Shown: positions 1 through 64,000 of the stretch, piece after piece
Layout: each line of letters starts with the position of its first letter
How positions within the stretch are numbered: the stretch's first letter is position 1
NCBI GenBank assembly: GCA_964602665.1
Contig: CAZRRH010000002.1
Location: 62,171-126,170, forward strand
Length of the DNA stretch: 64,000 nucleotides
Reading direction: 5' to 3'
Origin: an uncultured Candidatus Saccharibacteria bacterium
GTDB lineage: Bacteria > Patescibacteriota > Dojkabacteria > SC72 > WJKH01
Notes under the pieces: generated by a model
The model's input: the letters and a program-made list of their open reading frames with translations, nothing else
The model's database searches: none
What the model was told of the DNA's origin: nothing
Made by a program: the position numbers and the translations under genes

Positions 1-41
1 TCTGTGGATGTTTTGCAAGGACTAAATTATTAACTCCAGAA

Positions 42-830
42 TTGCTAAATGCTGTTAAATCTCGAGGTGACGAATCAAATAATATTCCTAATGGCTTAAC
101 TGCATATGTAGGGAAATACTTTAAGCTTAATAAACCCGCCAATTTTACAGTTACGGGGGAAACAGATAGTGGAATTGATTTAACAAGAGATGATGATAAT
201 GCTGGCTTTAGTTATGCTTATGCCACAGGGTTTACTGGAAATTATACAGTCAAAAGTTGGGCCCAAAGAGCACTTACTGAATTTGCTTTGATACAAAATG
301 TGAGTATGACAGATGGAAACTCTCTGCCATCAGAAATTTCTGGTCATACTATACAAGAATTTGGTTTTACAGGAAATCTTTGGAATGTTCCTGTAAAGGG
401 AAAAATAACAGTTGGAATTTATGAAGCACCATATTATGGTGTTGGGACAAGATATTCATCAGCTTTTTGGGCGATACAAATCGCTGAAAGTTCAAATTGG
501 GAAGGAGCCTCTTCAACCTTGCAGCTTATACAAGACAGCTTTCAGATAATAGATATTGGCGCAACAAGGAAAAATACTTTATTGCCTTCAAATAGACCAA
601 TGGAGAGTAGTGGATCATCAATAACATCAAAAAGTAGTAGTTATTCATCGGCGCTTGACGATGAGTCTAGTGAAAATTGGGCAGAAGGTATGCGAGGTTA
701 CGAGACAGTTTCGTCTCCTAGCACAGGTCAATCTTATGATGTGCCACTTAACTCGTGGAGTTCATATGGACCAGAAGGTCCTGGCTATTATAGACAATTA
801 CCGGATAATTCTGTAGAAAAATTAAATTAA
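42..830 (+). CDS. hypothetical protein with a Ser-rich C-terminus; may be 5'-partial
   Basis: The ORF track calls 262 aa from a TTG start. No in-frame stop occurs upstream to base 3, so the true start may lie outside the window. No motif recognised. Confidence 0.35.
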   Translation: MLNAVKSRGDESNNIPNGLTAYVGKYFKLNKPANFTVTGETDSGIDLTRDDDNAGFSYAYATGFTGNYTVKSWAQRALTEFALIQNVSMTDGNSLPSEISGHTIQEFGFTGNLWNVPVKGKITVGIYEAPYYGVGTRYSSAFWAIQIAESSNWEGASSTLQLIQDSFQIIDIGATRKNTLLPSNRPMESSGSSITSKSSSYSSALDDESSENWAEGMRGYETVSSPSTGQSYDVPLNSWSSYGPEGPGYYRQLPDNSVEKLN

Positions 831-845
831 TTATTTAGAGAGAAA

Positions 846-1829
846 ATGGTAAAGAAAACAAAGATAATTATAGCAGTAATTGCGGTAGTCGTATTGTGTG
901 CGTCATGTTCTATTGGGACAATCATTTACAGACAAATTAAAGGTAAAGGAGGTAGTGGCTCATTAACAAAAATTGGAGGTTATAAAGCAGATGAAATAAC
1001 TCAAATAAAAGATTTTTCTGCAGTTACGGATGGTCAGGAGCTTATTTTAATGGGAAAAATCGCTGGACTTGCCTTTAATAGCCAAGATTCCAAGACATAT
1101 AGCTTAGAAATGGCTGATTATGTGACTCTTTTTATAGAAAGTAACCTATCTACAGAGCTGAAAAAAGACGACTTCGTTATTGTAGAAGGCACATGGATTT
1201 CTACAAGCTACACTTTAAAAGCAACGAAAATCACAAAAATTACTCAAGAAGATTATGAAGACATGCAAAAAGCTAATATGCCGCAGCTAAAAATTGAGAT
1301 AATAGATTATCCGACAGCTTTAAATCATAGTTGTGCTAAGACTTTTTTTAAACTAAAACTTACAAATATTGGCAATATTCCAATCGACCACTCAAAGATT
1401 TATGACTACGAGTATGGATATGGATTTTATTACTTTGTAGATGGTGAATATAGCAAATCTTACTCATATGATGAATCAAGAGGAGAAATTGCGCATCTTG
1501 GTCTTAAGGATTTTGGCGTATTAAATCCGGGTGATAGCAAAGAGGTCGAATTTGGCGGAGGTGGTCATGTTGTTCAGACTTTATATAAAGATTATTATTA
1601 CGACGACGGTAGAAGAAGAGAGCTTGGTGGATCAGGAGAAGGAAATTTATTGCAAAACAAGGGAATAGGTGAGCATCAAGTGCATTTTGGCTGGGCAAAA
1701 GATAGGGGAGATTTATCAGCACCTGATAAACCTATGTTTTTATATGAAACTGAACCTGTTAAAATATCTTTATCTAAAGATGAATGCGATATGACAGATA
1801 TTCACCAGACTGTCATTTCAGAATTGTAA
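846..1829 (+). CDS. membrane-anchored hypothetical protein
   Basis: A 327-aa ORF sits 16 bp after the upstream stop. It has an N-terminal hydrophobic anchor (IIIAVIAVVVLCASC) and a Gly/Tyr-rich extracellular part. No enzymatic motif recognised. Confidence 0.45.
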   Translation: MVKKTKIIIAVIAVVVLCASCSIGTIIYRQIKGKGGSGSLTKIGGYKADEITQIKDFSAVTDGQELILMGKIAGLAFNSQDSKTYSLEMADYVTLFIESNLSTELKKDDFVIVEGTWISTSYTLKATKITKITQEDYEDMQKANMPQLKIEIIDYPTALNHSCAKTFFKLKLTNIGNIPIDHSKIYDYEYGYGFYYFVDGEYSKSYSYDESRGEIAHLGLKDFGVLNPGDSKEVEFGGGGHVVQTLYKDYYYDDGRRRELGGSGEGNLLQNKGIGEHQVHFGWAKDRGDLSAPDKPMFLYETEPVKISLSKDECDMTDIHQTVISEL

Positions 1830-1872
1830 GAATCTTGCATTTTATCTTGCAAAAAAGTTATAAATAGAATAA

Positions 1873-1895
1873 TATATACCCAGGGAGGGTATATA
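1873..1895. promoter_or_regulatory. inverted repeat TATATACCC-N5-GGGTATATA about 20 bp upstream of the 1914 start
   Basis: Perfect 9-bp arms read directly from the sequence. Candidate operator or -10 overlapping element. Confidence 0.25.
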
Positions 1896-1913
1896 AATTT
1901 AATTGTAAAAATA

Positions 1914-3407
1914 ATGAAAAAACTGATACTAATCCTTATACCGACCGCTCTTTTGTTGTCTTCACCGATGATGATCAGCGCTCAAACAGGTACTAACAAT
2001 GTAGACTCTTATTCGCAGGAGTTAGAGACTCAACTAATGCTAGAGATGCCTCCTGTCACAGAGAATCCAAGTCACGCGATAATTTTTAAGGATCCTAGTG
2101 GAAAAGGTGTCTCGATTGTTATTGATGGTAAGGATTATGGCACTATTACAAGCCCTTATAGTCTCCCTACTTTAGGAATTGGTAAGCATACTATTGAGCT
2201 AAGCTTCAAAGATGAGGAAGAGGTCTCTCAAAAGGTCTTAAAAGATATTGTCATTATACCAAGACCACCTCGAATTGATACTCCAAAAATTATTGGAAAT
2301 AAAGTAAATCTTGCCGGTACAGGAGTCGCTGGCGGGTCAATAGAGGTTTTTATTTCAGGAGGACTATCTAATTATCGCAAAGAGGCGGAAATTAATATAA
2401 ATGGCATGTGGGAGCTTGCAATAACTGAAGACTTATTAGATGAGAAATATACTGTTATTGCGATCACTCGCAAAAATGGTTTCGCAAGCAAATATAGTGA
2501 GCCCGTCAATTTTGAGATCAGTATAAATGGAGGTCAAACAGAGGCAGAAAATCCTGTCGTTAGTGTGGCAGCAACGGACATTGAGAATATGAGCATAGAA
2601 GAGCTGATAGATTACATAATTAATTCTCAAAAGCTTCTGATAACTTCTGGGGTTCTTCTTTTAATCGGTATTTTGCTCGGCGTTTTACTTAAATTCTTAT
2701 TTACGGATAACAGCACTCGTAAAGTCGAAAGCTTGTTAAAAAACTCTCTCGGTCTTGGCAACAAAAGCCCTCAAGTCAATACAGAAAAAGTATTGCCGAA
2801 GAAAAAAGAAGAAGAAGTATGTTTTCCTGTCGATGAGGTTAAATCTATCAAAGATAAACTTGAACATGGACTTAGAAAAGATAGCGAAAAACCAGTCTTA
2901 AATGAGGTTGTTATATTAGATACCGCCACTCAGAAGAAGGAGTCGAAGGAATCTGTGGTTAAAAAAGAAGTTGTCAAAAATGATCAAAAAGATGTTGAGT
3001 CAAAACCTATTGAAGTTGCCCATGAAGAAGCAAAAACTGAGGAAGAACCAGTTGTGGCTGTTTTAGAGACCAAAGAGGAAGAAAAAACTGAGAAAATTAA
3101 GAAAATAAGCTTTTTTGATAAATTAAAAAAGAGGATTGGTACAAAGAAAGAGAAGATGGGAACAAAAATAGCTCCAGAAATAGCTCCTAATCTTATTGAA
3201 GAGGAAAATTTTGAACTTAAACCTTCGCTTGATGATTCTTTCGCTGATGAGAACGAGAATAAAGAAGAAGATGAGAAACCTAGTGAAGATATGCTCGCAA
3301 GCTTTCTTGATAATTTGTCCAAGAATAACAGTGAGAAATCGGATTCCGAAGTTGTAAACAAAGAAAAAGTTAAGAAGGACAAGACCAAAAAGAAGAAAAA
3401 GAAATAA
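1914..3407 (+). CDS. secreted, TM-anchored surface protein with an Ig-like ectodomain and a Lys/Glu-rich cytoplasmic tail
   Basis: There is a signal peptide (LLLSSPMMISAQT) and one TM helix (LLITSGVLLLIGILLGVLL). About 230 aa of low-complexity K/E-rich tail follows, ending KKDKTKKKKKK. The opposite-strand ORF 2984..3466 is an artefact of purine-rich codons. Confidence 0.5.
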   Translation: MKKLILILIPTALLLSSPMMISAQTGTNNVDSYSQELETQLMLEMPPVTENPSHAIIFKDPSGKGVSIVIDGKDYGTITSPYSLPTLGIGKHTIELSFKDEEEVSQKVLKDIVIIPRPPRIDTPKIIGNKVNLAGTGVAGGSIEVFISGGLSNYRKEAEININGMWELAITEDLLDEKYTVIAITRKNGFASKYSEPVNFEISINGGQTEAENPVVSVAATDIENMSIEELIDYIINSQKLLITSGVLLLIGILLGVLLKFLFTDNSTRKVESLLKNSLGLGNKSPQVNTEKVLPKKKEEEVCFPVDEVKSIKDKLEHGLRKDSEKPVLNEVVILDTATQKKESKESVVKKEVVKNDQKDVESKPIEVAHEEAKTEEEPVVAVLETKEEEKTEKIKKISFFDKLKKRIGTKKEKMGTKIAPEIAPNLIEEENFELKPSLDDSFADENENKEEDEKPSEDMLASFLDNLSKNNSEKSDSEVVNKEKVKKDKTKKKKKK

Positions 3408-3420
3408 GTGCTATTAAATC

Positions 3421-3533
3421 TGCCAAAGGAGGGACTTGAACCCTCACCCCTCCGTTTAACAGGCAATTATTACCTACTAAACGGAGGGACTGCGTTCTGA
3501 ACACAGCGTGTCTGCCAATTCCACCACTTTGGC
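3421..3533 (-). tRNA. tRNA-Leu(CAG) with an unusually long variable arm (about 44 nt)
   Basis: Manual fold of the minus strand gives acceptor GCCAAAG/CTTTGGC with discriminator A. The D-arm is identical to the tRNA-Leu(TAA) at 6143. The anticodon stem is CTGTG/CGCAG with loop TTCAGAA, so the anticodon is CAG. The T-arm is GAGGG-TTCAAGT-CCCTC. The variable region contains a perfect 11-bp stem, CCCTCCGTTTA/TAAACGGAGGG. Confidence 0.65.
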
Positions 3534-3535
3534 TT

Positions 3536-5296
3536 TTAAATCTTATCCCAGTAAACAATATTATCAAATCTATCCGAGGGAACAGCCATATATTCTTGCT
3601 CTGGTATTATAACATTTTTTGATATAAAAAAGGAATAAGTAGGGTTGTATAAGAACAAAACAGGTGCATCAGACATAAAATATTTCTGAAAGAGCTGATA
3701 ATACTCTTTTCGCCCTTTTTCGCCATTAATTTTCGTTGTCATTCTAGCCATCTCAAGCAAAAGGTCGATCCTTTTTGATTTCTCTGTTGGGCCAGAGATA
3801 TTTAGATTAGGGTAGTCGCTTTTTAGTGAGTGCCACAAATTATATTGATCCGGATCAATTGTAGTTTCAATTTCAAACAATAACATCTGAAAATCTCTGT
3901 TTGGAAGGATTTCTCTTATTAATTGATCATATGTTTTTTTGCCACTATCAATGTCAAGGATAATGCCATTTTGCATAAGTTGTTGGCTTATATTTTGTGC
4001 AATCTTATTGTTTAATGGTGTATCAAGATATGTTAAAACAAAGCTTAATTGCTCTCCACTAGAGTTTTTATAGAAAGAGGTTTGTTCATCTTTTGTATAA
4101 CCGTATGATTTGAGATATGCATCGGCTTTTTCTGGTGAATATTCGTAAAATATTGAAGGATCATCAAGATAAGCCCAAGATTTTCTACTTATTGGGCCAT
4201 TTATTGGCATTGCCAAAACTCCCACATCGTTTATTAGCTCCTGTTTATCGATAAGATGGCTAATTGCTTGTCTTAAATATACACTTTTAAATTTATCTCG
4301 CGTGTTAAAGTAAATAAGACGATTTCTATTTGATAATTCTATGTCAATTTGTCTAAAATTTACACTGGCGTTGGCAAAATCAGCTTGATACAGATCAAGG
4401 TTTGAGACAATATCAACTTTATTATTAAAATATGCGGTTAGAAGATCTTCATAACTGCTGTATATCCTAAATTCGTAGAAATCTATGTTCGGTTTCACGA
4501 GATAATATTCAGATGGAACAAGTGTTATAGAGTAGCCATTGTTTTGAGCTATCCTATAAGGACCTGAGCCAACAGGTTTATTATTTAACCAAGAATACTC
4601 GAGGATATTGACATCTGATTGTTCAAAATAGTGCTGTGGCACAATATACTGCGCTATAACTTCGAAAATTGTGGCGTTTTGCTCTTTTAATGTGAATTTA
4701 ATAGTGTAATCATCAATAACATCTATTGTAATACCTTCCATAGCTGTTCCAATTGTATTGATACCGTTTTTATCTGATAAGTAAATAGCCGTGTCAAAGG
4801 TGTATTTTACATCAGAAGCTGTTAACTTCTCACCATCACTAAAAAAAATATCGTCTCTTAGGTAAAAAGTATAAACTTTATCTTGCTCTATTCTCCATCT
4901 TGTCGCGATTGATGGGCGAGGATTACCATTTTCATCAATTTTTATTAATTTTTGAAATACAAGTGCCTGTACATCTTTATCTGTTTGACTTCTTGTGATA
5001 AATATCGGATTAAGATTTGAAATGGTGCCCAAAGTTCCCTCTGATATGCTCTTTTTTTCAGCATAAATCTGTGGAGGATTTTCTAGGCTTGATTTGATAT
5101 TGCCATAAGACAAAAAGAATATTATTGTTAGTAGCGTATATATTATTATGCTACTTAAAGGGGTTAATTTAACAATGTACTTTGCTAGAATTGTAGGATA
5201 ATCCCATAAAAAATCTCTAAATGTGCGCTTTTTATCAGACAAGATCTCTTCATATACTTCTTCTGAGATCTCTACTCTGTTTTGCAGGTAGTTCAT
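3536..5296 (-). CDS. ABC transporter substrate-binding protein, family 5 (oligopeptide/nickel-binding type), membrane-anchored
   Basis: The 586-aa protein has an N-terminal TM anchor. An SBP_bac_5-like block is present (ATRWRIEQDKVYTFYLRDDIFFSDGEKLTASDVKYTFD). Confidence 0.55.
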   Translation of the reverse strand: MNYLQNRVEISEEVYEEILSDKKRTFRDFLWDYPTILAKYIVKLTPLSSIIIYTLLTIIFFLSYGNIKSSLENPPQIYAEKKSISEGTLGTISNLNPIFITRSQTDKDVQALVFQKLIKIDENGNPRPSIATRWRIEQDKVYTFYLRDDIFFSDGEKLTASDVKYTFDTAIYLSDKNGINTIGTAMEGITIDVIDDYTIKFTLKEQNATIFEVIAQYIVPQHYFEQSDVNILEYSWLNNKPVGSGPYRIAQNNGYSITLVPSEYYLVKPNIDFYEFRIYSSYEDLLTAYFNNKVDIVSNLDLYQADFANASVNFRQIDIELSNRNRLIYFNTRDKFKSVYLRQAISHLIDKQELINDVGVLAMPINGPISRKSWAYLDDPSIFYEYSPEKADAYLKSYGYTKDEQTSFYKNSSGEQLSFVLTYLDTPLNNKIAQNISQQLMQNGIILDIDSGKKTYDQLIREILPNRDFQMLLFEIETTIDPDQYNLWHSLKSDYPNLNISGPTEKSKRIDLLLEMARMTTKINGEKGRKEYYQLFQKYFMSDAPVLFLYNPTYSFFISKNVIIPEQEYMAVPSDRFDNIVYWDKI

Positions 5297-5521
5297 TTAG
5301 CTTAGTTTTACAATAAAATAAGACAAAAACGCCCAGAAAATAGCTAAAATTATAGTTGCATAATATAAGAATTTCTCAAGTCCTCTCCTTGTTCTAAAAA
5401 CTTCTCCACCTCCGCCAAACATTTTGCCAAGTCCTTCGGCTCTGTTTTGTAGAAGAACTGATATTATAAGGAAAACTGATACAATAATTTCCGTGATCAT
5501 TAAAATGTCTCGTGTATTCAT
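5297..5521 (-). CDS. secG: preprotein translocase subunit SecG
   Basis: This 74-aa two-TM protein carries the SecG signature LLQNRAEGLGKMFGGGGEVFRTRRGLEKFL. Confidence 0.6.
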   Translation of the reverse strand: MNTRDILMITEIIVSVFLIISVLLQNRAEGLGKMFGGGGEVFRTRRGLEKFLYYATIILAIFWAFLSYFIVKLS

Positions 5522-5523
5522 AG

Positions 5524-5931
5524 TTAGTTTTTTAAGAAATTAAGAAAAGAGATGAATAATGAAACCGCAAAGCCAACAATAATCAAATTAAATGGCATAT
5601 CCAGTGCTGTTTCTTTTATAATTATGCTTCCAATAGACATAGTATTTATTATAAGAGGATCAATTAAAAATCCAGGAAGTAATGTTTGAGCAAGGAAAAG
5701 TGCAATACTAATGCAAACTGTGCTTGCCAGAATATAAGTTAAAAAATTGTTCCTTATTGTCAGAAAGCGAAGTAGGTTTCCCGCAAATGATAAAGACAGA
5801 GTAATCATAAGTAAAAAAGCTATAAAATATCCAGTTGATGTAGGTAACGTAATATTTGGGAAGAAGGATATTACCAAATAAGAAATCGCTGATTGAATTA
5901 TCAGATTATATAGAACTCTTTTAATGTTCAT
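5524..5931 (-). CDS. small polytopic membrane protein, unknown function
   Basis: 135 aa, four predicted TM helices, no motif. Directly upstream of secG. Confidence 0.4.
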   Translation of the reverse strand: MNIKRVLYNLIIQSAISYLVISFFPNITLPTSTGYFIAFLLMITLSLSFAGNLLRFLTIRNNFLTYILASTVCISIALFLAQTLLPGFLIDPLIINTMSIGSIIIKETALDMPFNLIIVGFAVSLFISFLNFLKN

Positions 5932-6027
5932 ACTTGCAAGTATACATCATTTTGAGCTTTTATGCAAAATAGTGTATAATTAGCTATCACTAGAAGCTAC
6001 TAAATAGCAACCAAACTTTTTTAATAA

Positions 6028-6100
6028 GGTGATGTAGCCAAGTTGGTTAAGGCCGCAGTCTGCAAAACTGCTACCGTGGGTTCGAATCCCGCCATCACCT
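6028..6100 (+). tRNA. tRNA-Cys(GCA)
   Basis: Cloverleaf: acceptor GGTGATG/CATCACC, anticodon stem GCAGT/ACTGC with loop CTGCAAA, T-arm GTGGG-TTCGAAT-CCCGC. Confidence 0.8.
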
Positions 6101-6142
6101 ATTATTGAAAAAAGTTCGTTGTTTTGGTAGAATCTACACATT

Positions 6143-6226
6143 GCCGGGGTGGTGGAATTGGCAGACACGCAGGACTTAAAATCCTGTTCTAGAAATAGAG
6201 TGCGGGTTCGATCCCCGCCCTCGGCA
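6143..6226 (+). tRNA. tRNA-Leu(TAA)
   Basis: Cloverleaf: acceptor GCCGGGG/CCTCGGC, anticodon stem CAGGA/TCCTG with loop CTTAAAA, a 15-nt variable arm, T-arm GCGGG-TTCGATC-CCCGC. Confidence 0.85.
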
Positions 6227-6273
6227 GTAGGATTTTACACGGGATTCTTAATTAAGAGATGGCTTCTGTAATA

Positions 6274-7011
6274 TTAGTCTAGGTCTTCAAATTTGTCTGG
6301 GGAGCTGTTCTTACATCTTGGACATGAAAGTATTTTCATAGGTTTCTCAATAACTAATCCACAGATAAGACATTTTTTTCTACTCCATGATAAATAAAGA
6401 TCATCGTCGTGCTCTTTATCTGTCAGCAGAGGATCATTTAGTACATCCACAGGAGATAATTCTTTTTTAATAAAATCTAAGACAGTTTGAACAGTTTGAT
6501 CTAATGTTTGTTTAGAAGAATCAAGTACTAGGTCATAATATTTTTGTGGACTTTTATAGTCGACATTATATAAAGATAGATATCGGTTAGCATCAAGTTC
6601 GTATCTTCTGATTAAATCTTCTTTTGCTTTATCAAAATTTTGGTAAAGATCGCTTTTACTTTCTAACGTGCGTTTTGCCCGTGTATCAATATCACAATCT
6701 AGCCATATTTTTACTGTTTTAGGCATGTCAAATGGCAAAATTGTTGCTACAATTTTACTCTCAACTAATGTGTCACCTTCTTTTAACTTTGCAATAAGCA
6801 TTTGATCGACATCTTTATCGTATTTTATTACCTCTTCTTCGCTTTTACCTTCTAGAAAAGTATTGACATTTTCAAATCCCTCTTTCTGAGCAAATTCTCG
6901 CATCATCCCCCCACCGTAAAAACGAGGAAGATTAAGTCTCTCTGAGACAGCTTTAGCTACTGCAGATGAGCCACTACCTCCAGGACCACCGATAATAACA
7001 TTATATTTCAT
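6274..7011 (-). CDS. archaeal-type cytidylate (CMP) kinase family protein with a C-terminal Cys4 zinc-ribbon extension
   Basis: A P-loop is present (IIGGPGGSGSSAV). The segment GGGMMREFAQKEGF resembles the archaeal CMK substrate-binding region. About 70 extra aa follow, ending CLICG...CPRCKN. Confidence 0.5.
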   Translation of the reverse strand: MKYNVIIGGPGGSGSSAVAKAVSERLNLPRFYGGGMMREFAQKEGFENVNTFLEGKSEEEVIKYDKDVDQMLIAKLKEGDTLVESKIVATILPFDMPKTVKIWLDCDIDTRAKRTLESKSDLYQNFDKAKEDLIRRYELDANRYLSLYNVDYKSPQKYYDLVLDSSKQTLDQTVQTVLDFIKKELSPVDVLNDPLLTDKEHDDDLYLSWSRKKCLICGLVIEKPMKILSCPRCKNSSPDKFEDLD

Positions 7012-7058
7012 ATTAATGCTTTAATAATTTATATAAATGTTATACAATTGTACATTAT

Positions 7059-8264
7059 ATGGTCAAATTAGACAAGCGAGCCCAAAATAGAAGGCATATT
7101 AGTAAAAAAAATATAAAATTGAGCTCAGAGCAGATTTATATTATAGGTTTTGTCATTTTTATGACAATTATTGGTTCGCTTGAGATATTTAATGCAAGCG
7201 GATATCGTGCTTTAGTAACATCATTTGCTGATCAGTTCCATTTTTTAAAGTTACATATTATATGGGTCATTGTCGGAGTTAGTTTTGGTACGGCTCTTTT
7301 TTTTATATCACATAAAATCTGGCTTAAAATGTTTTGGGGCATATTTATTGTACAGACAATTATGCTTATAGGTGTACTTATTTTTGGCGTTACAATAAAC
7401 TCTGCCAAAAGATGGTTTAATCTTGGCCCGATTCCCTTGCAGCCAGCAGAATTTGCTAAATTGGGAACGATAATAATATTATCTGTTTTACTCTCAGGCA
7501 GCTATGCAAGCATTGACATATGGAAGCGCAAAATGTTTGGTTGGAGCAGGGAATTTGCAAATAAAGTTACTATTTTTGTTATATTTTTGGTCGTTACCCT
7601 TGTTTTAATATTGATAGAGCCTGATATGGGTACGACAATGGCTATTGGTGCTACCTCGATTATCATGTTCTTCTTGTCTTCAAACGAAGCTGATCATATA
7701 AAAAACAGTTTTCTTATGGCGCTTGTTTTGGTTTTAGTTTTAGGACTGGCTATGATACTAGAGCCTTATAGGATGACAAGAATTAAGACTTATGTTAATT
7801 TATTGACGACCGGTGAAGTCTCTGATGTGAATAAAAGTGGTCATCAGATAGAACAAATTTTAATAGGGGTTGGTAGCGGAGGATTTTGGGGCAAGGGGTT
7901 TGGACTTTCAAGACAAAAATATGGCTATTTAGTTGAGAATACTGCGTTTACTGATTCTACTGTTGCAATATTACTTGAAGAACTTGGGACTGTTTCTGGT
8001 ATAATACTTGTGACTGGTTGGCTTCTGTTCCTTATGAATGGATATAAGATAGCAACAAAAACGACAGATCCGCGGTCAAAACTGCTTGCTTACGGTATAA
8101 CGAGTTGGTTGGTAATACAAGCATTTATAAATATTGGGGCTAATCTCGCTTTGATACCTCTAACAGGGATTCCTTTGCCTTTTCTTACATATGGGGGATC
8201 AAGCACGATAGCAACATTTATGGGAATTGGGATTTTACTTAATATTTCAAGAGAAAGTATATGA
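7059..8264 (+). CDS. ftsW: SEDS-family peptidoglycan glycosyltransferase (FtsW/RodA)
   Basis: Conserved motifs are QPAEFAKLG, GTTMAIG, GSGGFWGKGFG...LVENTAFTDSTVAILLEELG and IPLTGIPLPFLTYGGSS. The TGA stop overlaps the murG ATG (ATGA). Confidence 0.8.
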   Translation: MVKLDKRAQNRRHISKKNIKLSSEQIYIIGFVIFMTIIGSLEIFNASGYRALVTSFADQFHFLKLHIIWVIVGVSFGTALFFISHKIWLKMFWGIFIVQTIMLIGVLIFGVTINSAKRWFNLGPIPLQPAEFAKLGTIIILSVLLSGSYASIDIWKRKMFGWSREFANKVTIFVIFLVVTLVLILIEPDMGTTMAIGATSIIMFFLSSNEADHIKNSFLMALVLVLVLGLAMILEPYRMTRIKTYVNLLTTGEVSDVNKSGHQIEQILIGVGSGGFWGKGFGLSRQKYGYLVENTAFTDSTVAILLEELGTVSGIILVTGWLLFLMNGYKIATKTTDPRSKLLAYGITSWLVIQAFINIGANLALIPLTGIPLPFLTYGGSSTIATFMGIGILLNISRESI

Positions 8265-9427
8265 AAATAATTGTTACAGGAGGAGGAAGTGGTGGCCATG
8301 TTTCACCCGCAGTTGCTGTTATAGAAAAGTTACAGGAAATAAAGGATTATGATATCTTATATATTGGAGGAAGGGCCGTTTCACAAAGCGTTTCTAATTC
8401 AATAAGCATTGAAGAGAAAATTTTTGCCAATAAAGATGTAAAAAAAGTGTTTATAAGAGGAGGTAAATTGCAAAGGAAATTTAGGTGGTCTAGTTTTAAA
8501 CTGCTTTTTGGCGTTTTTGGAGGATTTATAGATGCTTACAGGCAGATAAAGAAATTTTCGCCAGAGTTGATATTTTCTACGGGAGGATATGTAACAGTGC
8601 CTGTTTGTATTGTTGGTTGGCTAAAAAAAGTTCCAATATACATACATGAGCAAACCGCAGGAGTTGGGCTGACTAATCGAATAGTAGGCAAGATAGCGAC
8701 TAAAATCTTCATCTCATTTGAGCAGTCTGCAAAATATTTTGACTCAAAAAAAACAATTTTAGTCGGGAATATTGTAAGACCTGCTATTTTTAAAATAAAT
8801 TCTAAAACTGATTTGTCTAAGCAAATAGCTAAAATGAAAGAAATTCGTAAACCAATTGTATTTATAGCAGGTGGAGGGCAGGGCTCTCATTTTATAAATT
8901 TGCTAGTCAGACAGATGCTTATTTATGCACTTATGGATTTCCAAATTGTCTTGCAGACTGGCGAAAATGATCAGTACAAAGATTTTGATATTTTTATAAG
9001 AGAAAAGCTAAAATTATCAAGTAAATTATGTGATTCTTTCGTTCCAGTAAAGTATATATATGAAGACGACATTGGTTATGTTTTTAAAAATGCCGATGTC
9101 TATGTTGGCAGAGCAGGTGCAAATTATGTCTACGAAATGGGAATTTACCGCAAGCCATCTTTATTAATCCCTATCCCTTGGGTTACTAACAACGAGCAGG
9201 TTAAGAATGCACAGGTACTAGTTGATTGTGGTATAGGGAGGATTCTACCACAAGGTGAGCTTACTGCAGAGAAATTACATCAGGAAATAAAAAAGTTTCT
9301 TGGTGATCTGAACTCGGGCAAGATTGTTGCCAACGAATCCGAAATCACCAAGAATTTTAAGACAGATGCGTTAAATACGATTATTACTAATATTGAGAAT
9401 CGTAATAATCTTGTGTTCGGAAAATAA
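8261..9427 (+). CDS. murG: UDP-GlcNAc:lipid I N-acetylglucosaminyltransferase MurG
   Basis: The N-terminus is IIVTGGGSGGHVSPAVAV and the C-terminal GT28 domain carries a GRAGANYVYE motif. Translationally coupled to ftsW. Confidence 0.8.
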   Translation: MKIIVTGGGSGGHVSPAVAVIEKLQEIKDYDILYIGGRAVSQSVSNSISIEEKIFANKDVKKVFIRGGKLQRKFRWSSFKLLFGVFGGFIDAYRQIKKFSPELIFSTGGYVTVPVCIVGWLKKVPIYIHEQTAGVGLTNRIVGKIATKIFISFEQSAKYFDSKKTILVGNIVRPAIFKINSKTDLSKQIAKMKEIRKPIVFIAGGGQGSHFINLLVRQMLIYALMDFQIVLQTGENDQYKDFDIFIREKLKLSSKLCDSFVPVKYIYEDDIGYVFKNADVYVGRAGANYVYEMGIYRKPSLLIPIPWVTNNEQVKNAQVLVDCGIGRILPQGELTAEKLHQEIKKFLGDLNSGKIVANESEITKNFKTDALNTIITNIENRNNLVFGK

Positions 9428-10910
9428 GCTTTAATTTAATATCTCCATCTAAGCCTAATTCCTCATTCTTTTTGTCTATATATTCTTTATCATCTTCGTA
9501 AATAGATCCATCATCATAATTTTTCTCTGGTTCTTTAGTAAAGGTTTTATTCTTTGGATCATATTTATAAGTGTAAGTTGTTTTATCTTCATCTTCATCT
9601 GCATCTTTTTGATAATAAAATTCTATATCGATCTCTGGATAATCTGTAATATTAAAATAAATGCAGTTATTATCTATTTCTCTAGCTACGCTATAAGATG
9701 CTTTTCCATCCAGATCTGTGACTAAATAATCATTTTTTTCTTCTATTAATATCTCTTTATTAAGGATCTCAATGTAGTAAATATAATCTGATTTATTCCA
9801 AGACCTTATGACTTTTGTCTCTCCCGTTTTAAGATCTTGTTTTTTTAAATTTAGATAAATATGACTAAAATAGCCTTCTTGATTGTCATATTTGCAATTG
9901 GATGAACAGTAAAAAGATATATCTGAAGTATATAAATAGACAGTGTTGTTTTCTTCTACTAGACCAAGCATTAATGTAGATGTCGCAGTTAACAGATCTT
10001 TGTCTCCAGTAAATCTTGGAGCCTCATTACCTGGGTAGATAAACTTTGCCAACTCAGTTTTTGCTCCAGATGAAAGATTTATTGTTATAACTGATTCTGT
10101 AATAAGCATTTCAGGAGAATTTTCATAATGTCCAAGAGTTACATCTATGTATGCGACATTATTTATTATTGATATTTTATCACTAATAATGAAATAACTA
10201 TCGGAATCTTCAAGACTTGTTAGAAGAATGGTATGTTTTGGAGTTGTGGATTTTTGATTTAGATCAAAAATATAGAGATTAACATTGCAAGGATTGCTGT
10301 TTTCATCCTGATAATTATAACTAAAAGCATATGGCCAAGCAAATAAGGTGTCTTGAACAATTTTAAACTCAACTTTTGTATATGAACTGGTGAGACAATT
10401 TGAATCGTTTTTAATAATGCTTGTTTTATTGGCAAAAAGTTCAAGGGTCTTTGTTTCTAAATTGTATCGAAATATCGAGCCATCTTTTACAAAATACAGG
10501 AAATCTTTATGGACATAAACATTTTTTAGGTAAGAATCATAAAAATAGTACTTATAAGACTGTTCTCCAATTGTATTTACTATTTCTTGATTTTCATCAT
10601 CAAAGATAACTAGCTCTGGTGATGTAAATTCATTTATTATGTCATAAGTTAGACTGTAATCTTTTGTACCCTCATCTTCTATCTTTTGCGTAGAAACGGG
10701 TGGAGTATAAGGGACTGTATCATCGCAACATTTCGATGCAACTTTGGGCGATACCAAAGCTTTTACATTATTGATAAATGCGTCAAGGAACAATATCCCG
10801 GCAAAGCCATAAATAAAGCAGTATATAGATACTGATAGAACGATAAAAAGCTGCATTAATAAACTGTTTGCCCTTAATGCAGAAAAGAGTGTTTTATTAT
10901 TTTTTTTCAT
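9387..10910 (-). CDS. membrane-anchored hypothetical protein with an acidic C-terminal tail
   Basis: 507 aa with an N-terminal TM anchor and a beta-rich ectodomain. The tail is D/E/Y/K-rich (DADEDEDKTTYTYKYDPKNK...). Confidence 0.4.
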   Translation of the reverse strand: MKKNNKTLFSALRANSLLMQLFIVLSVSIYCFIYGFAGILFLDAFINNVKALVSPKVASKCCDDTVPYTPPVSTQKIEDEGTKDYSLTYDIINEFTSPELVIFDDENQEIVNTIGEQSYKYYFYDSYLKNVYVHKDFLYFVKDGSIFRYNLETKTLELFANKTSIIKNDSNCLTSSYTKVEFKIVQDTLFAWPYAFSYNYQDENSNPCNVNLYIFDLNQKSTTPKHTILLTSLEDSDSYFIISDKISIINNVAYIDVTLGHYENSPEMLITESVITINLSSGAKTELAKFIYPGNEAPRFTGDKDLLTATSTLMLGLVEENNTVYLYTSDISFYCSSNCKYDNQEGYFSHIYLNLKKQDLKTGETKVIRSWNKSDYIYYIEILNKEILIEEKNDYLVTDLDGKASYSVAREIDNNCIYFNITDYPEIDIEFYYQKDADEDEDKTTYTYKYDPKNKTFTKEPEKNYDDGSIYEDDKEYIDKKNEELGLDGDIKLKLIFRTQDYYDSQY

Positions 10911-11057
10911 AAATACATTATATAAAAATTAACTAACTATTACAACGATATAATATCTAAAAAGTAACAAAATGTACTTTTGACAATGAAAAAGAGCATT
11001 GCAAATCATGATGAAAATATGTTAATATATATAGTGATAAAATAATCATAAAAAGCT

Positions 11058-13487
11058 ATGCCAGAACAAATAAATATAATGGATTACTTCTCGCAAAGAG
11101 CAAGTAATTCGCTACAAAAATCAGCAGAAATCGCAGTAAATGCCGGAAGTAATAAAATCGATACTGAGCATTTGCTTGCAGGAGTTCTTTCTGAAGATGA
11201 GGTCGTTAAAAGAGTCATAAAAGAGCTCAAGCTTGATATAGAACTTTTACAAAAGCAGCTGTCTGAATATATTGGTGAGGACGAGGATAGGGAAATCTCG
11301 TATGAACAAACACCGACGCTATCTCCTAGAGTAAAACAAGTTTTGCAACAATCTTTTATGGAATCTCGCAACTTAGGTCATAACTATATTGGAGGTGAAC
11401 ATATACTTTTGGGACTAATATCTGAAGGAGAAGGATTGGCTTCACAACTTTTTGTTAAATATGGTGTTGATTATAATCAAGCACGGCAAGCTGTTGTTAA
11501 AGTCGTCGGAGAGGGTGATGAAAAGGGTGAGAAAATAACCGAAAAATCAGAAACGCCAAATTTAGACAAATACTCTCGTGACCTAACACAATTGGCGTAT
11601 GATGGCAAAATTGATCCGATAATAGGTAGAGCTGATGAGATAACTCGGGTTATACAAATACTATCGCGTCGTAAGAAAAACAATCCTGTGTTAATTGGAG
11701 AACCTGGAGTTGGTAAAACAGCTATTGCAGAAGGGTTGGCTTATAGGATATCAAAAAATAATGTCCCAGATATCCTAAGAGATAAAAGAGTAAAAGAGCT
11801 TGATGTCGCGTTATTAGTCGCAGGTGCTAAATTTAGAGGTGAATTTGAAGAACGCGCAAAGAAGGTTATAAAAGAGCTACAGTCCACAGGTGGACAGATA
11901 ATTCTTTTTATAGATGAGTTACACACAATTGTTGGATCGGGTGCATCAGAAGGACAAATGGATCTTTCTAATATGTTAAAACCTGCTCTTGCTCGTGGAG
12001 AGCTCAAAGTAATTGGCGCAACAACTTTAAACGAATACAAGAAATATATAGAGAAAGATTCTGCTTTGGAGCGACGATTTCAGCCTGTACTTGTTAATGA
12101 GCCAACAGTTGATCAGACAATAGATATTCTCAAAGGACTTCGGGATAAATATGAAGCTCATCATAAGGTAAAAATAACTGACGAGGCAATTGTTAGTGCC
12201 TCAATTATGTCTGATAGATACATAAAAGATAGATTTCTTCCAGATAAGGCAATTGATTTGATAGATGAGTCTGCAAGCAAGGTTCGTATTGAGTCTTCAC
12301 TTGTTCCCGATGAGATCGCAACTTTACAAGACGAGATTGAGAAGCTTGAGAAAGAGAGAGAAGCTTACAGCAGGGCGGGTGAGCATGAGAAAGGCGCTCA
12401 ATTAAAAGTGCAAATCGAGAAATTAAAAAGTCAATTACAACCGCTTAACGACCAGTGGAGCAAGAAAAAAGGGACGGGTACTCCAACAGTAACAGCAGAT
12501 TCAATTGCGGATTTAATATCATTACAAACAGGGATACCAGTTAGCCAGCTAAAATCAGAGGATAAAGAGAGACTTTTGCACTTAGAGGAAGAATTACATA
12601 AAAAAGTTGTTGGTCAGGATGAAGCAGTTAAGGCCGTGTCTGAGGCTGTACGCAGAGCAAGAGTTGGCCTTAAAGATCCTAATAGACCAATAGGCTCATT
12701 TTTGTTTATGGGGCCAACAGGAGTAGGCAAAACATTGTTAGCTAAAACGCTTGCTTGGCAAATATTTGGTGATGAAGAAGCAATGATTAGGCTTGACATG
12801 AGCGAATATATGGAGAAATTTGCAGTAAGCAGAATGGTTGGGTCTCCTCCTGGTTATGTTGGATACGAGGAAGGAGGTCAGCTTACAGAAGCAGTACGAA
12901 GACAACCATATAGTGTTATTTTGCTAGATGAGATAGAGAAAGCTCACAGTGATGTTTTTAATATTTTGCTTCAAATTTTGGACGACGGGCGTCTTACTGA
13001 TGCTAAGGGGAGAACTGTTGATTTTAGAAATACAATTATAATCGCAACTAGTAATATAGGTTCTGATTTGATTATGGACTCCCTAAAAGGAGGCAAAGAT
13101 CCTGATTGGGATAGGCTCAAAGAAAAGATGATTGACAGATTAAAAAGTCATTTCCGACCAGAATTTTTGAATAGACTTGACGATGTTGTTATCTTTAGAA
13201 AGTTAGAAAAAGCTCAGATAAGAGAAGTCGCTAAAATTTTAATTGATGAAGTGGTTAGAATGCTTAAGGCACAAGGTTTTGAGCTAATTGTTACAGATGC
13301 TGTTCTTGATCATTTGGCTGATATTGGATACGATCCTGAATTTGGTGCAAGGCCAATGAGAAGAGTAATACAAGAGAGTATTGAAAATAAATTAGCTGAT
13401 GGATTGCTTAAGGGAGATTTTAAGACGGGACAGAAGATTACTGTGGATTTTAAAGAGGGGAAGGTTCTTTTAAATTCTAAATTTTAA
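11058..13487 (+). CDS. clpC: ATP-dependent Clp protease ATP-binding subunit ClpC (Clp_N plus two AAA+ modules)
   Basis: The Clp_N repeat is [19 protein letters not shown]. Walker A motifs are [15 protein letters not shown] and [15 protein letters not shown]. Sensor/arginine-finger regions are present. At 809 aa the middle domain is ClpC-length. The last codons and stop are supplied by a repeat element. Confidence 0.85.
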
Positions 13488-13544
13488 ATTCTAGATTTTG
13501 AATTCTAGATTTTGAATTCTAGATTTTGAATTCTAGATTTTGAA
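13475..13544. repeat. tandem 14-bp A/T-rich repeat: one degenerate copy plus four perfect copies of TTCTAGATTTTGAA
   Basis: Units lie at 13489-13502, 13503-13516, 13517-13530 and 13531-13544. A degenerate copy, TTCTAAATTTTAAA, at 13475-13488 overlaps the clpC stop codon at 13485-13487. Confidence 0.85.
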
Positions 13545-13596
13545 TTAGTAGAATGGTTTGGTTGCATTTATGCTTTAAATAAGATAAAATAATGAC

Positions 13597-15015
13597 ATGC
13601 AGAAAATAACAAAACAGAGCGAGAATTTTGCTAAGTGGTACCAAGATGTTGTGGCTTTTGCAGATCTTGCAGAGAGTTCTGAGGTCAGGGGCTGTGGTAT
13701 TATTAAACCTTATGGGCTCAAAATATGGGAATTGATAAAACAGAATCTTGCTAATAGAATTGAGGCTACTGGCGCACAAAATGTTTATTTCCCAATATTT
13801 ATACCTCTTGCTAATCTAGAGACAGAAAAAGAGCATGTAGAAGGATTTGCTCCTGAACTTGCTGTTGTAACACATGGAGGAGGGCAGGAGCTTACGGAGA
13901 AATTGACTGTCAGGCCAACAAGTGAAACAGGAATGTATAAAGCTTATGCTAAGTGGATTTCTAGCTATCGTGATCTTCCTTTAAGGCTAAATCAGTGGAA
14001 TAATGTTGTTAGGTGGGAGAAAAGGCCAAGGGCCTTTCTTAGATGGAGTGAATTTTTATGGCAGGAGGGACATACTGTTTTTGAGACGAAAGAAGAAGCG
14101 ATTGATGAAATGTGGCAAATGCTTGGAATATATGAGCAAGTTTACAAAGATTTGGCAATTCCTGTATTTAAAGGTAAAAAATCAGAGAAAGAAAAATTCG
14201 CAGGGGCTGATATAACAACTACAGTCGAGGTAATGGCTAAAGACGGGAAAGCAATACAAGGTGCAACAAGTCATCATCTCGGGCAGAATTTCTCAAAAGT
14301 TTTTGACATCAAATTTGCCGGAAAAGATGGTAAAGAGCATTTTCCATATCAAAACAGTTGGGGATTTACATGGAGGTCTGTTGGAGCTGTGATAATGGCT
14401 CATGGCGACGATTTTGGTCTAAAGTTACCCCCTAATGTCGCACCAATTCAGGTTGTCATAGTCCCTGTTATCAATAATGAAAAAATCGCTGTTTTGGATT
14501 CTGCTAAAAAGCTTGTAAAAGAATTAACAGATCTTGGATTAAGAGTAAAATTAGATGATCGAGAAGATCAAACAATTGGATACAAGTTTAATGAATGGGA
14601 GTTAAAAGGAGTTCCATTACGCATTACAATTGGTTCAAATGAGCTTAAAAATGGCGAATTTGAGCTATTTAGACGCGACAAGATGAGTAAAGAGTTTGCA
14701 AAAGCTGATTCTATTGGAGATTACATTGTAAAAAAGCTCATTAAGATTCAAGAAGATATGTATAAGGAAGCCAAGGAATTTGCCGATTCTCATGTTTATA
14801 CTATTAACAACTTAGAAGAAATAGATGAAAGAAAAGGATTCTTCCGTGCTAGCTGGTGTGAAAGTAAGGACTCTGAAAATTTACTCAAGGAGAAATATAA
14901 AATGGTGTCTCGAGTATTGCCTGTTGAGTGGGAAAAGCTACCTCCAACAAATAAAAAATGTTTTATCACTGGCCAAGAAGCAAAACACGACTGGCTTTTT
15001 GCAAAAAGTTACTAA
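13597..15015 (+). CDS. proS: prolyl-tRNA synthetase, archaeal/eukaryotic type (class II)
   Basis: The N-terminus WYQDVVAFADLAESSEVRGCGIIKPYGLKIWE is typical of archaeal-type ProRS. Class II motifs are present. The C-terminal Zn-binding domain ends in the conserved terminal Tyr (..FAKSY). Confidence 0.85.
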   Translation: MQKITKQSENFAKWYQDVVAFADLAESSEVRGCGIIKPYGLKIWELIKQNLANRIEATGAQNVYFPIFIPLANLETEKEHVEGFAPELAVVTHGGGQELTEKLTVRPTSETGMYKAYAKWISSYRDLPLRLNQWNNVVRWEKRPRAFLRWSEFLWQEGHTVFETKEEAIDEMWQMLGIYEQVYKDLAIPVFKGKKSEKEKFAGADITTTVEVMAKDGKAIQGATSHHLGQNFSKVFDIKFAGKDGKEHFPYQNSWGFTWRSVGAVIMAHGDDFGLKLPPNVAPIQVVIVPVINNEKIAVLDSAKKLVKELTDLGLRVKLDDREDQTIGYKFNEWELKGVPLRITIGSNELKNGEFELFRRDKMSKEFAKADSIGDYIVKKLIKIQEDMYKEAKEFADSHVYTINNLEEIDERKGFFRASWCESKDSENLLKEKYKMVSRVLPVEWEKLPPTNKKCFITGQEAKHDWLFAKSY

Positions 15016-15125
15016 TATCGTCCATAAAACGAGAAAAGTAAAATTCACGCAGATTTCACATAGGTTAGATTATAATTCGAAGCATAAGGTTGGCCACCAT
15101 AAATATTTAAATTTTTATTAAAAAT

Positions 15126-15602
15126 ATGATGAATAAAAAAATTATGGCTGTTGTAGGAGTAGTTGCTTTATCTGGCGCTGCTACTTATGGTTTATTAAAA
15201 GCCGATCCTGTAATTGCACAGGAAACAGATACAAATGTCCCAACCTGCGTATCAGAATTTATGCAGGAACAAAAGGCGCAAATTGATCAAAAGATCGAGG
15301 AAGCTTTAAGTGAGGGTAAAATAACTCAGAAACAGTACGATATAATTACTGCAATGAGAGATATTATGCCCGATTTAGGCAAGAATAGGGGTAATATGGA
15401 AGACATTGATCCCAATACAACTGTTGGACAACTTCATGAGCAAAGACAGCAAGAAATTGTTTCTGCACTCAAAGAAAAAGGTATAGAAGTTACCATGCAG
15501 GAGCTTGAGGATCTTAGAGAATTAAGAGAGGATCTAGGCCTAAAGGGCCCTATGGGAAGAGGTGGAAAAGGCAGAATGAGAGCAAATCAGTCTGCTGAGT
15601 AA
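15126..15602 (+). CDS. secreted all-helical periplasmic protein (possible CpxP/Spy-like stress or TCS accessory protein)
   Basis: A signal peptide (MAVVGVVALSGAATYG) precedes a Gln/Glu-rich helical protein with an ITQKQ (LTXXQ-like) motif. It sits immediately upstream of the response-regulator and histidine-kinase genes. Confidence 0.4.
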   Translation: MMNKKIMAVVGVVALSGAATYGLLKADPVIAQETDTNVPTCVSEFMQEQKAQIDQKIEEALSEGKITQKQYDIITAMRDIMPDLGKNRGNMEDIDPNTTVGQLHEQRQQEIVSALKEKGIEVTMQELEDLRELREDLGLKGPMGRGGKGRMRANQSAE

Positions 15603-15616
15603 TTAAATTTTTAGAT

Positions 15617-15644
15617 GTTCTCCCATCGTAAATGATGGGAGAAC
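15617..15644 (+). promoter_or_regulatory. perfect 11-bp-stem hairpin, GTTCTCCCATC-gtaaat-GATGGGAGAAC, between the secreted-protein gene and the response regulator
   Basis: Seen directly in the sequence, with no U-tract after it. It overlaps the first in-frame ATGs of the ORF-track response-regulator start, so the true start is probably the ATG at 15653. Confidence 0.4.
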
Positions 15645-15652
15645 AGAAAAAT

Positions 15653-16312
15653 ATGAGAATATTAGTTGTGGAAGACGAAAAAGACATATTAGATCCTATC
15701 GTAAAATTTTTGCAGTATAATAAATATGCTGTTGATGGCGTTATGGATGGTAAAACTGCTCTTGAACAAGCAAAAGTTAATAAATACGACTGTATCTTAC
15801 TAGATCTAAACTTACCTGAGATTGACGGCTTATCAGTTGCAAAGGAGCTAAGAGAAGAGAAAATCGATACTCCGATTATTATGCTTACAGCTAGAGGATC
15901 TTTGGGTGATAAACTGGTTGGATTTGAAACAGGAGCAGATGATTATATTGTCAAGCCTTTTGATTTTAATGAATTGATAATGAGGATTAATGCAGTAATT
16001 CGTCGTACTAGTGTAGTCAAAAAAGATGTTCTAAAATGCTGTGATATAGAGCTAGATACAATTAATAAAACAGTAAAAAAAGGGACAGAACACATAATAC
16101 TTGGTAGTAAAGAGTACGGTATTTTGGAGTATCTTTTGAGAAATAAGGGAAGATTTATAAGCGCAGAGGAGCTTTTAGAAAAAGTTTGGGATGAGCAGGT
16201 CAATATTTTTACGCAGACGGTTAGAGCTAATATCAAGACCTTGCGTAAAAAGATAGATAAGAATAAACAAATAATCAAAAATGAAAGAGGAAAAGGGTAT
16301 ATCATTTATTAA
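15653..16312 (+). CDS. OmpR/PhoB-family response regulator
   Basis: Receiver-domain motifs are MRILVVEDE, LLDLNLPEIDG, the phosphoacceptor Asp and TPIIMLTAR. The C-terminus is a winged-helix domain. The ORF track starts at 15632; I place the start at 15653 because of the hairpin. Confidence 0.8.
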   Translation: MRILVVEDEKDILDPIVKFLQYNKYAVDGVMDGKTALEQAKVNKYDCILLDLNLPEIDGLSVAKELREEKIDTPIIMLTARGSLGDKLVGFETGADDYIVKPFDFNELIMRINAVIRRTSVVKKDVLKCCDIELDTINKTVKKGTEHIILGSKEYGILEYLLRNKGRFISAEELLEKVWDEQVNIFTQTVRANIKTLRKKIDKNKQIIKNERGKGYIIY

Positions 16313-17405
16313 AAAAATTCCGCTGAGATGGAAGTTCACACTGTTATATTCGGGGATACTTTTTGCACTAATAATGATTTTTTCAATATCAATGAATTTG
16401 GCAATAAAGAATCATTTTGAGAGAACAGCCCTACTTCAACCAATAAGAAAAAATTCTTACTCAACACAGATAAGAGAGCAGATACAGGAGCAAATGAAAG
16501 AAAATAGAGCACAGGATTTGGAAAAAATCCAAGAGTTTACTTTAATAAGTATTCTTCCTACTATTTTTGTAAGCTTGATGTTTGGATACTATATTTCTGG
16601 ACAATTTTTGTCACCATTGAATAAATTGAGTAGAAAAATAGGTGAATTAACACAAAATAATCTTGGGCAGACAATTCCAATTGAAACAAACGACGAGATT
16701 GCTCTTATAACAAGCAGTTTTAATCAGATGTCGATAAGGCTTAAAAAACAGTTTGATTTGCAAGAAGAGTTTATACAAAACGCTTCACACGATATCCGCA
16801 CACCGATATCTATAATACAAGCCAATTTATCATCTGTATCTCTAATAAAGAATGCTAAGCAATCGGATTATAAAGAAGCGATTGATAAATCTCTTAAAAG
16901 TATAGAAAGATTAAATACGCTAACAGATTCTATCCTTAACTTATATGAGGCAAAAAAGCTTATAAAAACAGATGTCAATTTAAACGATTTAGTTAATGAC
17001 CAGATATTATTACTTAAAGATTATGCAAAAGAAAAAGGCGTTAAAATAATAAAAAAGTTTGATGAAAAAAGGAATGTTAGGATTGATAAACTCAAGATAG
17101 GGCGAGCGATTTACAATATAATTCATAATGCTATAAAATTTTCTTCTTCTAGTAAGAAAGCCTCTGTTATTATTACAATTAAGAGAGACAGAATTTCTAT
17201 AAAAGATAATGGTATTGGAATACCTAAAGATAAGACATGTAAAATTTTTGATAGATTTTATCGGGTTGATAAGGCAAGAAGCGGTAAAATAGCTGGGAAT
17301 GGACTTGGTTTGGCAATTGCCAAAGATATCATTGAAGCTCACAACGGAAAAATAGAGTGTATAAGTAACGTAGGTGAGGGAAGCGAGTTTGTGATATTTA
17401 TATAA
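16281..17405 (+). CDS. sensor histidine kinase (HisKA + HATPase_c) with two N-terminal TM helices
   Basis: H-box ASHDIRTPISII. N, G1 and G2 boxes are present (IIHNAIKFS, IKDNGIGIP, GNGLGLAIAKDII). It overlaps the response-regulator end, as is typical of an operon. Confidence 0.8.
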   Translation: MKEEKGISFIKKIPLRWKFTLLYSGILFALIMIFSISMNLAIKNHFERTALLQPIRKNSYSTQIREQIQEQMKENRAQDLEKIQEFTLISILPTIFVSLMFGYYISGQFLSPLNKLSRKIGELTQNNLGQTIPIETNDEIALITSSFNQMSIRLKKQFDLQEEFIQNASHDIRTPISIIQANLSSVSLIKNAKQSDYKEAIDKSLKSIERLNTLTDSILNLYEAKKLIKTDVNLNDLVNDQILLLKDYAKEKGVKIIKKFDEKRNVRIDKLKIGRAIYNIIHNAIKFSSSSKKASVIITIKRDRISIKDNGIGIPKDKTCKIFDRFYRVDKARSGKIAGNGLGLAIAKDIIEAHNGKIECISNVGEGSEFVIFI

Positions 17406-19125
17406 CCTCCGTAAGATCTGTTCCGTTCATACAATCTGGGGCTTTGACCCCAAGAAGTGATAATATCGTTGGTGCAACATCTGCAAGAATCGAAGTAGCT
17501 CCGTTTATATCTGGTCTTAATCCAATTTTATAGATTCGATCAGATGAGTTTTTCTCTACTTGAGAAATATCGTCAACAACAATAAAAGGAACAGGATTAT
17601 TTGTATGAGAAGTGTTTGGTTTATGAGTATATTGATCAATCATAACCTCGCAATTGCCATGATCTCCAACAATTAAGACTATGCCACCTTTTTTTATCGC
17701 TAGACTACAAACTTTTTGGACACATTTGTCGGTAAATTCAACGGCTTTAATTGTGGCATTATAGTCGCCTGTATGACCTACCATATCAGGGTTTGCATAA
17801 TTAATAAGCATAAAAGAGTAGTAATCAGCCGTATGGGCCTCCAACTCTTTTAAGACTTGATCTGTAACTGCTTGTGCACTCATCTCTGGTTTTTTTGAGT
17901 AATCAGGGTCAAAAGGTGATGGAATATTATAAAATTTCTCTTTGTTATGTTTCTCTTTTCGTCCTCCATTAAAAAAATATGTCACATGAGCTGTTTTTTC
18001 TGTCTCACTTATGTGAATTTGACCCCAACCTTGGCTAGCGATAACATCCGCAAGGGTTGTTTCAATTTTATGAGGTTCAAACATGTTTTTTGTTCCTAAA
18101 TCTCTTTCATATGAAGTCATTGTTACGATGTGGAGATTTTTTGGGGAGGAGATTTTTGGTAATATCGAAAATTTTTCATCTGCAAATACCCTTGTTATTT
18201 GTCGTGCTCTATCTTCTCTGAAATTAAAGAAAAAGAGTATATCATTATCTTTTATACTGCCAACTGGATTATTATTCTTGTCAACCATGGTCGTTGGTGT
18301 AAAAAACTCGTCTTTTTCACCGTTTTTATATGTCGATTGTAAAAGTACAAATGGATCAGTTGCAAACCTTTCGCCTTTGCCAATCATGCAATTATATGCA
18401 GCAATGGTTTTGTGCCATCTCTCATCTCTATCCATAGAAAATCTCCTTCCCGAGAGTGAAGCCAAGTGCCCGCATTTGCTTTGGCGCATAAATCTCATTA
18501 GATGGCTAAGATAAAGGTATCCATCCATATTTGGAGTGTCTTGACCGTCAAGAAAGCCATGAATGTAAGGATCTATTTTATTAGCTTTGCAAATCTTTAT
18601 TAGCTCAAAAAGATGGTCAATATGCCCATGAACACCTCCTGCGCTAATTATTCCAATTAAATGAAAATTGGTTTTTCTTTTTTTTGCGAGAGAAATAGCT
18701 TCTTTTAATGCCGGGATGTCTTTAAACGTGCCCTTTTCAATCGCATCGTTGATTTTTGGAAGGCTTTGTTGAACAATTTGTCCTGCTCCAAGATTAAGAT
18801 GGCCAACCTCACTGTTGCCGGGCTCATTTAAAGGCAGTCCGACATCTACACCGCTTGCTTTCATGAGTGTACTACGCCCTTTGCTCCACACAGTATCTAA
18901 GAAAGGTGTTTTTGCATTGTAAGTAGCATCTCCGTATGTTTCATCCGCACTAACTCCTAAAAACTCATCAAGCTTATTTTTTTTCTTTTTCTTAAGCTCT
19001 CTTGGGACAATGCCAAGACCATCAAGAACTATAAGAATAATTAAATCTGTCTTGCGAGCTTGTGTGTCGGGGATTTCTTTTATCTTATCGTCTTTTTTGA
19101 ATATAGAAAGTAGCTTTTTTATCAT
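17398..19125 (-). CDS. gpmI: 2,3-bisphosphoglycerate-independent phosphoglycerate mutase (iPGM)
   Basis: Motifs LIVLDGLGI, NSEVGHLNLGAGQIV, HLIGIISAGGVHGH, FLDGQDTP, SLSGRRFSMDRDERW and IVGDHGN. The N-terminal region carries short insertions rich in Lys. Confidence 0.85.
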   Translation of the reverse strand: MIKKLLSIFKKDDKIKEIPDTQARKTDLIILIVLDGLGIVPRELKKKKKNKLDEFLGVSADETYGDATYNAKTPFLDTVWSKGRSTLMKASGVDVGLPLNEPGNSEVGHLNLGAGQIVQQSLPKINDAIEKGTFKDIPALKEAISLAKKRKTNFHLIGIISAGGVHGHIDHLFELIKICKANKIDPYIHGFLDGQDTPNMDGYLYLSHLMRFMRQSKCGHLASLSGRRFSMDRDERWHKTIAAYNCMIGKGERFATDPFVLLQSTYKNGEKDEFFTPTTMVDKNNNPVGSIKDNDILFFFNFREDRARQITRVFADEKFSILPKISSPKNLHIVTMTSYERDLGTKNMFEPHKIETTLADVIASQGWGQIHISETEKTAHVTYFFNGGRKEKHNKEKFYNIPSPFDPDYSKKPEMSAQAVTDQVLKELEAHTADYYSFMLINYANPDMVGHTGDYNATIKAVEFTDKCVQKVCSLAIKKGGIVLIVGDHGNCEVMIDQYTHKPNTSHTNNPVPFIVVDDISQVEKNSSDRIYKIGLRPDINGATSILADVAPTILSLLGVKAPDCMNGTDLTEVI

Positions 19126-19146
19126 AATCTGATATAATTATACACT

Positions 19147-20235
19147 ATGGAAGAAATAAGTAAAGAAAAACTATCAAAATTACGAGAGCAAATATATGAT
19201 ACTATAAAAAAGATAAAGATAGACGAGAAAAGAAGCAAAATAGAGGAACTAAAAACTCTTAGTACTGCAGGGAATTTTTGGCAAGATAATGATAAAGCTC
19301 AGAAAACACTTAAAGAACTTAGTTCTTTGCAATCGCTGGTTGACGAGGCTCAAGGCATTTTAAAAAGCATTGACGGATTGACAGAATTTTATGATGAGGG
19401 AGGAATTGACGAAAAATTTATTATTGAACAGTATAATCAAATAGAATCAGATTATAATAACATTTCTAAATATCTCTTCTTGTCTGGTAAATATGATAAT
19501 TTAGGTGTAATAATGAGTATACATGCTGGACAAGGCGGCACAGAGGCTTGTGACTGGGCTATGATGCTTATGCGTATGTATACAAGATATTTTGATAGGA
19601 AAGGTTGGAGTTACAAAGTTGAACACATTGTTAGAAATATTGAGGCGGGAATTTCTACAGCAACAATGGTTATTGAAGGAGAGTATGCTTATGGACTTCT
19701 CAAAAACGAGCATGGGACACACCGCCTTGTAAGACTTTCGCCATTTAATGCACAGAACCTGAGGCAGACATCATTTGCTGGCGTTGATGTGATACCACTT
19801 ATTGAGGATACTGAAGATGAATTGATAATTCCTGATACTGATATAGAATTTAAGGCCGTTAGAGCAAGTGGTCCTGGTGGCCAATGTGTCAATACAACAT
19901 CGTCAGCTGTCCAAATTAAGCATATTCCCACAGGCATAACGGTACACTGCTCGCAGGAAAGAAGTCAGCTCCAAAATCGTCAAACAGCTATGCGTATTTT
20001 ACGTGCCAAACTTATTAAACTTGAGGATGAGAGGAAGGATACTGAATTAACAAAAATTAAGGGAGAGACGAAGAAAGCAAGCTGGGGCAATCAAGTTAGA
20101 AATTATATTCTTCAACCTTACAAATTAGTCAAAGATTTGCGTACGGGTGTAGAAAGTTTTAACCCTGATGCTGTTTTAGATGGTGAAATAGATCAATTTA
20201 TAGATGCGGGGATAAAACTGGTTGACATATCGTAG
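19147..20235 (+). CDS. prfB: peptide chain release factor 2
   Basis: The GGQ motif (ASGPGGQCVNTTSSAVQI) and SPF tripeptide (RLSPFNAQ) indicate RF2. It is one continuous ORF with no +1 frameshift site. Confidence 0.85.
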   Translation: MEEISKEKLSKLREQIYDTIKKIKIDEKRSKIEELKTLSTAGNFWQDNDKAQKTLKELSSLQSLVDEAQGILKSIDGLTEFYDEGGIDEKFIIEQYNQIESDYNNISKYLFLSGKYDNLGVIMSIHAGQGGTEACDWAMMLMRMYTRYFDRKGWSYKVEHIVRNIEAGISTATMVIEGEYAYGLLKNEHGTHRLVRLSPFNAQNLRQTSFAGVDVIPLIEDTEDELIIPDTDIEFKAVRASGPGGQCVNTTSSAVQIKHIPTGITVHCSQERSQLQNRQTAMRILRAKLIKLEDERKDTELTKIKGETKKASWGNQVRNYILQPYKLVKDLRTGVESFNPDAVLDGEIDQFIDAGIKLVDIS

Positions 20236-20241
20236 CAAATT

Positions 20242-20934
20242 TTGTATAAATTAGCTATGGTCAATTTTAATTCTGTGAGCAAAGTATATCAAGGTAGTAT
20301 TGTTGCATTACAAGACGCTACATTTAGCTTAAACGACGGTGAGTTTTGTTTTATAGTGGGACCGTCTGGCTCAGGTAAGTCAACAATTATAAGGTTGCTT
20401 GTTAGACAAGAACTCCCAACGCAGGGGAAAATTCTATTTGGAGATGTCGAAATAACGGATATACCAAGAAAATATCTCTCAGTTTATAGACAAAACCTTG
20501 GTGTTGTTTTCCAAGATCTAAAATTAATAGAAGCAAAAACAGTAAGAGGAAATGTCGAGTTTGCACTTGAAATTATTGGTACGAAAGATAATGAAATAAA
20601 AGATTTAACTGATTATTTGCTCGAGGTGGTAGGCCTGCAAGACAGACAAAAACTTTTGCCTGTTGCTTTATCGGGAGGTGAAAGACAAAAGGCTGCGATT
20701 GCAAGAGCCCTTGCTAATAATCCAAAGCTTTTTATTGCTGATGAACCTACGGGAAATTTGGACAACAAAACATCTCAGGAGATTCTTGAGATACTTAAGG
20801 TAATAAATAAAAGCGGAACAACTGTTTTAGTTGTTACACATGATAAAGATATCGTCGATGATATGCAAACTCGTGTAATTCATATGGAAAAAGGTAAAAT
20901 TGTAGCTGATAAGGTTGGCGGTTATTATATCTAA
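20242..20934 (+). CDS. ftsE: cell-division ABC ATPase FtsE
   Basis: Walker A GPSGSGKST, ABC signature LSGGERQKAAIARAL and Walker B FIADEPTGNLD. Followed by ftsX. Confidence 0.8.
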   Translation: MYKLAMVNFNSVSKVYQGSIVALQDATFSLNDGEFCFIVGPSGSGKSTIIRLLVRQELPTQGKILFGDVEITDIPRKYLSVYRQNLGVVFQDLKLIEAKTVRGNVEFALEIIGTKDNEIKDLTDYLLEVVGLQDRQKLLPVALSGGERQKAAIARALANNPKLFIADEPTGNLDNKTSQEILEILKVINKSGTTVLVVTHDKDIVDDMQTRVIHMEKGKIVADKVGGYYI

Positions 20935-20964
20935 AAATAAAAATAAATTTATTCTGATGATTTT

Positions 20965-21885
20965 GTGAAACTATTAAAGAAAATATTTAAAAACATGGCA
21001 TCAAATAAATGGATGTCAGTTGCAACAATAATTGTAATAACGATTGTCTTTTTCATAACAACTGTGTTTTTGGGGCTTGCTTTTGTATCTCAAAAAGCAG
21101 TAAATTATTACGAAAAGAAGGCTCAAGTCATAGTATATTTTGTATCGGATGCACCTGAAAGCGAGATTAGAAGTATACAGCTTTCAATTGAAGGAACTGG
21201 CAAAGTTGAATCAATAGAATATGTAAGTGAAGTTCAAGCTATTGAGAAATATAAAACGATGTTTGACAATGGTCAAAATCTTAATATATTGCCTGGAATA
21301 CTTCCTGCAAGTCTTGAAGTGAAGGGTAAAAGTGCCGAAGAACTTTCAGAATTAGTCGAATACATTGAAGGTCTAAAGAAAAATAATACATATATTGAAG
21401 ATGTGTGGTATTATAGAAATATAATAGATCAGATTCGTACATTATCTCTTGTGATAAAATATGGTGGAGCAACAATTGTTGGACTTTTGGTCTTTTTTAC
21501 TGTTATATTAATTGTTATAACAATTGGATTTAATATTGTTTCACATAAGGACGAGATAGAAATAATGCATTTGGTTGGTGGATCGGATGATTTTATTAAA
21601 TCTCCTTTCATTTTTGAAGGGGCATTTTATGGGCTAATTGGAGGCGTATGTTCGTCGTTGTTTTTGATTATAAACTGGTTGCTTATTGTCTATCTTGCTA
21701 AAGGGAGTGATCTTTTCTTGTGGACGGCATCTCAATTAAAAGAATTCTCTGTTGATTTCATAATATCGCCAAGCTTACCTTTATTACTTCTAATTGCTTT
21801 AACACAGATTTTTATTGGCACAGTCCTTGGCTCTATTTCTAGCTATTTTGCGGTTGTAAGATATCTAAATAGAAGGAGGGTATGA
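20965..21885 (+). CDS. ftsX: cell-division permease-like protein FtsX
   Basis: FtsX topology: TM1, a roughly 110-aa extracellular domain, then three C-terminal TM helices. It lies between ftsE and the M23 peptidase gene. Confidence 0.7.
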   Translation: MKLLKKIFKNMASNKWMSVATIIVITIVFFITTVFLGLAFVSQKAVNYYEKKAQVIVYFVSDAPESEIRSIQLSIEGTGKVESIEYVSEVQAIEKYKTMFDNGQNLNILPGILPASLEVKGKSAEELSELVEYIEGLKKNNTYIEDVWYYRNIIDQIRTLSLVIKYGGATIVGLLVFFTVILIVITIGFNIVSHKDEIEIMHLVGGSDDFIKSPFIFEGAFYGLIGGVCSSLFLIINWLLIVYLAKGSDLFLWTASQLKEFSVDFIISPSLPLLLLIALTQIFIGTVLGSISSYFAVVRYLNRRRV

Positions 21886-23219
21886 AGAAAATACTTTTGA
21901 CTATAACATTAATAATTGCTTTCGCTTTTCCATCAGTTGCTAGTGCACAACAAACAAGCTGTCCTACTGGTTTGACAGATGCACAGTGCCTAGAATATCT
22001 TCGCAATGAAGCTGCAAAAATATCACAGCAAAGTGATAAATTACAGAAACAGCTTTCATCTGAGAAGTTAAAACAGATGAATTTAACTCAAAAAATCAAT
22101 TATTATAACACTCAAATAAGTTCCCGTGAATCAAATATTAAGCAAATAGAGATTGAATTAGAAGCAAAAAACCTTGAAATAAGAATTATAGGACAGGATG
22201 TAAGCAGAATACAGGACAATATTGATCTTATAAAACAGGAAATAAATGAGTTTACTGAGGCAATTAATAGCAGAATAAAATTATCCTATAAATATGGTTT
22301 TATCTCTCCAATAGAATTAGCTCTCTCAGCAACTGATACACAGGAAGTTCTTTACAAAATGAAATATGTGGATATGGTAAAAAAACAAGATTATGAGAAT
22401 ATACTTGTTTTAAGTGATAAAAATGATGAGCTAAAGACTCATCAGGACGAATTAATTGCTCGTGAAGAGGAGATAAAGCAGGTAAGAGATGCCATCGAGG
22501 AAGAGAAAACGACTCTTTATAATGAGAAAACGCAACTTGCAGGTGAAAAAACCGAGTATACAGCACTTCTTGCCGAATCAAAGAAGCTTGAGGATGAGTA
22601 TAACAAGAGCATAAAAACTCTTGAGGCTGAGAAAAACAATTTTGATCAGCAGATTACCGCAATGATTATGAAGATGTATAATGAAGGTAATCTTAAGAAT
22701 GGTACTCCAGTAGTCAAGGGCCAAATAATCGGATTTCAGGGGCACACAGGATGTTCTTACGGTTCGCATTTACACTTTGGTATTGCGTCAACCTCAAACA
22801 ACAGATTTGTTGGTGATATTGATCCTTTTGCTACGGGTCATCTGACTAAATCAAATGGTTATGTTAGGGCGGGCAATGCATCTGCACCTATGGATAGTGC
22901 ATATATGACACAAGGATTTCATAGCGGTAAGTATGTTGATCTTGTAAGCATGACGGGTGGTAATCAGTTACAAAATACCTATGGAAGCTGTTGGAGTACA
23001 CCAACTGAGCATCAGTGCTATTTTGTGCCTGCTGGAACAAGATTGTGTGCAAAAAACACAACTTCTGATAAATGGTATTCACTTAGAGGAGAAGGCGCCC
23101 CAGTATATGCAATATACGATGGTACTGTGTATTATGGCGTTGATAGTTGGGGAGGAGCAAAATATGCTATGGTGGTCCACAACAACAACCTAATTTCAAT
23201 GTATGTTCACCTAAGATAA
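21882..23219 (+). CDS. coiled-coil M23 peptidase (EnvC/PcsB-like partner of FtsEX) retaining catalytic His residues
   Basis: A signal peptide and a long coiled coil precede an M23 domain with GFQGHTGCSYGSHLHFGI (HxH). The 4-bp overlap with ftsX suggests an operon. Confidence 0.75.
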   Translation: MKKILLTITLIIAFAFPSVASAQQTSCPTGLTDAQCLEYLRNEAAKISQQSDKLQKQLSSEKLKQMNLTQKINYYNTQISSRESNIKQIEIELEAKNLEIRIIGQDVSRIQDNIDLIKQEINEFTEAINSRIKLSYKYGFISPIELALSATDTQEVLYKMKYVDMVKKQDYENILVLSDKNDELKTHQDELIAREEEIKQVRDAIEEEKTTLYNEKTQLAGEKTEYTALLAESKKLEDEYNKSIKTLEAEKNNFDQQITAMIMKMYNEGNLKNGTPVVKGQIIGFQGHTGCSYGSHLHFGIASTSNNRFVGDIDPFATGHLTKSNGYVRAGNASAPMDSAYMTQGFHSGKYVDLVSMTGGNQLQNTYGSCWSTPTEHQCYFVPAGTRLCAKNTTSDKWYSLRGEGAPVYAIYDGTVYYGVDSWGGAKYAMVVHNNNLISMYVHLR

Positions 23220-23270
23220 TTTCATATTTTCTTCAAGATTTCTTAACCTTGCTTATATTAAAATTTTGCC

Positions 23271-24539
23271 ATGAAATTTATTATGGTAATTTTATTTTTT
23301 GCTCTTTTTGCAACTTCAGCCTATGCTGTAAAGATAAATGAGATTATGTACAATCCTACTGGGGCAGATCTTGGTTATGAATGGATAGAGCTTTATAACG
23401 GCACAGAAGATATAATTAATCTTAAGGATTATTCATTTGAGATTGCTGGCTCAAATTGGAATAGAGCTTTCATAATAGAACAAGATATTTCACTGGCAGA
23501 GGAAGAATTTATGCTTATTTGTGAGCGAGAAATAGTCGGATGTGATTATTATATAGATAAAATCGGTATGCAAAATGGTGGTGGAGCGACTGATGGCATA
23601 AGAATCAAAAATGAAAATGGTGCAGTCACAGACACTTTTTTATATGATACGCCCAATATTAATAAGCTAATAAATGATTTTGGTGATATAGAAATTGACG
23701 AGAATATTGCCAATAAATGCTTGGAAGGCAATTCTTTGGGCCGAAAAGTTGATGGAAATGACACTGAGAATTTAAGAGAAGAATTGGCTTGCTTTGTAAA
23801 ACCCACACCCAGGGTGACTAATCAGCAAATAAATTATGACAACATGTTCTCTTTATCTGAGATCTTTCCATATAAAGAAGGTGGGTATATTGAAATAATT
23901 GGTAATGGGTTAGACTTTGAAAGTTGGTACATAAAAAATAGCCTTGGAGAAAGAAATGCTTTAAAAACATCTTATTATGATAAGAATACAATAATTGTGG
24001 GCTATCCATTTAACGATGAAAAGGAGGGGTGTGTTTATTTACACTCTCCTGACGATAAAATTCAAGATAGCTTATGTTTCTCAAAACCAATTCTTTCCGT
24101 TAGCTTTTGTAAAGAAAGCTCTTTTTATTGCTATAAATCACAAGGAGAAATTCCAAATAAGGTTTATCCAAAAGAGCCTTCGACTTTATTTGTAGATGAT
24201 ATTGATATTAAAAATCCGCAATATGTTAAAATTACAGCCAAAGCTGTTTTGGAGAAGGAAAGTTATATATACTTTGAAATTGTAGATGATTCTGATATTG
24301 CTGATAAAGTTTTTAGAATTGAGAAAGATAAACTTGTCTTAGATATTGATTATAGCTCTTTATATTTACATCAATTTGAGATCGTCGGATTTTGGTATAG
24401 TTATGAGGAATATAAATACCAAATTTATCCAACTTCTGTAAAAAGTACAAGGCTTATAAGTAACGGATTGGTGCAAACAGGTGAGGGTACTTTCTTTGTA
24501 ATTTTACTTTGCATATTTTTGCTTTATCTGGTACAATAG
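23271..24539 (+). CDS. lamin-tail-domain (LTD) surface protein with a C-terminal TM anchor
   Basis: A signal peptide is followed by KINEIMYNPTGADLGYEWIELYNGTEDIINLKDYSF, which matches the LTD fold motif. A C-terminal hydrophobic helix is present. Confidence 0.55.
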   Translation: MKFIMVILFFALFATSAYAVKINEIMYNPTGADLGYEWIELYNGTEDIINLKDYSFEIAGSNWNRAFIIEQDISLAEEEFMLICEREIVGCDYYIDKIGMQNGGGATDGIRIKNENGAVTDTFLYDTPNINKLINDFGDIEIDENIANKCLEGNSLGRKVDGNDTENLREELACFVKPTPRVTNQQINYDNMFSLSEIFPYKEGGYIEIIGNGLDFESWYIKNSLGERNALKTSYYDKNTIIVGYPFNDEKEGCVYLHSPDDKIQDSLCFSKPILSVSFCKESSFYCYKSQGEIPNKVYPKEPSTLFVDDIDIKNPQYVKITAKAVLEKESYIYFEIVDDSDIADKVFRIEKDKLVLDIDYSSLYLHQFEIVGFWYSYEEYKYQIYPTSVKSTRLISNGLVQTGEGTFFVILLCIFLLYLVQ

Positions 24540-24575
24540 TAAAGTCAAAAATAATTTTATTTAATTAATATCGAT

Positions 24576-25403
24576 ATGCAAAAAAGTTCAAGTAGCAAGG
24601 GGAAATCACCTGTTGTAAGTAAAACGAAAGCTGTAGTCACAAAAAGTGTAAAAAGCAAGACTACTCCGGTAAGTTTTAATATTAACAAAAATAAACTTCT
24701 TGGGGTTATTAAGTCAAAGAAGTTAATAAAAGCAGTTTTATATTTACTGTTTTTTTTCGTTGGCTTGATCTTAATTGATTACAGTTTCCAATATCTTAAT
24801 AATGATTATAGTGCAGTTGTTATAACACATAAGGATGGAGTCGGGACAATCAGAGTTCCTAAAAGAAAAGTTGTAGAAGCGCTATTAAATAGCAGCGGAT
24901 CAAATACAGCTGAGTATCTTACAGATATTTATATAATTAATGATTATGCTACAAGAAACGGCATTGCTGTATCAGATATTGAGATAGAATTTTATAGATT
25001 TTCTTCAGAATACCAACTTTATGGTACGCTTGAGGAGTTTAGAAATGCAGATGCCTCAGCAGATAAAATTGCTAAACAGTTGGCAAATGATGAGTATGAA
25101 GCAGTTTTAATTTTACATAAAGTTATTTTTGGAGATCAGGATATATCCGAAGAGGAGGCTAACGCATCTTATGAGAAATATAAAGAGTCTTTTTCAGAAG
25201 CAGATTATAACTATTTTAACACAAAAGAAATTAGAGAGCTTAGCTACATGATTGAAAATATACAAACGAAAGCTGCAGATAGTACTAAGCTTGAAGAAAT
25301 ATACAACCAATATATAACTAATAACAATTTGTCAACAAAGCCTGAGTATGGATTTCTTAAATCAACAAAGGCTGTTTTCAATATGCTCAAAAAGGCCGAA
25401 TAA
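24576..25403 (+). CDS. type-II membrane protein with a basic Lys/Ser/Thr-rich N-terminal tail, unknown function
   Basis: 275 aa with a single TM (AVLYLLFFFVGLILI) and an acidic ectodomain. Confidence 0.4.
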   Translation: MQKSSSSKGKSPVVSKTKAVVTKSVKSKTTPVSFNINKNKLLGVIKSKKLIKAVLYLLFFFVGLILIDYSFQYLNNDYSAVVITHKDGVGTIRVPKRKVVEALLNSSGSNTAEYLTDIYIINDYATRNGIAVSDIEIEFYRFSSEYQLYGTLEEFRNADASADKIAKQLANDEYEAVLILHKVIFGDQDISEEEANASYEKYKESFSEADYNYFNTKEIRELSYMIENIQTKAADSTKLEEIYNQYITNNNLSTKPEYGFLKSTKAVFNMLKKAE

Positions 25404-25413
25404 ATTTGTTATA

Positions 25414-25486
25414 AAGATGGTAGCAAAGTAGCGGATATGATTTCATAAAAAAGAAATATGTCTGCGTATTGCGCCATCTTTTTTGT
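25414..25486 (+). terminator. candidate intrinsic terminator: imperfect long hairpin (AAGATGG...GCGCCATCTT) followed by TTTTTTGT
   Basis: The stem arms GATGG.../...CCATC are visible and a T-run follows. The loop is long and imperfect. Confidence 0.3.
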
Positions 25487-25531
25487 GTTGTAATAAATTC
25501 GTAATTATGTTATAATAACTCAACATTTAAT

Positions 25532-26323
25532 TTGATTGTAAAAAGTATGAAAGCATCAGATGATATAAAAAGTTTCTTGTCTGATAACTATAATCTTTCG
25601 GATATTGAGGTCTCTTTGTATATTAGCCTCTTAAAAAGAGGTCCTTCCACGATAATGGATTTAGCAAATTTTGCAGATGTAAACAGAGCTACAACTCATA
25701 TAAATGTTGAAACACTAATAAAAAAAGGCTTAATTGTACAAAGCCGAAAAGCTAATACAAAGCGAAGAATTGTTATTGCAGAGAAACCAGATAAACTAGG
25801 TTCAATACTAAATAATCGCAAAATGCAGATAGAGAAAGCCCAGGTTGTTCTTCCTGATATTGTAAAAAATCTTAGTGCATTACTTCCTGAAATCGACTCA
25901 AGATCTGGTATTGAGATAGAGTATTTTGAGAACAAGAAAGAGGTAAAAAATATCTATAAAAAAGTTTTGGAGGCAAATGAGATAAGAAGTTACGTCAATC
26001 TAGACAAAGTATCTGAGATGATGCCTGACAATGGACCTTTATACATCGAAGCTCATAAAAAGAATAAAAAAATGAAAATATGGTCAATTGTTAGTAGTGC
26101 AGATCCTAAAAAAAATGTTTTCCAGAAAAGCATGGACAATAAAAGATATTTTTGTAAATATCTAAAAAACGATACGGACATTTCGTTGATAGATTTCTTA
26201 ATATTTGATGATTATATTGCATATATAACCGTTGAGGAGCAAACAAAGGGTGTTATAATTAAAAATAAATATATTCAACAGCATTCAGAGGCTATTCATA
26301 AATTAGTCTGGAGCTTATTATAA
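25532..26323 (+). CDS. TrmB-family transcriptional regulator (N-terminal wHTH plus C-terminal TrmB-type domain)
   Basis: The N-terminus LSDIEVSLYISLLKRGPSTIMDLANFADVNRATTHINVETLIKKGLIV fits the TrmB HTH pattern. About 180 aa of C-terminal domain follow. Confidence 0.45.
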   Translation: MIVKSMKASDDIKSFLSDNYNLSDIEVSLYISLLKRGPSTIMDLANFADVNRATTHINVETLIKKGLIVQSRKANTKRRIVIAEKPDKLGSILNNRKMQIEKAQVVLPDIVKNLSALLPEIDSRSGIEIEYFENKKEVKNIYKKVLEANEIRSYVNLDKVSEMMPDNGPLYIEAHKKNKKMKIWSIVSSADPKKNVFQKSMDNKRYFCKYLKNDTDISLIDFLIFDDYIAYITVEEQTKGVIIKNKYIQQHSEAIHKLVWSLL

Positions 26324-26970
26324 TGAATAAAGAGCAGTTGCTTGAGATTTTCTTTAAAACCCCATCTTTGATAAACATATCAAGCAATAAAGATTTACAA
26401 GTTAAAAAAGGTGTCTTTACGCCTATTTTGATGAATATGAAATCGTTACTCTCATATCCAGATCGTCGTAGGGTAATTATTAAATTGATGAGCCAAGAAA
26501 TTGATAAGAAATACTCTGCAATCGTCGGTATTGCCTATGGAGGAGATTATTTTGCTGCTGCCTTGGCAGATGAAGTGGACACACCTGTTGCTTTTTTGCG
26601 CAAAGAGAATAAAGCTTATGGAATTTTGCTTAACGATTTGTTTGTTGGTAAAATTGATAAAGCAAATGAGCAAATACTTCTTATTGACGATGTGGTTGCC
26701 ACAGGTAATGAAGCTAAAAAAGCTCTTGTAAATATTACAAAATTATTAAAAGAAAGAAATCAAGAGATAGATTACAGTAAAATCTCTTTATTATCAATCT
26801 TTTCTTATTGCGATGAAGTTGAGATATCAAAAAAAGTTGGTATAAAAATTAGTGCTTTAATATATGCTAAAGATATAATTGAATATGGATTAGAGCATGG
26901 CTATATTGATGAAAAAACTGCTCAAATGATTACAGATCAGATCTCTTTTAATAAAGGGTTTGAAATCTAA
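26323..26970 (+). CDS. type-I phosphoribosyltransferase (orotate PRTase-like)
   Basis: The PRPP-binding motif is ILLIDDVVATGNEA. The upstream pattern IVGIAYGGDYFAAAL...FLRKENKAYG matches the PyrE family. Confidence 0.5.
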   Translation: MNKEQLLEIFFKTPSLINISSNKDLQVKKGVFTPILMNMKSLLSYPDRRRVIIKLMSQEIDKKYSAIVGIAYGGDYFAAALADEVDTPVAFLRKENKAYGILLNDLFVGKIDKANEQILLIDDVVATGNEAKKALVNITKLLKERNQEIDYSKISLLSIFSYCDEVEISKKVGIKISALIYAKDIIEYGLEHGYIDEKTAQMITDQISFNKGFEI

Positions 26971-27007
26971 GAGAAGAAATCCCGTTTTTATGGTAAAATA
27001 AGCTCAT

Positions 27008-27919
27008 ATGAATACATCCGTCGATAAAAGCGTTGCGATTCTCATATTGGCATATAATGGCATTGATAGGCTTAAACTTTGCCTTGAGAATCTAAAATGG
27101 GTGATAGATCGACCTAATACAAAAATAGTCCTTGTAGACAATGGCTCTATAGACCCTATTGCTCCACTTGTAAAAAGCAAATATCCTTGGATTTCTTTCA
27201 TTAAGAACAGTGAGAATTTAGGTTTTGCGATAGGCCAAAATAGCGCATATGAATTTATTAAGAATTCCGGTAAAAAATATAAATATATACTTGCATTAAA
27301 TCCTGATACTTTACTAAATGAAGATGTATTAGATAAGATGATTGAACAAATCGAAAAGGATGAGAATATTGGTTTAATAGGACCTAAAATAATAAACGAT
27401 GACGGACAACTTGAGAAGAGTATACATATAAAGCCAACAGCTTTTACATTCTTTTATAAATTAATAGGTTTGGATTTACAATATTTAATAAATTATCGTA
27501 AATATAAAGCCAAAAGGGCCGTAAGAGTTTTTAGCGTTTCAGGGGCTTGCATGCTAATAAAGACGCAGGTTATAGAAAAAGTTGGCTACTTTGATACTGA
27601 TTTCTTTTTCTATTATGAGGATGTAGATTTATGCAAGCGCATAAATGATGCAGGATATTTTGTTTATTACTTACCCAGTGTTGTTATAAAGCATGCCAGA
27701 GGTCGATCTGTAAGTACTCAAAGTGATAAAAACTGGAGTAAAGAGCAGACATATATATCAAGTTGGATATATTTTAAGAAAAACAGTAGCTTATTTGAGA
27801 AATGTTTATTAAAATATGGTAGAATGTTTGAAATGAATTTGCGCATTTTGATAAACTTCGAGCGAGAATGGGCAAAAAAAATGCTTTTATATTTTAAAGA
27901 TGAAAAAATTTCTAGCTAA
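27008..27919 (+). CDS. family 2 glycosyltransferase
   Basis: GT2 N-terminus VAILILAYNG...VDNGSID, DxD region and GACMLIKTQ. Confidence 0.7.
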   Translation: MNTSVDKSVAILILAYNGIDRLKLCLENLKWVIDRPNTKIVLVDNGSIDPIAPLVKSKYPWISFIKNSENLGFAIGQNSAYEFIKNSGKKYKYILALNPDTLLNEDVLDKMIEQIEKDENIGLIGPKIINDDGQLEKSIHIKPTAFTFFYKLIGLDLQYLINYRKYKAKRAVRVFSVSGACMLIKTQVIEKVGYFDTDFFFYYEDVDLCKRINDAGYFVYYLPSVVIKHARGRSVSTQSDKNWSKEQTYISSWIYFKKNSSLFEKCLLKYGRMFEMNLRILINFEREWAKKMLLYFKDEKISS

Positions 27920-28625
27920 AAAAATATTTGCTGTTATTATTTTTCTTCTGTTAACTCAGAACACATATGCTACAGATGGCTTGATGCTTTTAGAAAAGGA
28001 TGCACAAACCGTCTCAGTTGGACAAGAATTTTCTGTTGATGTAAAAATCTTCTCTGATGAAGAAGAGCTAATACTAGGTCGAGCAGTACTAACATTTGAT
28101 CCCGACTATTTGCAAATTACAAGGATATTAAGAAATGAAGACATTTTCTGCAATTATGATGATGACAGGCAAAGTGCAGATAATGAGAATGGTGTGATAG
28201 TTATCGAAGGCTATTGCCAAAGTGGAGAAGATGAGCTTTATAAGACAGCTACAGACCCGGATGTGTTTGCAAGGATATATTTTAGACCAATCATCGCTGG
28301 GAGTACAGATATTGAATGGGAACATAGTGGTCAAAATGTTGATTTTAAATCTGTGTTAATGGCTGAGGGTAGTCCTCCTCAAAATATATTAAAATTTGCT
28401 CCATCAAAGCTGATAATTAATATCCAATCTGTAAACAACAAGACAAAGACACCACAGACTAATATTTTTGGAGTAGACAACGTCTTAATAGGTATTCTTC
28501 TAATAGTAATCGGGATAGCTTCATTTGCTGTTCTATCTATGATTATAACCCTTATAAGATATCGAGGCGTTAGAGCGTATAATACAATTATTATATCAGA
28601 CGATGAAGATAGCAATCGTCCATGA
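27900..28625 (+). CDS. cohesin-like domain surface protein with a C-terminal TM anchor
   Basis: A signal peptide is followed by GQEFSVDVKIFSDEEELILGRAVLTFDPDYLQI, a cohesin-like beta-sandwich pattern. A C-terminal TM helix is present. Confidence 0.4.
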   Translation: MKKFLAKKIFAVIIFLLLTQNTYATDGLMLLEKDAQTVSVGQEFSVDVKIFSDEEELILGRAVLTFDPDYLQITRILRNEDIFCNYDDDRQSADNENGVIVIEGYCQSGEDELYKTATDPDVFARIYFRPIIAGSTDIEWEHSGQNVDFKSVLMAEGSPPQNILKFAPSKLIINIQSVNNKTKTPQTNIFGVDNVLIGILLIVIGIASFAVLSMIITLIRYRGVRAYNTIIISDDEDSNRP

Positions 28626-29697
28626 TTTCGCATACAAAATGGGCGGAGCTGAGCGATTAGTTGATACTCTCCTAAGTATGTATCCGCAAGCAGACCTTTT
28701 TATGCTTTTTGGTGACAAATCAAAATTGTCCAAGAATTTTAGTAAAAGAGATATTAAATACTCATTTTTGCAAAAGATACCTTTTATCAGATATTTTTAT
28801 AGGTGGACATTTCCTTTGTGGCCAGGGGCTATCGAGAGTTTTAATTTCGAGGGATATGATTTAGTTATATCTCACAGCACCGTCGCTGCAAAGGGTGTAA
28901 TTACTGATATAAACAGCTATCATTTTGCATATATTTCATCTTTCATGCGGTATGCTTGGGATTTGCGACATAGATATTTCGATAAAAAGCCCAGAGTCCT
29001 AAGATTTTTCATAAATTTCTGGCTAAGTTATCTAAGGGCGTGGGATGTATCTGTTAATAATAGAGTAAATAGCTTTGTGGCATGCTCAAAATTTGTTGCC
29101 AAAAGGATGCAGAAATATTACAAAATTGATAATGTGCCTGTTATATTTCCTCCAGTTGACGTAAAGAGTTGTTTGCCTCATAAAAGCATTAAAGAGCAGT
29201 ATTTTCTATCAATTGCACCGTTTGAACCTAATAAAAATGGCAATTTAGCAATAGAATGTGCAAAAAAGCACGGTTTTAATTTAAAAATTATTGGCACAGG
29301 TTCAGGATTAAAAAAGATTAAAAAAAGTGCAAAAAAATATAGAAACATAGAAATATTAGGTTGGGTAGATGAAAAGCAGAAGCTTGATTTATTAGCTGGA
29401 GCAAAAGGGCTTCTTTTTTGTGGTATTGAGGATTTTGGAATAGCTGCAGTTGAGGCTATTGGGAGTGGTACGCCGGTTATAGCTCTAAAAGCAGGTGGAG
29501 CATTAGATTATATTGTAGAAGGAGAGACAGGTGTGTTTTTTGAGAATGAAAATGCTGATAATTTATGGGAAGCAATAACAAAATCTAACCAGATTAAATG
29601 GAATCATGAAAAGATGCGCGAATTTGCTTATGACAATTTTGATAAGCACATTTTTGTACAAAAGATCGCTAGCGAGTTGAAAAAAAAACTAAAATAG
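28603..29697 (+). CDS. family 4 (GT-B) glycosyltransferase
   Basis: The N-terminus is KIAIVHDFAYKMGGAER. The C-terminus is EDFGIAAVEAIGSGTPVIALKAGGALDYIVEGETGVFF. Confidence 0.7.
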   Translation: MKIAIVHDFAYKMGGAERLVDTLLSMYPQADLFMLFGDKSKLSKNFSKRDIKYSFLQKIPFIRYFYRWTFPLWPGAIESFNFEGYDLVISHSTVAAKGVITDINSYHFAYISSFMRYAWDLRHRYFDKKPRVLRFFINFWLSYLRAWDVSVNNRVNSFVACSKFVAKRMQKYYKIDNVPVIFPPVDVKSCLPHKSIKEQYFLSIAPFEPNKNGNLAIECAKKHGFNLKIIGTGSGLKKIKKSAKKYRNIEILGWVDEKQKLDLLAGAKGLLFCGIEDFGIAAVEAIGSGTPVIALKAGGALDYIVEGETGVFFENENADNLWEAITKSNQIKWNHEKMREFAYDNFDKHIFVQKIASELKKKLK

Positions 29698-29714
29698 TGT
29701 ATTATTGAAGCTAA

Positions 29715-29787
29715 GCCGAGATAGCTCAGTTGGTAGAGCACGCGACTGAAAATCGTGGGGTCACCAGTTCAAGCCTGGTTCTCGGCA
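29715..29787 (+). tRNA. tRNA-Phe(GAA)
   Basis: Acceptor GCCGAGA/TCTCGGC, anticodon stem CGCGA/TCGTG with loop CTGAAAA, T-arm CCAGTTCAAGCCTGG. Confidence 0.85.
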
Positions 29788-29819
29788 TATGTTCGAGTAC
29801 AAATTTGATCTATAAATGT

Positions 29820-29893
29820 GCGGGAGTAGTTCAGTTGGCTAGAACGTTACTTTGCCAAAGTGAAGGTCGCGGGTTCGAGCCCCGTCTCCCGCT
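29820..29893 (+). tRNA. tRNA-Gly(GCC)
   Basis: Acceptor GCGGGAG/CTCCCGC, anticodon loop TTGCCAA, T-arm GCGGGTTCGAGCCCCGT. Confidence 0.85.
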
Positions 29894-30000
29894 TGTTTTA
29901 AATAATGAAGAGCGGGGCGAGACTTGTCTGTCTATTACAAAGTAATGGGCAGAAGCAGGGTTAGGCCACTATGAAGCGAAGCGAAATAGTAGCGTAAAGT

Positions 30001-30022
30001 CCCGTCTCCCGCTTGTTTTAAA
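30001..30022 (+). repeat. 22-bp perfect direct repeat of the tRNA-Gly 3' end plus trailer (CCCGTCTCCCGCTTGTTTTAAA); first copy at 29881-29902
   Basis: An exact duplicate lies 98 bp downstream of the tRNA, immediately before the 30027 ORF. This is an att-like scar, but no integrase is present. Confidence 0.75.
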
Positions 30023-30026
30023 AACC

Positions 30027-30659
30027 ATGAAAAAGCTTTTACCGTATATAATAATACTGACATCTTTTGTCCTCTCGTTATTTTCTTTGAGCAATTATCC
30101 TTATAAATATGCTGTACATTGGGGAATAACCGGAGAAGCTGATGGATTCGCAACAAATCGATTTGGGCTGTTTTTCATTCCAATAATGCTTCTTGTATTG
30201 CAGGTATTTCTTGTCCTTGTGCCCAAAATTGACCCAAAAAAGAAAAACATCGAAAAGTTTAGTGGCGCATATGAACGATTTATACTGTCTTTTCATCTTT
30301 TGTTCCTTTATTTACAGATAATTATGTTTGTGTGGAATGTAATTTCTGAATTTAACTTTACACAGGTTACTGGCTTAGGTATGGGTCTGTTTTTTATCAG
30401 CATAAGCGATCTTATAAAACATGCAAAATCAAATTACACAATAGGCATTCGCACTCCGTGGACATTGGTAAATGAGCAGATCTGGGATAAAACTCATCAA
30501 CTAGGTGCTAAACTAATTAAGTATATCTCAATAATTGCTATTATAACATTGCCTTTTGCTAAATATTCATTCTTTATTCTTATCGGAGGGGTTTTATTGT
30601 CATTTCTTTTTCTGACATTTTATTCATTCTATTTATTTAAAAAGGATGTTAAGAAATAG
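30027..30659 (+). CDS. polytopic membrane protein (SdpI/DUF1648-like)
   Basis: 210 aa. The N-terminus HWGITGEADGFATNRFGLFFIPIMLL...PKIDPKKKN resembles the SdpI/YfhL family. Low confidence. Confidence 0.35.
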   Translation: MKKLLPYIIILTSFVLSLFSLSNYPYKYAVHWGITGEADGFATNRFGLFFIPIMLLVLQVFLVLVPKIDPKKKNIEKFSGAYERFILSFHLLFLYLQIIMFVWNVISEFNFTQVTGLGMGLFFISISDLIKHAKSNYTIGIRTPWTLVNEQIWDKTHQLGAKLIKYISIIAIITLPFAKYSFFILIGGVLLSFLFLTFYSFYLFKKDVKK

Positions 30660-31143
30660 TTTCATGAATAAGCAAGAAATAAGAGATAAGGTAAAAAAAA
30701 TCAAAATAAGCGATAAAGATAGTAGATCAGCACAGATTAGAGCAGAAATAGTCAAAATAATCGCAAATAGAAATTCTCGAAAAGTATTTATTTATCAAGA
30801 ACTCTCTGATGAAATCGCAGTTTACGAAATTGTTAAATTACTGTCTAATATTTCATTTTATATTCCGATTTTTACATCTAAATGGCAAATAATTTCCAAT
30901 GATAGTAAAGAGCTTTTTGATAATGTAAATGATGCAGGATTTGATAAAAACGATATTTGTATTGTTCCCGGGCGAGCTTTTACTATTAGTGGTTGTAGGG
31001 TAGGCAGGGGTGGGGGATACTATGACAGATACCTTGTCGACTCTATTTGTTATAAAATCGGTGTTTGTTTTAGGGAGCAGATTTTTGAAGAATTGCCTTT
31101 TGAGAAACACGACATTACAATGGATATTGTTTTGGCTGCTTAA
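30646..31143 (+). CDS. 5-formyltetrahydrofolate cyclo-ligase (MTHFS)
   Basis: C-terminal family motif VPGRAFTISGCRVGRGGGYYDRYL. Confidence 0.6.
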   Translation: MLRNSFMNKQEIRDKVKKIKISDKDSRSAQIRAEIVKIIANRNSRKVFIYQELSDEIAVYEIVKLLSNISFYIPIFTSKWQIISNDSKELFDNVNDAGFDKNDICIVPGRAFTISGCRVGRGGGYYDRYLVDSICYKIGVCFREQIFEELPFEKHDITMDIVLAA

Positions 31144-32010
31144 TTATACCGATAAATCTTTTAAGATATATTTGAACATGCGGACAATTGGATCCATACC
31201 AAAAGATCCTGCACCAATACCCATTCCAGGAGAATTGTTTATCTCGATTATGAAGAACTCTCCATTTTCATCTATAGCAATATCAAGCCCAACAAAATTT
31301 ATTGGGATGGCGTTAAATACCCCTTGAGAAAAAGCCTCTAATTTCTCCAGTATATTTGCATCTTGCACAAGAACACCTTTTGCGTTCTCCCAGTGCAAAG
31401 GACTTAAGTTGCCGACAAAAATTGCATCGTCAATGTTCTTTTCATAAGCAAACATAAGCTTTCTTTTATAAGCTATTACTCTGTATTCCTTTTTGATTTT
31501 AATGTATTCTTGTGCGATAGCAATATAATCAAAAGCACCAAATTTGCGTGATCTACTAAATATCCTTCTTAATGCTGAAAGAATATCTGCTCTGTTATTG
31601 CATAAGTATACATTATGTCCTTGCGAGCCAAAATTTCTTTTTAAAACGATTGGATATTTAAAGTTTTTTTCGATATCGTTGGCAATGGTTTTTCTTGTTG
31701 GGAACTCCAATAGTGGTAAGTATTTTTCGTTTAAATTAGGTGCGAGATAGCTTTTCCACTTAGGTACTTTTATATGTGGTGCTAAAACAGTGTATGAAAG
31801 GTCTTTGTCTTTGCATATTTTTACAATATCTTCTCTGTTAAATGCTTTGTAATGATGTGTAAAGAAAAGATTTGTTTTATTGGGAAGGGTTACTTTGACA
31901 AGAATTTGATGCTTATGAATAATCTCATACTGAATATTTAGCTCTTTGCAAGCCTTTATTAGAGCTAGTTGCGATATCTTTAATCCGGTTCTTGCATCGT
32001 TTTGTTCCAT
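31144..32010 (-). CDS. ATP-grasp enzyme (RimK/alpha-L-glutamate-ligase-like)
   Basis: The ATP-grasp fold shows in IVLKRNFGSQGHNVYL, EYRVIAYK and FVGLDIAIDENGEFFIIEINNSPGMGI. Co-directional with and adjacent to fhs and glyA. Confidence 0.55.
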   Translation of the reverse strand: MEQNDARTGLKISQLALIKACKELNIQYEIIHKHQILVKVTLPNKTNLFFTHHYKAFNREDIVKICKDKDLSYTVLAPHIKVPKWKSYLAPNLNEKYLPLLEFPTRKTIANDIEKNFKYPIVLKRNFGSQGHNVYLCNNRADILSALRRIFSRSRKFGAFDYIAIAQEYIKIKKEYRVIAYKRKLMFAYEKNIDDAIFVGNLSPLHWENAKGVLVQDANILEKLEAFSQGVFNAIPINFVGLDIAIDENGEFFIIEINNSPGMGIGAGSFGMDPIVRMFKYILKDLSV

Positions 32011-32102
32011 TATATAATTATACTATAAAACAGCTGATTTTACAAGAGTTCCACTGCATAAGGGTCACCAATAATTCATAATAATAAAGGCAAATTAATT
32101 TT

Positions 32103-33806
32103 CTACGACAACCCGACAATATTACCATCTTCATCTATGTCTATAATTTGCGCATTTGGATGAGAGGATAACCCGGGCATAAGGCGCATTTTGCCAAGCA
32201 TTGCGACTATAAAGCCGGCTCCTGCAGAGACTTTTACTTCTCTTACAGTTATATCAAAGTTTGTTGGTCTGCCGACTTTAGTTGGATCATCAGATAAAGA
32301 AAGATGAGTTTTGGCCATGCAGATTGGAAGTTTATCCATACCATTTTGCTCTATTAATTTGATCGATTTATCAGCTTCTTCGGTATATTTTACGTTATTT
32401 GCACCGTAAATATTCTGCGCAATTTTGCTTATTTTATCTTTAATGCCTTCTTTTTCATCATACAGAAGTTTAAAATTCTTATCACCTTTTTCTATTACTT
32501 GTACGACAGCGGTTGCTAGATCAATTCCGCCATCAGCTCCTTTGGCAAAAACTTCGCTTATTACGCTTTGATCAGCCCCAAGTTCACTTGCGCGATTCTT
32601 TACATACTCGACCTCTTTATCTGTGTCTGTTGGAAATCTGTTTATCGCAACAATTACAGGTACACCAAATAACTTAGCGTTTTCAATCTGTTTAGCGAGA
32701 TTTCCGATTCCTTGCTCGATACTCTCAATATCTTCTTGTATAAGTTTTTTGGGCAATTTTTTGCCTGGTTTAATATCGAATTTACCGCTGTGGTACTTAA
32801 GTGCTCTTACTGTTGCGACTATTATTACAGCATCAGGCGTTAGTCCGCTATATCTGCATTTTATATTCATAAATTTCTCCATACCAATATCAGCACCAAA
32901 ACCAGCTTCTGTGATAAGATAATCTGCCATCTTAATTCCGATAAGATCTGCTATTATCGAGCTGTTACCGTGTGCGATATTTGCAAATGGTCCGGCATGT
33001 ATAATTGCTGGTGTATTATCTAGTGTTTGCACGAGATTTGGTTTTATCGCGTCTTTCATTATTACCGCCACACTTCCCGCAACTTTTAGATCTCCTATTG
33101 TGACAGGTTTACCGTCTGTATTGTATGCAACTACAGTTCTTGCAACTCGAGCTTTTAGATCTTGCAAATCATTAGCAAGTGCAAGTATTGCCATTATCTC
33201 TGAAGCTACGGTTATGTCAAACCTTGTCTCTCGTTCTATACCAAACTCTTTTGGGTCTTTATTATCACCAATGCGGACTTTGCGAAGTGCCCTGTCGCTT
33301 ACATCAAGGACTCTTGGCCATATAATTTTATCAGGATCTATTTTGAGTTTATTTCCTTTAAGAAGATGGTTGTCTATTATTGCTGCAACAAGGTTATGTG
33401 ATGCAGTGATTGCGTGTATATCGCCAGTGAAATTTAGATTAAACTCCTCCATTGGAATAACTTGTGCGTATCCACCACCTGCTGCACCACCTTTTATGCC
33501 AAATGTCGGGCCCATTGATGGCTGTCTTATTGCTATCACGCTGTTTTTACCAATTTTGTGCATAGCCTGTCCAAGTCCAACTGTGGTTGTTGTTTTGCCC
33601 TCACCAAGTGGAGTGGGCGTTATTGCTGACACAACAATGTATTTGGCGTTTGGGCGATTTTGCAATCTCTTGCGTACTGATAAATCGATTTTGGCTATAT
33701 ATTTGCCGTACTGATCGTACTCATCAGGATTAAGACCTAGCTTTTTTGCTATGTCTGTTATTGGGAGTTTTTTTGCTTCCCGTGCAATTTCCAAATCAGT
33801 TTTCAT
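32103..33806 (-). CDS. fhs: formate--tetrahydrofolate ligase
   Basis: FTHFS signature PTPLGEGKTTTTVGL with full-length similarity. I place the start at the internal Met (MKTDLEIAREAK), which removes the overlap with glyA that the ORF-track start at 33851 creates. Confidence 0.85.
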   Translation of the reverse strand: MKTDLEIAREAKKLPITDIAKKLGLNPDEYDQYGKYIAKIDLSVRKRLQNRPNAKYIVVSAITPTPLGEGKTTTTVGLGQAMHKIGKNSVIAIRQPSMGPTFGIKGGAAGGGYAQVIPMEEFNLNFTGDIHAITASHNLVAAIIDNHLLKGNKLKIDPDKIIWPRVLDVSDRALRKVRIGDNKDPKEFGIERETRFDITVASEIMAILALANDLQDLKARVARTVVAYNTDGKPVTIGDLKVAGSVAVIMKDAIKPNLVQTLDNTPAIIHAGPFANIAHGNSSIIADLIGIKMADYLITEAGFGADIGMEKFMNIKCRYSGLTPDAVIIVATVRALKYHSGKFDIKPGKKLPKKLIQEDIESIEQGIGNLAKQIENAKLFGVPVIVAINRFPTDTDKEVEYVKNRASELGADQSVISEVFAKGADGGIDLATAVVQVIEKGDKNFKLLYDEKEGIKDKISKIAQNIYGANNVKYTEEADKSIKLIEQNGMDKLPICMAKTHLSLSDDPTKVGRPTNFDITVREVKVSAGAGFIVAMLGKMRLMPGLSSHPNAQIIDIDEDGNIVGLS

Positions 33807-33825
33807 CACTTTTCTTAAGATTATT

Positions 33826-35070
33826 TTAATTATTAATTCCCGGTATTTCAAATTTGCTCATATAGGAGGCTACTTTAGCTCTTAATTTGCTCAAATAAGA
33901 CTCATCTTTTCTATTTTTTAGTGCTTTGTCAATTGAGTCAGCGACAAACTCCATGTCTTTCTCAACTAAACCTCTTGTGGTTATTGCTGGAGTACCTATT
34001 CGGACGCCTGATGGATCCCAAGGCTTGCGAGGATCGTTTGGTATACCGTTTTTATTTAGTGTAATATTTGCAAGCTCCAAAGTATCGCTAGCGATTTTGC
34101 CTGTGAGACCATTTTGTGTTGTCACATCGACAAGCATAAGGTGGTTATCTGTTCCGCCTGATATAATTCGATAGCCCTTGTCCATAAGTAACTTTGATAA
34201 ATAAGCTGCATTAGCAATAATCTGCTTAGCATATGCTTTGAAATCATCCTGGCTTGCTTCTTCTAACGCAACGGCAATTCCTGCAGTAGTGTGATTATGT
34301 GGTCCACCTTGCAATCCTGGGAATACAGCTCCGTCAATCTTCTCGGCAAACTCTTTTTTGCACATAATCATCGCGCCTCTTGGTCCTCTTAGCGTCTTAT
34401 GTGTAGTAGTAGTAACGACATCAGCGTATGGGAATGGATTTGGATGGACTCCTCCTGCGATTAATCCTGCTATGTGAGCTATATCTGCAACGAGAATTGC
34501 TCCGACTTCATCGGCTATCTCTTTAAATTTCGCAAAATCTATTATGCGTGGATAAGCTGACCCTCCTGCCCATATAAGTTTAGGCTGGTGCTTTTTTGCG
34601 ATATCTCTAACTTCATCGTAATCTATATAGCCGTTTTTGTCTACACCGTAAGATGCAGAATTAAAATATTTACCAGTAATGCTAACTTTAAAACCGTGTG
34701 TGAGATGGCCACCAGCAGATAATGCCATCCCAAGTGTGCGATCGCCGGCGTCAAGAAATGCAAAATGCACAGCGAGATTTGCGGGAGAACCTGAATATGG
34801 TTGGACATTAGCATGCTCTGCATTAAATAACTTGCAAGCACGCTCTTTTGCAAGATCTTCTATCTCGTCGATAAACTCATTGCCTGCATAATATCTTTTA
34901 CTTGAGTATCCTTCTGAGTATTTGTTTGTTAAAATAGAACCCATTGCCTCAAGTACTGCTGATGAGACATAGTTTTCGGAAGCGATTAACTCGATTCCTT
35001 CTTTTTGGCGTTTAGCCTCGCTTTTTATAGCGTTGTAGACCTTTTGGTCTTGGTTTTGTAAAGTGGACAT
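33826..35070 (-). CDS. glyA: serine hydroxymethyltransferase
   Basis: Motifs NKYSEGYSSKRYYAGNEFID, HLTHG and the PLP-Lys region VVTTTTHKTLRGPRG. Confidence 0.9.
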   Translation of the reverse strand: MSTLQNQDQKVYNAIKSEAKRQKEGIELIASENYVSSAVLEAMGSILTNKYSEGYSSKRYYAGNEFIDEIEDLAKERACKLFNAEHANVQPYSGSPANLAVHFAFLDAGDRTLGMALSAGGHLTHGFKVSITGKYFNSASYGVDKNGYIDYDEVRDIAKKHQPKLIWAGGSAYPRIIDFAKFKEIADEVGAILVADIAHIAGLIAGGVHPNPFPYADVVTTTTHKTLRGPRGAMIMCKKEFAEKIDGAVFPGLQGGPHNHTTAGIAVALEEASQDDFKAYAKQIIANAAYLSKLLMDKGYRIISGGTDNHLMLVDVTTQNGLTGKIASDTLELANITLNKNGIPNDPRKPWDPSGVRIGTPAITTRGLVEKDMEFVADSIDKALKNRKDESYLSKLRAKVASYMSKFEIPGINN

Positions 35071-35140
35071 AAATATAAATTTTAAATTTTAAATTTTAAA
35101 TGCTAAATTTTAGATTTTAAATTTTAGATTTCAGATTTTA
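35071..35140. repeat. A/T-rich tandem repeat array (AAATTTTAAA / TTTAGATTTTAAA units) between the four-helix-bundle gene stop and the glyA start
   Basis: It contains TAAATTTTAGATTTTAAATTTTAGATTTCAGATTTTAAA. This belongs to the same motif family as the 13475-13544 array. Confidence 0.7.
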
Positions 35141-35142
35141 AA

Positions 35143-35502
35143 TTAAATAAGTGGTTTTTTCTTTGAACAGCTGATAACAATTTTTGTTAGTATTTTAATT
35201 ATTTCTTCAATATCTATAAGTAAATTAGAGCATTCTGCATCAACTAAGTTACTTTCTTTAAGCAAATTTAGCCAGTATCTTGTCTCTCTTGCTTCTTTTG
35301 ATGCGATTGACATCTTATGTGTAAAGTCCTTTTTACTTTGTCCTGCAAGAGCCTCTTCAATATTTGCGCCAATGCTCGTACCGCTTCTAAGTAATTGCTT
35401 AGATAGAATATATTCTTTTTCTGCTATTAAAATTTTATAAAATTTAATTATGTTTAAGCTAAAAACAAACGCCTTCTTTTGAATTATATTTTCTGTTTTC
35501 AA
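35143..35502 (-). CDS. four-helix-bundle protein of the '23S rRNA intervening-sequence protein' family
   Basis: The family pattern is KEYILSKQLLRSGTSIGANIEEALAGQSKKDFTHKMSIASKEARETRYWLNLL. It uses a TTG start. Confidence 0.6.
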   Translation of the reverse strand: MKTENIIQKKAFVFSLNIIKFYKILIAEKEYILSKQLLRSGTSIGANIEEALAGQSKKDFTHKMSIASKEARETRYWLNLLKESNLVDAECSNLLIDIEEIIKILTKIVISCSKKKPLI

Positions 35503-35589
35503 TACAAATTTTAAACTCTAAATTTAGAAGTTTCATTTTATTTTACCTCTCTAATGATTAAAAAATCCTGAATTATAAATGATAATACT

Positions 35590-35680
35590 CAATTCAAAAT
35601 TCAAAATTTAGAATTTAAAATTACAAATTGTAAATCCTTTGCCTTTAATTCAAAATTTAAACTTTAGAATTTAAAATTGT
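35590..35680. repeat. A/T-rich repeat array (TTCAAAATT / TTTAGAATTTAAAATT units) overlapping the 3' end of the ABC ATPase gene
   Basis: The sequence is ATTCAAAATTCAAAATTTAGAATTTAAAATT...TTCAAAATTTAAACTTTAGAATTTAAAATTG. This is the reverse-complement orientation of the 13489 unit. The last six codons and the stop of the 35657..36463 gene lie inside it. Confidence 0.7.
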
Positions 35681-36463
35681 TCTGTATTTCTTCACCACCT
35701 CTTTTGGTGTACCATCTATTGCAACTTGTCCTTCATTGATAAGAATTGCTCTAGTGCAGAATTTCTCGACTAGCTCTAAATCATGAGATACAAAAATTAC
35801 CGTTTTATCTTTTTTGCGGAAACTCTCAAATTCATTAAAACACTTCTTCTGAAAATTGGCGTCACCAACTGCTAATACCTCGTCCATTATGTAAATATCG
35901 GCGTATGAGCGGATAGCGATTGAGAAAGCGAGTCTGACCTGCATACCTGAGGAGAAATTTTTAAGCGGCATATCAAGGAACTCTTCAAGCTCCGAGAATG
36001 CGACGATACTGTTAAATTTATCCTCAACCTCTTTGCGCGACATGCCAAGTATTACACCATTTAGATAGATATTGTCACGAGCTGTTAATTCTGGGTTAAA
36101 GCCAACACCAAGCTCCAGAAAAGGCACCAAAATACCTCTTACTTTGATTTTACCTTGGTTTGGCAAGTAAATTCCTGACATTATCTTAAGAAGGGTCGAT
36201 TTGCCTGATCCGTTATTTCCAAGTATTCCAACAAATTCGCCTTTTTCGACCTTAAAAGAGACATTTTTTAAAACTTCGAGTTTTCTTTTGCCATCGTTGC
36301 TAATCCATTTGTGCGGTTTTGCGAGTCTTTGGATTAGGGTGTCTGTTTTCTCTGTTGGTATGTTAAAGTGTTTACTTACATCTGACACGATAAGTGAGTA
36401 ATCATGTTCTTGTACGATTTTTTTTTGCTTGGTTTTTGCCATATTTTTAAAAAAATTCTGCAA
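35657..36463 (-). CDS. polysaccharide/teichoic-acid ABC exporter ATP-binding protein (Wzt/TagH-like)
   Basis: Walker A GILGNNGSGKSTLLK, signature FSSGMQVRLAFSIA and Walker B IYIMDEVLAVGD. It is paired with an ABC-2 permease. Confidence 0.75.
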   Translation of the reverse strand: MQNFFKNMAKTKQKKIVQEHDYSLIVSDVSKHFNIPTEKTDTLIQRLAKPHKWISNDGKRKLEVLKNVSFKVEKGEFVGILGNNGSGKSTLLKIMSGIYLPNQGKIKVRGILVPFLELGVGFNPELTARDNIYLNGVILGMSRKEVEDKFNSIVAFSELEEFLDMPLKNFSSGMQVRLAFSIAIRSYADIYIMDEVLAVGDANFQKKCFNEFESFRKKDKTVIFVSHDLELVEKFCTRAILINEGQVAIDGTPKEVVKKYRTILNSKV

Positions 36464-37214
36464 TCCTCTTAACTGTGGGTTTAAAATAGTTATATCCCAT
36501 AGATGTAAATAAAAATATTATTGAGAAAAGGAGGAATATCGTTGCGAAATCGTTTATGCTTACTTTATCGGCCTCTAAAAGCCCAGTGCGGAAAGCTTGG
36601 AGGATATGTGTTAGTGGATTAAGTTTAATAATCCTAGCGAGATTGTCTGGAAGCTGATCAACGCTATAAAGAATCGGAGTACCCCAAAACACCATTTGTA
36701 AGCCAAGCTCTACTAGATGATGCAGGTCTTTCATAAGAATATTGCCAAGACTTGTGAAGAAAGAGATAGACAAAATAAGCAGGTATAGTGTAAGTAGAGA
36801 GAATATAACTAATAATAGACCCCAAAAAGAGAGCTTTATTCCTGCTGCTATAGCAAATACTAGAAGTATGCCAAGATTAACAAGAAAATTAATAAGTGCA
36901 ACGGCCGTCGAACTGAATATAACAACCTCTCTTGGGAAGTTGATTTTTAGTATTATGTGAGACTTGTTTTCTAGGCACTTAAGACCAAGAGTTATGCCAT
37001 CATTGAAGTAGTTTGATATCATGATACCAGAAAGTAGGAAGAGGCTATTTTGATCTCGTGTGCGAAATATAGATGTCCAAATAAAATATAGTATAGAGAA
37101 TAATGCTAGGGGTTTAATTACCATCCATAAGAAGCCAAGCGCGGAGTTTTTATATCTATGTTTGAAGTCTGTTTTGACAAATTCATTTAGTAGATCGATA
37201 TAGTTTTTAAACAT
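36447..37214 (-). CDS. ABC-2 type polysaccharide exporter permease (Wzm/TagG-like)
   Basis: 255 aa with six TM helices and ABC-2 family architecture. Upstream of and overlapping the ATPase gene. Confidence 0.7.
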   Translation of the reverse strand: MFKNYIDLLNEFVKTDFKHRYKNSALGFLWMVIKPLALFSILYFIWTSIFRTRDQNSLFLLSGIMISNYFNDGITLGLKCLENKSHIILKINFPREVVIFSSTAVALINFLVNLGILLVFAIAAGIKLSFWGLLLVIFSLLTLYLLILSISFFTSLGNILMKDLHHLVELGLQMVFWGTPILYSVDQLPDNLARIIKLNPLTHILQAFRTGLLEADKVSINDFATIFLLFSIIFLFTSMGYNYFKPTVKRIAEFF

Positions 37215-37292
37215 GGTTTGTATTGTATCATATGATCATGTTTTAGGCAATTATTTTTCTGTTTTTTTGGCTGTTGTTATTATGATGTCAGG

Positions 37293-37320
37293 TTGACAAA
37301 AATTGTCATAGAGGTATAAT
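37293..37320 (+). promoter_or_regulatory. sigma70-type promoter TTGACA-16 bp-TATAAT for the galE-like gene, with a -35-overlapping palindrome TGACAAAAATTGTCA
   Basis: The -35 box is at 37293-37298 and the -10 box at 37315-37320, 40 bp upstream of the 37360 start. Confidence 0.45.
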
Positions 37321-37359
37321 CGAGAAGTAAAGTTTTAATTCAAGGTCTGATTTTAGTAT

Positions 37360-38391
37360 ATGAAAAAAGCTGTTTTAATAACTGGAGGTGCAGGATATAT
37401 CGGCTCACATGCGGTAAAGATGATGCTAGATCAAGGGTATAAGGTTATCGTATTTGATAATCTTTTTAGAGGCTATCAAGAAGCTATTGATACGCTTGCA
37501 AAATATTCGAAAGATAAAGGTCGTGGGGAGCTTCTTTTTTTTAAAGGCGACTTGCAAAAAAAGAATGATATTAAGAAAGTTTTAGCAAAGAATAAGGTTG
37601 GTGGGGTAATGCATTTTGCGGCATTGTGCCTTGTCAATGAGTCAATGGAGCAACCTGCTTTGTATTTTGAAAACAATGTTATGGGGACACTTAATCTGCT
37701 TGAGGCAATGAGAGCGTATGATGTTAAGAATATTATTTTTTCGTCGACTTGTGCAATATATGGTGAATCTAAATATTTACCTATGGATGAGAAACACCCT
37801 GTTAGTCCAATGAATCCCTATGGAGAATCAAAATTAATGGCTGAAAATATAATAAGGTGGTATACAAAACTTCATGGATTTAACAGTATAATTTTTAGAT
37901 ATTTTAATGTATGTGGAGCAGACTCTAGTGGGCTTATTGGCGATAGTAAAAAGCCTTCTCAACTTTTGGTACAAAATGCAGTAAGAGGTGCTATGGGGAT
38001 TGAGAAATTTTATCTTACATGTGGCAAGGTTGATACTCCTGATAAGACCCCTATAAGAGACTATATTGATGTGGAGGATCTTGTCAATGCTCATGGGTTG
38101 GCATATAATAAGTTACAAAATTTAAAAAAAGTTGGCATTGAAACTGTCTATAATCTTGGTAATGGCAAGGGCTGGTCGGTGCTTGAAATTGTGAGTGAAG
38201 TCGAGAAGATTTTTAATGTCAAGTTAAATGCACAGATGGGTGAGATTAGGAAGGGTGAGTATGCGATGGTGTATGCGGATACTAAAAAAGTAAAGAATGA
38301 ACTAAATTGGGCTCCAAGGAAAAATTTATCTGACAGTGTAAAAAGTTTGAAGCTATGGTATGCAAATTATAAGAATGGATGGCATAAATAA
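37360..38391 (+). CDS. galE: NAD-dependent sugar-nucleotide epimerase (UDP-glucose 4-epimerase family)
   Basis: Rossmann motif ITGGAGYIGSH and catalytic YGESK. Confidence 0.7.
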   Translation: MKKAVLITGGAGYIGSHAVKMMLDQGYKVIVFDNLFRGYQEAIDTLAKYSKDKGRGELLFFKGDLQKKNDIKKVLAKNKVGGVMHFAALCLVNESMEQPALYFENNVMGTLNLLEAMRAYDVKNIIFSSTCAIYGESKYLPMDEKHPVSPMNPYGESKLMAENIIRWYTKLHGFNSIIFRYFNVCGADSSGLIGDSKKPSQLLVQNAVRGAMGIEKFYLTCGKVDTPDKTPIRDYIDVEDLVNAHGLAYNKLQNLKKVGIETVYNLGNGKGWSVLEIVSEVEKIFNVKLNAQMGEIRKGEYAMVYADTKKVKNELNWAPRKNLSDSVKSLKLWYANYKNGWHK

Positions 38392-38411
38392 AATTAACAT
38401 TTAAAATATAA

Positions 38412-39428
38412 ATGTCTAAAAACAAAAAGAAAAAAGCATTAATAACAGGCATTACAGGTCAAGATGGAGCTTATTTAGCGAAGTTTCTTTTAGCGAAAAA
38501 TTATGAAGTTATTGGTGGCGCGAGAAGAAGTGCTTCTGGAGAATTATGGCGACTTGATAAACTTGGAATAAAAGATAAGGTAAAAATAGTAGATTTTGAA
38601 CTTACAGACTTTAGAAATATGTATGATCTCATAAAAGATTTGCAACCTGACGAATTATATAATCTTGCCGCAATGAGCTTTGTTGGATCATCGTTTAAAG
38701 CCCCAATTTCGACATACATAACTAACGGCTTAAGTGTAGCATATATATGTGATATTATTAGCTCAATTTCGCCTAAAACGAAAATATATCAAGCATCTAC
38801 TTCTGAAATGTTTGGAAAAGTAAGAGAAATTCCACAGAAGGAAACGACACCCTTCTATCCAAGGAGTCCTTATGGTGTTTCAAAACTAAATGCTTATTGG
38901 GCTATTGTAAATTACCGAGAGGCTTATAATGTGTTCGGATGTAATGGGATACTGTTTAATCATGAATCACCGCTTCGTGGTTCAGAGTTTGTTACTAAGA
39001 AAATTGTTGAATATGTTGGAAGATATAAGAAGGGGCTTACCAAGAAGGCGTTAGAGCTTGGCAATATGCATAGTAAAAGAGATTGGGGTTTTGCTGGAGA
39101 TTATATCGAAGGAATGTATCTTATGTTACAGCAACAAAAAGCTGATGATTTTGTACTAGCAACTGGTGAAACACATGAGATCATTGAATTTGTTGAAGAG
39201 GCTTTTAAACTAATAGATGTAAATATCAAGTGGGAGGGAGAAGGAATAAATGAGATTGGTAAAAATGGAAAAGAGTTAATCGTTAAAGTTAATCCTGAAT
39301 TTTTCAGACCGGCAGAAGTTGATTTACTTATTGGAGACTTCTCTAAAGCAAAAAAGAGTTTAGGTTGGGAACCGAAAACAAAATTTAAGGAACTTGTTAA
39401 GTTAATGGTTGATGCGGAATTAAAGTAA
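38412..39428 (+). CDS. gmd: GDP-mannose 4,6-dehydratase
   Basis: Motifs ITGITGQDGAYLAKFLL, MSFVGSSF, YGVSKL and NHESPLRG. Confidence 0.85.
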   Translation: MSKNKKKKALITGITGQDGAYLAKFLLAKNYEVIGGARRSASGELWRLDKLGIKDKVKIVDFELTDFRNMYDLIKDLQPDELYNLAAMSFVGSSFKAPISTYITNGLSVAYICDIISSISPKTKIYQASTSEMFGKVREIPQKETTPFYPRSPYGVSKLNAYWAIVNYREAYNVFGCNGILFNHESPLRGSEFVTKKIVEYVGRYKKGLTKKALELGNMHSKRDWGFAGDYIEGMYLMLQQQKADDFVLATGETHEIIEFVEEAFKLIDVNIKWEGEGINEIGKNGKELIVKVNPEFFRPAEVDLLIGDFSKAKKSLGWEPKTKFKELVKLMVDAELK

Positions 39429-39443
39429 GTAAGGAATTTTTAT

Positions 39444-40382
39444 ATGAGAAAAAAAATAGACATAATATTACCTGTTCATAATGAAGAGGAAAATATCCCA
39501 TTAATTTATAAAGAAATTTTGGATCAAGTTAAATTTGTTAATAAAAAATATGATTTTGAGATTATATTTGTAAACGATGGAAGTACCGATAAAAGTACGG
39601 AAGAAATAAAAAAATTGGTAAAAAAGAATAGTAAGATCAAATATCTTGTTTTTTCAAGAAATTTTGGTCATCACGCAGCGTTAGAGGCTGGCATGAAATA
39701 TGCTAAAGGTAATGCGGTAATCATGATGGATGCGGATTTACAGCATCCACCTTCTAAAATTCTTGAAATGATTAAAAAATGGGAAGAAGGTTTTCAAATC
39801 GTTAATACGAAGAGAGAGAATACCGAGAAAATAGGTTTTTTGAAGAAAATAATGTCCGATGGTTTTTATTGGGTGATAAATAGAATATCCGATATCAAAA
39901 TTGAAAATGGATCAGCAGATTTTAGATTAATTGATCGAAAAGTTGTAGAAGTCTTGAATAAACTGCCTGAAAAAGAGAAATTTTATAGAGGTCTTATTAA
40001 CTGGGTGGGATTTAATACCGTTGTAATAAATTATAAAGTGAGGGCCAGAATACATGGTAAGCCATCATATTCTATGAAAAAAATGATAAATCTGGCAAGA
40101 ATTGGGATAACATCTTTCAGCATGTTACCAATGAAGATAATACTTTCTTTTGGTATTTTACTAAGCCTTTTTGGAGGGATATTCTTTGTAGTAACACTAA
40201 TAGGATATTTTTTCTGGGAGAATTTTTTTTCTGGATCTACAATACTGGGGTCATTTATTTTAATGAACACAGGATTTATTGTTATAATGCTTGGAATAAA
40301 TTCAACATATCTGCTAAAAGCATTAAAACAAGTTGAAAACAGACCAAGTTATATTATAATGGAAAGCAATATAAATGAATAA
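39444..40382 (+). CDS. GT2 polyprenyl-phosphate glycosyltransferase (GtrB/CsbB/DPM1-like) with C-terminal TM helices
   Basis: Motifs DIILPVHNEE, FVNDGSTD and MMDADLQH, with two C-terminal TM helices. Confidence 0.7.
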   Translation: MRKKIDIILPVHNEEENIPLIYKEILDQVKFVNKKYDFEIIFVNDGSTDKSTEEIKKLVKKNSKIKYLVFSRNFGHHAALEAGMKYAKGNAVIMMDADLQHPPSKILEMIKKWEEGFQIVNTKRENTEKIGFLKKIMSDGFYWVINRISDIKIENGSADFRLIDRKVVEVLNKLPEKEKFYRGLINWVGFNTVVINYKVRARIHGKPSYSMKKMINLARIGITSFSMLPMKIILSFGILLSLFGGIFFVVTLIGYFFWENFFSGSTILGSFILMNTGFIVIMLGINSTYLLKALKQVENRPSYIIMESNINE

Positions 40383-41559
40383 AATAGGTATAGTTTCAAC
40401 ATATCCATCAGAAGATTTTTCTGATATGAACGAAAGCGCAATGAGCTGGTACAGTAAAAAGCTTTTAGATACTGTTCCAAAAGAATTAAGAAAAAATTTT
40501 ATCGTTCTTGCGAATAAGGAAGAAAGCTTAACTTCTTATTATGATAATGAAGTAAAAATAGATAGGTGTTGGAGTAGAAAGTCGTTTTTCTTCTTTATTG
40601 ATTTAATAAAAGAAATTAAGAGAGAGAAAATAAAAACAGTTCATGTCCAGCATGAGTTTAATCTTTTTGGATCGTTAATATCAACACCTTTTGTTTTATT
40701 GACGCTCTTTTTTTTAAAACTTATCGGAACGAGAATTATCGTCACTTTTCATGGGGTAATAAGTAAGAAAATCATTAAAGATGATTTTAATAAAATAAAT
40801 CAAATTAGATACCCTAATTTTTTCTTGAAAATATGCTTCTTTATATTTTATTTTCTTTCAGGCATTTTTATAGATCAAATAATTGTTCATGAGGAAATAT
40901 TTAAAAAAATTTTGGTAAAAGAATATTTCTTTTCTAAAAAAAGAATTCAAATTATAAATATAGGAATAGAGAAAATACAGAAGATTGATAAAGAAGATCC
41001 GTTACTAAGAGAGTTAGGAGTGATAAAAGACAAAAAGAATCTCTTATATTTCGGCTTTCTTGCAGGATATAAAGGAATAGATCTTTTAATAGATAGCTTT
41101 AATTTGCTTAATCAAGATAAATATACACTTTTTATATGCGGTGGTAAGCCAAAAAGAGTTGAAGAAGATATAAAATACAATGCCTGGTACAATAGGGTTG
41201 AAGAAAAAATCAAGAAAAATAAAAACATTATTATGACAGGCTTTGTGCCTGAGAATGATATAATAAAATATTTCTCAGTAGCTGATTTGCTAATTATTCC
41301 TTATTTGCAAATGTTGTCTGCAAGTGGTCCAATGGCTTTGGCTATTAGTTATGGTTTGCCGTTCATTGCAAGTGAAGTGTTTTCTGAAATTTGGGGAGAA
41401 GAAATTTGTTTTAAACTAAACAAAAAAAGCTTAGCAGAAAAAATCGAATATTATTTCGAACACGGAAAAGATAATATAAATGATATCGTAATTAAAGCAA
41501 GAGAAGAAAGAGAATGGAAGAATTTATGGTTAAAATATCAACAAATTTATTTTAGATGA
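40375..41559 (+). CDS. GT-B (GT4-like) glycosyltransferase; module A gene 1
   Basis: The C-terminal half, FGFLAGYKGIDLLIDSF, fits Glycos_transf_1. It is a paralog of 54872..56041. Confidence 0.5.
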   Translation: MNKIGIVSTYPSEDFSDMNESAMSWYSKKLLDTVPKELRKNFIVLANKEESLTSYYDNEVKIDRCWSRKSFFFFIDLIKEIKREKIKTVHVQHEFNLFGSLISTPFVLLTLFFLKLIGTRIIVTFHGVISKKIIKDDFNKINQIRYPNFFLKICFFIFYFLSGIFIDQIIVHEEIFKKILVKEYFFSKKRIQIINIGIEKIQKIDKEDPLLRELGVIKDKKNLLYFGFLAGYKGIDLLIDSFNLLNQDKYTLFICGGKPKRVEEDIKYNAWYNRVEEKIKKNKNIIMTGFVPENDIIKYFSVADLLIIPYLQMLSASGPMALAISYGLPFIASEVFSEIWGEEICFKLNKKSLAEKIEYYFEHGKDNINDIVIKAREEREWKNLWLKYQQIYFR

Positions 41560-42737
41560 AGATTCTTTTAGGAGTTCCTGAGTATCCTCCTTACAATGTA
41601 GGGGGAGGGGGGATAGTGTTTAAAAACTTAGCGGAACAATATAGGCAGAAAGGGCATGAAGTGGTTGTAGTTTATGGCTTTTATCCAACCAAGTCTATTT
41701 TTGCTAGCGTTTTAGAGTTTAAAGATGAAAATGGGATTCATTTTTATCAGATACCTGAGATACCTTATCCCAAGAAATTGCCTTTTTTAAGAACAGTTAT
41801 GCCACCAAATTTATCCGGATTTATAGCCATGTGGAAGATTTTGGGCTTAGAGAAACCGGATGTTGCACATTTACATGGATATGGGCTATTTATTGTTAAT
41901 TTAATGTCCGTTATGTTAAAGTTAAAAAAAATTAAATATGTCTTAACGATACATGGGTATCCTGAAACGCAGAAAAAAAGTGCTCCTTTGGTAAAATTAA
42001 TTTGGGGAATTTTCGATAAAACTTTAAATTATTTCTTGATTAAAAATGCTTCAAAAATTACTGCGGTAAGTAAATTTATTTTAAATGATTCAAGAAATAA
42101 ATTTAAACAAAAATCCATAGTGATTTATAATGGGTTTGATTACTATTCTTACAATAAAGTAAATAAGAAGTATGACATAAGAAATAAACACAAACTTAAG
42201 AAAGACGATTTCATAATTCTCTCTATTGGGCGAATTACTGAAATGAAAGGATTTCAATTAGTTGTGAAAAAAATTCCGGATCTTATAAAAAATGGTTTTA
42301 AACCAATATATATGATAATGGGAGAAGATGACGGATACAAAGCTGAATTACAGAGAATAATTTCTAAAGAGAAACTTGTTGATAATGTTCTTTTTTTAGG
42401 TTACATGAATATTGATGATAAAAAACAGTATTTAGAGCAATGTGATATATTCGCTGCTACATCAATTTGGGAGCCATTTGGACTTATTGCTCTTGAAGCA
42501 ATTTTTTTTAATAAAATAATATGGACTACCAACATAGGAGGTTTGAAAGAGATTCTAAAAGAGTACAAGAAAAAAATATTATTTACTACCAAAACCAATG
42601 AATTTATGAATAAAATAAATTTAAGCAAAAAAATAAAGGATGATTTTAATTTAGATCAATATTGGTGGGATAATATAACTTTAACATATCTAGAAACTCT
42701 TAATGAAATCAAAGAAGATTTTAATAATAACAAATGA
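41556..42737 (+). CDS. GT4 glycosyltransferase; module A gene 2
   Basis: The N-terminus is MKILLGVPEYPPYNVGGGG. Other motifs are GRITEMKGFQLV and EPFGLIALEA. About 60% identical to 56016..57149. Confidence 0.7.
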   Translation: MKILLGVPEYPPYNVGGGGIVFKNLAEQYRQKGHEVVVVYGFYPTKSIFASVLEFKDENGIHFYQIPEIPYPKKLPFLRTVMPPNLSGFIAMWKILGLEKPDVAHLHGYGLFIVNLMSVMLKLKKIKYVLTIHGYPETQKKSAPLVKLIWGIFDKTLNYFLIKNASKITAVSKFILNDSRNKFKQKSIVIYNGFDYYSYNKVNKKYDIRNKHKLKKDDFIILSIGRITEMKGFQLVVKKIPDLIKNGFKPIYMIMGEDDGYKAELQRIISKEKLVDNVLFLGYMNIDDKKQYLEQCDIFAATSIWEPFGLIALEAIFFNKIIWTTNIGGLKEILKEYKKKILFTTKTNEFMNKINLSKKIKDDFNLDQYWWDNITLTYLETLNEIKEDFNNNK

Positions 42738-43518
42738 CTTGTATGCAAAAATAAAAGCATCAATTTGGTTAATAAGAAAAATCGGTTTGTTTAAATTCGT
42801 TATGATTTTTGGAGGAATATTGTTGCAAATAAAACGAAAGATCATTACAGTTTTTGATTTTCGCGGAGAAAAAATCTCTATGCAGATAGATTCCTTAAGA
42901 ACGGACATATCGATGTTAACAGAATGTTTTTATTTTGAATCATATTTACATGAAAAATTATCAATTGGGAAAAACGGTCTTATAATTGATGCTGGTGGTT
43001 ATAAGGGAGATAGTACAGTTTACTTATCAAAGATGTACCCTCTTGCAAGATTTGTTGTTTTAGAAGCTAACTCATCTCTTATTGATTATATAAAGACGAA
43101 TTTAGAATTAAATAAGATAAAAAGATACAAAATTATTAATAAGGCACTGTGTGACTTTAAGGGGACAATAAAATTTAAAATTAATGATAACCTTCAATAT
43201 TCAAGAGGAAGTAATGATGGAGAAACTTTTGTTGAGACAATTACTATAGAAGATATAAACAATCAGTTCGGCAGAATTTCTCTTTTAAAACTAGATATTG
43301 AGGGAGCCGAAGAAGATGTTTTAGTTCGTTCTAATTTGTCAAAAGTTGATGCAATAATAATGGAGGCTCACAACGATAGAATTAATCTATGGAGAATAAT
43401 AAAAAAGCTTAGGAAAGAGGGATTTAAAAAAATTAAGTTGAAGAATAGTAATCTGAAACTGCTGAATTTAGAAGATGAAAATGCTATTGTGTTTTTTGTA
43501 AAAGAGCATACAAAGTAA
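42703..43518 (+). CDS. FkbM-family SAM-dependent methyltransferase
   Basis: The pattern IIDAGGYKGDSTVYL...FVVLEANSSLIDYIKTNLELN...GTIKFKIND is FkbM-like. Confidence 0.55.
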   Translation: MKSKKILIITNDLYAKIKASIWLIRKIGLFKFVMIFGGILLQIKRKIITVFDFRGEKISMQIDSLRTDISMLTECFYFESYLHEKLSIGKNGLIIDAGGYKGDSTVYLSKMYPLARFVVLEANSSLIDYIKTNLELNKIKRYKIINKALCDFKGTIKFKINDNLQYSRGSNDGETFVETITIEDINNQFGRISLLKLDIEGAEEDVLVRSNLSKVDAIIMEAHNDRINLWRIIKKLRKEGFKKIKLKNSNLKLLNLEDENAIVFFVKEHTK

Positions 43519-43566
43519 AAACATTAAAATGGATAGTAGATATTAATTTATTAATTTTGTAATAAA

Positions 43567-44658
43567 ATGATAAAACAGAAAATGGCTGTTTGTATTACTG
43601 CATACGAGCCGGGCGGACAATCGGTAGTAGTGGAAGAAACGACTAAAAGATTTGCTAAATTTTATGATATTGATTTATACTGCGTTGGTGCGTCAAAACC
43701 TAAGCCTGCGTGGATAGACAATTTATACCTAGTTAAGCCGTGGGTACATAAGTATATTCCAATAATCAATAAGCAGTTTATAAATGATATAAAATCTCGT
43801 AATTATGCGCTTATACATTGTCACGATTCGCTTCCCTTCTTAAACGCATTCTACAAAAACGGTATAAAATATATGGTAACTTGTCTTGGTAACACAGATT
43901 GGCAGTATAGAGATGGATTAGTATCAAAAATAGATGGTATTGCGAGTTTACTATTTTATGGTAGAGGATACAAAGAAGCTGTTAAAGTTATATCTATAAG
44001 CAAATACTTGCAAGAATGGCTTAAAAAGACTTATAAAGTTGAATCACAAGTAATAGATCTTGGTGCCAATACAGACAGATTTCACCCTACGCAAAAAGCA
44101 AATTGGAGAGACAAAAGATTTATTTACTTTGGACAAATATCTTATCGCAAAGGCATTTTAGATCTTATTGAAATGTCTAGATTAATAAAAGATAAACATC
44201 CAGATTTTGTGCTTGAAATATATGGATTTGGCAAAGAAGAGTTTATGGAGAAAGTCCGAAATTTAATAAAAAAGCACAAACTAGAAAAAAATGTAAATTT
44301 AATCGGCTTTATAAAAGATGAGGAGCAAAATAGTAAGTATAACAGTGCTTTAGGTGTTATATCAGCTTCTTATTGGGAAGGATTTGGGTTGCCAATAATC
44401 GAGGCGTATAGATGTAACAGGCCAATCTTTGTTAGAAACAGAACCGCCATGAAAGATCTTGTAATTGATGAGAGATTTCGATTTGATGATGTTGATCAGC
44501 TTGTTGGGAAACTAGATTATTTTCTTTCAAATGAGAAAGAGTTTAGAGATATTGATTGGACAACTAAGCTTGATAGTGAAAAGTTCAGTTGGGATTTTAA
44601 CGCAAAAAAATACTTAAATTTATTTAAAAAAAAATATGATTATAGGGCAGAATTTTAA
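43567..44658 (+). CDS. GT4 glycosyltransferase; module A gene 3, with a 999-bp core identical to 57149..58240
   Basis: Motifs GQISYRKGILDLIE and EGFGLPIIEA. Bases 43603-44601 are identical to 57182-58180. Confidence 0.7.
   Translation: MIKQKMAVCITAYEPGGQSVVVEETTKRFAKFYDIDLYCVGASKPKPAWIDNLYLVKPWVHKYIPIINKQFINDIKSRNYALIHCHDSLPFLNAFYKNGIKYMVTCLGNTDWQYRDGLVSKIDGIASLLFYGRGYKEAVKVISISKYLQEWLKKTYKVESQVIDLGANTDRFHPTQKANWRDKRFIYFGQISYRKGILDLIEMSRLIKDKHPDFVLEIYGFGKEEFMEKVRNLIKKHKLEKNVNLIGFIKDEEQNSKYNSALGVISASYWEGFGLPIIEAYRCNRPIFVRNRTAMKDLVIDERFRFDDVDQLVGKLDYFLSNEKEFRDIDWTTKLDSEKFSWDFNAKKYLNLFKKKYDYRAEF
43603..44601 (+). repeat. 999-bp exact dispersed repeat, copy A (copy B is 57182-58180)
   Basis: The two tracts were compared directly. 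Identity starts and stops abruptly inside the two GT4 ORFs. Confidence 0.8.
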
Positions 44659-45343
44659 ACAAAATGTTACGACGGAAAAATCTCTTAGAGATGGGTATGA
44701 TAAAGTTTATGCTGAAGAAATAATGAAATTGGATGAGGATAAATTTTATAACTATATAGCAAAATTAGCAAAAAAATACTCAAATAACGGAAGTTTACTT
44801 GATATATCGTGCGGGTTAGGCCAATTGACAAACTTCTCTAGGGAACTTGGATTTGATGCTTATGGTATAGATATATCAAATGAAGCGATAAACAAAGCAA
44901 AAAGGAATTATCCTGATTGTAAATTTAATATTGGAAATTCGGAAAGATTACCATTTGAGAATGAAACGTTTGATATTGTTACAAATATGGGTTCTTTAGA
45001 ACATTATATTGATATGGAAAAGGCAATAAAAGAATCTGCTCGTGTTCTGAAGAAAAAGGGTTTTGCATTGTATATGTTGCCAAATCAATATTTTTTGCCA
45101 GATTTCTTCAAGGTTTTTTTACTTGGTGATCCAAATAATAAGCTTCAGCCAATTGAACGATTTGCCTCAAAAAATGAATGGAAGGGCTTACTTGAAAACA
45201 ACGGATTAAAAGTTGTTAAAATCTTAAGGTATAATCAAAAGTTTAGAGGCAAAGGATTTTTAGGTTTTATTTATAATGTGATCGAAAAGATAATTCCTTT
45301 TAATCTGTCTTGGCATTTTATATATATATGTAACCGAGCATAG
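44636..45343 (+). CDS. class I SAM-dependent methyltransferase (Methyltransf_11-like)
   Basis: SAM motif LLDISCGLGQL, then FDIVTNMGSLEH. Confidence 0.65.
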   Translation: MIIGQNFKQNVTTEKSLRDGYDKVYAEEIMKLDEDKFYNYIAKLAKKYSNNGSLLDISCGLGQLTNFSRELGFDAYGIDISNEAINKAKRNYPDCKFNIGNSERLPFENETFDIVTNMGSLEHYIDMEKAIKESARVLKKKGFALYMLPNQYFLPDFFKVFLLGDPNNKLQPIERFASKNEWKGLLENNGLKVVKILRYNQKFRGKGFLGFIYNVIEKIIPFNLSWHFIYICNRA

Positions 45344-45389
45344 GTTAAATGGTTATCATCTGTGAGGAACGAAGCAAATTGAAAGAATC

Positions 45390-47654
45390 ATGAAAAGATC
45401 TCTTTATATTATATATACGGTTTTTTTTATAATATTTTTTATCTTGCCATTGTTTTATCTTTTTTGGAAAAATAAGGGCTCTTCTATTCTTGGGCTTGAT
45501 TTGATAAATTATTATAATCCTGAAAAGAATCTCAAAGAAATTTTTTATATGTGGATTGAGAACGGCGGGAATGGATTTGGGTTTTATTTACCTATAAGAA
45601 TATTTGAAATTTTGAATGTCTCGATAAGCGTTTTTTTAAAGAAGTTGGGGGTTTCATTTAATGCTTGGTATAAAATATATTATTTTTTATCATTGATAAT
45701 TGGATATATTGGAATTTTTAAGCTTCTTAGTATGTTTTATAGAACAAAGATCATGTCTATTAAATTATTACTCGTTTCATATATATATATATTAAATCCA
45801 TTTACTTTAATAATAATTTATAACCCCGTTCCTTACTTTATAAATTTTATGGCTTTAACTCCATGGATTGCCTTTTTTTATATTCGAATTATTCGTGATC
45901 CTAACAGTAAAAGCTTATTATTGTTTTTAGCACTTAGTATTTTCTTAAATGTGGCATTTGCAAATTTAGCCTTCTTGGCTACATTAGTAATTCTCTTATT
46001 GATAATTAGCGTATTAGAAATAAAGAATATTTATAAAAATAGGAAAATACTTACTATTTATTTAATTATAATTTTTCTATTCAACTCATATTGGACTTTG
46101 AACTTAGGTCATTTTTATATTTTTAATAGAACAGACTTATTTGAAAGTGAGATAAACATTATTAAAACGGTCTTTGATATTGAGTCGATAAGTAAGTATG
46201 CTAAACTATCTAATATTTATCGTGGAATCGGAGGTTGGGATTTTTTTAATTCTCCTTTTGGTAAGCCATCGATAAGCTTCTCCTCGTTTTATAAGCAAGT
46301 TGTGCCAAGTATTTTGTTGTTTTTAAATCTGGTGCCTTTTCTAATGATTATTATTGACAAGAAGCATCAAGGTAGAAAAAGCATAATCATGGGTTCGTAC
46401 TTGCTAATAATATTTATGATATCTTATGGATTAGATAGTCTATGGTTTAAATCTGGAATTGTTAAGTCTGGTTTATATATGTTTAGAGATACTTTTAGTA
46501 AATTTGGAATGCTAATTCCATTTTTAATGACTATTTCTTGGTGTGAAACGATTAAGAGTAGCGGAAAAACAGCAATTTTTTTTCTTAGCCTTGCCATGCT
46601 TATAAATTCATATCCTCATTTAACAGGACAATTTATTAATAACGACTATTACTCTAATTATCCAAATGAATATAAGATTATTGGCAAAATAATCGATGAA
46701 GATTTTTCGTCAAATAGAGCTCTAAAGGTTCCAATCCCGACTTTTATTGCCATAGGAGAGAAAAATGATACATTGGCATGGGATTATTGGGGACCAGCTT
46801 TTTTATATGAGTTCACTGAAAAAAGGACGATAGAGATTCCTTCAAGAGCTGTTAATCGTTACTCAGATAAATACATGGAGAATTTCGTTGAAAATATAAA
46901 TGAAGAATATTTTTGTGAAAACTTAGATGAGATAAACATAAAACATATTCTTTTCAATAATAATTATTATGACTATTTATCTCCGAATGATAATGAAAAG
47001 ATTAAAGATAAATATTTTAAGATAGTAAATTCTTGTCAAAAGCTGGAACTTGTTTATGAAAGTAATGGTTATTACCTTTTCATAAACAAGGATGATTTAA
47101 GAGCAATTATTGATGGGAAAAACTTGTCTTTCCATAAAAATAATCCTACAAAATATAGTTTAAAAGTAGATAAAATAAAAGATAAGTTAAAGATAAACTT
47201 TTATGATTCATTTGATTATAATTGGCAATTGTATTTAAAAAGTAATAAAGAGTTTGCATCTGAAATGTTTTTAAATGCAGAAAAAAAACATATTGGCAAT
47301 TCAATAGAATATATTTCTAAAGATAAATTTGCTTTTAAGCTTACTGATCTCTCATACCTTTGGCGTAAGCCAATATTTGAAGATACGCATGAACTAGTAT
47401 ATGACTATGCAAACGGGTGGACAATAGATCCTGAGTACATAAAAGCAAACTATCCACCAGAATATTACCACGAGAACCCAGATGGCTCAATAGACATACA
47501 GTTGACCCTGTACTTTAAACCCCAGTCATACTTTTATCTTGGCATAATAATCTCCGTCACGACATTTACAGGATGTATAATATACCTAATAATAGACACA
47601 ATTAAAACTAAACGGCGCAAAAAAGATACAAATGAACCTCAAAACAAAAAGTAA
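45390..47654 (+). CDS. YfhO-like GT-C fold membrane glycosyltransferase (N-terminal polytopic domain, C-terminal extracytoplasmic domain, terminal TM)
   Basis: 754 aa with about 12 N-terminal TM helices, a roughly 300-aa soluble C-terminal domain and a final TM helix. It has the same architecture and C-terminal motif (GWxIDP...LTLYFxPQ) as its neighbour at 47632. Confidence 0.45.
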   Translation: MKRSLYIIYTVFFIIFFILPLFYLFWKNKGSSILGLDLINYYNPEKNLKEIFYMWIENGGNGFGFYLPIRIFEILNVSISVFLKKLGVSFNAWYKIYYFLSLIIGYIGIFKLLSMFYRTKIMSIKLLLVSYIYILNPFTLIIIYNPVPYFINFMALTPWIAFFYIRIIRDPNSKSLLLFLALSIFLNVAFANLAFLATLVILLLIISVLEIKNIYKNRKILTIYLIIIFLFNSYWTLNLGHFYIFNRTDLFESEINIIKTVFDIESISKYAKLSNIYRGIGGWDFFNSPFGKPSISFSSFYKQVVPSILLFLNLVPFLMIIIDKKHQGRKSIIMGSYLLIIFMISYGLDSLWFKSGIVKSGLYMFRDTFSKFGMLIPFLMTISWCETIKSSGKTAIFFLSLAMLINSYPHLTGQFINNDYYSNYPNEYKIIGKIIDEDFSSNRALKVPIPTFIAIGEKNDTLAWDYWGPAFLYEFTEKRTIEIPSRAVNRYSDKYMENFVENINEEYFCENLDEINIKHILFNNNYYDYLSPNDNEKIKDKYFKIVNSCQKLELVYESNGYYLFINKDDLRAIIDGKNLSFHKNNPTKYSLKVDKIKDKLKINFYDSFDYNWQLYLKSNKEFASEMFLNAEKKHIGNSIEYISKDKFAFKLTDLSYLWRKPIFEDTHELVYDYANGWTIDPEYIKANYPPEYYHENPDGSIDIQLTLYFKPQSYFYLGIIISVTTFTGCIIYLIIDTIKTKRRKKDTNEPQNKK

Positions 47655-49902
47655 AAAAACATATACCACAATAATTCTTATCCTACTAATCATCCTCTCC
47701 ATCCTCAACCTTCTCCCACTTAACCACATATATTCTCAATATGACATCGCACAGCAAATTGTTCCACGCCAGATCTTAGAGCAAATATACCTGTGGTCAC
47801 AAAGAGATCTAGGTGCAATGGCAACATCTTACTCCTCACTCCAATACTATCTTCCTCTCACAATCATCCCTACCACGCTCCACACAGCATACTATTACCT
47901 CATATTCCTCATCCCAACATACCTTGGCATAACATACTACCTATCCCAAAATAAAACGCAAAAATTAAAAAACAAAACTTACCTGCTCTCTCTAGTCTAT
48001 ACCATCTCCTTCTTCCCAGTATACTCATTCTTCTATCAGGGAGGACATTTCCCATTTCATAACCTATACTCACTATTTCCACCAATATTCATCCTATACT
48101 ACTTATACATAAGCAAAACAGAAAAAGAGGAGGCAAAAAGCTATCAATTTAAAATTCAAAACTTAAAATTTAAAATTGATAATAATTTATTAATCCTCCT
48201 TGCCATTCTTTTTCTAACTAACATAGTCAACTCCAATATCCCGTATTTTTTCTCGCTTAACCTAGTTTTAATACTAATTGCAGTAGTTAATTACATCATC
48301 CTAAAATCACGCAAAGCGGTTCGTACAATACCTTACTTGTTCAAAATAGCTAAATTTTACATACTATATTTCTTAATTACCGTTTGGAGCACAGTGCCAC
48401 AAATAATACAGCATTTAAACACATATTCATCGTTTATGAGACAGCAAGAGCACTTTCCCATAGACCAATGGCTGTTTTGGCAGTCAATGAATTTCACAGA
48501 GAGCTTGACGATGTTTTGGGAGACTCGCAGATACCTGGATCAGATACCTCTAACTGTATATGGCGCACTGGCCATTACATTTCTAGCCTTTGTCGTTTTA
48601 ATCGCAACAAAAAAGAGAACAGCGATACTTACGATACTTTGGGCAACATATATATTTGTCATATTTTTAGCCAATAAAGGGGCATACTGGCTTCCGCAGC
48701 GTTGGACACTTGCCATTTTCAAGCTTCCATTTTTGGCACCAATAAGATCATATGATAAGACGCTAATTTTTATGCCATTTCTTTTGTTTGCGATAATATC
48801 TTACTATATCCTGACTGATTACGAGAAAAACAAGAGATTAAAGCAAGTCATGCTTGCAGTACTATGCATCTCACAGATAATCGCCTCATATCCACTATGG
48901 AGTGGCCAGTTAGTCACAAAGTACTCACAACAGCATGCTAAAGGTGAGGATTACACAACTGCAGAGTATTCGCCCGTTGTACAAATCCCACAAGATTATT
49001 ATGATGTAGCACAAATATTAAATGCCAAGTATGATAATGGTAGAAATCAATTCCGTGTTATGCGCTTGCCATATTCTGTAGTAAACTCGGCGGGTTGGGC
49101 TAACTACCCTAAGTGGAAAGTCAACAGCGCTGATCCTACAATACAGCTATTTGATATGCCTTCCGTTCAGCCACAGTCCTTTCCTGATGAAGCTTTTGGT
49201 TTGTGGAATTGGGGATTGGAGTGGAATGAGGATGATAAATCGCAGAGCATGTGGCTTCTTAATTTTATGACATTTACTAATAGTCGATATATTATTTATC
49301 ATAAAGATGTTAAGCCGGAGTTTATTGCTGATACGATTGACAAGATAAACTACTACAAAGAGCAGGGGTTGATAACGCAGATTTATAGTGGTGAGTATAT
49401 TGACGCTTATGAATTATCTCGGATTTACATTGGCGATCATTTTTATATCGCTGATAAAATCGAGTATTTTAGTGGCGACTACGATAATTATGCAAGCCGG
49501 CTTTACAATTTGAATGCTAACTCGGTTTTTATACATAGCGATAGAATTACACAAGAACAGTTAGTTTCGCTATATAATATTAAAAAATCAGATGCACAAA
49601 TAAGCTATGAGTATATTAGCCCGATAAAATATAAAATAACCGTAAAAAATGCGACAGAGCCGTTCGTTTTGGTTATGCGAGAGGGTTATCACAAAGGCTG
49701 GAGGCTTACTGGTGCAAGCTGTGATCATATATTTGCAAATGGTTTTGCTAATGGATGGATAATTGATCCTGGTGATAGCGATGAGCTTGACTTAACTCTC
49801 TATTTTATACCGCAAACATTATACTGGGTTACTTTTGCTATATCCTCTTTGACTTTTTTATGGGTTTTATATATGATAATCATGATTAAAAAAAAGAAAT
49901 GA
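47632..49902 (+). CDS. YfhO-like GT-C fold membrane glycosyltransferase, tandem paralog
   Basis: 756 aa with the same topology as 45390..47654. Its 5' third has unusual G-depleted codons, and an in-frame repeat-family copy lies at 48156-48187. Confidence 0.45.
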   Translation: MNLKTKSKKTYTTIILILLIILSILNLLPLNHIYSQYDIAQQIVPRQILEQIYLWSQRDLGAMATSYSSLQYYLPLTIIPTTLHTAYYYLIFLIPTYLGITYYLSQNKTQKLKNKTYLLSLVYTISFFPVYSFFYQGGHFPFHNLYSLFPPIFILYYLYISKTEKEEAKSYQFKIQNLKFKIDNNLLILLAILFLTNIVNSNIPYFFSLNLVLILIAVVNYIILKSRKAVRTIPYLFKIAKFYILYFLITVWSTVPQIIQHLNTYSSFMRQQEHFPIDQWLFWQSMNFTESLTMFWETRRYLDQIPLTVYGALAITFLAFVVLIATKKRTAILTILWATYIFVIFLANKGAYWLPQRWTLAIFKLPFLAPIRSYDKTLIFMPFLLFAIISYYILTDYEKNKRLKQVMLAVLCISQIIASYPLWSGQLVTKYSQQHAKGEDYTTAEYSPVVQIPQDYYDVAQILNAKYDNGRNQFRVMRLPYSVVNSAGWANYPKWKVNSADPTIQLFDMPSVQPQSFPDEAFGLWNWGLEWNEDDKSQSMWLLNFMTFTNSRYIIYHKDVKPEFIADTIDKINYYKEQGLITQIYSGEYIDAYELSRIYIGDHFYIADKIEYFSGDYDNYASRLYNLNANSVFIHSDRITQEQLVSLYNIKKSDAQISYEYISPIKYKITVKNATEPFVLVMREGYHKGWRLTGASCDHIFANGFANGWIIDPGDSDELDLTLYFIPQTLYWVTFAISSLTFLWVLYMIIMIKKKK
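48156..48187. repeat. in-frame copy of the A/T-rich repeat family inside the 47632 CDS (AATTTAAAATTCAAAACTTAAAATTTAAAATTG)
   Basis: It encodes YQFKIQNLKFKIDNNL within the ORF. The motif matches the arrays at 35590-35680. Confidence 0.5.
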
Positions 49903-52049
49903 AAAAAAAGATACTACTAACAGTCCTTGTTACAAGCGCTATATCAGCACTCCTTCTAGCTTTGTCATCGTATATGAGCAAAGACTTGCAGGTCAAGCCA
50001 ATTGATTCGCTCGATCAGCTGTATTTATCTAAGTATATTTCTCAAGGTAGTGCAGGACTAAGTGTGTCGACTACAGATCAAAACGCAGATAAACTTGTCC
50101 CATACACCAAGGAGTCTTATGTATCAGCACAAACCGCACAAAACACTCCTTATTCTAATTATAAATATGAGGGCGCGTATTTACCAAAAGAATCGTATTA
50201 TAAAAGGTTAGATTTCTCAGAGTATTATGGCCTTAAAACGGTTATATCCCTTTGTAAAGACGAGTATTTTTACACATCAGAGGTTGGAGAGGAATTTATT
50301 ACTCACAATCAGTCAAGAGATCATGAATATCTTCTTAACCGCAAATTAAGCGATATTGCAAAATGCAATGTCTCGGTACTTAAGTTTGATGATACAAATC
50401 TACTTCAAAATCTCCAAACCAGTAAAGATTTTCCTGCTGTTTTAAGTGATCACAGACTGGCACTCTCAAGCGAGAGAAGTTACACTATTGATGAGAATGG
50501 GCAAGCAGGTATATTGATAGAAGTTAAGGAAAAACCAGCATATTATGCTCAAAGATATCTTGCTACGATAAAACCATTTGACGATTATCTTCTTGAGTTT
50601 AAGTATCAAGCGCATGACACCCTAAATCTTCGTTATGGAGTTAGATTATTTACACAAAAGTATCTTGATAGACAAACCGCAATGGAGCAAGAAGATTATG
50701 ATCCTATTGCCTGGAGTGATATTGACAATGAGTACACTGAATACTATTTTGACATTGCAAATGAGCAGTCGCATTTATTACAGCAGGTCGTTTCGACAAA
50801 CTTAGAAGATGTCATCGGAGTAGAGGTGATATATTATGCTGATTCGTGTACAAATGCCAGATATTCTTTTGGGATGCCTTCTCTCTACTCTTTGGTTTCA
50901 CAAGATAGTATTGATGAATATAAACAGGAATACTCTTTGTTGGCTGAACTTGTAAAAGTAGATTTACCTGCTAAATTGCCTGTATCCGAATTGGAATCTC
51001 CGTTTTATATTCTCAATAAGTCTGTGCAGTCAGAAGATGGCATATATACTACAGATGTCTACATAGCTAGTAATGACTATGCTCTGTATTTACTTGAGTT
51101 TGATGGCAAAGCATATACTATTACTGGTGAATTTGGCGAAATGGTGGTTGAAGATTATGATTGTGGTAAGGTTGTTATTGGCGATATAGCACTTGGCAAG
51201 ATAATGAATTTATCATTAAAGAGCGATAAGCCGGTTGATAGCATATCTTTGGAAAAGGCTACCTTTTACGATCCTTCATATTCAGAAACGCTTTTCAAAC
51301 TTGATAAAACTCAGTTTACAAGTGGCGATTATAAGTTAGTTCTATTAGAGAAACCTTATTCTCTCAAATATTATATAGCGGATTCTGATTATTATCATTA
51401 TATGACAAATGGTAATCAGAACTTATTTCTAATAAATAGTGATATAACTATATACCCCATAGGGTATAAAACAGCCGAAAGTATTAGAATATTGGCCTTT
51501 TTGATTATACCCATAGGGGTATTTATTATGCTTGTTTATCTTAACCGGTCTAAAATCGTTGGAATCTATAAAAAGATTAATAAATCTTATATCTATATAA
51601 ACACGCTTTTTTCAAGGAAGATTAGTATTCCACTGCTTAAATTCGTTTTTGACTCAAAGGAGATAAAATATAAGCATATTTTTGATACCAAAAGCAAATT
51701 TTGGGGTGAAATTGACATGATAATTGAGAAGATTGTTACTGATGTTATTAACAAGCCACTTGGGCTGATTTTTATCGTTGCAGGATGTATTCCTTTGATA
51801 TTTGCCCTATCTATACCTCTTAAATCTATTGCTATTCTGATCGTTTTCGCAATTATGTTGATTTGGCTTCTTTACGGATGGGATAGTAGGGTTTTGGGTC
51901 TTGTAGCGTTGATTTTTTTGTGTGCAGTGCCTGTTTTGCTGATTCTTAAAAAAGATGGCTATGCTGAAGGTTTTGCCATTATGGTCTACTTTTTCCTTGT
52001 TGCTAATGTCGCCGTGCAGGTTAAAGAAGGCCTAGAGCATAAGCAGTAG
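49899..52049 (+). CDS. large membrane protein (N-terminal anchor, about 500-aa extracytoplasmic domain, C-terminal polytopic domain), unknown function
   Basis: 716 aa with N-terminal TM and signal and about six C-terminal TM helices. Composition resembles the higher-GC patch. Confidence 0.4.
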   Translation: MKKKILLTVLVTSAISALLLALSSYMSKDLQVKPIDSLDQLYLSKYISQGSAGLSVSTTDQNADKLVPYTKESYVSAQTAQNTPYSNYKYEGAYLPKESYYKRLDFSEYYGLKTVISLCKDEYFYTSEVGEEFITHNQSRDHEYLLNRKLSDIAKCNVSVLKFDDTNLLQNLQTSKDFPAVLSDHRLALSSERSYTIDENGQAGILIEVKEKPAYYAQRYLATIKPFDDYLLEFKYQAHDTLNLRYGVRLFTQKYLDRQTAMEQEDYDPIAWSDIDNEYTEYYFDIANEQSHLLQQVVSTNLEDVIGVEVIYYADSCTNARYSFGMPSLYSLVSQDSIDEYKQEYSLLAELVKVDLPAKLPVSELESPFYILNKSVQSEDGIYTTDVYIASNDYALYLLEFDGKAYTITGEFGEMVVEDYDCGKVVIGDIALGKIMNLSLKSDKPVDSISLEKATFYDPSYSETLFKLDKTQFTSGDYKLVLLEKPYSLKYYIADSDYYHYMTNGNQNLFLINSDITIYPIGYKTAESIRILAFLIIPIGVFIMLVYLNRSKIVGIYKKINKSYIYINTLFSRKISIPLLKFVFDSKEIKYKHIFDTKSKFWGEIDMIIEKIVTDVINKPLGLIFIVAGCIPLIFALSIPLKSIAILIVFAIMLIWLLYGWDSRVLGLVALIFLCAVPVLLILKKDGYAEGFAIMVYFFLVANVAVQVKEGLEHKQ

Positions 52050-52052
52050 TGA

Positions 52053-52337
52053 TTAATATATAGGTGAATGACAAATTTCCATGACTATTGTGTTATCATC
52101 TGTCGGGGGTGTAAATGTTATGGTATTTTTTTGGCCGTTTTTTCCAAATATAACGGAGAAGCCCTCTACATGGATAGTGAATGGAGTTAGTTCATCAGCT
52201 TGTATTTGGAGAGATGCTTTGGCGGGCTCGTAAATTCCTGTTGCTCCATTAAGATTATCTGTAGTTATTTTCCCTACGATATGGGATTGATTTAGAACTT
52301 CAGACGATCCTTTAGGTAGTCCATTAAACATTGTCAT
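52053..52337 (-). CDS. small hypothetical protein (higher-GC patch)
   Basis: 94 aa with no TM and atypical Gly/Thr/Pro-rich composition for this genome. It may be the 3' fragment of a split gene together with 52387..52734. Confidence 0.3.
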   Translation of the reverse strand: MTMFNGLPKGSSEVLNQSHIVGKITTDNLNGATGIYEPAKASLQIQADELTPFTIHVEGFSVIFGKNGQKNTITFTPPTDDNTIVMEICHSPIY

Positions 52338-52386
52338 ATTTTAATTATATCATAAGGCTGGCTGTATGTCAAGTGATTGCATTACT

Positions 52387-52734
52387 TCAATTAATATTTG
52401 AATCGCAAATATTTGTTAATGAGAACAATGGCGGCCCTTCTTGTGGACGAATACTTACTGTTGATGGTTCTTTAGCGTATGAAAAGGTCTCGCAAATGTA
52501 TCCGGCTAAGTCTAATGCTACTCCTCTTGCTGTTGTTGGACCAAGCGGCGTTAAGTATAGCTGTTGTAATTCTGAGTCAAAATAAGCGGCTACGGGAATT
52601 TCTTTAACAGTTGTTCCTGGGCCTTTTTCATTAGCACAAAGTTGTTGAAAACTAGCTGTAAAAAAGCCTACAGGTAAAACAACATTCCATGGTATATTTG
52701 ATTCAAATTTTGCCCTATTATTTCCGTCTTCCAT
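52387..52734 (-). CDS. small hypothetical protein (higher-GC patch)
   Basis: 115 aa, co-directional with and upstream of 52053..52337 in a different frame. No motif recognised. Confidence 0.3.
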   Translation of the reverse strand: MEDGNNRAKFESNIPWNVVLPVGFFTASFQQLCANEKGPGTTVKEIPVAAYFDSELQQLYLTPLGPTTARGVALDLAGYICETFSYAKEPSTVSIRPQEGPPLFSLTNICDSNIN

Positions 52735-52804
52735 GTTATCATTATATCATATCAAGGCCAAAAAGACAAGATATGTAATTAGGTAATAATAACATATTGT
52801 TAGG

Positions 52805-54253
52805 CTACTCTCTAGAGATAAACGCCTTAAAAATATAAGCAGAGTCGTCTTCAATGCAAACAGAAAAAATATTGTTGGAGAAGGCATCTTGGCAATCAGT
52901 AAATGGCTGATTAATGCTGTCATCTTGATTGCTTTCAAAGTTGTAAAATCTCAAAATAATGCTTGTAAGTTTATCGTTGGTATAGCTTTTGCTAACGCCC
53001 TTATCGGCAATAAATTCTATAACATCAGTAGTCTTATTGTAATCAAGCCTATATTTAGCTATCATCACTGAGCTATTTATGATAGATAAACCAATTGCAC
53101 AGACAATAACTAAATAGTAAATTTTCTTAAATCTCGCAATAACAAAGCTTAATATAGCAAAAACCATTACAGGAATAAAATATCTTCCAGGGTCAACGCT
53201 ATTATATAAATCAAAATATATCATATATATTGTCCCAAAGGTTAGAATTGACAGTGATGAAATTATGATAGTTAAGGCAGTTTTTTTGTCTTTTTTGAGG
53301 TTTTCGACAAGGCTAATGGCAAGAAGTACTGTTAGGATACCAAAAATTATAACATTGCTCAAATAGAAAGCGGTAAGAAGCCAACTTGGTACACTACCCA
53401 GTGTTGACAATTTATCAAGCGATGCAAACTCCCAAAAATACTCAAAACTTTGTTTTAATTGAGGTAAAAAGCGATCAAATCCGATAAATTTAAGTCTTAT
53501 ACTCTGACTTAGATCATTTGTACCTACATTTACATCTTGTACTGAGCCGTTTTTAGCAAACCAAGGAATATACCCTGCGATGCCAATCATTGTTGACAAT
53601 CCAAAGATCATAATATGCTTTATTTTAAACCAGTTTTTATATAGAAAGAGCAAGCAAAGTGATGGTAAAGCAAGAAATCCGGTTGGTTTTGTCATGAGCA
53701 TAAGCCAAATGATTAGTGCGAGCTTGATAAAAGATTTAGTATCTGGCTTAAAGCTATATACCACGCAAAGTGAAATAGAAAACAGCATCGCAAAAAGCAT
53801 GTCATTATGTATAGAAGCGCTCATTAAAATGCTCCAAGAAGTAAAAGAGGTTATCAAAATGGCAAATTTGCTTGCTTTATCGCTTATACCAATTAATCTT
53901 AAGAATTTATGCGAAAAATACGCCCAGCCCGTGAAAAAAAGCAGGTTAAGAAGTTTGATAAAAAAAGTGGCTGTAATAAATGGAAGTAAGCCCAGAAAAG
54001 GTGCTATTATAGCGATATAAAGTGGAGGATACCAAAAACTTAAATCAAGTTCTAGTAATTTGAAAGCAGATGGGATATAATTATCAATACCATCGGTAAA
54101 TAGCGTCGGTGGTGCTATAATAATTAAAATAAGGCGAAGAAGTAACGCAAGAAGAAAGCCGATTTTAAACCAATTCTTTTTTAGAAATATGCTAATATCT
54201 GTTATCACGCCAGTATATAAAGGAGAGAAGTTATTAGTACAGGATTTTACCAA
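52805..54253 (-). CDS. GT-C fold membrane glycosyltransferase (ArnT/PMT-like, polyprenyl-phosphate-sugar dependent)
   Basis: 482 aa with about 12 TM helices. The first loop resembles the PMT_2 pattern (YPPLYIAIIAPFLGLLPF). It lies divergent to a GtrB-like GT2. Its TTG start overlaps the neighbour's start, so the start is uncertain. Confidence 0.45.
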   Translation of the reverse strand: MVKSCTNNFSPLYTGVITDISIFLKKNWFKIGFLLALLLRLILIIIAPPTLFTDGIDNYIPSAFKLLELDLSFWYPPLYIAIIAPFLGLLPFITATFFIKLLNLLFFTGWAYFSHKFLRLIGISDKASKFAILITSFTSWSILMSASIHNDMLFAMLFSISLCVVYSFKPDTKSFIKLALIIWLMLMTKPTGFLALPSLCLLFLYKNWFKIKHIMIFGLSTMIGIAGYIPWFAKNGSVQDVNVGTNDLSQSIRLKFIGFDRFLPQLKQSFEYFWEFASLDKLSTLGSVPSWLLTAFYLSNVIIFGILTVLLAISLVENLKKDKKTALTIIISSLSILTFGTIYMIYFDLYNSVDPGRYFIPVMVFAILSFVIARFKKIYYLVIVCAIGLSIINSSVMIAKYRLDYNKTTDVIEFIADKGVSKSYTNDKLTSIILRFYNFESNQDDSINQPFTDCQDAFSNNIFSVCIEDDSAYIFKAFISRE

Positions 54254-54890
54254 GAAATATAAGTATTTGCAATCAAGGTTTGGTGAGGGTAATTTTGAGA
54301 TGATTTATGTGTTTGATGGAGCATTACAAAATAACCCCAAAAAGCTACTAGATTTAAAGAATAAGTCGTTAAGAGTTGTTTTTAGAGCTGAAAATAAAGG
54401 CAAAGGATTCTCTGTTAAGGAGGGGTTCTCATTGGCCAAAGGAAAATTTCTATGCTTTATAGATTTTGATCCTGAGGTTCCTGTCAAATTCATTGGAGAT
54501 ATGTATGATGCTTTGATTAATAGCAATGCAGACTTTTGTATCGGTAACAGATTTGACAAAAAATCAATATATAAAACAGATCTTGTCCGTAAGAGCCTAT
54601 CAAGAGGCTATTTGGCGTTTAATAAAATGTTATTTGGGTCAAAATTCCCAGATAGTCAAGCGGGTATTAAAATGATAAGAAAAGACGGATATGATAAGAT
54701 TAAAAAAGATCTGACTGTAGATGGCTTTGCTTTTGATATTGAGCTAATAGAATCAGCTTTACACAGAGGATTAAAACTTGTTACTATACCAATCGAGTAT
54801 ATCCGAGAGGATAATATAAGCACAATTAAGCCAATAACGCCAATAAATATGGCCAAAGAGTCTGTAAAGATATGGAAAAAATCTTATTAA
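54189..54890 (+). CDS. GT2 polyprenyl-phosphate glycosyltransferase (DPM1/GtrB-like, soluble)
   Basis: Motifs MLISVITPVYKGEK, FIDFDPEV and QAGIKMIRKD. Confidence 0.65.
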   Translation: MLISVITPVYKGEKLLVQDFTKKYKYLQSRFGEGNFEMIYVFDGALQNNPKKLLDLKNKSLRVVFRAENKGKGFSVKEGFSLAKGKFLCFIDFDPEVPVKFIGDMYDALINSNADFCIGNRFDKKSIYKTDLVRKSLSRGYLAFNKMLFGSKFPDSQAGIKMIRKDGYDKIKKDLTVDGFAFDIELIESALHRGLKLVTIPIEYIREDNISTIKPITPINMAKESVKIWKKSY

Positions 54891-56041
54891 TAACAAAAAT
54901 CCCTTATCAAAACAAAGATCTTGATGGAATTGGAAGATACTCGCAAAACATTGTAAAAGGGTTTAAAAACACAAAGTTTATTATTATCGCCCAGAAAAGT
55001 GACGATAAGGTATCTGAAGATAAAGATATACATCGTGTGCTTGATATAAAAAGGCCATATCTTCTATGGACCAAAATTCCTTACATAATAAGGGTCGCAA
55101 AAAGAAGAAAAGTTCACCTCATGCATATACAATACGAGTTTTTCTCTTACGGGAGCGCTGTATGGGGTGCTGTATTTATTTATTTGCTTGGCATAAGCGC
55201 AAAAGTTTGTGGGATTAAGGCTGTTATGACTGTCCATCAGGTACCAACCCAAGATGAGATCAAAGAGATAATGGGAAGCGAGAGAACCGAGCTGTTTTTC
55301 TTTATAAAACAGTTTTATCAGCAGTGCGGTTATTTATACGAGATGATTGTACATGAGAAGGTGCTCGCTGATCGTCTTGTCAATGAATATAGGATAGCAC
55401 GCAGGAAAATTGTTGTAATAAATCATCCAATTCCGCAAAACAAAAAAATTCTGACAAAAACCAAATTCTCAAATGAGCAAATTATAAAGCAATATCAGGG
55501 TTATGAACGCAAAATTCTCTTTTTTGGATACTTATCATATTATAAAGGAATTGATCTTTTTATTGAGAGCATACTTTCTCTGCCTAAAAAAGATCTTAAC
55601 CGTACTGGAGTACTTATTGTTGGTGGATATAATCTACGCGATCAGAAAAAACCTGCTTATAAAAGCTGGATTGATGGTCTGAAAGCTAAAACAGCAAATA
55701 TCCCAAGTATCATGTGGTACGGATTTGCAAAAGATGAAGAAATCGATAATATATTCTCATTGTCAGATGCTCTGGTTTTATCTTATCGAAGCTGTTTTTC
55801 ATCAAGTGGGCCTTTTAGTTTTGCTGTCTCAAATGAGATCCCTGTTATTGTCTCAGAAAAGATGGTTTATCTGGAAGAGCTTGGTTATCCAGTTTTTGAC
55901 AACAGCAATTTTAATAAGATATTAGATGAAGTGATTAGCAAAAAAGAGAAATATGCTCAGCTTGCCCGCAAAATTAAAAAAGATCGAAGCTTAGTTAATA
56001 TGGAGCGCAAATTTCATGAAAATTTTATTAGGCGTACCTGA
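54872..56041 (+). CDS. GT-B (GT4-like) glycosyltransferase; module B gene 1
   Basis: The C-terminal half is FGYLSYYKGIDLFIESI. Distant paralog of 40375..41559. Confidence 0.5.
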   Translation: MEKILLITKIPYQNKDLDGIGRYSQNIVKGFKNTKFIIIAQKSDDKVSEDKDIHRVLDIKRPYLLWTKIPYIIRVAKRRKVHLMHIQYEFFSYGSAVWGAVFIYLLGISAKVCGIKAVMTVHQVPTQDEIKEIMGSERTELFFFIKQFYQQCGYLYEMIVHEKVLADRLVNEYRIARRKIVVINHPIPQNKKILTKTKFSNEQIIKQYQGYERKILFFGYLSYYKGIDLFIESILSLPKKDLNRTGVLIVGGYNLRDQKKPAYKSWIDGLKAKTANIPSIMWYGFAKDEEIDNIFSLSDALVLSYRSCFSSSGPFSFAVSNEIPVIVSEKMVYLEELGYPVFDNSNFNKILDEVISKKEKYAQLARKIKKDRSLVNMERKFHENFIRRT

Positions 56042-57149
56042 GTATCCTCCGTATAACATTGGTGGTGGTGGCTTAGTATATGAAGCACTAGCTAATCATT
56101 ATCGTGATTTGGGACATGATGTTACAGTTCTATACGGTTTTTATCCAACAAAGAGCATATTTGACAGGACTAAGAGTTATACAGATAAAAAGATAAAATT
56201 TCATCAAATTCCGCTTATCCCGTATCCTAAAAAGATGCCTTTTTTACGTGGTGTGATGCCACCGAATCTTGCAGGCTTTATTAAAATGGTAAGAGTTGTT
56301 ATAAAGCAAAGACCTGATGTTGTCCATTTGCATGGATACGGTCAAGTTTTTGTAAACATGCTTGCGATTTTCTTAAAACTGTTAAAAATCCCTTATCTAT
56401 TAACATTTCATGGGTATAGTGATACTCAAAACAGTGCAGGTAAATTAGTAAAAATATTGTGGAACATATACGACAAATTGTTTAATAGTTTCACGATTAG
56501 AGGCGCGAGAAGGATTACATGTATTAGTAAATTTATTTGTGACGACAAACGAAATATCGGTAAAAGCAAGTCAGTCGTGATAAATAACGGTTTTGATTTT
56601 AGCATATATGACAACATAAAAACTGAAATTGATATTAAAAAGAAACATAATCTGCCTCAGAATGCAACAACAATCTTATCAATCGGTAGGATAAGCAAAA
56701 TGAAGGGCTTCCAATTAGTTGTAGAAAAACTTCCTGAGCTTATAAAAAACGGTTTAAATCCTTACTATTTTATAATGGGCGATGACGATGGTTATAGAGA
56801 TGAATTAGAAAATTTAATAAAGGAAGAAAAAGTACAAGATAGAGTTATCTTCTTGGGGTTTATGGGACCCAAAGATAAAAAAGTATACTTGGAGCAGTGT
56901 GATATCTTTGCGGCAGTGTCTTTATGGGAGCCGTTTGGGCTTATGGTTCTTGAGGCAATGTATTTTGGCAAACATATCTGGTCATCAGAAGTAGGCGGAA
57001 TCGGCGAATTATTGGCGGACTACAAATATAAAACAGTAATTGACAAGATCCCACGGATTGACAAACGAGAGTATAAATACGATATGAGTAAATACAAATG
57101 GGATAATATTGCAAAAGAATATATTAAATTATTACAAGAGATTTCTTAA
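56016..57149 (+). CDS. GT4 glycosyltransferase; module B gene 2
   Basis: The N-terminus is MKILLGVPEYPPYNIGGGG. Other motifs are GRISKMKGFQLV and EPFGLMVLEA. Confidence 0.7.
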   Translation: MKILLGVPEYPPYNIGGGGLVYEALANHYRDLGHDVTVLYGFYPTKSIFDRTKSYTDKKIKFHQIPLIPYPKKMPFLRGVMPPNLAGFIKMVRVVIKQRPDVVHLHGYGQVFVNMLAIFLKLLKIPYLLTFHGYSDTQNSAGKLVKILWNIYDKLFNSFTIRGARRITCISKFICDDKRNIGKSKSVVINNGFDFSIYDNIKTEIDIKKKHNLPQNATTILSIGRISKMKGFQLVVEKLPELIKNGLNPYYFIMGDDDGYRDELENLIKEEKVQDRVIFLGFMGPKDKKVYLEQCDIFAAVSLWEPFGLMVLEAMYFGKHIWSSEVGGIGELLADYKYKTVIDKIPRIDKREYKYDMSKYKWDNIAKEYIKLLQEIS

Positions 57150-58240
57150 TGAAAAAAAAGATTGCTGTTTGTATAACATATTACGAGCCGGGCGGACAAT
57201 CGGTAGTAGTGGAAGAAACGACTAAAAGATTTGCTAAATTTTATGATATTGATTTATACTGCGTTGGTGCGTCAAAACCTAAGCCTGCGTGGATAGACAA
57301 TTTATACCTAGTTAAGCCGTGGGTACATAAGTATATTCCAATAATCAATAAGCAGTTTATAAATGATATAAAATCTCGTAATTATGCGCTTATACATTGT
57401 CACGATTCGCTTCCCTTCTTAAACGCATTCTACAAAAACGGTATAAAATATATGGTAACTTGTCTTGGTAACACAGATTGGCAGTATAGAGATGGATTAG
57501 TATCAAAAATAGATGGTATTGCGAGTTTACTATTTTATGGTAGAGGATACAAAGAAGCTGTTAAAGTTATATCTATAAGCAAATACTTGCAAGAATGGCT
57601 TAAAAAGACTTATAAAGTTGAATCACAAGTAATAGATCTTGGTGCCAATACAGACAGATTTCACCCTACGCAAAAAGCAAATTGGAGAGACAAAAGATTT
57701 ATTTACTTTGGACAAATATCTTATCGCAAAGGCATTTTAGATCTTATTGAAATGTCTAGATTAATAAAAGATAAACATCCAGATTTTGTGCTTGAAATAT
57801 ATGGATTTGGCAAAGAAGAGTTTATGGAGAAAGTCCGAAATTTAATAAAAAAGCACAAACTAGAAAAAAATGTAAATTTAATCGGCTTTATAAAAGATGA
57901 GGAGCAAAATAGTAAGTATAACAGTGCTTTAGGTGTTATATCAGCTTCTTATTGGGAAGGATTTGGGTTGCCAATAATCGAGGCGTATAGATGTAACAGG
58001 CCAATCTTTGTTAGAAACAGAACCGCCATGAAAGATCTTGTAATTGATGAGAGATTTCGATTTGATGATGTTGATCAGCTTGTTGGGAAACTAGATTATT
58101 TTCTTTCAAATGAGAAAGAGTTTAGAGATATTGATTGGACAACTAAGCTTGATAGTGAAAAGTTCAGTTGGGATTTTAACTCTAAAAGATATTTGGATAT
58201 TATCGAGGAGATTATTGCCAATACGATGGTAATAGAGTGA
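57149..58240 (+). CDS. GT4 glycosyltransferase; module B gene 3, with a 999-bp core identical to 43567..44658
   Basis: Residues Y12-N344 are identical to the module A copy. Only the first 11 aa and the last about 19 aa differ. Confidence 0.7.
   Translation: MKKKIAVCITYYEPGGQSVVVEETTKRFAKFYDIDLYCVGASKPKPAWIDNLYLVKPWVHKYIPIINKQFINDIKSRNYALIHCHDSLPFLNAFYKNGIKYMVTCLGNTDWQYRDGLVSKIDGIASLLFYGRGYKEAVKVISISKYLQEWLKKTYKVESQVIDLGANTDRFHPTQKANWRDKRFIYFGQISYRKGILDLIEMSRLIKDKHPDFVLEIYGFGKEEFMEKVRNLIKKHKLEKNVNLIGFIKDEEQNSKYNSALGVISASYWEGFGLPIIEAYRCNRPIFVRNRTAMKDLVIDERFRFDDVDQLVGKLDYFLSNEKEFRDIDWTTKLDSEKFSWDFNSKRYLDIIEEIIANTMVIE
57182..58180 (+). repeat. 999-bp exact dispersed repeat, copy B
   Basis: See copy A. 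The offset between copies is 13,579 bp. Confidence 0.8.
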
Positions 58241-58358
58241 TGTCCACGGCAAGTAGATTATGCTAACAAGAGTTATTAATTAAATTTGACCGCAAAAAAT
58301 CCATTTAGTAAAGAGTTTTTAGGCGTGAGCATATTCTAAATTATCGGTAAAGTAAATC

Positions 58359-59687
58359 TTAGGCCGATTTCGCAATTGCTTTTCTGCTTTGTACGAGAAT
58401 AAAAAGGACATTAGTTACAATGAAGATTGCTGCTAAAACAGCTGTGGCATACGCGATATGAAATAGTGAGCCTGAGAAAACATACAAAACAATAATGAAC
58501 GATGTCGCGTATATGAAAATGAGTGTTCGTTCAACTTTATTATCAGGGACTGTTTTTAGCATATATATAAATAGGTAGTATACAAAAGTATTAAGAAACC
58601 AAGCTAGGCCAAACCAGAGAGAATAGCCGGATAAAAAATACTCTTCATATCCTACAAATGATAATATGGCTCCCGGTGCTAACCATTCTGCTATAAAAAC
58701 AGCTCCGTATGAAAGAGAAATAAGCGCTAAAGATACACCTAAAATTTGTACTAAATATTTGCTTATATGCTTTTTACCCTCTGCCATAAGGTCTTTACCT
58801 GTCAATACAACAACAAGACTTGTGCTTATAAAAAGTGGAAATTTATAGAGGAAAGCATAAGTTGTATAAATAACATAATTGGTATCTGAAAGTAGTGATT
58901 TTAATACAATGCCATCTAAGCCAAAAAAGACAACTAGACTAAGTTGGATAAGCATATTTACCAGAATTTGAACCGTGTCAATTTTCAGATCTTTTGCTAG
59001 CTGTTTATTTTTGTTAACAAAGAATTTCTTAAGAAGCTCTTTAACGCTAATATTGTCCTCTTTTGCAACAGCTAAAAATGTAATATATGTGTTAATAAGC
59101 GGAGTTACTAAGAAGGCCGTAAAAAGTGGCCACACAGCACCATTGGAGACAAATAGTAATGTAAAAAGTGTCCTAGCAATAGGTGCAGTAAGTGCAAGTA
59201 ATCCTGTTAAAGTAAATTTCTCGCGGATAACGGCGATAGCTTGTGGAAATACAGCAATCATCCCAAGAGAGTTGGATATCAAAAGAAGGACGATTATTAA
59301 ACTTTCATCAACGGCAAGGGGTAAGTTTCTAATTATTATTATCGCACATATAATTATTGATATTATAAGATTTATAATTGAGGTTTTTTTAATAAGTATT
59401 GCGATAGCGTTAAACCGATCTTCTTGTTTAATTGCTGATAATTTTAATAAAATCCAGTTGTAAAGAGAGGAGGTTGCATAACCAAGAAGTCCCATTGTGT
59501 ATATTCCGAAGTTTAGAGTTGCCAAGTTAGTATCTGTTAGTTGCTTTACTTGTTTTTGTATGTAGAAGCCACCAACTTGTAATATGCTGCTAAGCGCAGA
59601 GAAAAAGATGACTTTAAAATATGACGAATAAAAAAATCTTGTTAAAAATGCAACAGGGCTATCTTTTTTTAAATTGTCATCTTTCAT
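58359..59687 (-). CDS. polytopic membrane protein, probable oligosaccharide flippase (Wzx/MOP-family-like)
   Basis: 442 aa with about 12-14 TM helices and no soluble domain, sited within the glycan locus. The family assignment rests on topology only. Confidence 0.4.
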   Translation of the reverse strand: MKDDNLKKDSPVAFLTRFFYSSYFKVIFFSALSSILQVGGFYIQKQVKQLTDTNLATLNFGIYTMGLLGYATSSLYNWILLKLSAIKQEDRFNAIAILIKKTSIINLIISIIICAIIIIRNLPLAVDESLIIVLLLISNSLGMIAVFPQAIAVIREKFTLTGLLALTAPIARTLFTLLFVSNGAVWPLFTAFLVTPLINTYITFLAVAKEDNISVKELLKKFFVNKNKQLAKDLKIDTVQILVNMLIQLSLVVFFGLDGIVLKSLLSDTNYVIYTTYAFLYKFPLFISTSLVVVLTGKDLMAEGKKHISKYLVQILGVSLALISLSYGAVFIAEWLAPGAILSFVGYEEYFLSGYSLWFGLAWFLNTFVYYLFIYMLKTVPDNKVERTLIFIYATSFIIVLYVFSGSLFHIAYATAVLAAIFIVTNVLFILVQSRKAIAKSA

Positions 59688-59767
59688 TAATCTTATATAT
59701 TATTACTAATTTATTTTACAAGAATCAGGTTTGATTATACCATAAAAATATATTATAATCAGCCTTA

Positions 59768-61891
59768 ATGAGAAAGATAGATATAATAATTCCTCTTTTT
59801 AACGGGCAAGATTTTTTTGTTAAGTGTCTTGAGTCAGTTTTAAAATATAATGATCTTGATAAACTCAATATAGTGATTATTGATGATGCAAGCACAGAAG
59901 ATAAACTTCTTGATTTCTTAAAGGAGGTGTCAGATAAAAAGATTCCAAACCTCACAATTTTAAAAAACGATAAAAATTACGGCTTTGTAAAAACTGTAAA
60001 TCGTGGAATGAGTCATAATAAAATTAATGATGTGATTTTGCTAAATACCGATACTGTGGTAACAGAAAATTGGTGGCAAAACATGGCAAAAGCTTGTTAT
60101 TCAAAAGATAATATCGCAACTGTAACGCCCTTGTCAAATAATGCAACTTTGACTTCTGTGCCAATTCCATTTGTTAAAAACGAGCTTTTTGATGGAGTAA
60201 CCGCTGAGGATTATAGCAAAATAGTACAAAGTGTTGGGGAGCCTAAATATTACGAATTACCAACGGCAAACGGTTTTTGTATGTACATATCTAGGCAGGC
60301 ACTTAATGAAATCGGACTTTTTGATTATGATAAATTTGGAGCAGGATATGGAGAAGAAACTGATTTTTGCTTACGAGCAAGAAAACGAGGATATATAAAC
60401 ATCGTTGCTGACAATGTTTATATAGAGCATCTTGGAAGCGCAACTTTTTCAATCAAAAGCAGGGAGCAGAAAGTTAAAAACGCCATTAAAATAATTAAAA
60501 AAGAGTACCCTAAATATTCTCGTGAAATATTTGATTTTGGATATAATAATCCACTAAAACCCCTGTGTGACAAAGTTAAAATATTACAGATGCTATGGAA
60601 ATACCAGCAGAAAAAGAAACTTTTATTATACAAACATTATGAGGCGACTACAGCAGGAACAGGTGTTTATGTTTATGACATAGCTAGAAGTAAATCTAGT
60701 GATTGGCTTTATATTGTTATGTGTCCAACACCGCATGATCAGCATAAAATTGAAATTATGACGGATAATGGAGTTGTGACATTTAATATTTCATCAAATG
60801 AACCCATTGAAAAAATTATTGATATGCTAGGGATTGATTTGTTGCATGTTAACTTTTTGACTGATTATATTAAGAAATCATTAAAAAACATTGAGATACC
60901 CAAAATCATATCTGTGCATGAATACAGCTTTATTTCTCCCGACAATCCTTTTATTGTAATCCCGGGAAAGCATGGTAGAGATCGTTTTGCAAAAAGCCTT
61001 GTTGACTACTTTAAAAAAGTGGATAGGAGCGAGCAGGAAGAAATCGATCAGAAATTAACAGAAATATACTCTCAATTTGATAAAATACTTTTCTTGTCGC
61101 CTTATATGCTTGAGCAAATTAAAACTATTTTTCCCAAAAAAACCAAGATTTTTGATGAAAAAACAATTATTTTACCGCCCAAATTGACACCCTTTAGTAA
61201 GATAAAGAGTAAAGATGGTAAAAAGACTATCGCATATTTAGCCCCTAGTGTTGAACATAAAGGCATAATTGAGTATTTGGAAATTTGTTCTGATCCTCAA
61301 ATAAGACAAAAATACAAATTCTTAGCAATTGGTAGTGTTAAGCATATTCCAAGACCGCTTTTAAAAATGCCCAAATTACTTATTTTCTTTGGATTTAAAG
61401 TAAAAAAAAGTGGTGAATATAAGAAAGAAGAGCTTGGAAAGATATTTGAAGATAATAATGTAGAAATAGTAATTATTCCATCGCTTTTTGCTGAAACATA
61501 CAGTTATACTTTATCTGAAGCTAGTATGCTTGTTGACAAGGTTTTGGTAAATAGCGTAGGAGCACTTGCTTGGCGAGCAAAACATGAAAATATCGCTACA
61601 GAATACAACTGTACTGAAGAAGCAAAGAAGATAATATTGCATAATAGTTTTAAAAAAACTGACAATATAAATACAAAAGAAGGAGAGTTTATAGAGAAGT
61701 ATCATCAAATAACAGATGAATATGTTAAAAACAGTAGAAGTGGTATAATACTTGACATCGAGATAGATTTATCTGACAACACAACTAATAAAAGAGGCGT
61801 AAAAAATCGAATAAGAGAAAGGTTAATTGGTACTTGGGTGATGAAACTAATTAAAGATATCAAATATTACAAAAATGAGTATTTGGGGTAG
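59768..61891 (+). CDS. multidomain glycosyltransferase (N-terminal GT2 plus a C-terminal GT-B-like domain)
   Basis: The GT2 N-terminus is IDIIIPLFNGQ...IIDDASTED...LLNTDTVV. The C-terminal roughly 350 aa have a Rossmann-like glycosyltransferase pattern. Confidence 0.55.
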   Translation: MRKIDIIIPLFNGQDFFVKCLESVLKYNDLDKLNIVIIDDASTEDKLLDFLKEVSDKKIPNLTILKNDKNYGFVKTVNRGMSHNKINDVILLNTDTVVTENWWQNMAKACYSKDNIATVTPLSNNATLTSVPIPFVKNELFDGVTAEDYSKIVQSVGEPKYYELPTANGFCMYISRQALNEIGLFDYDKFGAGYGEETDFCLRARKRGYINIVADNVYIEHLGSATFSIKSREQKVKNAIKIIKKEYPKYSREIFDFGYNNPLKPLCDKVKILQMLWKYQQKKKLLLYKHYEATTAGTGVYVYDIARSKSSDWLYIVMCPTPHDQHKIEIMTDNGVVTFNISSNEPIEKIIDMLGIDLLHVNFLTDYIKKSLKNIEIPKIISVHEYSFISPDNPFIVIPGKHGRDRFAKSLVDYFKKVDRSEQEEIDQKLTEIYSQFDKILFLSPYMLEQIKTIFPKKTKIFDEKTIILPPKLTPFSKIKSKDGKKTIAYLAPSVEHKGIIEYLEICSDPQIRQKYKFLAIGSVKHIPRPLLKMPKLLIFFGFKVKKSGEYKKEELGKIFEDNNVEIVIIPSLFAETYSYTLSEASMLVDKVLVNSVGALAWRAKHENIATEYNCTEEAKKIILHNSFKKTDNINTKEGEFIEKYHQITDEYVKNSRSGIILDIEIDLSDNTTNKRGVKNRIRERLIGTWVMKLIKDIKYYKNEYLG

Positions 61892-63827
61892 TAACGCAAA
61901 TCCTTCCAATACAAGGCTTGCAATTCGAAACTTAATACTTAAGTGCAATTTGTTACATAAGGGCTATAGTAATGCCAAGTATTTTTTCCAAGGTAGTCTA
62001 AAAAAAGATAATTATAATAATTGGATAAAAAATGTTGAGCAGCCGATGTTCGAAAAAGTCTATGAAAACACACTTCCTGAGCATTTTGTTTATCAGCCTA
62101 AAATAAGTATATTATTACCCGTATTTAATGTTCATCCTAAATATCTTAGTCGTGCAATTAAATCTGTGCAAGCTCAAAAAGCACAAAACTGGCAACTTTG
62201 CATTCATGACGATGGAAGTACATTATATAAAGATGAGAACAACTCTTTAATAAAAGAATTCATGAAAAAGGATGCAAGGATTTTTTACAGCGAATCAGCA
62301 AAGAATGAAAACTTATCAGAGTCTACTAATAAAGCATTTTTGTTGTCTACGGGCGATTTTGTAACATTCCTAGATCAAGATGATCAGCTTTCACCGTATG
62401 CAATTTATTTTGTGACCAAGACCTTAAATGAGGATAGAAAAATAAAAATAATTTATTCTGATGAAGATAATATTGCAGACATCAAAGATGAACAGTCACA
62501 AACTATCCGACAGAGTCATTTTTTTAAACCTGACTTTGCGCCTGATACTCTTTTGAGTATGCCTTATACCACGCATTTAACTGCTTATGAAAGCAAGCTT
62601 TTTAAGAAAATGGGAGGCTATAGAATAGGATATGAGGGTGCACAGGATTTTGATATGATACTTAGAGCTAGCGAAGTTGTTTCTTACGAGCAAATTTATC
62701 ATATCCCTCATGTGCTATATCATTGGAGGACGGTTGCTACATCAACAGCAAGCGCTAAGCAAACATACAAAGACAAAAGATATGCAGAAAACAAGTCTGG
62801 AATTGAGAAATCGCAAGAAAAAGCGCTAAAAGATGCTATAATGCGTCGTAAAGAAGGCAAAGATGTAAAAGCAGGCATGGTCAAAAACAGCTGGCAAGTA
62901 ATTTACCCAATCGATCCTAAAAAAGATAAAGTATACATACTTATCCCAACAAAAAACCGAGAGGATTTGCTTAAAATTTGTCTTGATAGCATAAAAGAGA
63001 GAAGTACATACAAAAATTATGAAGTCGTAATAATTGATAATCAATCCAGCACAAAAGAAAGCCTTGATTTCTTAGCAAATATTAAAAAAGAATATGGTAG
63101 AAAATTTAGCGTTATAAAACATGATAAGCCCTTTAACTACTCTGCAATAAATAATTATGCTGTTAATAAGAGCGTAAAAAGCTTAAAAAACGCTCACTTA
63201 CTATTTTTAAACAATGATACACAAGTTATTTCTCCTGACTGGATTGAGCAAATGCTTATGCATAGTAAAAGGGATAGTATTGGTGTTGTTGGGGCGCTAC
63301 TACTTTTTGCGAATGAGACTGTACAACACGCTGGAATTGCAATTGGGACAGGTATTGTTGGAACATATTTAAAAGATGACATAGTTAAATATAGTCGCGA
63401 TGAAAGCGCAATAATTCGCGTTGCATCAGAGTATCACAAGTACTACAATGCAAAAAACTCTGGCTATATGGAGAGATTAAAAATTGTAAATAATGTCTCT
63501 GCAGTCACGGGTGCCTGCATGATGATAAAAGCTTCCCTTTTTAAGAAATTAGGCGGCTTTGACGAGCAGAATTTGCCAATAACTTGCAATGATATGGACT
63601 TGTGCTTAAAGGCTCTTGAAAAAGGTCTTAGAAATATTTATACTCCTTATGCAAAACTTTATCATTACGAGAGTTATACTCGTAAAGAAGAGACATATAT
63701 TGAGAAAATCAGTGATGTCAAACTTGAGGAGATTAACTTTTTTAGAAAAAAATGGTCCAAATATATTGATCACGATCCTTATTATAATAAAAATTTCAGT
63801 AAGGATAATGCTAATTTTGAGATATAA
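61875..63827 (+). CDS. tandem double-GT2-domain glycosyltransferase (polymerising rhamnosyl/glycosyl-transferase-like)
   Basis: The first GT2 domain is ISILLPVFNV...IHDDGS...FLDQDD. The second is VYILIPTKNRED...VIIDNQS...FLNNDT. Confidence 0.65.
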   Translation: MSIWGSNANPSNTRLAIRNLILKCNLLHKGYSNAKYFFQGSLKKDNYNNWIKNVEQPMFEKVYENTLPEHFVYQPKISILLPVFNVHPKYLSRAIKSVQAQKAQNWQLCIHDDGSTLYKDENNSLIKEFMKKDARIFYSESAKNENLSESTNKAFLLSTGDFVTFLDQDDQLSPYAIYFVTKTLNEDRKIKIIYSDEDNIADIKDEQSQTIRQSHFFKPDFAPDTLLSMPYTTHLTAYESKLFKKMGGYRIGYEGAQDFDMILRASEVVSYEQIYHIPHVLYHWRTVATSTASAKQTYKDKRYAENKSGIEKSQEKALKDAIMRRKEGKDVKAGMVKNSWQVIYPIDPKKDKVYILIPTKNREDLLKICLDSIKERSTYKNYEVVIIDNQSSTKESLDFLANIKKEYGRKFSVIKHDKPFNYSAINNYAVNKSVKSLKNAHLLFLNNDTQVISPDWIEQMLMHSKRDSIGVVGALLLFANETVQHAGIAIGTGIVGTYLKDDIVKYSRDESAIIRVASEYHKYYNAKNSGYMERLKIVNNVSAVTGACMMIKASLFKKLGGFDEQNLPITCNDMDLCLKALEKGLRNIYTPYAKLYHYESYTRKEETYIEKISDVKLEEINFFRKKWSKYIDHDPYYNKNFSKDNANFEI

Positions 63828-63845
63828 ATTATAATTAAATAAATT

Positions 63846-64000
63846 ATGAAATATCTAATATTTGCCGGCGGGAGTGGTACAAGATTTTGGCCTCTAAGTA
63901 GGAAAAATGAGCCAAAACAGTTTTTAAAAATATTTAATGGCAAATCAACATTTGAGCTTGCGGTTGAAAGAGCATTTAAAAACTGTAATGCAGATGATAT
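63846..64000 (+). CDS. manC: mannose-1-phosphate guanylyltransferase (ManC/CpsB-like), 3'-truncated by the window edge
   Basis: The N-terminus MKYLIFAGGSGTRFWPLSRKNEPKQFL matches the NTP_transferase signature (AGGSGTRLWPLSR). Confidence 0.55.
   Translation, partial: MKYLIFAGGSGTRFWPLSRKNEPKQFLKIFNGKSTFELAVERAFKNCNADD

Follow-up and report, generated by a model that had tools for sequence, protein, structure and literature searches.

A RimK/LysX-like ATP-grasp ligase gene beside 5-formyltetrahydrofolate cyclo-ligase in a clade of CPR bacteria: a candidate modifier of folate tails

The folate genes and their ATP-grasp neighbour

In the window, the whole 64-kb stretch of CPR DNA that was analysed, a gene for an ATP-grasp ligase lies among folate genes, arranged as follows:

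30027-30659, + strand: SdpI/DUF1648 membrane protein, its 3' end overlapping the start of the next gene by 14 nt
30646-31143, + strand: 5-formyltetrahydrofolate cyclo-ligase (5-FCL, MTHFS), 165 aa; PF01812 85.6 bits
31144-32010, - strand: ATP-grasp carboxylate-amine ligase of a RimK/LysX-like family without characterised function, 288 aa
32011-32102, - strand: spacer of 92 nt between fhs and the ATP-grasp gene
32103-33851, - strand: fhs (formate-tetrahydrofolate ligase); PF01268 845.7 bits, NF010030 819.7 bits
33826-35070, - strand: glyA (serine hydroxymethyltransferase, SHMT); PF00464 544 bits, NF000586 589 bits

Open reading frame calls reproduced exactly the coordinates that an earlier, sequence-only reading of this DNA had given for 5-FCL, the ATP-grasp gene, fhs and glyA. 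That reading also described the ATP-grasp gene as co-oriented with fhs and glyA and abutting 5-FCL, and this arrangement was confirmed, with 5-FCL itself on the opposite strand. The ATP-grasp gene is downstream of glyA and fhs and meets the 5-FCL gene tail-to-tail, the convergent stop codons being directly adjacent at 31143/31144. The cyclo-ligase is bona fide by the TIGR02727 equivalog model (91.2 bits against a cut-off of 84.9) and is probably co-transcribed with the SdpI/DUF1648 gene, a neighbour that is not kept in the related loci L001, L002 or L003. The real start of fhs is probably the ATG at 33806, the PF01268 match beginning at residue 17 and the L001 ortholog having 567 aa. Co-transcription of the ATP-grasp gene with fhs is uncertain because the 92-nt gap between them holds a promoter-like site (sigma-70-like TTGTAA-17-TATAAT at 32045-32017, a consensus match only); no terminator-like site was detected in a scan of this spacer.

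The reading frame at 31144-32010 on the minus strand is a real, conserved gene. Full-length homologues of its product were found at 98%, 74%, 52% identity and below, and the 74% identity between the window protein and its L001 ortholog is comparable to that of the glyA (78%) and fhs (82%) products. An AlphaFold (AF2) model of the 288-aa protein has a pLDDT of 93, and the three-domain ATP-grasp fold of the superfamily is present. Across 35 diverse family sequences K124, E175, R177, N201, S203-P-L-H206, D243, E256 and N258 are invariant; K124, E175, D243, E256 and N258 align to the RimK counterparts that serve as ATP and Mg2+ ligands, namely a lysine in the central domain and an Asp/Glu/Asn triad in the C-domain, with residue roles given by homology.

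The earlier description of the protein as RimK-like stands at the superfamily level (PF08443, E 2.4e-11) and falls short of membership in the rimK_fam subfamily, to which the protein is related yet outside (TIGR00768, 75.2 bits, E 5.4e-21, against a cut-off of 143.4). The suggested kinship with archaeal MptN and CofF does not extend to orthology (28 bits against 350 for NF040720 and 27 against 300 for TIGR04443), and the archaeal analogy is therefore mechanistic only. The protein also scores below the cut-offs of the S6-modifying RimK equivalog PRK10446 (18 bits against 331) and of the LysX model TIGR02144 (42.9 bits against 275.6), though LysX/ArgX are its best structural match, and it lacks the similarity to Ddl models expected of a D-Ala-D-Ala ligase. 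A sequence search of the PDB returned marginal matches only, the best at E 0.005 to a biotin carboxylase-type protein, and was uninformative. A few members of the family bear an unrelated N-terminal extension of ~85 aa. Current annotations of the family are inconsistent, among them 'RimK', 'YheC/YheD' and 'carbamoylphosphate synthase'.

The closest folds are those of LysX/ArgX and RimK. All of these enzymes extend a terminal glutamate by ligation of an amino acid, and a 'glutamate tail' substrate therefore fits. LysX/ArgX (PDB 5K2M, 3VPB, 3VPD) are of like size at ~280 aa and use ATP-grasp chemistry to form the bond at the glutamate carboxylate, but they share only 17-21% identity with the window protein and differ in the substrate loop; neither the window nor L001-L003 has a gene for a LysW-type carrier or for lysine/arginine (AAA-pathway) biosynthesis near the ATP-grasp gene. 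RimK, the S6 poly-alpha-L-glutamate ligase (PDB 4IWX, 5ZCT, 7QYR), gives the strongest superfamily-level match in Pfam and NCBIfam and aligns with an hhalign probability of 97% over 200 columns, its SNLHRGGA falling opposite GNLSPLHWEGA. Compared with RimK, however, the window protein has a two-residue insertion in the substrate loop and has lost the GG, its N-terminal domain is reduced so that structural alignments span ~230-240 of 288 residues, and a linkage to S6 is absent in its clade.

Genomic context across the family

Within the window's CPR clade, 5-FCL is the immediate neighbour of the ATP-grasp gene in four of the five lineages that could be judged. The two genes adjoin in the window, L001, L002, L172 and L003, and the cyclo-ligases of all five loci pass the TIGR02727 cut-off; L173, the sister of L003, lacks a 5-FCL neighbour. 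Assemblies GCA_015657875.1 and GCA_014729235.1 and a 1.13-Mb contig are among the carriers of the 5-FCL-linked gene. Three architectures are found. In one the pair is convergent and accompanied by fhs-glyA; in the other two the genes are co-directional and overlap, either followed by thyA-folA or standing alone. The ATP-grasp/5-FCL adjacency is kept across relatives at an ATP-grasp identity of only 45-52% between architectures and with fhs/glyA or thyA/folA nearby. In an NJ tree the 5-FCL-linked loci group as a single clade, and shared ancestry could therefore partly explain the linkage.

A metagenome scan with a CPR-only alignment recovered no further 5-FCL-linked lineage, just a duplicate of L001, and the best 150 of 246 strong family representatives include no Rosetta-stone fusion of ATP-grasp with 5-FCL. 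In L133 a glyA-thyA-folA group lies 5-7 kb from the ATP-grasp gene and was not counted as linkage because ribosomal and other genes intervene. Two candidates in L169 were rejected: a downstream reading frame of 198 aa, suspected of coding for a divergent 5-FCL, encodes a membrane-anchored protein of low complexity, and a neighbour labelled 'CofD' is YvcK and not the F420 enzyme. Replacement of the 5-FCL gene between the window and L001, where the two cyclo-ligases are 37% identical, was likewise dropped since another flanking gene is equally divergent (35%).

The association with folate genes that marks the window's clade is not seen in most cyanobacterial and other CPR members, and folate-related neighbours are lacking for most members overall (Nostoc, Microcoleus, Planktothrix, Chloroflexi and the sister CPR clade of L016, L169, L170 and L171). 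In Nostoc or Microcoleus the gene is monocistronic. Cyanobacterial neighbourhoods account for the bulk of the 80 genome loci. Their synteny is shared at the genus level only, with neighbours such as a metallophosphatase, a ~1470-aa reading frame and, judged by eye, a probable arginyl-tRNA synthetase; no partner gene appears across genera in these loci. Elsewhere VTC/DUF4956 genes neighbour the L173 copy and TatD the L016 copy, the distant member L147 sits in an operon of three ATP-grasp genes, and another distant member, L162, lies in a metG-TatD-rpsF context.

Folate genes recur outside the CPR. The Caldithrix copy (L026) lies 511 bp upstream of folC on the same strand, the FolC scoring 363 bits against TIGR01499, and in Nostoc (L006, L056) a paralogue array abuts a FolK-PabB fusion gene. 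By rough estimate, chance would yield ~0.2 such FolC/FolK-PabB matches among ~28 other lineages.

A candidate folate tail ligase and the alternatives

Folates need glutamylation for retention in the cell and efficient use, and the only bacterial enzymes we know of for this step are FolC and a CofE-like enzyme of Chlamydia. CPR/Patescibacteria are ultra-reduced and largely uncultured, keep folate-using enzymes and depend on salvage. The window protein has the ATP-grasp fold, conserved catalytic residues, a place in the RimK/LysX-like family and conserved gene linkage, and since this conserved enzyme gene sits among folate genes in the window and in its relatives, we infer that its product may well attach glutamate, or less probably another amino acid, to the folate tail, paired with 5-FCL in salvage. 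This is the reading tentatively preferred here. The suggestion of the sequence-only reading that the enzyme could polyglutamylate folate or a related pterin is partly supported: the link to folate stands, through the 5-FCL adjacency in three arrangements, the folC and folK-pabB neighbours and the closest folds.

By analogy with its nearest structural relatives, the ligase, taken to be active, would phosphorylate one of the carboxylates of a terminal glutamate and then couple it to the amino group of a second amino acid, for which L-glutamate is the likeliest candidate. In the window's clade the most likely acceptor is a reduced folate, modified at its glutamate tail. 5-FCL would return 5-formyl-THF, whether salvaged or generated by SHMT, to the active pool, and the predicted ligase would extend or cap the glutamate tail alongside it; a longer or capped tail should aid folate retention and affinity for Fhs, SHMT, ThyA and DHFR. 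The linkage formed may be alpha, on the precedent of RimK, MptN and CofF, or could involve the gamma-carboxyl, as used by LysX/ArgX. If this is true, a folate-dedicated ATP-grasp ligase would fill a gap in the reconstructed metabolism of CPR/Patescibacteria, folate would join H4MPT, F420 and methylofuran as the fourth cofactor that RimK-like ligases decorate, and a family comprising a few hundred sequence clusters would gain a function.

There is precedent for both the pairing and the chemistry. The folate set of a minimal folate-salvaging cell consists of FolT, FolC, 5-FCL, GlyA, FolD and Fmt (PMC6609329, which also cites the side reaction of SHMT), and because this set includes FolC together with 5-FCL, a tail ligase beside 5-FCL would make a sensible salvage module. 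MptN, CofF and MyfB are small RimK-like ATP-grasp ligases that add glutamate to the side chains of tetrahydromethanopterin, F420 and methylofuran, MptN and MyfB thus decorating C1 cofactors, and the products of MptN are alpha-linked (PMC8141765). Theirs is the mode of action proposed for the window protein and they too are encoded with cofactor-related genes, but MptN and CofF are not its orthologs and the cofactor here would be folate. To our knowledge, CPR bacteria, cyanobacteria and the other hosts of the family are not known to make H4MPT, F420 tails or methylofuran. Literature searches turned up no work that connects ATP-grasp with 5-FCL, nor any that connects CPR with folylpolyglutamate or folC.

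It is somewhat unlikely that the ligase is unrelated to folate, acting instead on a protein or peptide C-terminus or a small metabolite, or forming a dipeptide or oligo-amino-acid product, with the 5-FCL adjacency a gene order inherited in one CPR clade. Such an order would have had to persist at 45-52% identity through three rearranged architectures in which all other flanking genes differ; in two of them the reading frames are co-directional and overlap, the pair is flanked by further folate genes (fhs/glyA or thyA/folA), and FolC and FolK-PabB neighbours occur in unrelated phyla. The folate-unrelated reading gains from the majority of family members that lie outside any folate context, from the mixture of contexts (VTC/DUF4956 in L173, TatD in L016 and L162, the multi-ATP-grasp operon of L147) and from a substrate loop, GNLSPLHW, unlike that of every characterised RimK-like enzyme. 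In the window, moreover, the convergent pair is not one operon and the ATP-grasp gene may have its own promoter, which also counts against a folate role.

The folate tail reading can be pressed further, and its stronger forms are less probable. That the whole family is an unrecognised class of folate tail ligase, trapping salvaged folinate as glutamylated folate in FolC-less CPR and more broadly supplying a bacterial 'folylpoly-alpha-glutamate' activity, is unlikely; activity of that type is on record from biochemical work on E. coli in the 1980s, and E. coli has, as far as we know, no member of this ATP-grasp family. A strict replacement of FolC, in which the protein would be the sole folylpolyglutamate synthetase of FolC-less CPR, is distinctly improbable. 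The remark that FolC is absent from the window was borne out, with no match below E 1.7 in phmmer --max and tblastn searches using a verified FolC, and no Mur-ligase domain in the 36 window ORFs scanned against Pfam. FolC, the Mur-ligase-family dihydrofolate synthase/folylpolyglutamate synthase, shares the proposed role of adding glutamate to folates but is unrelated in fold and mechanism class, and its tails are gamma-linked, whereas the products of RimK, MptN and CofF are alpha-linked. Displacement by a non-orthologous enzyme has a precedent in the CofE-like CT611 of Chlamydia, an unrelated ligase that replaced FolC (PMC1971073), and the pairing with 5-FCL mirrors the FolC and 5-FCL of the minimal-cell salvage set (PMC6609329). 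However, the family and a genuine FolC coexist in at least one locus and genome, that of Caldithrix, and the family is widespread among cyanobacteria, themselves makers of folate; its general role therefore cannot be that of a replacement, and the family as a whole is not simply a FolC substitute.

Action on some other folate-related substrate, either addition of glutamate to pteroate or pABA in a DHFS-like salvage or decoration of a non-folate pterin, is very improbable. The Nostoc copies beside folK-pabB, a member of the pterin and pABA branches, would suit it, as may the placement of the CPR copies with folate-using and not folate-synthesising genes, but the CPR loci lack genes for pterin or pABA synthesis, and no enzyme of the RimK/LysX group is known to us to use an aromatic carboxylate as acceptor. 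That the enzyme modifies ribosomal protein S6, or another protein C-terminus, in the manner of RimK is hardly credible given the PRK10446 score, a much reduced pre-ATP-grasp N-domain and the absence of rpsF near the gene in the window and the 5-FCL-linked loci, even though the distant member L162 has rpsF two genes downstream, encoding an S6 that ends in Glu.

Gene cluster and ATP-grasp protein

The ATP-grasp ligase gene lies in a cluster of four genes for which the ORF map agrees exactly with the sequence-only reading:

30646-31143, + strand: 5-formyl-THF cyclo-ligase (5-FCL; TIGR02727 equivalog, 91.2 bits against a cut-off of 84.9)
31144-32010, - strand: ATP-grasp ligase, 288 aa (PF08443 RimK, E 2.4e-11)
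32103-33851, - strand: fhs (846 bits, Pfam/NCBIfam)
33826-35070, - strand: glyA (544 bits, Pfam/NCBIfam)

The map likewise bears out that the ligase gene shares its strand with fhs and glyA and abuts 5-FCL, with which it is convergent, the stop codons touching at 31143/31144. The 92-nt spacer between fhs and the ligase gene contains a promoter-like TTGTAA-17-TATAAT, and no terminator-like site was found in it. The called fhs start, a TTG at 33851, is probably wrong: the Pfam match begins only at residue 17 and the ortholog lacks 15 aa by comparison, so translation probably begins with the ATG at 33806, which would abolish the apparent glyA/fhs overlap. With a GC content of ~33%, the window looks like part of a reduced, low-GC bacterial genome.

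Other genes accompany the cluster. One for an SdpI/DUF1648 multi-pass membrane protein (30027-30659, +) runs 14 nt into the start of 5-FCL and is thus probably co-transcribed with it; this neighbor is not conserved in the related loci. A PF05635 (23S-rRNA-intervening-sequence-protein family) gene is found just upstream of glyA in the window (35143-35502, -) but between glyA and fhs in the related locus L001 (5728-6114), whose ATP-grasp is 74% identical, and this difference in position implies mobility inside one cluster. Three large ORFs in series (754, 756 and 716 aa; 45390-52049, +), whose ends overlap slightly, had no Pfam match at E <= 1e-5.

Sequence and predicted structure show the ATP-grasp protein to be a genuine and conserved enzyme. 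It has full-length homologues at 98%, 74% and 52% identity, down to ~31%, the closest named relative being in a Candidatus Dojkabacteria MAG, and the 74% identity to the L001 copy is comparable to that of glyA (78%) and fhs (82%). The AlphaFold model is confident (pLDDT 93.3). Six residues invariant in a 35-sequence alignment (K124, E175, R177, D243, E256 and N258) correspond by homology to the ATP/Mg and acyl-phosphate site, and a distinctive N-L-S-P-L-H motif (residues 201-206) is invariant in the same alignment. Among 1.84 billion cluster representatives searched with a profile, 246 proteins matched at E < 1e-30, the best 150 of which are all stand-alone and mostly 250-300 aa long (range 205-390). 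Relatives carrying the motif are present in ~276 of 185,579 species genomes, mainly Nostoc, Microcoleus, Planktothrix and other cyanobacteria, with a few candidate phyla radiation (CPR) bacteria, Caldithrix and Chloroflexi. Three homologues (P0157, P0170 and P0240) have in common a helical-looking N-terminal extension of ~85 aa. The family is uncharacterised, and its database names are inconsistent ('alpha-L-glutamate ligase', 'YheC/YheD family', 'carbamoylphosphate synthase large subunit').

Relation to known ATP-grasp ligases

The description of the enzyme as RimK-like holds insofar as the family falls in the RimK/LysX neighborhood of the ATP-grasp superfamily, yet it lies outside every curated subfamily.

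Scores of the ATP-grasp protein against curated models (bits; cut-off)
rimK_fam: 75; 143
LysX: 43; 276
MptN: 28; 350
CofF: 27; 300
E. coli-type RimK: 18; 331
Ddl models: 17.6 or less; 243-449

Alignment to E. coli RimK by hhalign (probability 97%) pairs the substrate loop SNLHRGGA with GNLSPLHWEGA, so that the family has a two-residue insertion and has lost the GG. Structural alignments span ~230-240 of 288 residues, and the pre-ATP-grasp domain at the N-terminus is reduced. RimK activates the alpha-carboxylate of a terminal glutamate on S6, whereas LysX/ArgX activate the gamma-carboxylate of the terminal glutamate on LysW. The RimK-like MptN and MyfB perform an equivalent reaction, with side chains of the cofactors H4MPT and methylofuran as acceptors (PMC8141765). 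The proposed parallel with MptN and CofF is one of mechanism, not of membership of either subfamily.

Linkage to 5-FCL and a possible role on the folate tail

The 174 related loci examined form 34 clusters at 70% identity, and a neighbor-joining tree places the window in one clade with L001, L002, L172, L174, L003 and L173. 5-FCL is the immediate neighbor of the ligase gene in the window, L001, L002, L172 and L003, and all five neighboring 5-FCLs score above the TIGR02727 cut-off (that of L172 was not among the called genes and was found by translation).

Gene orders around the ligase in the window's clade
Window, L001: glyA-(IVP)-fhs-ATPgrasp, convergent with 5-FCL
L002, L172: TspO-Rce1like-ATPgrasp-5FCL-thyA-folA, all co-directional, ATP-grasp and 5-FCL ORFs overlapping
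L003: ATPgrasp-5FCL, 8-nt overlap, unrelated flanks

From one architecture to another, identity is 45-52% for the ATP-grasps and 30-37% for the 5-FCLs. The 5-FCL neighbor is missing in L173, the sister of L003; L174 stops at a contig edge. No folate neighbor was found in the sister CPR clade (L016, L169, L170, L171). The 5-FCLs of the window and L001 (8887-9474) are only 37% identical, against 74-82% for ATP-grasp, fhs and glyA, and the window copy is 30 aa shorter; this may simply reflect fast evolution, since one other flanking gene (PRTase) is similarly divergent.

Because close relatives use a terminal glutamate and folate ends in one, a folate-tail ligase is the most economical reading, and as a prediction it is moderately supported. 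As in every close structural relative, the enzyme would activate the carboxylate of a terminal glutamate, here that ending a folate, and join an amino acid to it. The analysis shows the fold, the catalytic residues, the family placement and the gene linkage; from these we infer the substrate, the added amino acid and the type of bond: glutamate, or possibly another amino acid, would be placed on the folate tail, and the ligase and 5-FCL would act together in folate salvage and retention, a proposal we hold tentatively. The complete folate set of the JCVI-syn3A minimal cell comprises FolT, FolC, 5-FCL, GlyA, FolD and Fmt (PMC6609329). Our literature search found no paper tying an ATP-grasp enzyme to 5-FCL or CPR bacteria to folate glutamylation. 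If true, the folate-tail reading would extend the RimK-like type of cofactor-tail ligase to folate. A somewhat less likely alternative is that the ligase has no connection with folate and stands beside 5-FCL only through an inherited order of genes.

Outside the clade there are two independent matches to folate genes. In a Caldithrix MAG (L026 8838-11603) the ligase gene is followed after 511 bp, on its own strand, by a genuine FolC gene (TIGR01499, 363 bits), and in Nostoc sp. UHCC 0702 and NIES-4103 (L006 6970-12113; L056 about 9095-13093) three tandem paralogues are followed by a convergent FolK-PabB fusion (685-690 aa). Two such neighbors compare with ~0.2 expected by chance, a rough, order-of-magnitude argument rather than a formal test, which assumes ~28 other lineages with 2 immediate neighbors each and a genome in which ~15 of 5,000 genes concern folate. 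Cyanobacterial contexts otherwise reflect genus-specific synteny and are uninformative.

FolC and further neighborhoods

That the window lacks a FolC or other Mur-ligase gene was confirmed: a verified FolC query gave a best E of only 1.7 (phmmer --max and tblastn), and Pfam scans of 36 window ORFs detected no Mur-ligase gene. The idea that the ATP-grasp enzyme replaces FolC has a precedent in another protein, CofE-like CT611, shown by complementation of a folC mutant of E. coli (PMC1971073). However, FolC adjoins the Caldithrix copy and the family is common among folate-prototrophic cyanobacteria, so replacement is not its general role and, at best within the CPR clade, seems improbable. That the enzyme uses some other folate-related compound, for example pteroate or pABA, is more doubtful still. 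RimK-type modification of S6 is very unlikely, the equivalog score being too low and rpsF linkage being absent from the window's clade.

More distant loci have other partners. The order metG-ATPgrasp-TatD-rpsF occurs in L162 (8530-12200), where the S6 protein is long (164 aa, ending ...EELVVE). A TatD-family hydrolase adjoins the ligase in two distant CPR members, co-directionally in L162 and convergently with overlap in L016 (10001-11661). In L147 (2028-5429), and likewise in L148 and L150, a tight operon encodes a 107-aa ORF and three different ATP-grasp enzymes (an ATPgrasp_ST-type of 433 aa, a bona fide RimK-type with RimK_N of 309 aa and a 280-aa member of the present family), which may constitute a multi-step amino-acid ligation pathway.

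Follow-up and report, generated by a model that had tools for sequence, protein, structure and literature searches.

A genuine, large cell-surface sugar-polymer gene cluster occupies 28 kb of the window, the 64,000-nucleotide stretch of DNA analysed here. Its host is a peptidoglycan-making bacterium of low GC content, most likely one of the ultrasmall Patescibacteria (CPR), judging by the MAGs in which the closest homologues occur and by features of the window. The cluster contains an uncharacterised cassette, GT2–GT4–GT4–methyltransferase–GT-C–GT-C–module, which turns up repeatedly in CPR bacteria and DPANN archaea. The overall type is ordinary, GT-A/GT-C transmembrane glycosylation together with ABC export; the variant itself is uncharacterised. 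What is new here is the recurrence of the operon, from GT2 to module, in many CPR and DPANN genomes. The statement of the first-pass annotation that such a system is uncharacterised in such organisms appears to be true; a literature search found no paper on it. Genes are named below by their lowest coordinate.

Table 1. Features of the surface-glycan cluster, in window coordinates.
Coordinates	Strand	Feature	Basis
35657..36463	-	ABC exporter ATPase, Wzt/TagH-like, nucleotide-binding domain only	Pfam ABC_tran, E 1e-22
36447..37214	-	ABC-2 permease, Wzm-like	Pfam ABC2_membrane, E 2e-13
37360..38391	+	UDP-glucose 4-epimerase GalE	TIGR01179, 344.6 bits (cut-off 262 exceeded)
38412..39428	+	GDP-mannose 4,6-dehydratase Gmd	Pfam GDP_Man_Dehyd, E 5e-123; TIGR01472, 400.7 bits
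39444..40382	+	Polyprenyl-phosphate sugar synthase, GT2 (PgfS/GtrB/CsbB/ArnC type)	HMM, TM prediction
40375..41559	+	GT4, conserved pair with 39444	Pfam
41556..42737	+	GT4, paralogue of 56016 (55 % identity)	Pfam
42703..43518	+	FkbM-family methyltransferase	Pfam Methyltransf_21; TIGR01444, 80.8 bits, above cut-off
43567..44658	+	GT4, near-identical copy of 57149	98.8 % nucleotide identity over 1047 nt
44636..45343	+	Class I SAM methyltransferase (Methyltransf_11)	Pfam
45390..47654	+	Predicted AftD-like GT-C glycosyltransferase 1	
47632..49902	+	Predicted AftD-like GT-C glycosyltransferase 2, distant paralogue of 45390	hhalign
49899..52049	+	Membrane protein with C-terminal module	Topology prediction
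52053..52337	-	94-aa ORF	Called as gene in L001
52387..52734	-	115-aa ORF with strong promoter-like site	
52805..54208	-	Polytopic membrane protein, ~11 TM helices, head-to-head with 54189	
54189..54890	+	Soluble GT2, DPM1/AglJ-like	Pfam GT2
54872..56041, 56016..57149, 57149..58240	+	Three GT4 genes	Pfam
58359..59687	-	12-TM (6+6) membrane protein	Topology
59768..61891	+	GT2 domain (residues 1-226), then 480-aa region without assigned function	HMM
61875..63827	+	Protein with two GT2 domains	Two GT2 stretches by HMM
63846..64000	+	ManC-like mannose-1-phosphate guanylyltransferase, N-terminus; gene cut by window end	HMM

The first-pass annotation had described a large mosaic locus combining ABC export, methylation and lipid-linked-sugar GT-A/GT-C pairs, and this description is supported. 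HMM searches largely bore out its inventory, leaving 45390, 47632, 49899, 52805 and 58359 without a significant Pfam or NCBIfam match. Both the ATPase and the permease of the Wzm/Wzt-type exporter were matched by Pfam/NCBIfam models; the best NCBIfam matches are TagH (195 bits) and Wzt/RfbE (192 bits), neither of which reaches its equivalog cut-off, for 35657, and Wzm/RfbD (60 bits) and KpsM for 36447. GalE, Gmd and the partial ManC stand by HMM; the GDP-6-deoxyhexose supply read from them is incomplete in the window because a GDP-4-keto-6-deoxymannose reductase, Fcl or Rmd, was not found there. The count of six GT4s holds (40375, 41556, 43567, 54872, 56016, 57149), and the "five GT2 enzymes" correspond to four proteins with five GT2 domains between them (39444, 54189, 59768 and 61875, the last with two). 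The FkbM and Methyltransf_11 methyltransferases were both HMM-matched.

A role of these methyltransferases in capping chains for ABC export had also been proposed. In the E. coli O9a prototype, a C-terminal carbohydrate-binding domain of Wzt reads the terminal caps. The Wzt of the window is 268 aa long. When aligned to TagH and Wzt it matches over the nucleotide-binding domain alone, to residue ~265, which leaves no space for such a domain. In addition, the operon slot of 42703, upstream of a GT-C, also holds an FkbM methyltransferase in the unrelated genome L011. The capping role is therefore weakened. The absence of a cap-recognising domain and the tandem GT-Cs set the window apart from the ABC-dependent O-polysaccharide loci with a periplasmic GT-C (Klebsiella O-antigen galactosylation; the Citrobacter youngae three-component pentofuranose system, PMC11127046), with which it shares Wzm/Wzt, ManC/Gmd, multi-domain GTs and a GT-C whose extracytoplasmic domain resembles a carbohydrate-binding one. 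Two further differences are that the window organism is probably monoderm-like and the window shows no LPS genes, and that the phosphoribosyl transferase and epimerase components of the pentofuranose system are absent from the window.

We consider it reasonably probable that the supercluster makes an ABC-exported methylated glycan and carries out lipid-phosphate-sugar/GT-C glycosylation in parallel. This scheme builds on gene functions as shown; the order of its steps we infer. Nucleotide sugars would come from GalE, Gmd and ManC. Cytoplasmic GT4 and GT2 enzymes would build a lipid-linked glycan, its sugars O-methylated by the two SAM methyltransferases, and the polymer would leave through the Wzm/Wzt-type transporter, perhaps helped by the 12-TM protein 58359. 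In parallel, the membrane-anchored 39444 (PgfS/GtrB-type) would load a hexose onto polyprenyl phosphate, and the soluble 54189 (DPM1/AglJ-like) probably loads another sugar likewise. The flipped lipid-monophosphate sugars would be the donors for the outer-face GT-Cs 45390, 47632 and probably 52805. The β-rich extracytoplasmic domain of 45390 and 47632 probably holds the acceptor. Judged by its gene neighbourhood, the ~105-aa module of 49899 would work specifically with the AftD-like enzymes, perhaps flipping the lipid-sugar or serving as an accessory subunit. GT-A/GT-C multi-component glycosylation is known to run beside ABC-dependent synthesis, and its GT-Cs often have no Pfam domain (PMC11127046; PMC8035078).

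The tandem proteins 45390 and 47632 had been called YfhO-like. Sequence and structure comparisons instead identify them as GT-C enzymes of the AftD-like type (PF11847/DUF3367 lineage), and the YfhO identity was rejected, with no YfhO match in either protein or in any of 48 family members. Their membership of the GT-C class was resolved indirectly, through the family profile and structure comparison and not by a direct HMM match. 47632, which matched no Pfam or NCBIfam model, aligns over its full length with the family profile (hhalign 99.8 %, E 3e-30), has orthologues in L077 (62 %) and L078 (41 %) and has a C-terminal motif in common with 45390. The latter gave a sub-threshold match to Pfam GT-C_AftD (E 0.037); it consists of an N-terminal multi-TM core, an extracytoplasmic α/β and β-sandwich region and one C-terminal TM helix.

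The nearest relative of these proteins in both structure and sequence is mycobacterial AftD (PF11847 GT-C_AftD, formerly DUF3367; PDB 6W98/6WBX). Shared features are the N-terminal polytopic GT-C core, a soluble extracytoplasmic domain followed by a C-terminal TM region, and an Asp in the first extracytoplasmic loop, which is conserved in the family. In the conserved family motif FRSxxKF, the Lys aligns with that of AftD RNVHK, which we take to be K361. The essential residues of AftD are K39, D41, E251, K361 and D474 (bioRxiv 10.1101/2019.12.22.885152). The window proteins differ in being shorter (~755 aa against ~1400 aa), scoring below threshold against the AftD Pfam model, having fewer β-sandwich (CBM) domains and ending in one TM helix where AftD has an acyl-carrier-protein-binding helical bundle. 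They are arranged in tandem and accompanied by a small membrane module unmatched in Pfam and the PDB. There are no decaprenyl-phospho-arabinose (DPA) pathway genes nearby; the neighbouring synthase is of the hexose PgfS/GtrB type. Finally, AftD is found in Actinobacteria, the window-type proteins in CPR and DPANN.

The donor synthase 39444 had been read as GtrB/CsbB-like, and its full-length alignment to the NCBIfam models PgfS (258 bits) and ArnC (141 bits) and its two C-terminal TM helices (232-250 and 267-285) bear this out. In 19 of 72 AftD-like loci a PgfS-like homologue is encoded upstream of the AftD-like gene, no more than 10 kb away. The full order GT2–GT4–GT4–FkbM–GT-C–GT-C–module is present in L011 and largely in L029; in both, an orthologue of 40375 (325-333 bits) directly follows the GT2. 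Tandem GT-Cs followed by the small module occur in many of the 72 AftD-like loci. This module forms the last ~105 aa of 49899 (about 51738-52046), behind an N-terminal anchor, a ~500-aa extracytoplasmic domain without known fold and C-terminal TM helices. Its family comprises 50 ORFs in 48 of the 72 loci. No Pfam or PDB family matched the module, and no Pfam or NCBIfam model matched 49899. This protein, although part of the GT-C cassette, is absent from the first-pass annotation.

Some 5 kb of GT4 and methyltransferase genes separate 39444 from the GT-Cs. With these genes in between, a linear assembly pathway fits the layout equally well. In haloarchaea AglJ/G/I/E/P-AglB form the N-glycosylation pathway, with AglJ and AglD as DPM1-like GT2s, AglP as methyltransferase, AglR as flippase and AglS/AglB as GT-Cs; AglD and AglS add the final sugar. 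By analogy, 39444 would start an oligosaccharide on polyprenyl monophosphate, to be extended by GT4s, modified by methyltransferases, flipped and transferred whole by the AftD-like GT-C to a protein (S-layer or pilin) or lipid, 54189/52805 adding the final sugar. The collinear GT2-GT4-GT4-MT-(GT4-MT)-GT-C operon is conserved in other genomes, the AftD-like family occurs in DPANN archaea as well, and the oligosaccharyltransferases STT3, AglB and PglB are among the nearest folds after AftD. The window also lacks an initiating phosphoglycosyltransferase of the WecA or WbaP type; this absence, like that of a GtrA-family flippase, at the same time tells against the parallel scheme. In addition, AglJ is the top NCBIfam match of 54189, at 48.5 bits against a cut-off of 325, followed by dolichyl-P hexose transferase at 30 bits, also far below cut-off. 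However, AftD takes a single-sugar donor, 39444 most resembles the monosaccharide-donor synthases PgfS/ArnC, and the Wzm/Wzt exporter points to a polymer pathway. The WWDYG motif of oligosaccharyltransferases is absent from the AftD-like proteins, an 'AWDYWG' at residues 462-467 of 45390 not being conserved across the family. The two systems share DPM1-like GT2s, cytoplasmic GTs, a sugar methyltransferase, a large flippase-like protein and GT-Cs on lipid-monophosphate carriers, but the window has no AglB/STT3 orthologue, and its locus is bacterial with an ABC exporter. Whole-oligosaccharide transfer is unlikely.

In the parallel scheme that we prefer, the second pair is 52805 and 54189. The latter is a candidate second polyprenyl-phosphate sugar synthase with zero TM helices; in DPANN loci AftD-like genes follow its homologues at a distance of 3-6 kb. 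52805 has no Pfam, NCBIfam or PDB match and is nearly an orphan, its sole homologues being P0010 (99 %) and L078:11244-12692 (35-39 %). The L078 homologue keeps the divergent GT2 partner. Against the AftD-like profile 52805 gave hhalign 89.8 % (E 2e-6), in register with the GT-C core; the reversed sequence gave 33 % and other membrane proteins ≤10 %. A precomputed 'faint' hit to MptA_B_family (GT-C) was present in the orthologue. The AF2 single-sequence model (pLDDT 45) was too low for use. The alignment, the conserved first-loop motif SDG[IV]DNY...FWYPPLY and the conserved pairing lend weak support to a GT-C assignment, direct HMM support being absent.

The more specific ArnT/PMT label is unsupported by any HMM: even with the E-value limit relaxed to 10, neither 52805 nor its orthologue matched PMT, PMT_2 or ArnT. 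The label stands on the 90 % hhalign result and on the loop pattern D-x-D-N-Y ... Y-P-P-L-Y, read directly from the sequence, which resembles the PMT_2/ArnT signature. The first-pass proposal was of two YfhO/CsbB teichoic-acid-style systems plus an ArnT/PMT system, each with its own acceptor. Its general GT-A/GT-C logic holds; on family membership it is already contradicted by the sequence comparisons, and the window shows no genes for teichoic-acid synthesis. The proposal as a whole is highly improbable.

Several GT-A/GT-C pairs decorating different polymers are well known in Firmicutes (PMC8035078). The window resembles the multi-component systems (GtrA/GtrB/GtrC; CsbB/GtcA/YfhO; CsdAB/CD/EF; GacI/J/K/L) in pairing a GT2 polyprenyl-P-sugar synthase with an outer-face GT-C, in the several pairs possible per genome and in GT-Cs that often have no Pfam domain (PMC8035078). 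The Gac system would offer parallels for individual genes: 54189 as a soluble GT2 like GacI, 58359 as a possible large flippase like GacK, and 52805 as a GT-C. The window differs in that its GT-C is AftD-like, not YfhO or PMT_2, that GT4 and methyltransferase genes stand between synthase and GT-C, and that no GtrA-family flippase or GacJ/DUF2304-like protein was detected in it.

58359 had been called Wzx-like. This label is unsupported, no Pfam, NCBIfam or PDB match having been found; by topology the protein is a candidate flippase. Only close relatives were found as homologues, and its position beside the 59768/61875 orthologues is conserved in related loci. With 6+6 TM helices the protein could be an MFS transporter just as well as a flippase of the MOP type. 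It is a real, if doubtful, possibility that 52805 and/or 58359 are neither glycosyltransferase nor flippase (a Wzy-like polymerase, a WaaL-like ligase or a transporter), which would leave a single GT-C system in the locus. Both families are lineage-restricted and without family-model or PDB matches; against this reading stand, for 52805, the in-register alignment with its low controls, the faint hit in its orthologue and the conserved head-to-head arrangement with a DPM1-like GT2. 61875, with orthologues in L077 and L078 (52-57 % identity), is a candidate polymerising glycosyltransferase.

The second GT4 trio (54872, 56016, 57149) is paralogous to 40375, 41556 and 43567, with 29, 55 and 97 % amino-acid identity; the related loci L077 and L078 lack it. 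Of the small ORFs between 49899 and 52805, 52053 is preceded by a perfect σ70 consensus promoter, TTGACA-17-TATAAT with an upstream TG (52372->52344).

The genes 45390 and 47632, named like the others by their start coordinates, encode proteins of 754 and 756 aa; the products of 49899, 52805 and 58359 have 716, 482 (ORF length) and 442 aa. None of these five matched a Pfam or NCBIfam family except for a sub-threshold match of 45390 to GT-C_AftD (PF11847, gathering threshold 26 bits; 12.4 bits, E 0.037), a family that 47632 did not match at all. Read literally, such a lack of HMM support counts against the GT-C assignments of the first-pass annotation. Deeper analysis reversed this for two of the five, 45390 and 47632. 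A word-index search had found four relatives of 45390 and an exhaustive phmmer search found 1605, most of them about 750 aa long and 83 below 1e-30. Forty-eight full-length members of this family were aligned (alignment A1). PF11847 was matched by eight of the 48 (best 3e-31). The annotation of 45390 and 47632 as YfhO-like was not borne out: YfhO (PF09586) matched neither protein at E<=10 and none of the 48 relatives at E<=0.01.

Over its positions 19-533, the A1 profile aligned with Mycobacterium abscessus AftD (6W98/6WBX) at E 4e-12. An AlphaFold model of 45390 built on A1 (pLDDT 81.9, pTM 0.84) retrieved AftD as the top Foldseek hit (E 2e-9), followed by PglB, DPY19, STT3 and ArnT. For 47632, hhalign aligned the entire protein with the A1 profile (99.8 %, E 3e-30), and the two proteins have in common a strongly conserved C-terminal motif, '..ANGW.IDP...L.LYF.PQ', and a last TM helix. 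Both have the polytopic N-terminal core, the acidic residue in the first loop and the extracytoplasmic domain that are characteristic of the GT-C superfamily. Family members conserve D38, an Asp of the first extracytoplasmic loop, together with a Trp/Gly pair behind it and a 'FRSxxKF' motif. D38 lies no more than about two positions from the Asp of AftD KLDL in the HMM alignment, where the Lys of FRSxxKF is aligned with that of AftD RNVHK. The KLDL residues would be K39 and D41, assuming a three-residue numbering offset in the deposited chain, and the RNVHK Lys would be K361; K39, D41 and K361 are among the essential residues of AftD (bioRxiv 10.1101/2019.12.22.885152). The two proteins thus belong to a short AftD-like subfamily of GT-C glycosyltransferases and are not YfhO proteins. 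This gives a GT-C assignment to two large proteins that had no family annotation; AftD is their closest relative, and they are either distant members of the AftD family or a sister subfamily.

The likeness to AftD has three limits. First, AftD has about 1400 aa and three CBMs, whereas 45390 and 47632 have about half that length. Second, the C-terminal TM bundle of AftD binds acyl carrier protein; the two proteins have a single C-terminal TM helix. Third, AftD uses decaprenyl-phospho-arabinose as the donor, but no arabinose-donor genes lie near 45390 and 47632, and families of the UbiA/DprE type matched none of the locus ORFs scanned.

A scan with A1, taking one genome per species, yielded 75 loci. 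Nearly all are from MAGs labelled CPR/Patescibacteria (Paceibacteria, Moranbacteria, Saccharibacteria, Gracilibacteria, SR1, Peribacteria, Roizmanbacteria and others) or DPANN (Woese-, Pace- and Nanoarchaeota); a few are Methanoperedens or proteobacterial. The gene context was tallied by local searches in 72 loci, made up of A1-scan loci and loci from exact protein look-up. PgfS-like GT2s (E<=1e-20) occur within 10 kb in 19 of the 72, as a rule on the same strand and 5-8 kb upstream, and 54189-like GT2s occupy the upstream position in DPANN and Methanoperedens loci. The first AftD-like gene is frequently followed by a second, often shorter one (~550 aa). Forty-eight of the 72 loci, from both CPR and DPANN, also carry a small membrane module of ~105 aa with 3-4 TM helices. 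It has the consensus 'DSR..A..AL.FL..P.LL..K....AE..AVYAYYFLV', in which a Glu is invariant and an Arg nearly so (alignment A3). It is usually a protein of ~120 aa encoded directly 3' of the second GT-C gene and is sometimes fused to larger proteins. The cassette that recurs in CPR bacteria and DPANN archaea consists of a DPM1/GtrB-like GT2, GT4s, one or more methyltransferases, tandem short AftD-like GT-Cs and the module, with no phosphoglycosyltransferase in the conserved operon as far as it was covered. One homologous locus (L011) keeps the full order: a PgfS-like GT2 (361 bits), a GT4 (333 bits to 40375), a second GT4, FkbM, an AftD-like GT-C, a short GT-C and the module. Another (L029) has largely the same order with Gmd inserted. 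This makes the segment 39444-52049 an example of an uncharacterised operon that recurs in CPR bacteria. Parcubacteria/Paceibacteria-type MAGs carry the closest homologues of the locus proteins, and the window is likely of CPR origin.

The small module had no sequence or profile match in Pfam or PDB. Identification as GacJ or GtrA found no Pfam support, and PDB 'matches' of 49899 to polyubiquitin were meaningless sums of ~1-bit repeats. The GtrA family of the three-component Gtr system matched no locus ORF and no small-module family member; the module might be an analogue of this small flippase. In four loci (L004:11741-14125, L009:15946-18327, L040:8729-11113, L045:5502-7643) the module forms the N-terminus of ~715-795-aa proteins that do not match the AftD-like profile and may be another partner enzyme family. 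Distant AftD-like GT-Cs (P0003, P0009) were found in the loci L079-L082 (GCA_040960625.1, GCA_040960995.1, GCA_040960975.1, Logan SRR25508683), which are crowded with B12-binding radical-SAM enzymes, class I methyltransferases and GT4s; this gene content suggests that glycans of other lineages are heavily methylated.

Upstream of the tandem GT-Cs, 39444 is similar along its whole length to PgfS (258 bits, residues 4-311 of 312) and to ArnC (141 bits), and its GT2 domain is followed by two C-terminal TM helices, the GtrB/CsbB architecture. These features confirm the earlier GtrB/CsbB-like label. Since both scores are below the equivalog cut-offs, 39444 is assigned by sequence to the GtrB/CsbB/PgfS/ArnC polyprenyl-phosphate glycosyltransferases at family level only. 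The second proposed synthase, 54189, is a soluble GT2 of 233 aa. Its best matches are of the DPM1/AglJ type, but the scores for AglJ (48.5 bits, cut-off 325) and dolichyl-P hexose transferase (30 bits, cut-off 375) are so far below the cut-offs that the GT2 assignment stands and the DPM1-like label is a lead only.

Pfam and NCBIfam scans of the ORF map of 35657-64000 bear out most of the first-pass inventory.

Features of the surface-glycan locus and examples of the small module in homologous loci (L numbers)
Feature	Position	Strand	Remarks
ABC ATPase	35657-36463	-	nearest TagH (195 bits) and Wzt/RfbE (192 bits)
ABC-2 permease	36447-37214	-	nearest Wzm/RfbD and KpsM
GalE	37360		345 bits, above cut-off
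Gmd	38412		401 bits
ManC fragment	from 63846		
GT4 (six)	40375, 41556, 43567, 54872, 56016, 57149		Pfam
GT2 (four proteins)	39444, 54189, 59768, 61875		two GT2 domains in 61875, five domains in total
Methyltransferase, FkbM	42703		Pfam, NCBIfam
Methyltransferase, Methyltransf_11	44636		Pfam, NCBIfam
Small module, window	51738-52046		C-terminus of 49899
Small module, other loci	L006:15377-15766, L046:17112-17477, L015:14904-15320		

The exporter is of the Wzm/Wzt type, as proposed: an ABC2_membrane permease adjoins the ATPase and the best similarity is to glycan and teichoic-acid exporters. In the E. coli O9a prototype, the C-terminal carbohydrate-binding domain of Wzt couples export to a terminal methyl cap. 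Here the ATPase has 268 aa and the Wzt and TagH alignments stop at residue ~265, covering the nucleotide-binding domain alone, so the carbohydrate-binding domain is absent. This weakens the idea that the two methyltransferases cap the chains. As for the supposed supply of GDP-6-deoxyhexose, Gmd is present but no GDP-4-keto-6-deoxymannose reductase was found within the window, which leaves the route incomplete there. The C-terminal part of 59768 gave no match in a PDB sequence/profile search.

Taken as a whole, the locus is reasonably, rather than highly, likely to work as follows. A lipid-linked glycan would be assembled and methylated in the cytoplasm and then exported by the ABC transporter. 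The AftD-like GT-Cs would carry out extracytoplasmic glycosylation with polyprenyl-P-sugar supplied by 39444; 54189 and 52805 would form a second GT-A/GT-C pair, with the small module as flippase or subunit. There are precedents: Firmicutes have GT-A/GT-C systems in which some GT-Cs lack Pfam domains and one genome can carry several pairs (PMC8035078), and ABC-dependent O-antigen loci include GT-C side-chain addition (PMC11127046). The main alternative is an Agl-like pathway, in which the GT2 would initiate an oligosaccharide on a lipid monophosphate for en bloc transfer by the GT-C. Both the collinear gene order and the lack of a phosphoglycosyltransferase in the window speak for such a pathway. 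However, the GT-Cs are more similar to AftD than to OSTs, and the OST-like WWDYG reading of 'AWDYWG' in 45390 was rejected because the motif is not conserved in the family; en bloc transfer is improbable. More doubtful still is a distinct, horizontally shared pathway that places a methylated oligosaccharide, built on polyprenyl monophosphate, on a surface protein or lipid of ultrasmall episymbionts, with the module as a new lipid-linked-sugar flippase or an obligate GT-C subunit.

The reading as assembly, ABC export and extracytoplasmic glycosylation extends known biology and introduces no new principle, because the logic of a GT-A lipid-sugar synthase, a GT-C and ABC export is well known. The type of system is known; the subfamily, its tandem arrangement with the module and its distribution in ultrasmall prokaryotes appear to be uncharacterised. 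No papers linking AftD-like/DUF3367 proteins to CPR or DPANN were found; because the literature coverage is incomplete, this argues only weakly that none exist. In CPR/Patescibacteria and DPANN the cell envelope mediates host attachment but is almost uncharacterised. The operon of 45390 and 47632 recurs in many ultrasmall prokaryotes with the small module as a likely partner, and the cassette proteins offer specific targets for expression in heterologous hosts and for analysis of glycans and glycoproteins.

The proposed second GT-C, 52805, is nearly an orphan. A word-index search gave one match, its only close relative is 99 % identical (P0010), and metagenome scans with the single sequence or the alignment found nothing. 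Iterative local HMM searches with 52805 and 58359 in the 82 fetched loci returned orthologues only, and the sole orthologue of 52805 (35-39 % identity) is in the related locus L078. There it lies head-to-head with the 54189 orthologue (48 % identity), the start codons being 2 nt apart (L078:11241-11244). In the window the 5' ends of the two genes (54184-54208) adjoin or, with GTG 54208 as the start, share ~20 nt, so that each promoter has to lie within the opposite gene. The earlier ArnT/PMT-like label was not supported, as neither 52805 nor its orthologue matched ArnT, PMT or PMT_2 in Pfam/NCBIfam at E<=10, and PDB gave no match by single sequence or profile. The protein has about 11 TM helices and a conserved first-loop motif, SDG[IV]DNY..FWYPPLY, whose acidic part lies after TM1 and before 'FWYPPLY'. 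The orthologue has a precomputed 'faint' MptA_B_family match. An in-register hhalign alignment with the AftD-like core (positions 113-221 of its alignment A2, 117-238 of A1) gave 89.8 %, E 2e-6; the reversed alignment gave 33 % and five other membrane proteins <=6 %. A single-sequence AF2 model (pLDDT 45) was unusable. This evidence is suggestive only; 52805 is probably a GT-C.

Two small soluble ORFs lie between the GT-C cassette and 52805: 52053-52337(-), 94 aa, and 52387-52734(-), 115 aa. Each has a very strong sigma-70-like promoter with almost no leader, TTGACA-17-TATAAT with TG at 52372->52344 and TTGTCT-17-TATAAT with TG at 52769->52741, respectively. No homologues were found in any other fetched locus, and neither Rfam (gathering threshold) nor ARAGORN found an RNA gene in 52050-52800.

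The 58359 protein, for which a word-index search found only four close relatives, had been called Wzx-like. Its 6+6 TM layout and basic central loop are compatible with a Wzx/MOP flippase but are not specific. Polysacc_synt, MurJ and MATE-type families gave no match at E<=10 and PDB none with the single sequence or a five-sequence profile, which leaves 'Wzx-like' as a guess. The gene adjoins the orthologues of 59768 and 61875 in L078 and in a second related locus, L077, as well.

The mosaic character of the locus was upheld. The GT4 trio 54872/56016/57149 is paralogous to 40375/41556/43567, with 29, 55 and 97 % amino-acid identity, and the last pair (43566-44612 and 57148-58191) has 98.8 % nucleotide identity over 1047 nt. 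This difference from the neighbouring pairs suggests that only the last gene was recently duplicated or underwent gene conversion. The entire 52805-58240 block is missing from L077, in which ManC is followed by more GT4 and GT2 genes; L078 keeps the 52805/54189 pair without the GT4 trio. The GC content is 28-30 % over 40-48 kb versus 32-37 % in the remainder of the locus. These features show a modular locus with recent rearrangement.

The window (GC ~33 %, standard genetic code) also encodes FtsW, MurG, FtsEX, an M23 peptidase, ClpB, a two-component system, folate enzymes, a 23S-IVS protein and a ProRS with a C-terminal ProRS-C_1 domain. Sizeable ORFs without a Pfam match (507, 262, 327 and 497 aa) are found at 9387-10910(-) and 42-3407(+). 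A separate small cluster at 27008-29697 encodes a rhamnosyltransferase-like GT2, an unknown protein of 241 aa and a GT4. Genes for tRNA-Phe and tRNA-Gly come next, and ~6 kb with folate and housekeeping genes lie between the cluster and the main locus.

Follow-up and report, generated by a model that had tools for sequence, protein, structure and literature searches.

The window (the whole stretch of 64,000 nucleotides that was analysed) contains a locus that, judged by its gene content, is a large surface-glycan cluster of the ABC-transporter-dependent (Wzm/Wzt) type. Both parts of the transporter are encoded on the minus strand at 35657..37214, as an ABC-2 permease (PF01061, 36447-37214) and a TagH/Wzt-like ATPase (35657-36463). 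The ATPase matches NF010065 (1.5e-57, 195.5 bits against a cut-off of 538) and NF050108 (6.4e-57, 192.5 bits against 400); these NCBIfam matches, to teichoic-acid and galactan export ATPases, all lie under the curated equivalog cut-offs. The locus also holds GalE and a Gmd-like gene, and its methyltransferases could cap chains. Between strains it is mosaic, with patches of 10-20% divergence beside kilobases of identity.

Two collinear modules of three glycosyltransferases (GT4/GT4/GT4) are found on the plus strand. By sequence they are anciently diverged, and their third genes lie 13.6 kb apart. Module a consists of g1a (40375..41559), g2a (41556..42737) and g3a (43567..44658, 363 residues, PF00534/PF13439), with an FkbM-family methyltransferase (42703..43518, PF05050) between g2a and g3a. 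A class I SAM methyltransferase (MT; 44636..45343, PF08241) follows, the start of which overlaps the 3' end of g3a by 23 nt. Module b is formed by g1b (54872..56041), g2b (56016..57149) and, as its last gene, g3b (57149..58240, 363 residues); the g2b stop and the g3b start overlap (TAATG). The ORF map places the genes of both modules where the initial annotation had them. All six glycosyltransferases match the Pfam Glycos_transf_1/Glyco_transf_4 models. The scores of g2a, g2b, g3a and g3b are above both cut-offs (Glyco_transf_4 for the N-domain, Glycos_transf_1 for the C-domain), as are those of g1b, barely so for PF13439 (29.8 bits versus 28.5). The g1a protein exceeds the cut-off only for PF00534, its PF13439 match of 25.8 bits being below 28.5. 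For g1-g3 no NCBIfam equivalog model reached its cut-off. The E-x7-E motif, read directly from the gene-3 cluster alignment, is E271-GFGLPII-E279.

The first two gene pairs differ widely between the modules. The g1a and g1b products, which the initial annotation had called distantly related, share 29% identity (nucleotide identity 0.48), and synonymous divergence along this pair is high (dS about 2.2). For g2a and g2b protein identity is 54.5% and nucleotide identity 0.61, with synonymous sites saturated (pS 0.81); an earlier estimate for this pair was about 60%. The longest exact DNA runs common to the gene 1 or gene 2 pairs measure 11-14 nt, and g3b shares an exact run of at most 15 nt with its orthologs. 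Furthermore, g1a is nearer to gene 1 of other organisms (L089 and L090, 40-41%) than to g1b (29%). By these measures modules a and b are ancient paralogs, and the third genes have the diverged neighbours that are expected where ectopic conversion has acted.

The g3a and g3b proteins are 97% identical over 354 residues. Base-by-base comparison at an offset of 13579 finds that 43603-44601 equals 57182-58180 at 999 of 999 positions, with zero internal differences, as read from one public 143-kb contig in which polishing can have erased small differences between paralogs. The unbroken 999-bp match reported in the initial annotation is thereby reproduced. On the plus strand it covers codons Y13-N345 of g3a (43603..44601, the recipient tract in the reading given below) and codons Y12-N344 of g3b (57182..58180, the donor tract), giving 333 identical residues. 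Given the 61% DNA identity of gene 2 and its saturated synonymous sites, identity over such a length is far beyond what chance would produce. The two copies form direct repeats on either side of a 12.6-kb segment (44602..57181 on the ORF map; repeat spacing 13579), which contains MT, three large membrane ORFs, two small ORFs, a minus-strand membrane ORF, GT2b, g1b and g2b.

Outside the tract the ends of gene 3 had been described as completely different, which is not the case. At the 5' end 11 aligned codons are 73% identical in DNA and 7/11 identical in protein. The 18 codons that flank the tract at the 3' end are 46% identical in DNA; the first five remain recognisably homologous (A/S-K-K/R-Y-L) and only the last ~13 are unrelated. 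The tract thus begins and ends within the genes, its flanks on either side diverged yet homologous, as a conversion leaves it. The breakpoints lie within AVCIT-x-YEPGGQ and FSWDF, the two motifs best conserved in the family, so that it was presumably here that the original a and b sequences were most alike.

Comparison with other strains points to g3b as the source of the shared sequence. The gene-3 90% protein cluster holds 11 variants, ten of which have b-type ends, P0018 alone having a-type ends. The exact g3b protein occurs on 4 ENA contigs that cross g3b with both flanks, and in SPAdes contigs from other samples (L001-L004) g3b with b-type ends shows 0-2 mismatches, being 100% identical in L001, L003 and L004; in L091 the divergence is about 2%. 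The A346 variant of P0017 is a single SNP (GCT) that differs from the a-type codon GCA. In the 90% clusters g2b (P0042) and g3b have 11 members each, against 1-2 for g2a and MT: the g2a cluster numbers 2, drawn solely from NCBI and Logan, and the MT cluster holds only the exact sequence of MT itself. In these comparisons no strain but this one shows the a-type ends or the a-cluster genes. The GC content of the tract (0.330) is like that of the b neighbours (0.325-0.344) and unlike that of the a neighbours (0.27-0.30). Logan contigs L091 and L092 traverse all of g3b; L096, coming in from the downstream flank, extends unbroken over ~510 nt of the tract. Since such k=31 contigs pass uninterrupted through g3b, the other strains have no identical second copy of gene 3.

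A gene 3 nevertheless belonged at the a position before the event, as suggested by the layout GT2-g1-g2-FkbM-g3-MT-large membrane ORF, which is conserved in other organisms (L089, L090, L093). The FkbM methyltransferase has the same position in L089 and L090, and the adjacency of g3 and MT is kept in L089 and L093/L094. Gene 3 of these a-type clusters is ~55% identical to that of the window; they are the only, distant, a-type clusters found, and an unconverted g3a from a close strain was not among the sequences compared. The a-type ends of g3a agree with the family consensus (CITAYEPGG; YLxxF). Taken as it stands, g3a is a chimera in which the body of g3b is enclosed by 12 N-terminal and 18 C-terminal codons native to g3a.

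These observations are most probably explained by one recent, non-reciprocal homologous recombination, an ectopic gene conversion of g3a by g3b. The initial annotation had proposed recent gene conversion, and the sharp boundaries inside old paralogs uphold this. In this strain lineage 999 bp of g3b would have been copied over the matching part of g3a, which would have kept the first 12 and last 18 of its original codons, and with them its own translation start and the overlap with MT. Cluster membership and GC content indicate that b was donor and a recipient, a likely answer to the question of direction that had been raised earlier; the donor g3b is unchanged with respect to related strains, in keeping with a non-reciprocal transfer. 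The mechanism is presumably RecA-type, less surely so at the endpoints, since RecA recombination is normally inefficient between sequences of ~60% identity. The exchange may have been tolerated because gene 3 performs the same conserved step in both pathways, which by analogy with WbdC/WbdB versus WbdA of E. coli O8/O9a (see below) would be the step nearest the lipid primer. The conversion seems to have happened once, in a single strain lineage, and the 999-bp direct repeat that it left may now serve as a substrate for deletion or amplification of the 13.6-kb unit.

A bolder version would have module a, as a strain-specific unit, acquired horizontally and 'domesticated' by the resident primer-proximal glycosyltransferase, with the repeat as an on/off switch for the 13.6-kb unit. 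This is unlikely; if it were true, the overwritten gene 3 would let a foreign pathway start on the host's lipid-linked primer, and the switch would delete or amplify a unit carrying module b together with GT-C-like membrane proteins.

The converting DNA may also have come from outside the chromosome. The g3b DNA of a sibling cell could have recombined into the g3a locus or, in a variant, module a could be an island of recent acquisition that lost its own gene 3 to replacement, either as it arrived or later. An external donor of the same sequence did exist, since g3b is identical in L001, L003 and L004; mosaic recombination is abundant at the locus, and the a-cluster genes are seen in this strain only. 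However, the same chromosome carries the nearest possible donor, itself identical, at a distance of 13.6 kb. The sequence fits either route, and both give the same product, ectopic conversion of g3a by g3b sequence. Even taken together, import and its island variant are quite improbable.

A further alternative is an artefact of assembly, in which the diverged interior of g3a was mis-threaded with that of g3b at short shared islands or the two copies were homogenised by polishing. The perfection of the identity fits this, as does the position of both boundaries in conserved motifs, which might contain short shared islands. Three independent k=31 Logan contigs (read sets SRR12133403/4), 100% identical to the window, bear on the question, as they stop exactly 30 nt (k-1) inside the tract: L005 ends at 43632 (left junction of a), L006 begins at 44572 (right junction of a) and L095 ends at 58151 (right junction of b). 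They cover three of the four junctions, the left junction of b being the exception, and at each of these demonstrate that 31 nt or more are shared, rather than the full 999 bp. Islands of at least 31 nt at both ends would themselves need a recent exchange, because exact runs do not exceed 14 nt between the ancient paralogs here, or 15 nt between g3b and its orthologs. Neither is a separate g3-like fragment that could be the native interior of g3a found by protein search, each gene-3 match being either full-length with its own ends or b-type. Finally, the three junction contigs break at precisely k-1, and an assembler working on short reads would stop at such a repeat and not write it out twice. 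With the a-left, a-right and b-right junctions present in read-derived contigs, the collapsed repeat offered as an alternative in the initial annotation is very unlikely. The a-right contig is 11,773 nt long; from its start at 44572 its expected end is near 56344, in g2b before a polymorphic patch, which hints at several strains in the sample.

The suggestion of programmed phase or antigenic variation, with the gene-3 copies as a recombination cassette that repeatedly switches a surface glycan, draws on the nature of the locus, a surface-glycan cluster that is mosaic between strains, on the capacity of a 999-bp direct repeat to mediate deletion or amplification of the 13.6-kb unit, for which manB/cpsG offers a precedent (PMC13626634), and on the control of surface adhesins by gene conversion in Helicobacter pylori (PMC3960876). 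The converted body makes the two enzymes identical, however, so that conversion removes diversity rather than creating it; both copies are complete, full-length genes in operons and not silent cassettes, the repeats are direct and not inverted, and no identical second copy is seen in other strains. As no recombinase or invertase domain was recognised in the ORFs of 45390-54253 or in the minus-strand ORF downstream of g3b (58359-59687), and no a/b hybrid occurs among the 11 sequence variants of the gene-3 90% cluster, variation of this kind is scarcely credible.

Ectopic conversion of g3a by g3b stands as a clean natural case seen at a very early stage, when the 999 bp are still free of differences, and with donor and recipient assignable from metagenomic strain comparisons. 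By analogy, it would mean that otherwise incompatible modules of a glycan locus can exchange the enzyme that acts closest to the conserved start of the pathway, and the direct repeat would predispose the strain to losing or amplifying 13.6 kb of glycan genes. Chiefly the case serves to warn those who assemble and annotate genomes, and it adds modestly to what is known of how surface-glycan clusters evolve in uncultured lineages.

The event is ordinary recombination of a known kind and calls for no new mechanism. Intragenomic gene conversion between paralogs is known from tufA and tufB of Salmonella and E. coli, where it has long kept a pair of essential genes identical; the present case is one event in one strain. 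The tuf genes, and babA/babB and sabA/sabB/hopQ of H. pylori, resemble g3a/g3b in a non-reciprocal, RecA-type transfer between separate loci, and both the tuf and the H. pylori conversions yield chimeric genes with sharp identity boundaries, as found here. Chimeras of babB/A that arise from gene conversion between these paralogs have been described (PMC3960876). In H. pylori such events recur and alter the expression of adhesins, whereas a single event is detectable here, in cytoplasmic glycosyltransferase genes, with no sign of recurrence in the strains compared or of a phenotype.

The E. coli manB and cpsG genes, which flank the rfb O-antigen cluster, are likewise two highly similar sugar-pathway paralogs in direct orientation around glycan genes, and on repeated occasions recombination between them has removed 23 kb, leaving a chimeric gene behind (PMC13626634). 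There the stretch between two repeats is lost; the repeat here is newly formed, and no product of such a loss is seen. By analogy, a deletion of the manB/cpsG type is a likely future for the 999-bp repeat. In the E. coli O8 and O9a serotypes, whose glycosyltransferase modules also belong to an ABC-transporter-dependent pathway, the primer-proximal WbdC and WbdB have identical activities, and WbdA, only 16% identical, defines the serotype (PMC7685785). This gradient resembles that of gene 3 (identical), gene 2 (54%) and gene 1 (29%), as an analogy only that does not imply orthology: WbdA is multi-modular and g1 here a single-module GT4, and the Wbd sets belong to two serotypes whereas both sets here reside in one genome.

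The window carries two modules of three glycosyltransferase genes, and all six of these genes are GT4-type by Pfam. In module a, g1a (40375-41559) and g2a (41556-42737) are followed by an FkbM methyltransferase gene (42703-43518), which lies between g2a and g3a (43567-44658). Module b consists of g1b (54872-56041), g2b (56016-57149) and g3b (57149-58240). This ORF map agrees with the layout described in the initial annotation. Self-comparison at a constant offset of 13579 shows that 43603-44601 and 57182-58180 are identical over 999 bp with 0 internal mismatches, and a repeat finder gives the same pair; the tract, previously reported as perfect, is exact base by base with no scattered differences. 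The proteins P0014 (g3b) and P0018 (g3a called from Met6) are both found on one 143,317-bp NCBI contig, the source of the window. Runs of eight and nine A residues occur, respectively, at 57152-57159 (g3b codons 2-4) and at 44627-44635, in the 3' tail of g3a, immediately ahead of the start codon of the methyltransferase gene that follows. Runs of this kind are common in DNA of 33% G+C, approximately the composition of this organism.

The three pairs of paralogs differ greatly in their divergence. The g1a/g1b products share 29% identity (DNA identity 0.48, dS approximately 2.2), and those of g2a/g2b 54.5% (DNA identity 0.61) with a saturated pS of 0.81. The g3a and g3b proteins are 97% identical over 354 aa, with no synonymous divergence in the 999/999 identical tract. 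As the longest exact run is 11 nt between g1a and g1b and 14 nt between g2a and g2b, the run of 999 nt is not residual similarity. The sharp identity boundaries within the ORFs had been attributed to gene conversion, and this is the best explanation: a single recent ectopic conversion of g3a by g3b, within one strain lineage, is highly probable. Partial conversion within g2 was also considered and rejected, the identity in a sliding window being uniform (0.51-0.72) with no gradient towards g3.

The ends of gene 3 that flank the tract are not completely different, as had been claimed. At the N-terminus 7 of 11 aligned residues are identical (73% in DNA), and on the 3' side the first residues past the tract still align (A/S-K-K/R-Y-L), with only the last 13 or so codons unrelated. 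The ends of g3a carry the family-consensus features CITAYEPGG and YLxxF, for which g3b has its own variants (CITYYEPGG and YLDIIEE...); g3a is thus likely to be a chimera of its original ends and the g3b body. The g3b sequence would have overwritten the interior of g3a, leaving the recipient's own ends in place. Both breakpoints fall at codon boundaries inside the most conserved motifs of the gene-3 family; even distant orthologs are approximately 75-80% identical in DNA across the 5' motif, and the conservation of the 3' motif is seen at the protein level only. This location fits homology-dependent resolution, which would have taken place within the conserved motifs. Because g3a has kept its own start region, and its 3' end still overlaps the next gene, that of the methyltransferase, by 23 nt, the coupling of the operon has been preserved.

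Several observations indicate that g3b was probably the donor and g3a the recipient. Within the 90% protein cluster of g3 (n = 11), 10 members have b-type ends and P0018 alone has a-type ends. The 90% clusters of g2b and g3b each have 11 members, against 1 for the a-cluster methyltransferase and 2 for g2a, all of these a-cluster members coming from the NCBI contig or from same-strain Logan assemblies (k = 31, read-derived). With its own ends, g3b is identical in three other-sample contigs (L001, L003 and L004) and differs at 2 sites in L002 and 22 in L091, and elsewhere these contigs have patches that are 2-20% diverged from the window. Finally, the G+C of the tract (0.330) fits the b neighbours (0.325-0.344) better than the a neighbours (0.27-0.30). 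By the same allele comparison, the event would be later than the split of the window's g3b allele from that of L002. An exchange in the reverse direction in other strains, suspected from Ala346 in P0013 and P0017 as in g3a, was rejected: in L091 the residue is encoded by GCT, which differs from TCT by one SNP, and the a-type codon is GCA. Searches with g3a against GTDB representative genomes found no relative and those with the a-cluster methyltransferase against JGI metagenomes no match, and exact look-ups found neither g3a nor P0018 on record.

An assembly in which g3b sequence had been passed through the g3a locus would give the same picture, and a few true differences could have been lost in polishing, leaving perfect identity. 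Such mis-threading is very improbable. Three Logan contigs of SRR12133403/4, which match the window at 100% identity, reach exactly 30 nt (k-1) into the tract and no further: one that covers 35593-43632 at the left junction of the a copy, one that starts at 44572 at its right junction, and one that ends at 58151 at the right junction of the b copy. This is how a de Bruijn graph behaves at the edge of a true repeat. Taken strictly, these ends prove no more than the sharing of 31 nt or more at each of the three junctions. However, exact runs are no longer than 14 nt between the old paralogs and 15 nt between g3b and its orthologs, so that even this requires a recent exchange. The protein search found no fragment fit to be a separate native g3a interior, which also makes a mis-threaded path unlikely. 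In other strains, two k=31 contigs (L091 and L092) span the whole of g3b unbroken, a third crosses its right boundary and continues approximately 510 nt into the tract, and four SPAdes contigs also cross the gene, so these strains lack an identical second copy.

The further proposal of the initial annotation, a mechanism of phase or antigenic variation, is not supported. Among the variants only Ala346 in P0017 is suggestive, and it reflects a single SNP. The repeats are direct, both copies of gene 3 are complete genes in operons, and the conversion has made the two enzymes alike, reducing diversity. No recombinase was recognised among the ORFs of 45390-54253 or in the one that directly follows g3b, and no a/b hybrids occur among the known variants of the g3 cluster.

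Campbell-type integration as the source of the direct repeat was rejected, since both flank arrangements are native elsewhere: FkbM-g3-methyltransferase in three contigs of other organisms (L089, L090 and L093), and g2b-g3b-membrane ORF in other strains. The a-type order is GT2-g1-g2-FkbM-g3 in L090 and g2-FkbM-methyltransferase-g3-methyltransferase, then a large membrane ORF, in L089; L093 and L094 have g3 adjacent to the methyltransferase gene. Gene 3 would therefore have sat natively between FkbM and a methyltransferase before the conversion. The g3 products of these clusters are approximately 55% identical to that of the window. Their g1 products are closer to g1a (40-41%) than g1b is (29%), and g2a is equally far from g2b (54.5%) and from g2 of L089 (55%), so that the a/b split is no younger than the divergence of these organisms.

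By its gene content the region is a predicted large surface-glycan locus. On the minus strand, 35657-37214 encodes an ABC-2 permease together with a TagH/Wzt-like ATPase. The locus also has GalE, a GDP-mannose 4,6-dehydratase-like gene and a GT2 of PgfS/ArnC type with two membrane helices at its C-terminus, and then the two GT4 modules, two methyltransferases and further GT2 genes. Several of its large polytopic membrane proteins belong to no Pfam family. Within 37360-40382, GalE scores above cut-off (TIGR01179) and precedes the Gmd-like gene and the GT2, whose resemblance to the polyprenyl-phosphate sugar synthases PgfS and ArnC is below cut-offs. Five large membrane ORFs (754, 756, 716, 482 and 442 aa; 45390-52049, plus strand; 52805-54253 and 58359-59687, minus strand) have 6-9 predicted membrane helices and match no Pfam or NCBIfam family, the first having a non-significant GT-C_AftD trace (E = 0.037) and a 32%-identical counterpart at the same position in L089. 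They are candidates for so far undescribed enzymes of the glycan pathway, whether GT-C-like glycosyltransferases, polymerases or ligases. The GalE, Gmd-like and GT2 genes, taken with the GT-C-like ORFs, suggest an extracytoplasmic branch of glycosylation similar to the three-component systems described in PMC11127046. The GTDB species set includes nothing close to this lineage, and the window's own peptides are absent from it; the best GTDB matches to its formate-tetrahydrofolate ligase (54-62% identical) are spread over several candidate phyla (Atribacteria, Firestonebacteria, Omnitrophota and Elusimicrobia), and some relatives of g2, at 42-43% identity, carry the annotation WS6/Dojkabacteria.

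Between strains, divergence from L001-L004 across 52317-63865 is strongly patchy, with 29 mismatches in 55250-55500 and approximately 100 in 62000-63800 beside long identical blocks, and indicates that homologous recombination across the locus has probably been frequent. The 2.4 kb of 57003-59468 is identical to L001 and L004, with 1-4 mismatches to L002 and L003. The adjoining patch of approximately 260 bp (59469-59727), comprising the 5' end of the 442-aa membrane ORF and a divergent intergenic region, is only 84% identical to all five covering contigs (L001-L004 and L091). A second ectopic conversion here was rejected, no donor being found elsewhere in the window; the allele seems to have been imported, or the N-terminus and promoter to be hypervariable locally. 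Decay of GT2b/g1b and the 482-aa membrane ORF in other strains, suspected from differing gene calls, was likewise rejected: in L001 this region contains a scaffold gap of 100 N, and both L001 and L002 give intact translations of the ORFs.

The conversion of g3a adds one more example of a process that is already well known. In H. pylori gene conversion is well known as a regulator of surface proteins (PMC3960876); the features that make this a variation system, recurrence and a functional difference between the copies, are not seen here. Through the new 999-bp direct repeat, a 13.6-kb unit can now be deleted or amplified. Repeated recombination of this kind has involved manB/cpsG around the E. 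coli rfb cluster (PMC13626634). The present data contain no deletion or amplification product. In E. coli O8/O9a the primer-proximal adaptor is built by WbdC and WbdB, whose functions are the same in both serotypes, and WbdA, only 16% identical, defines the serotype (PMC7685785). The gradient of divergence in the two modules, greatest in g1 and least in g3, mirrors the Wbd case as an analogy rather than as membership, and we infer that the swap was tolerated because gene 3 may perform the same conserved step in both pathways.
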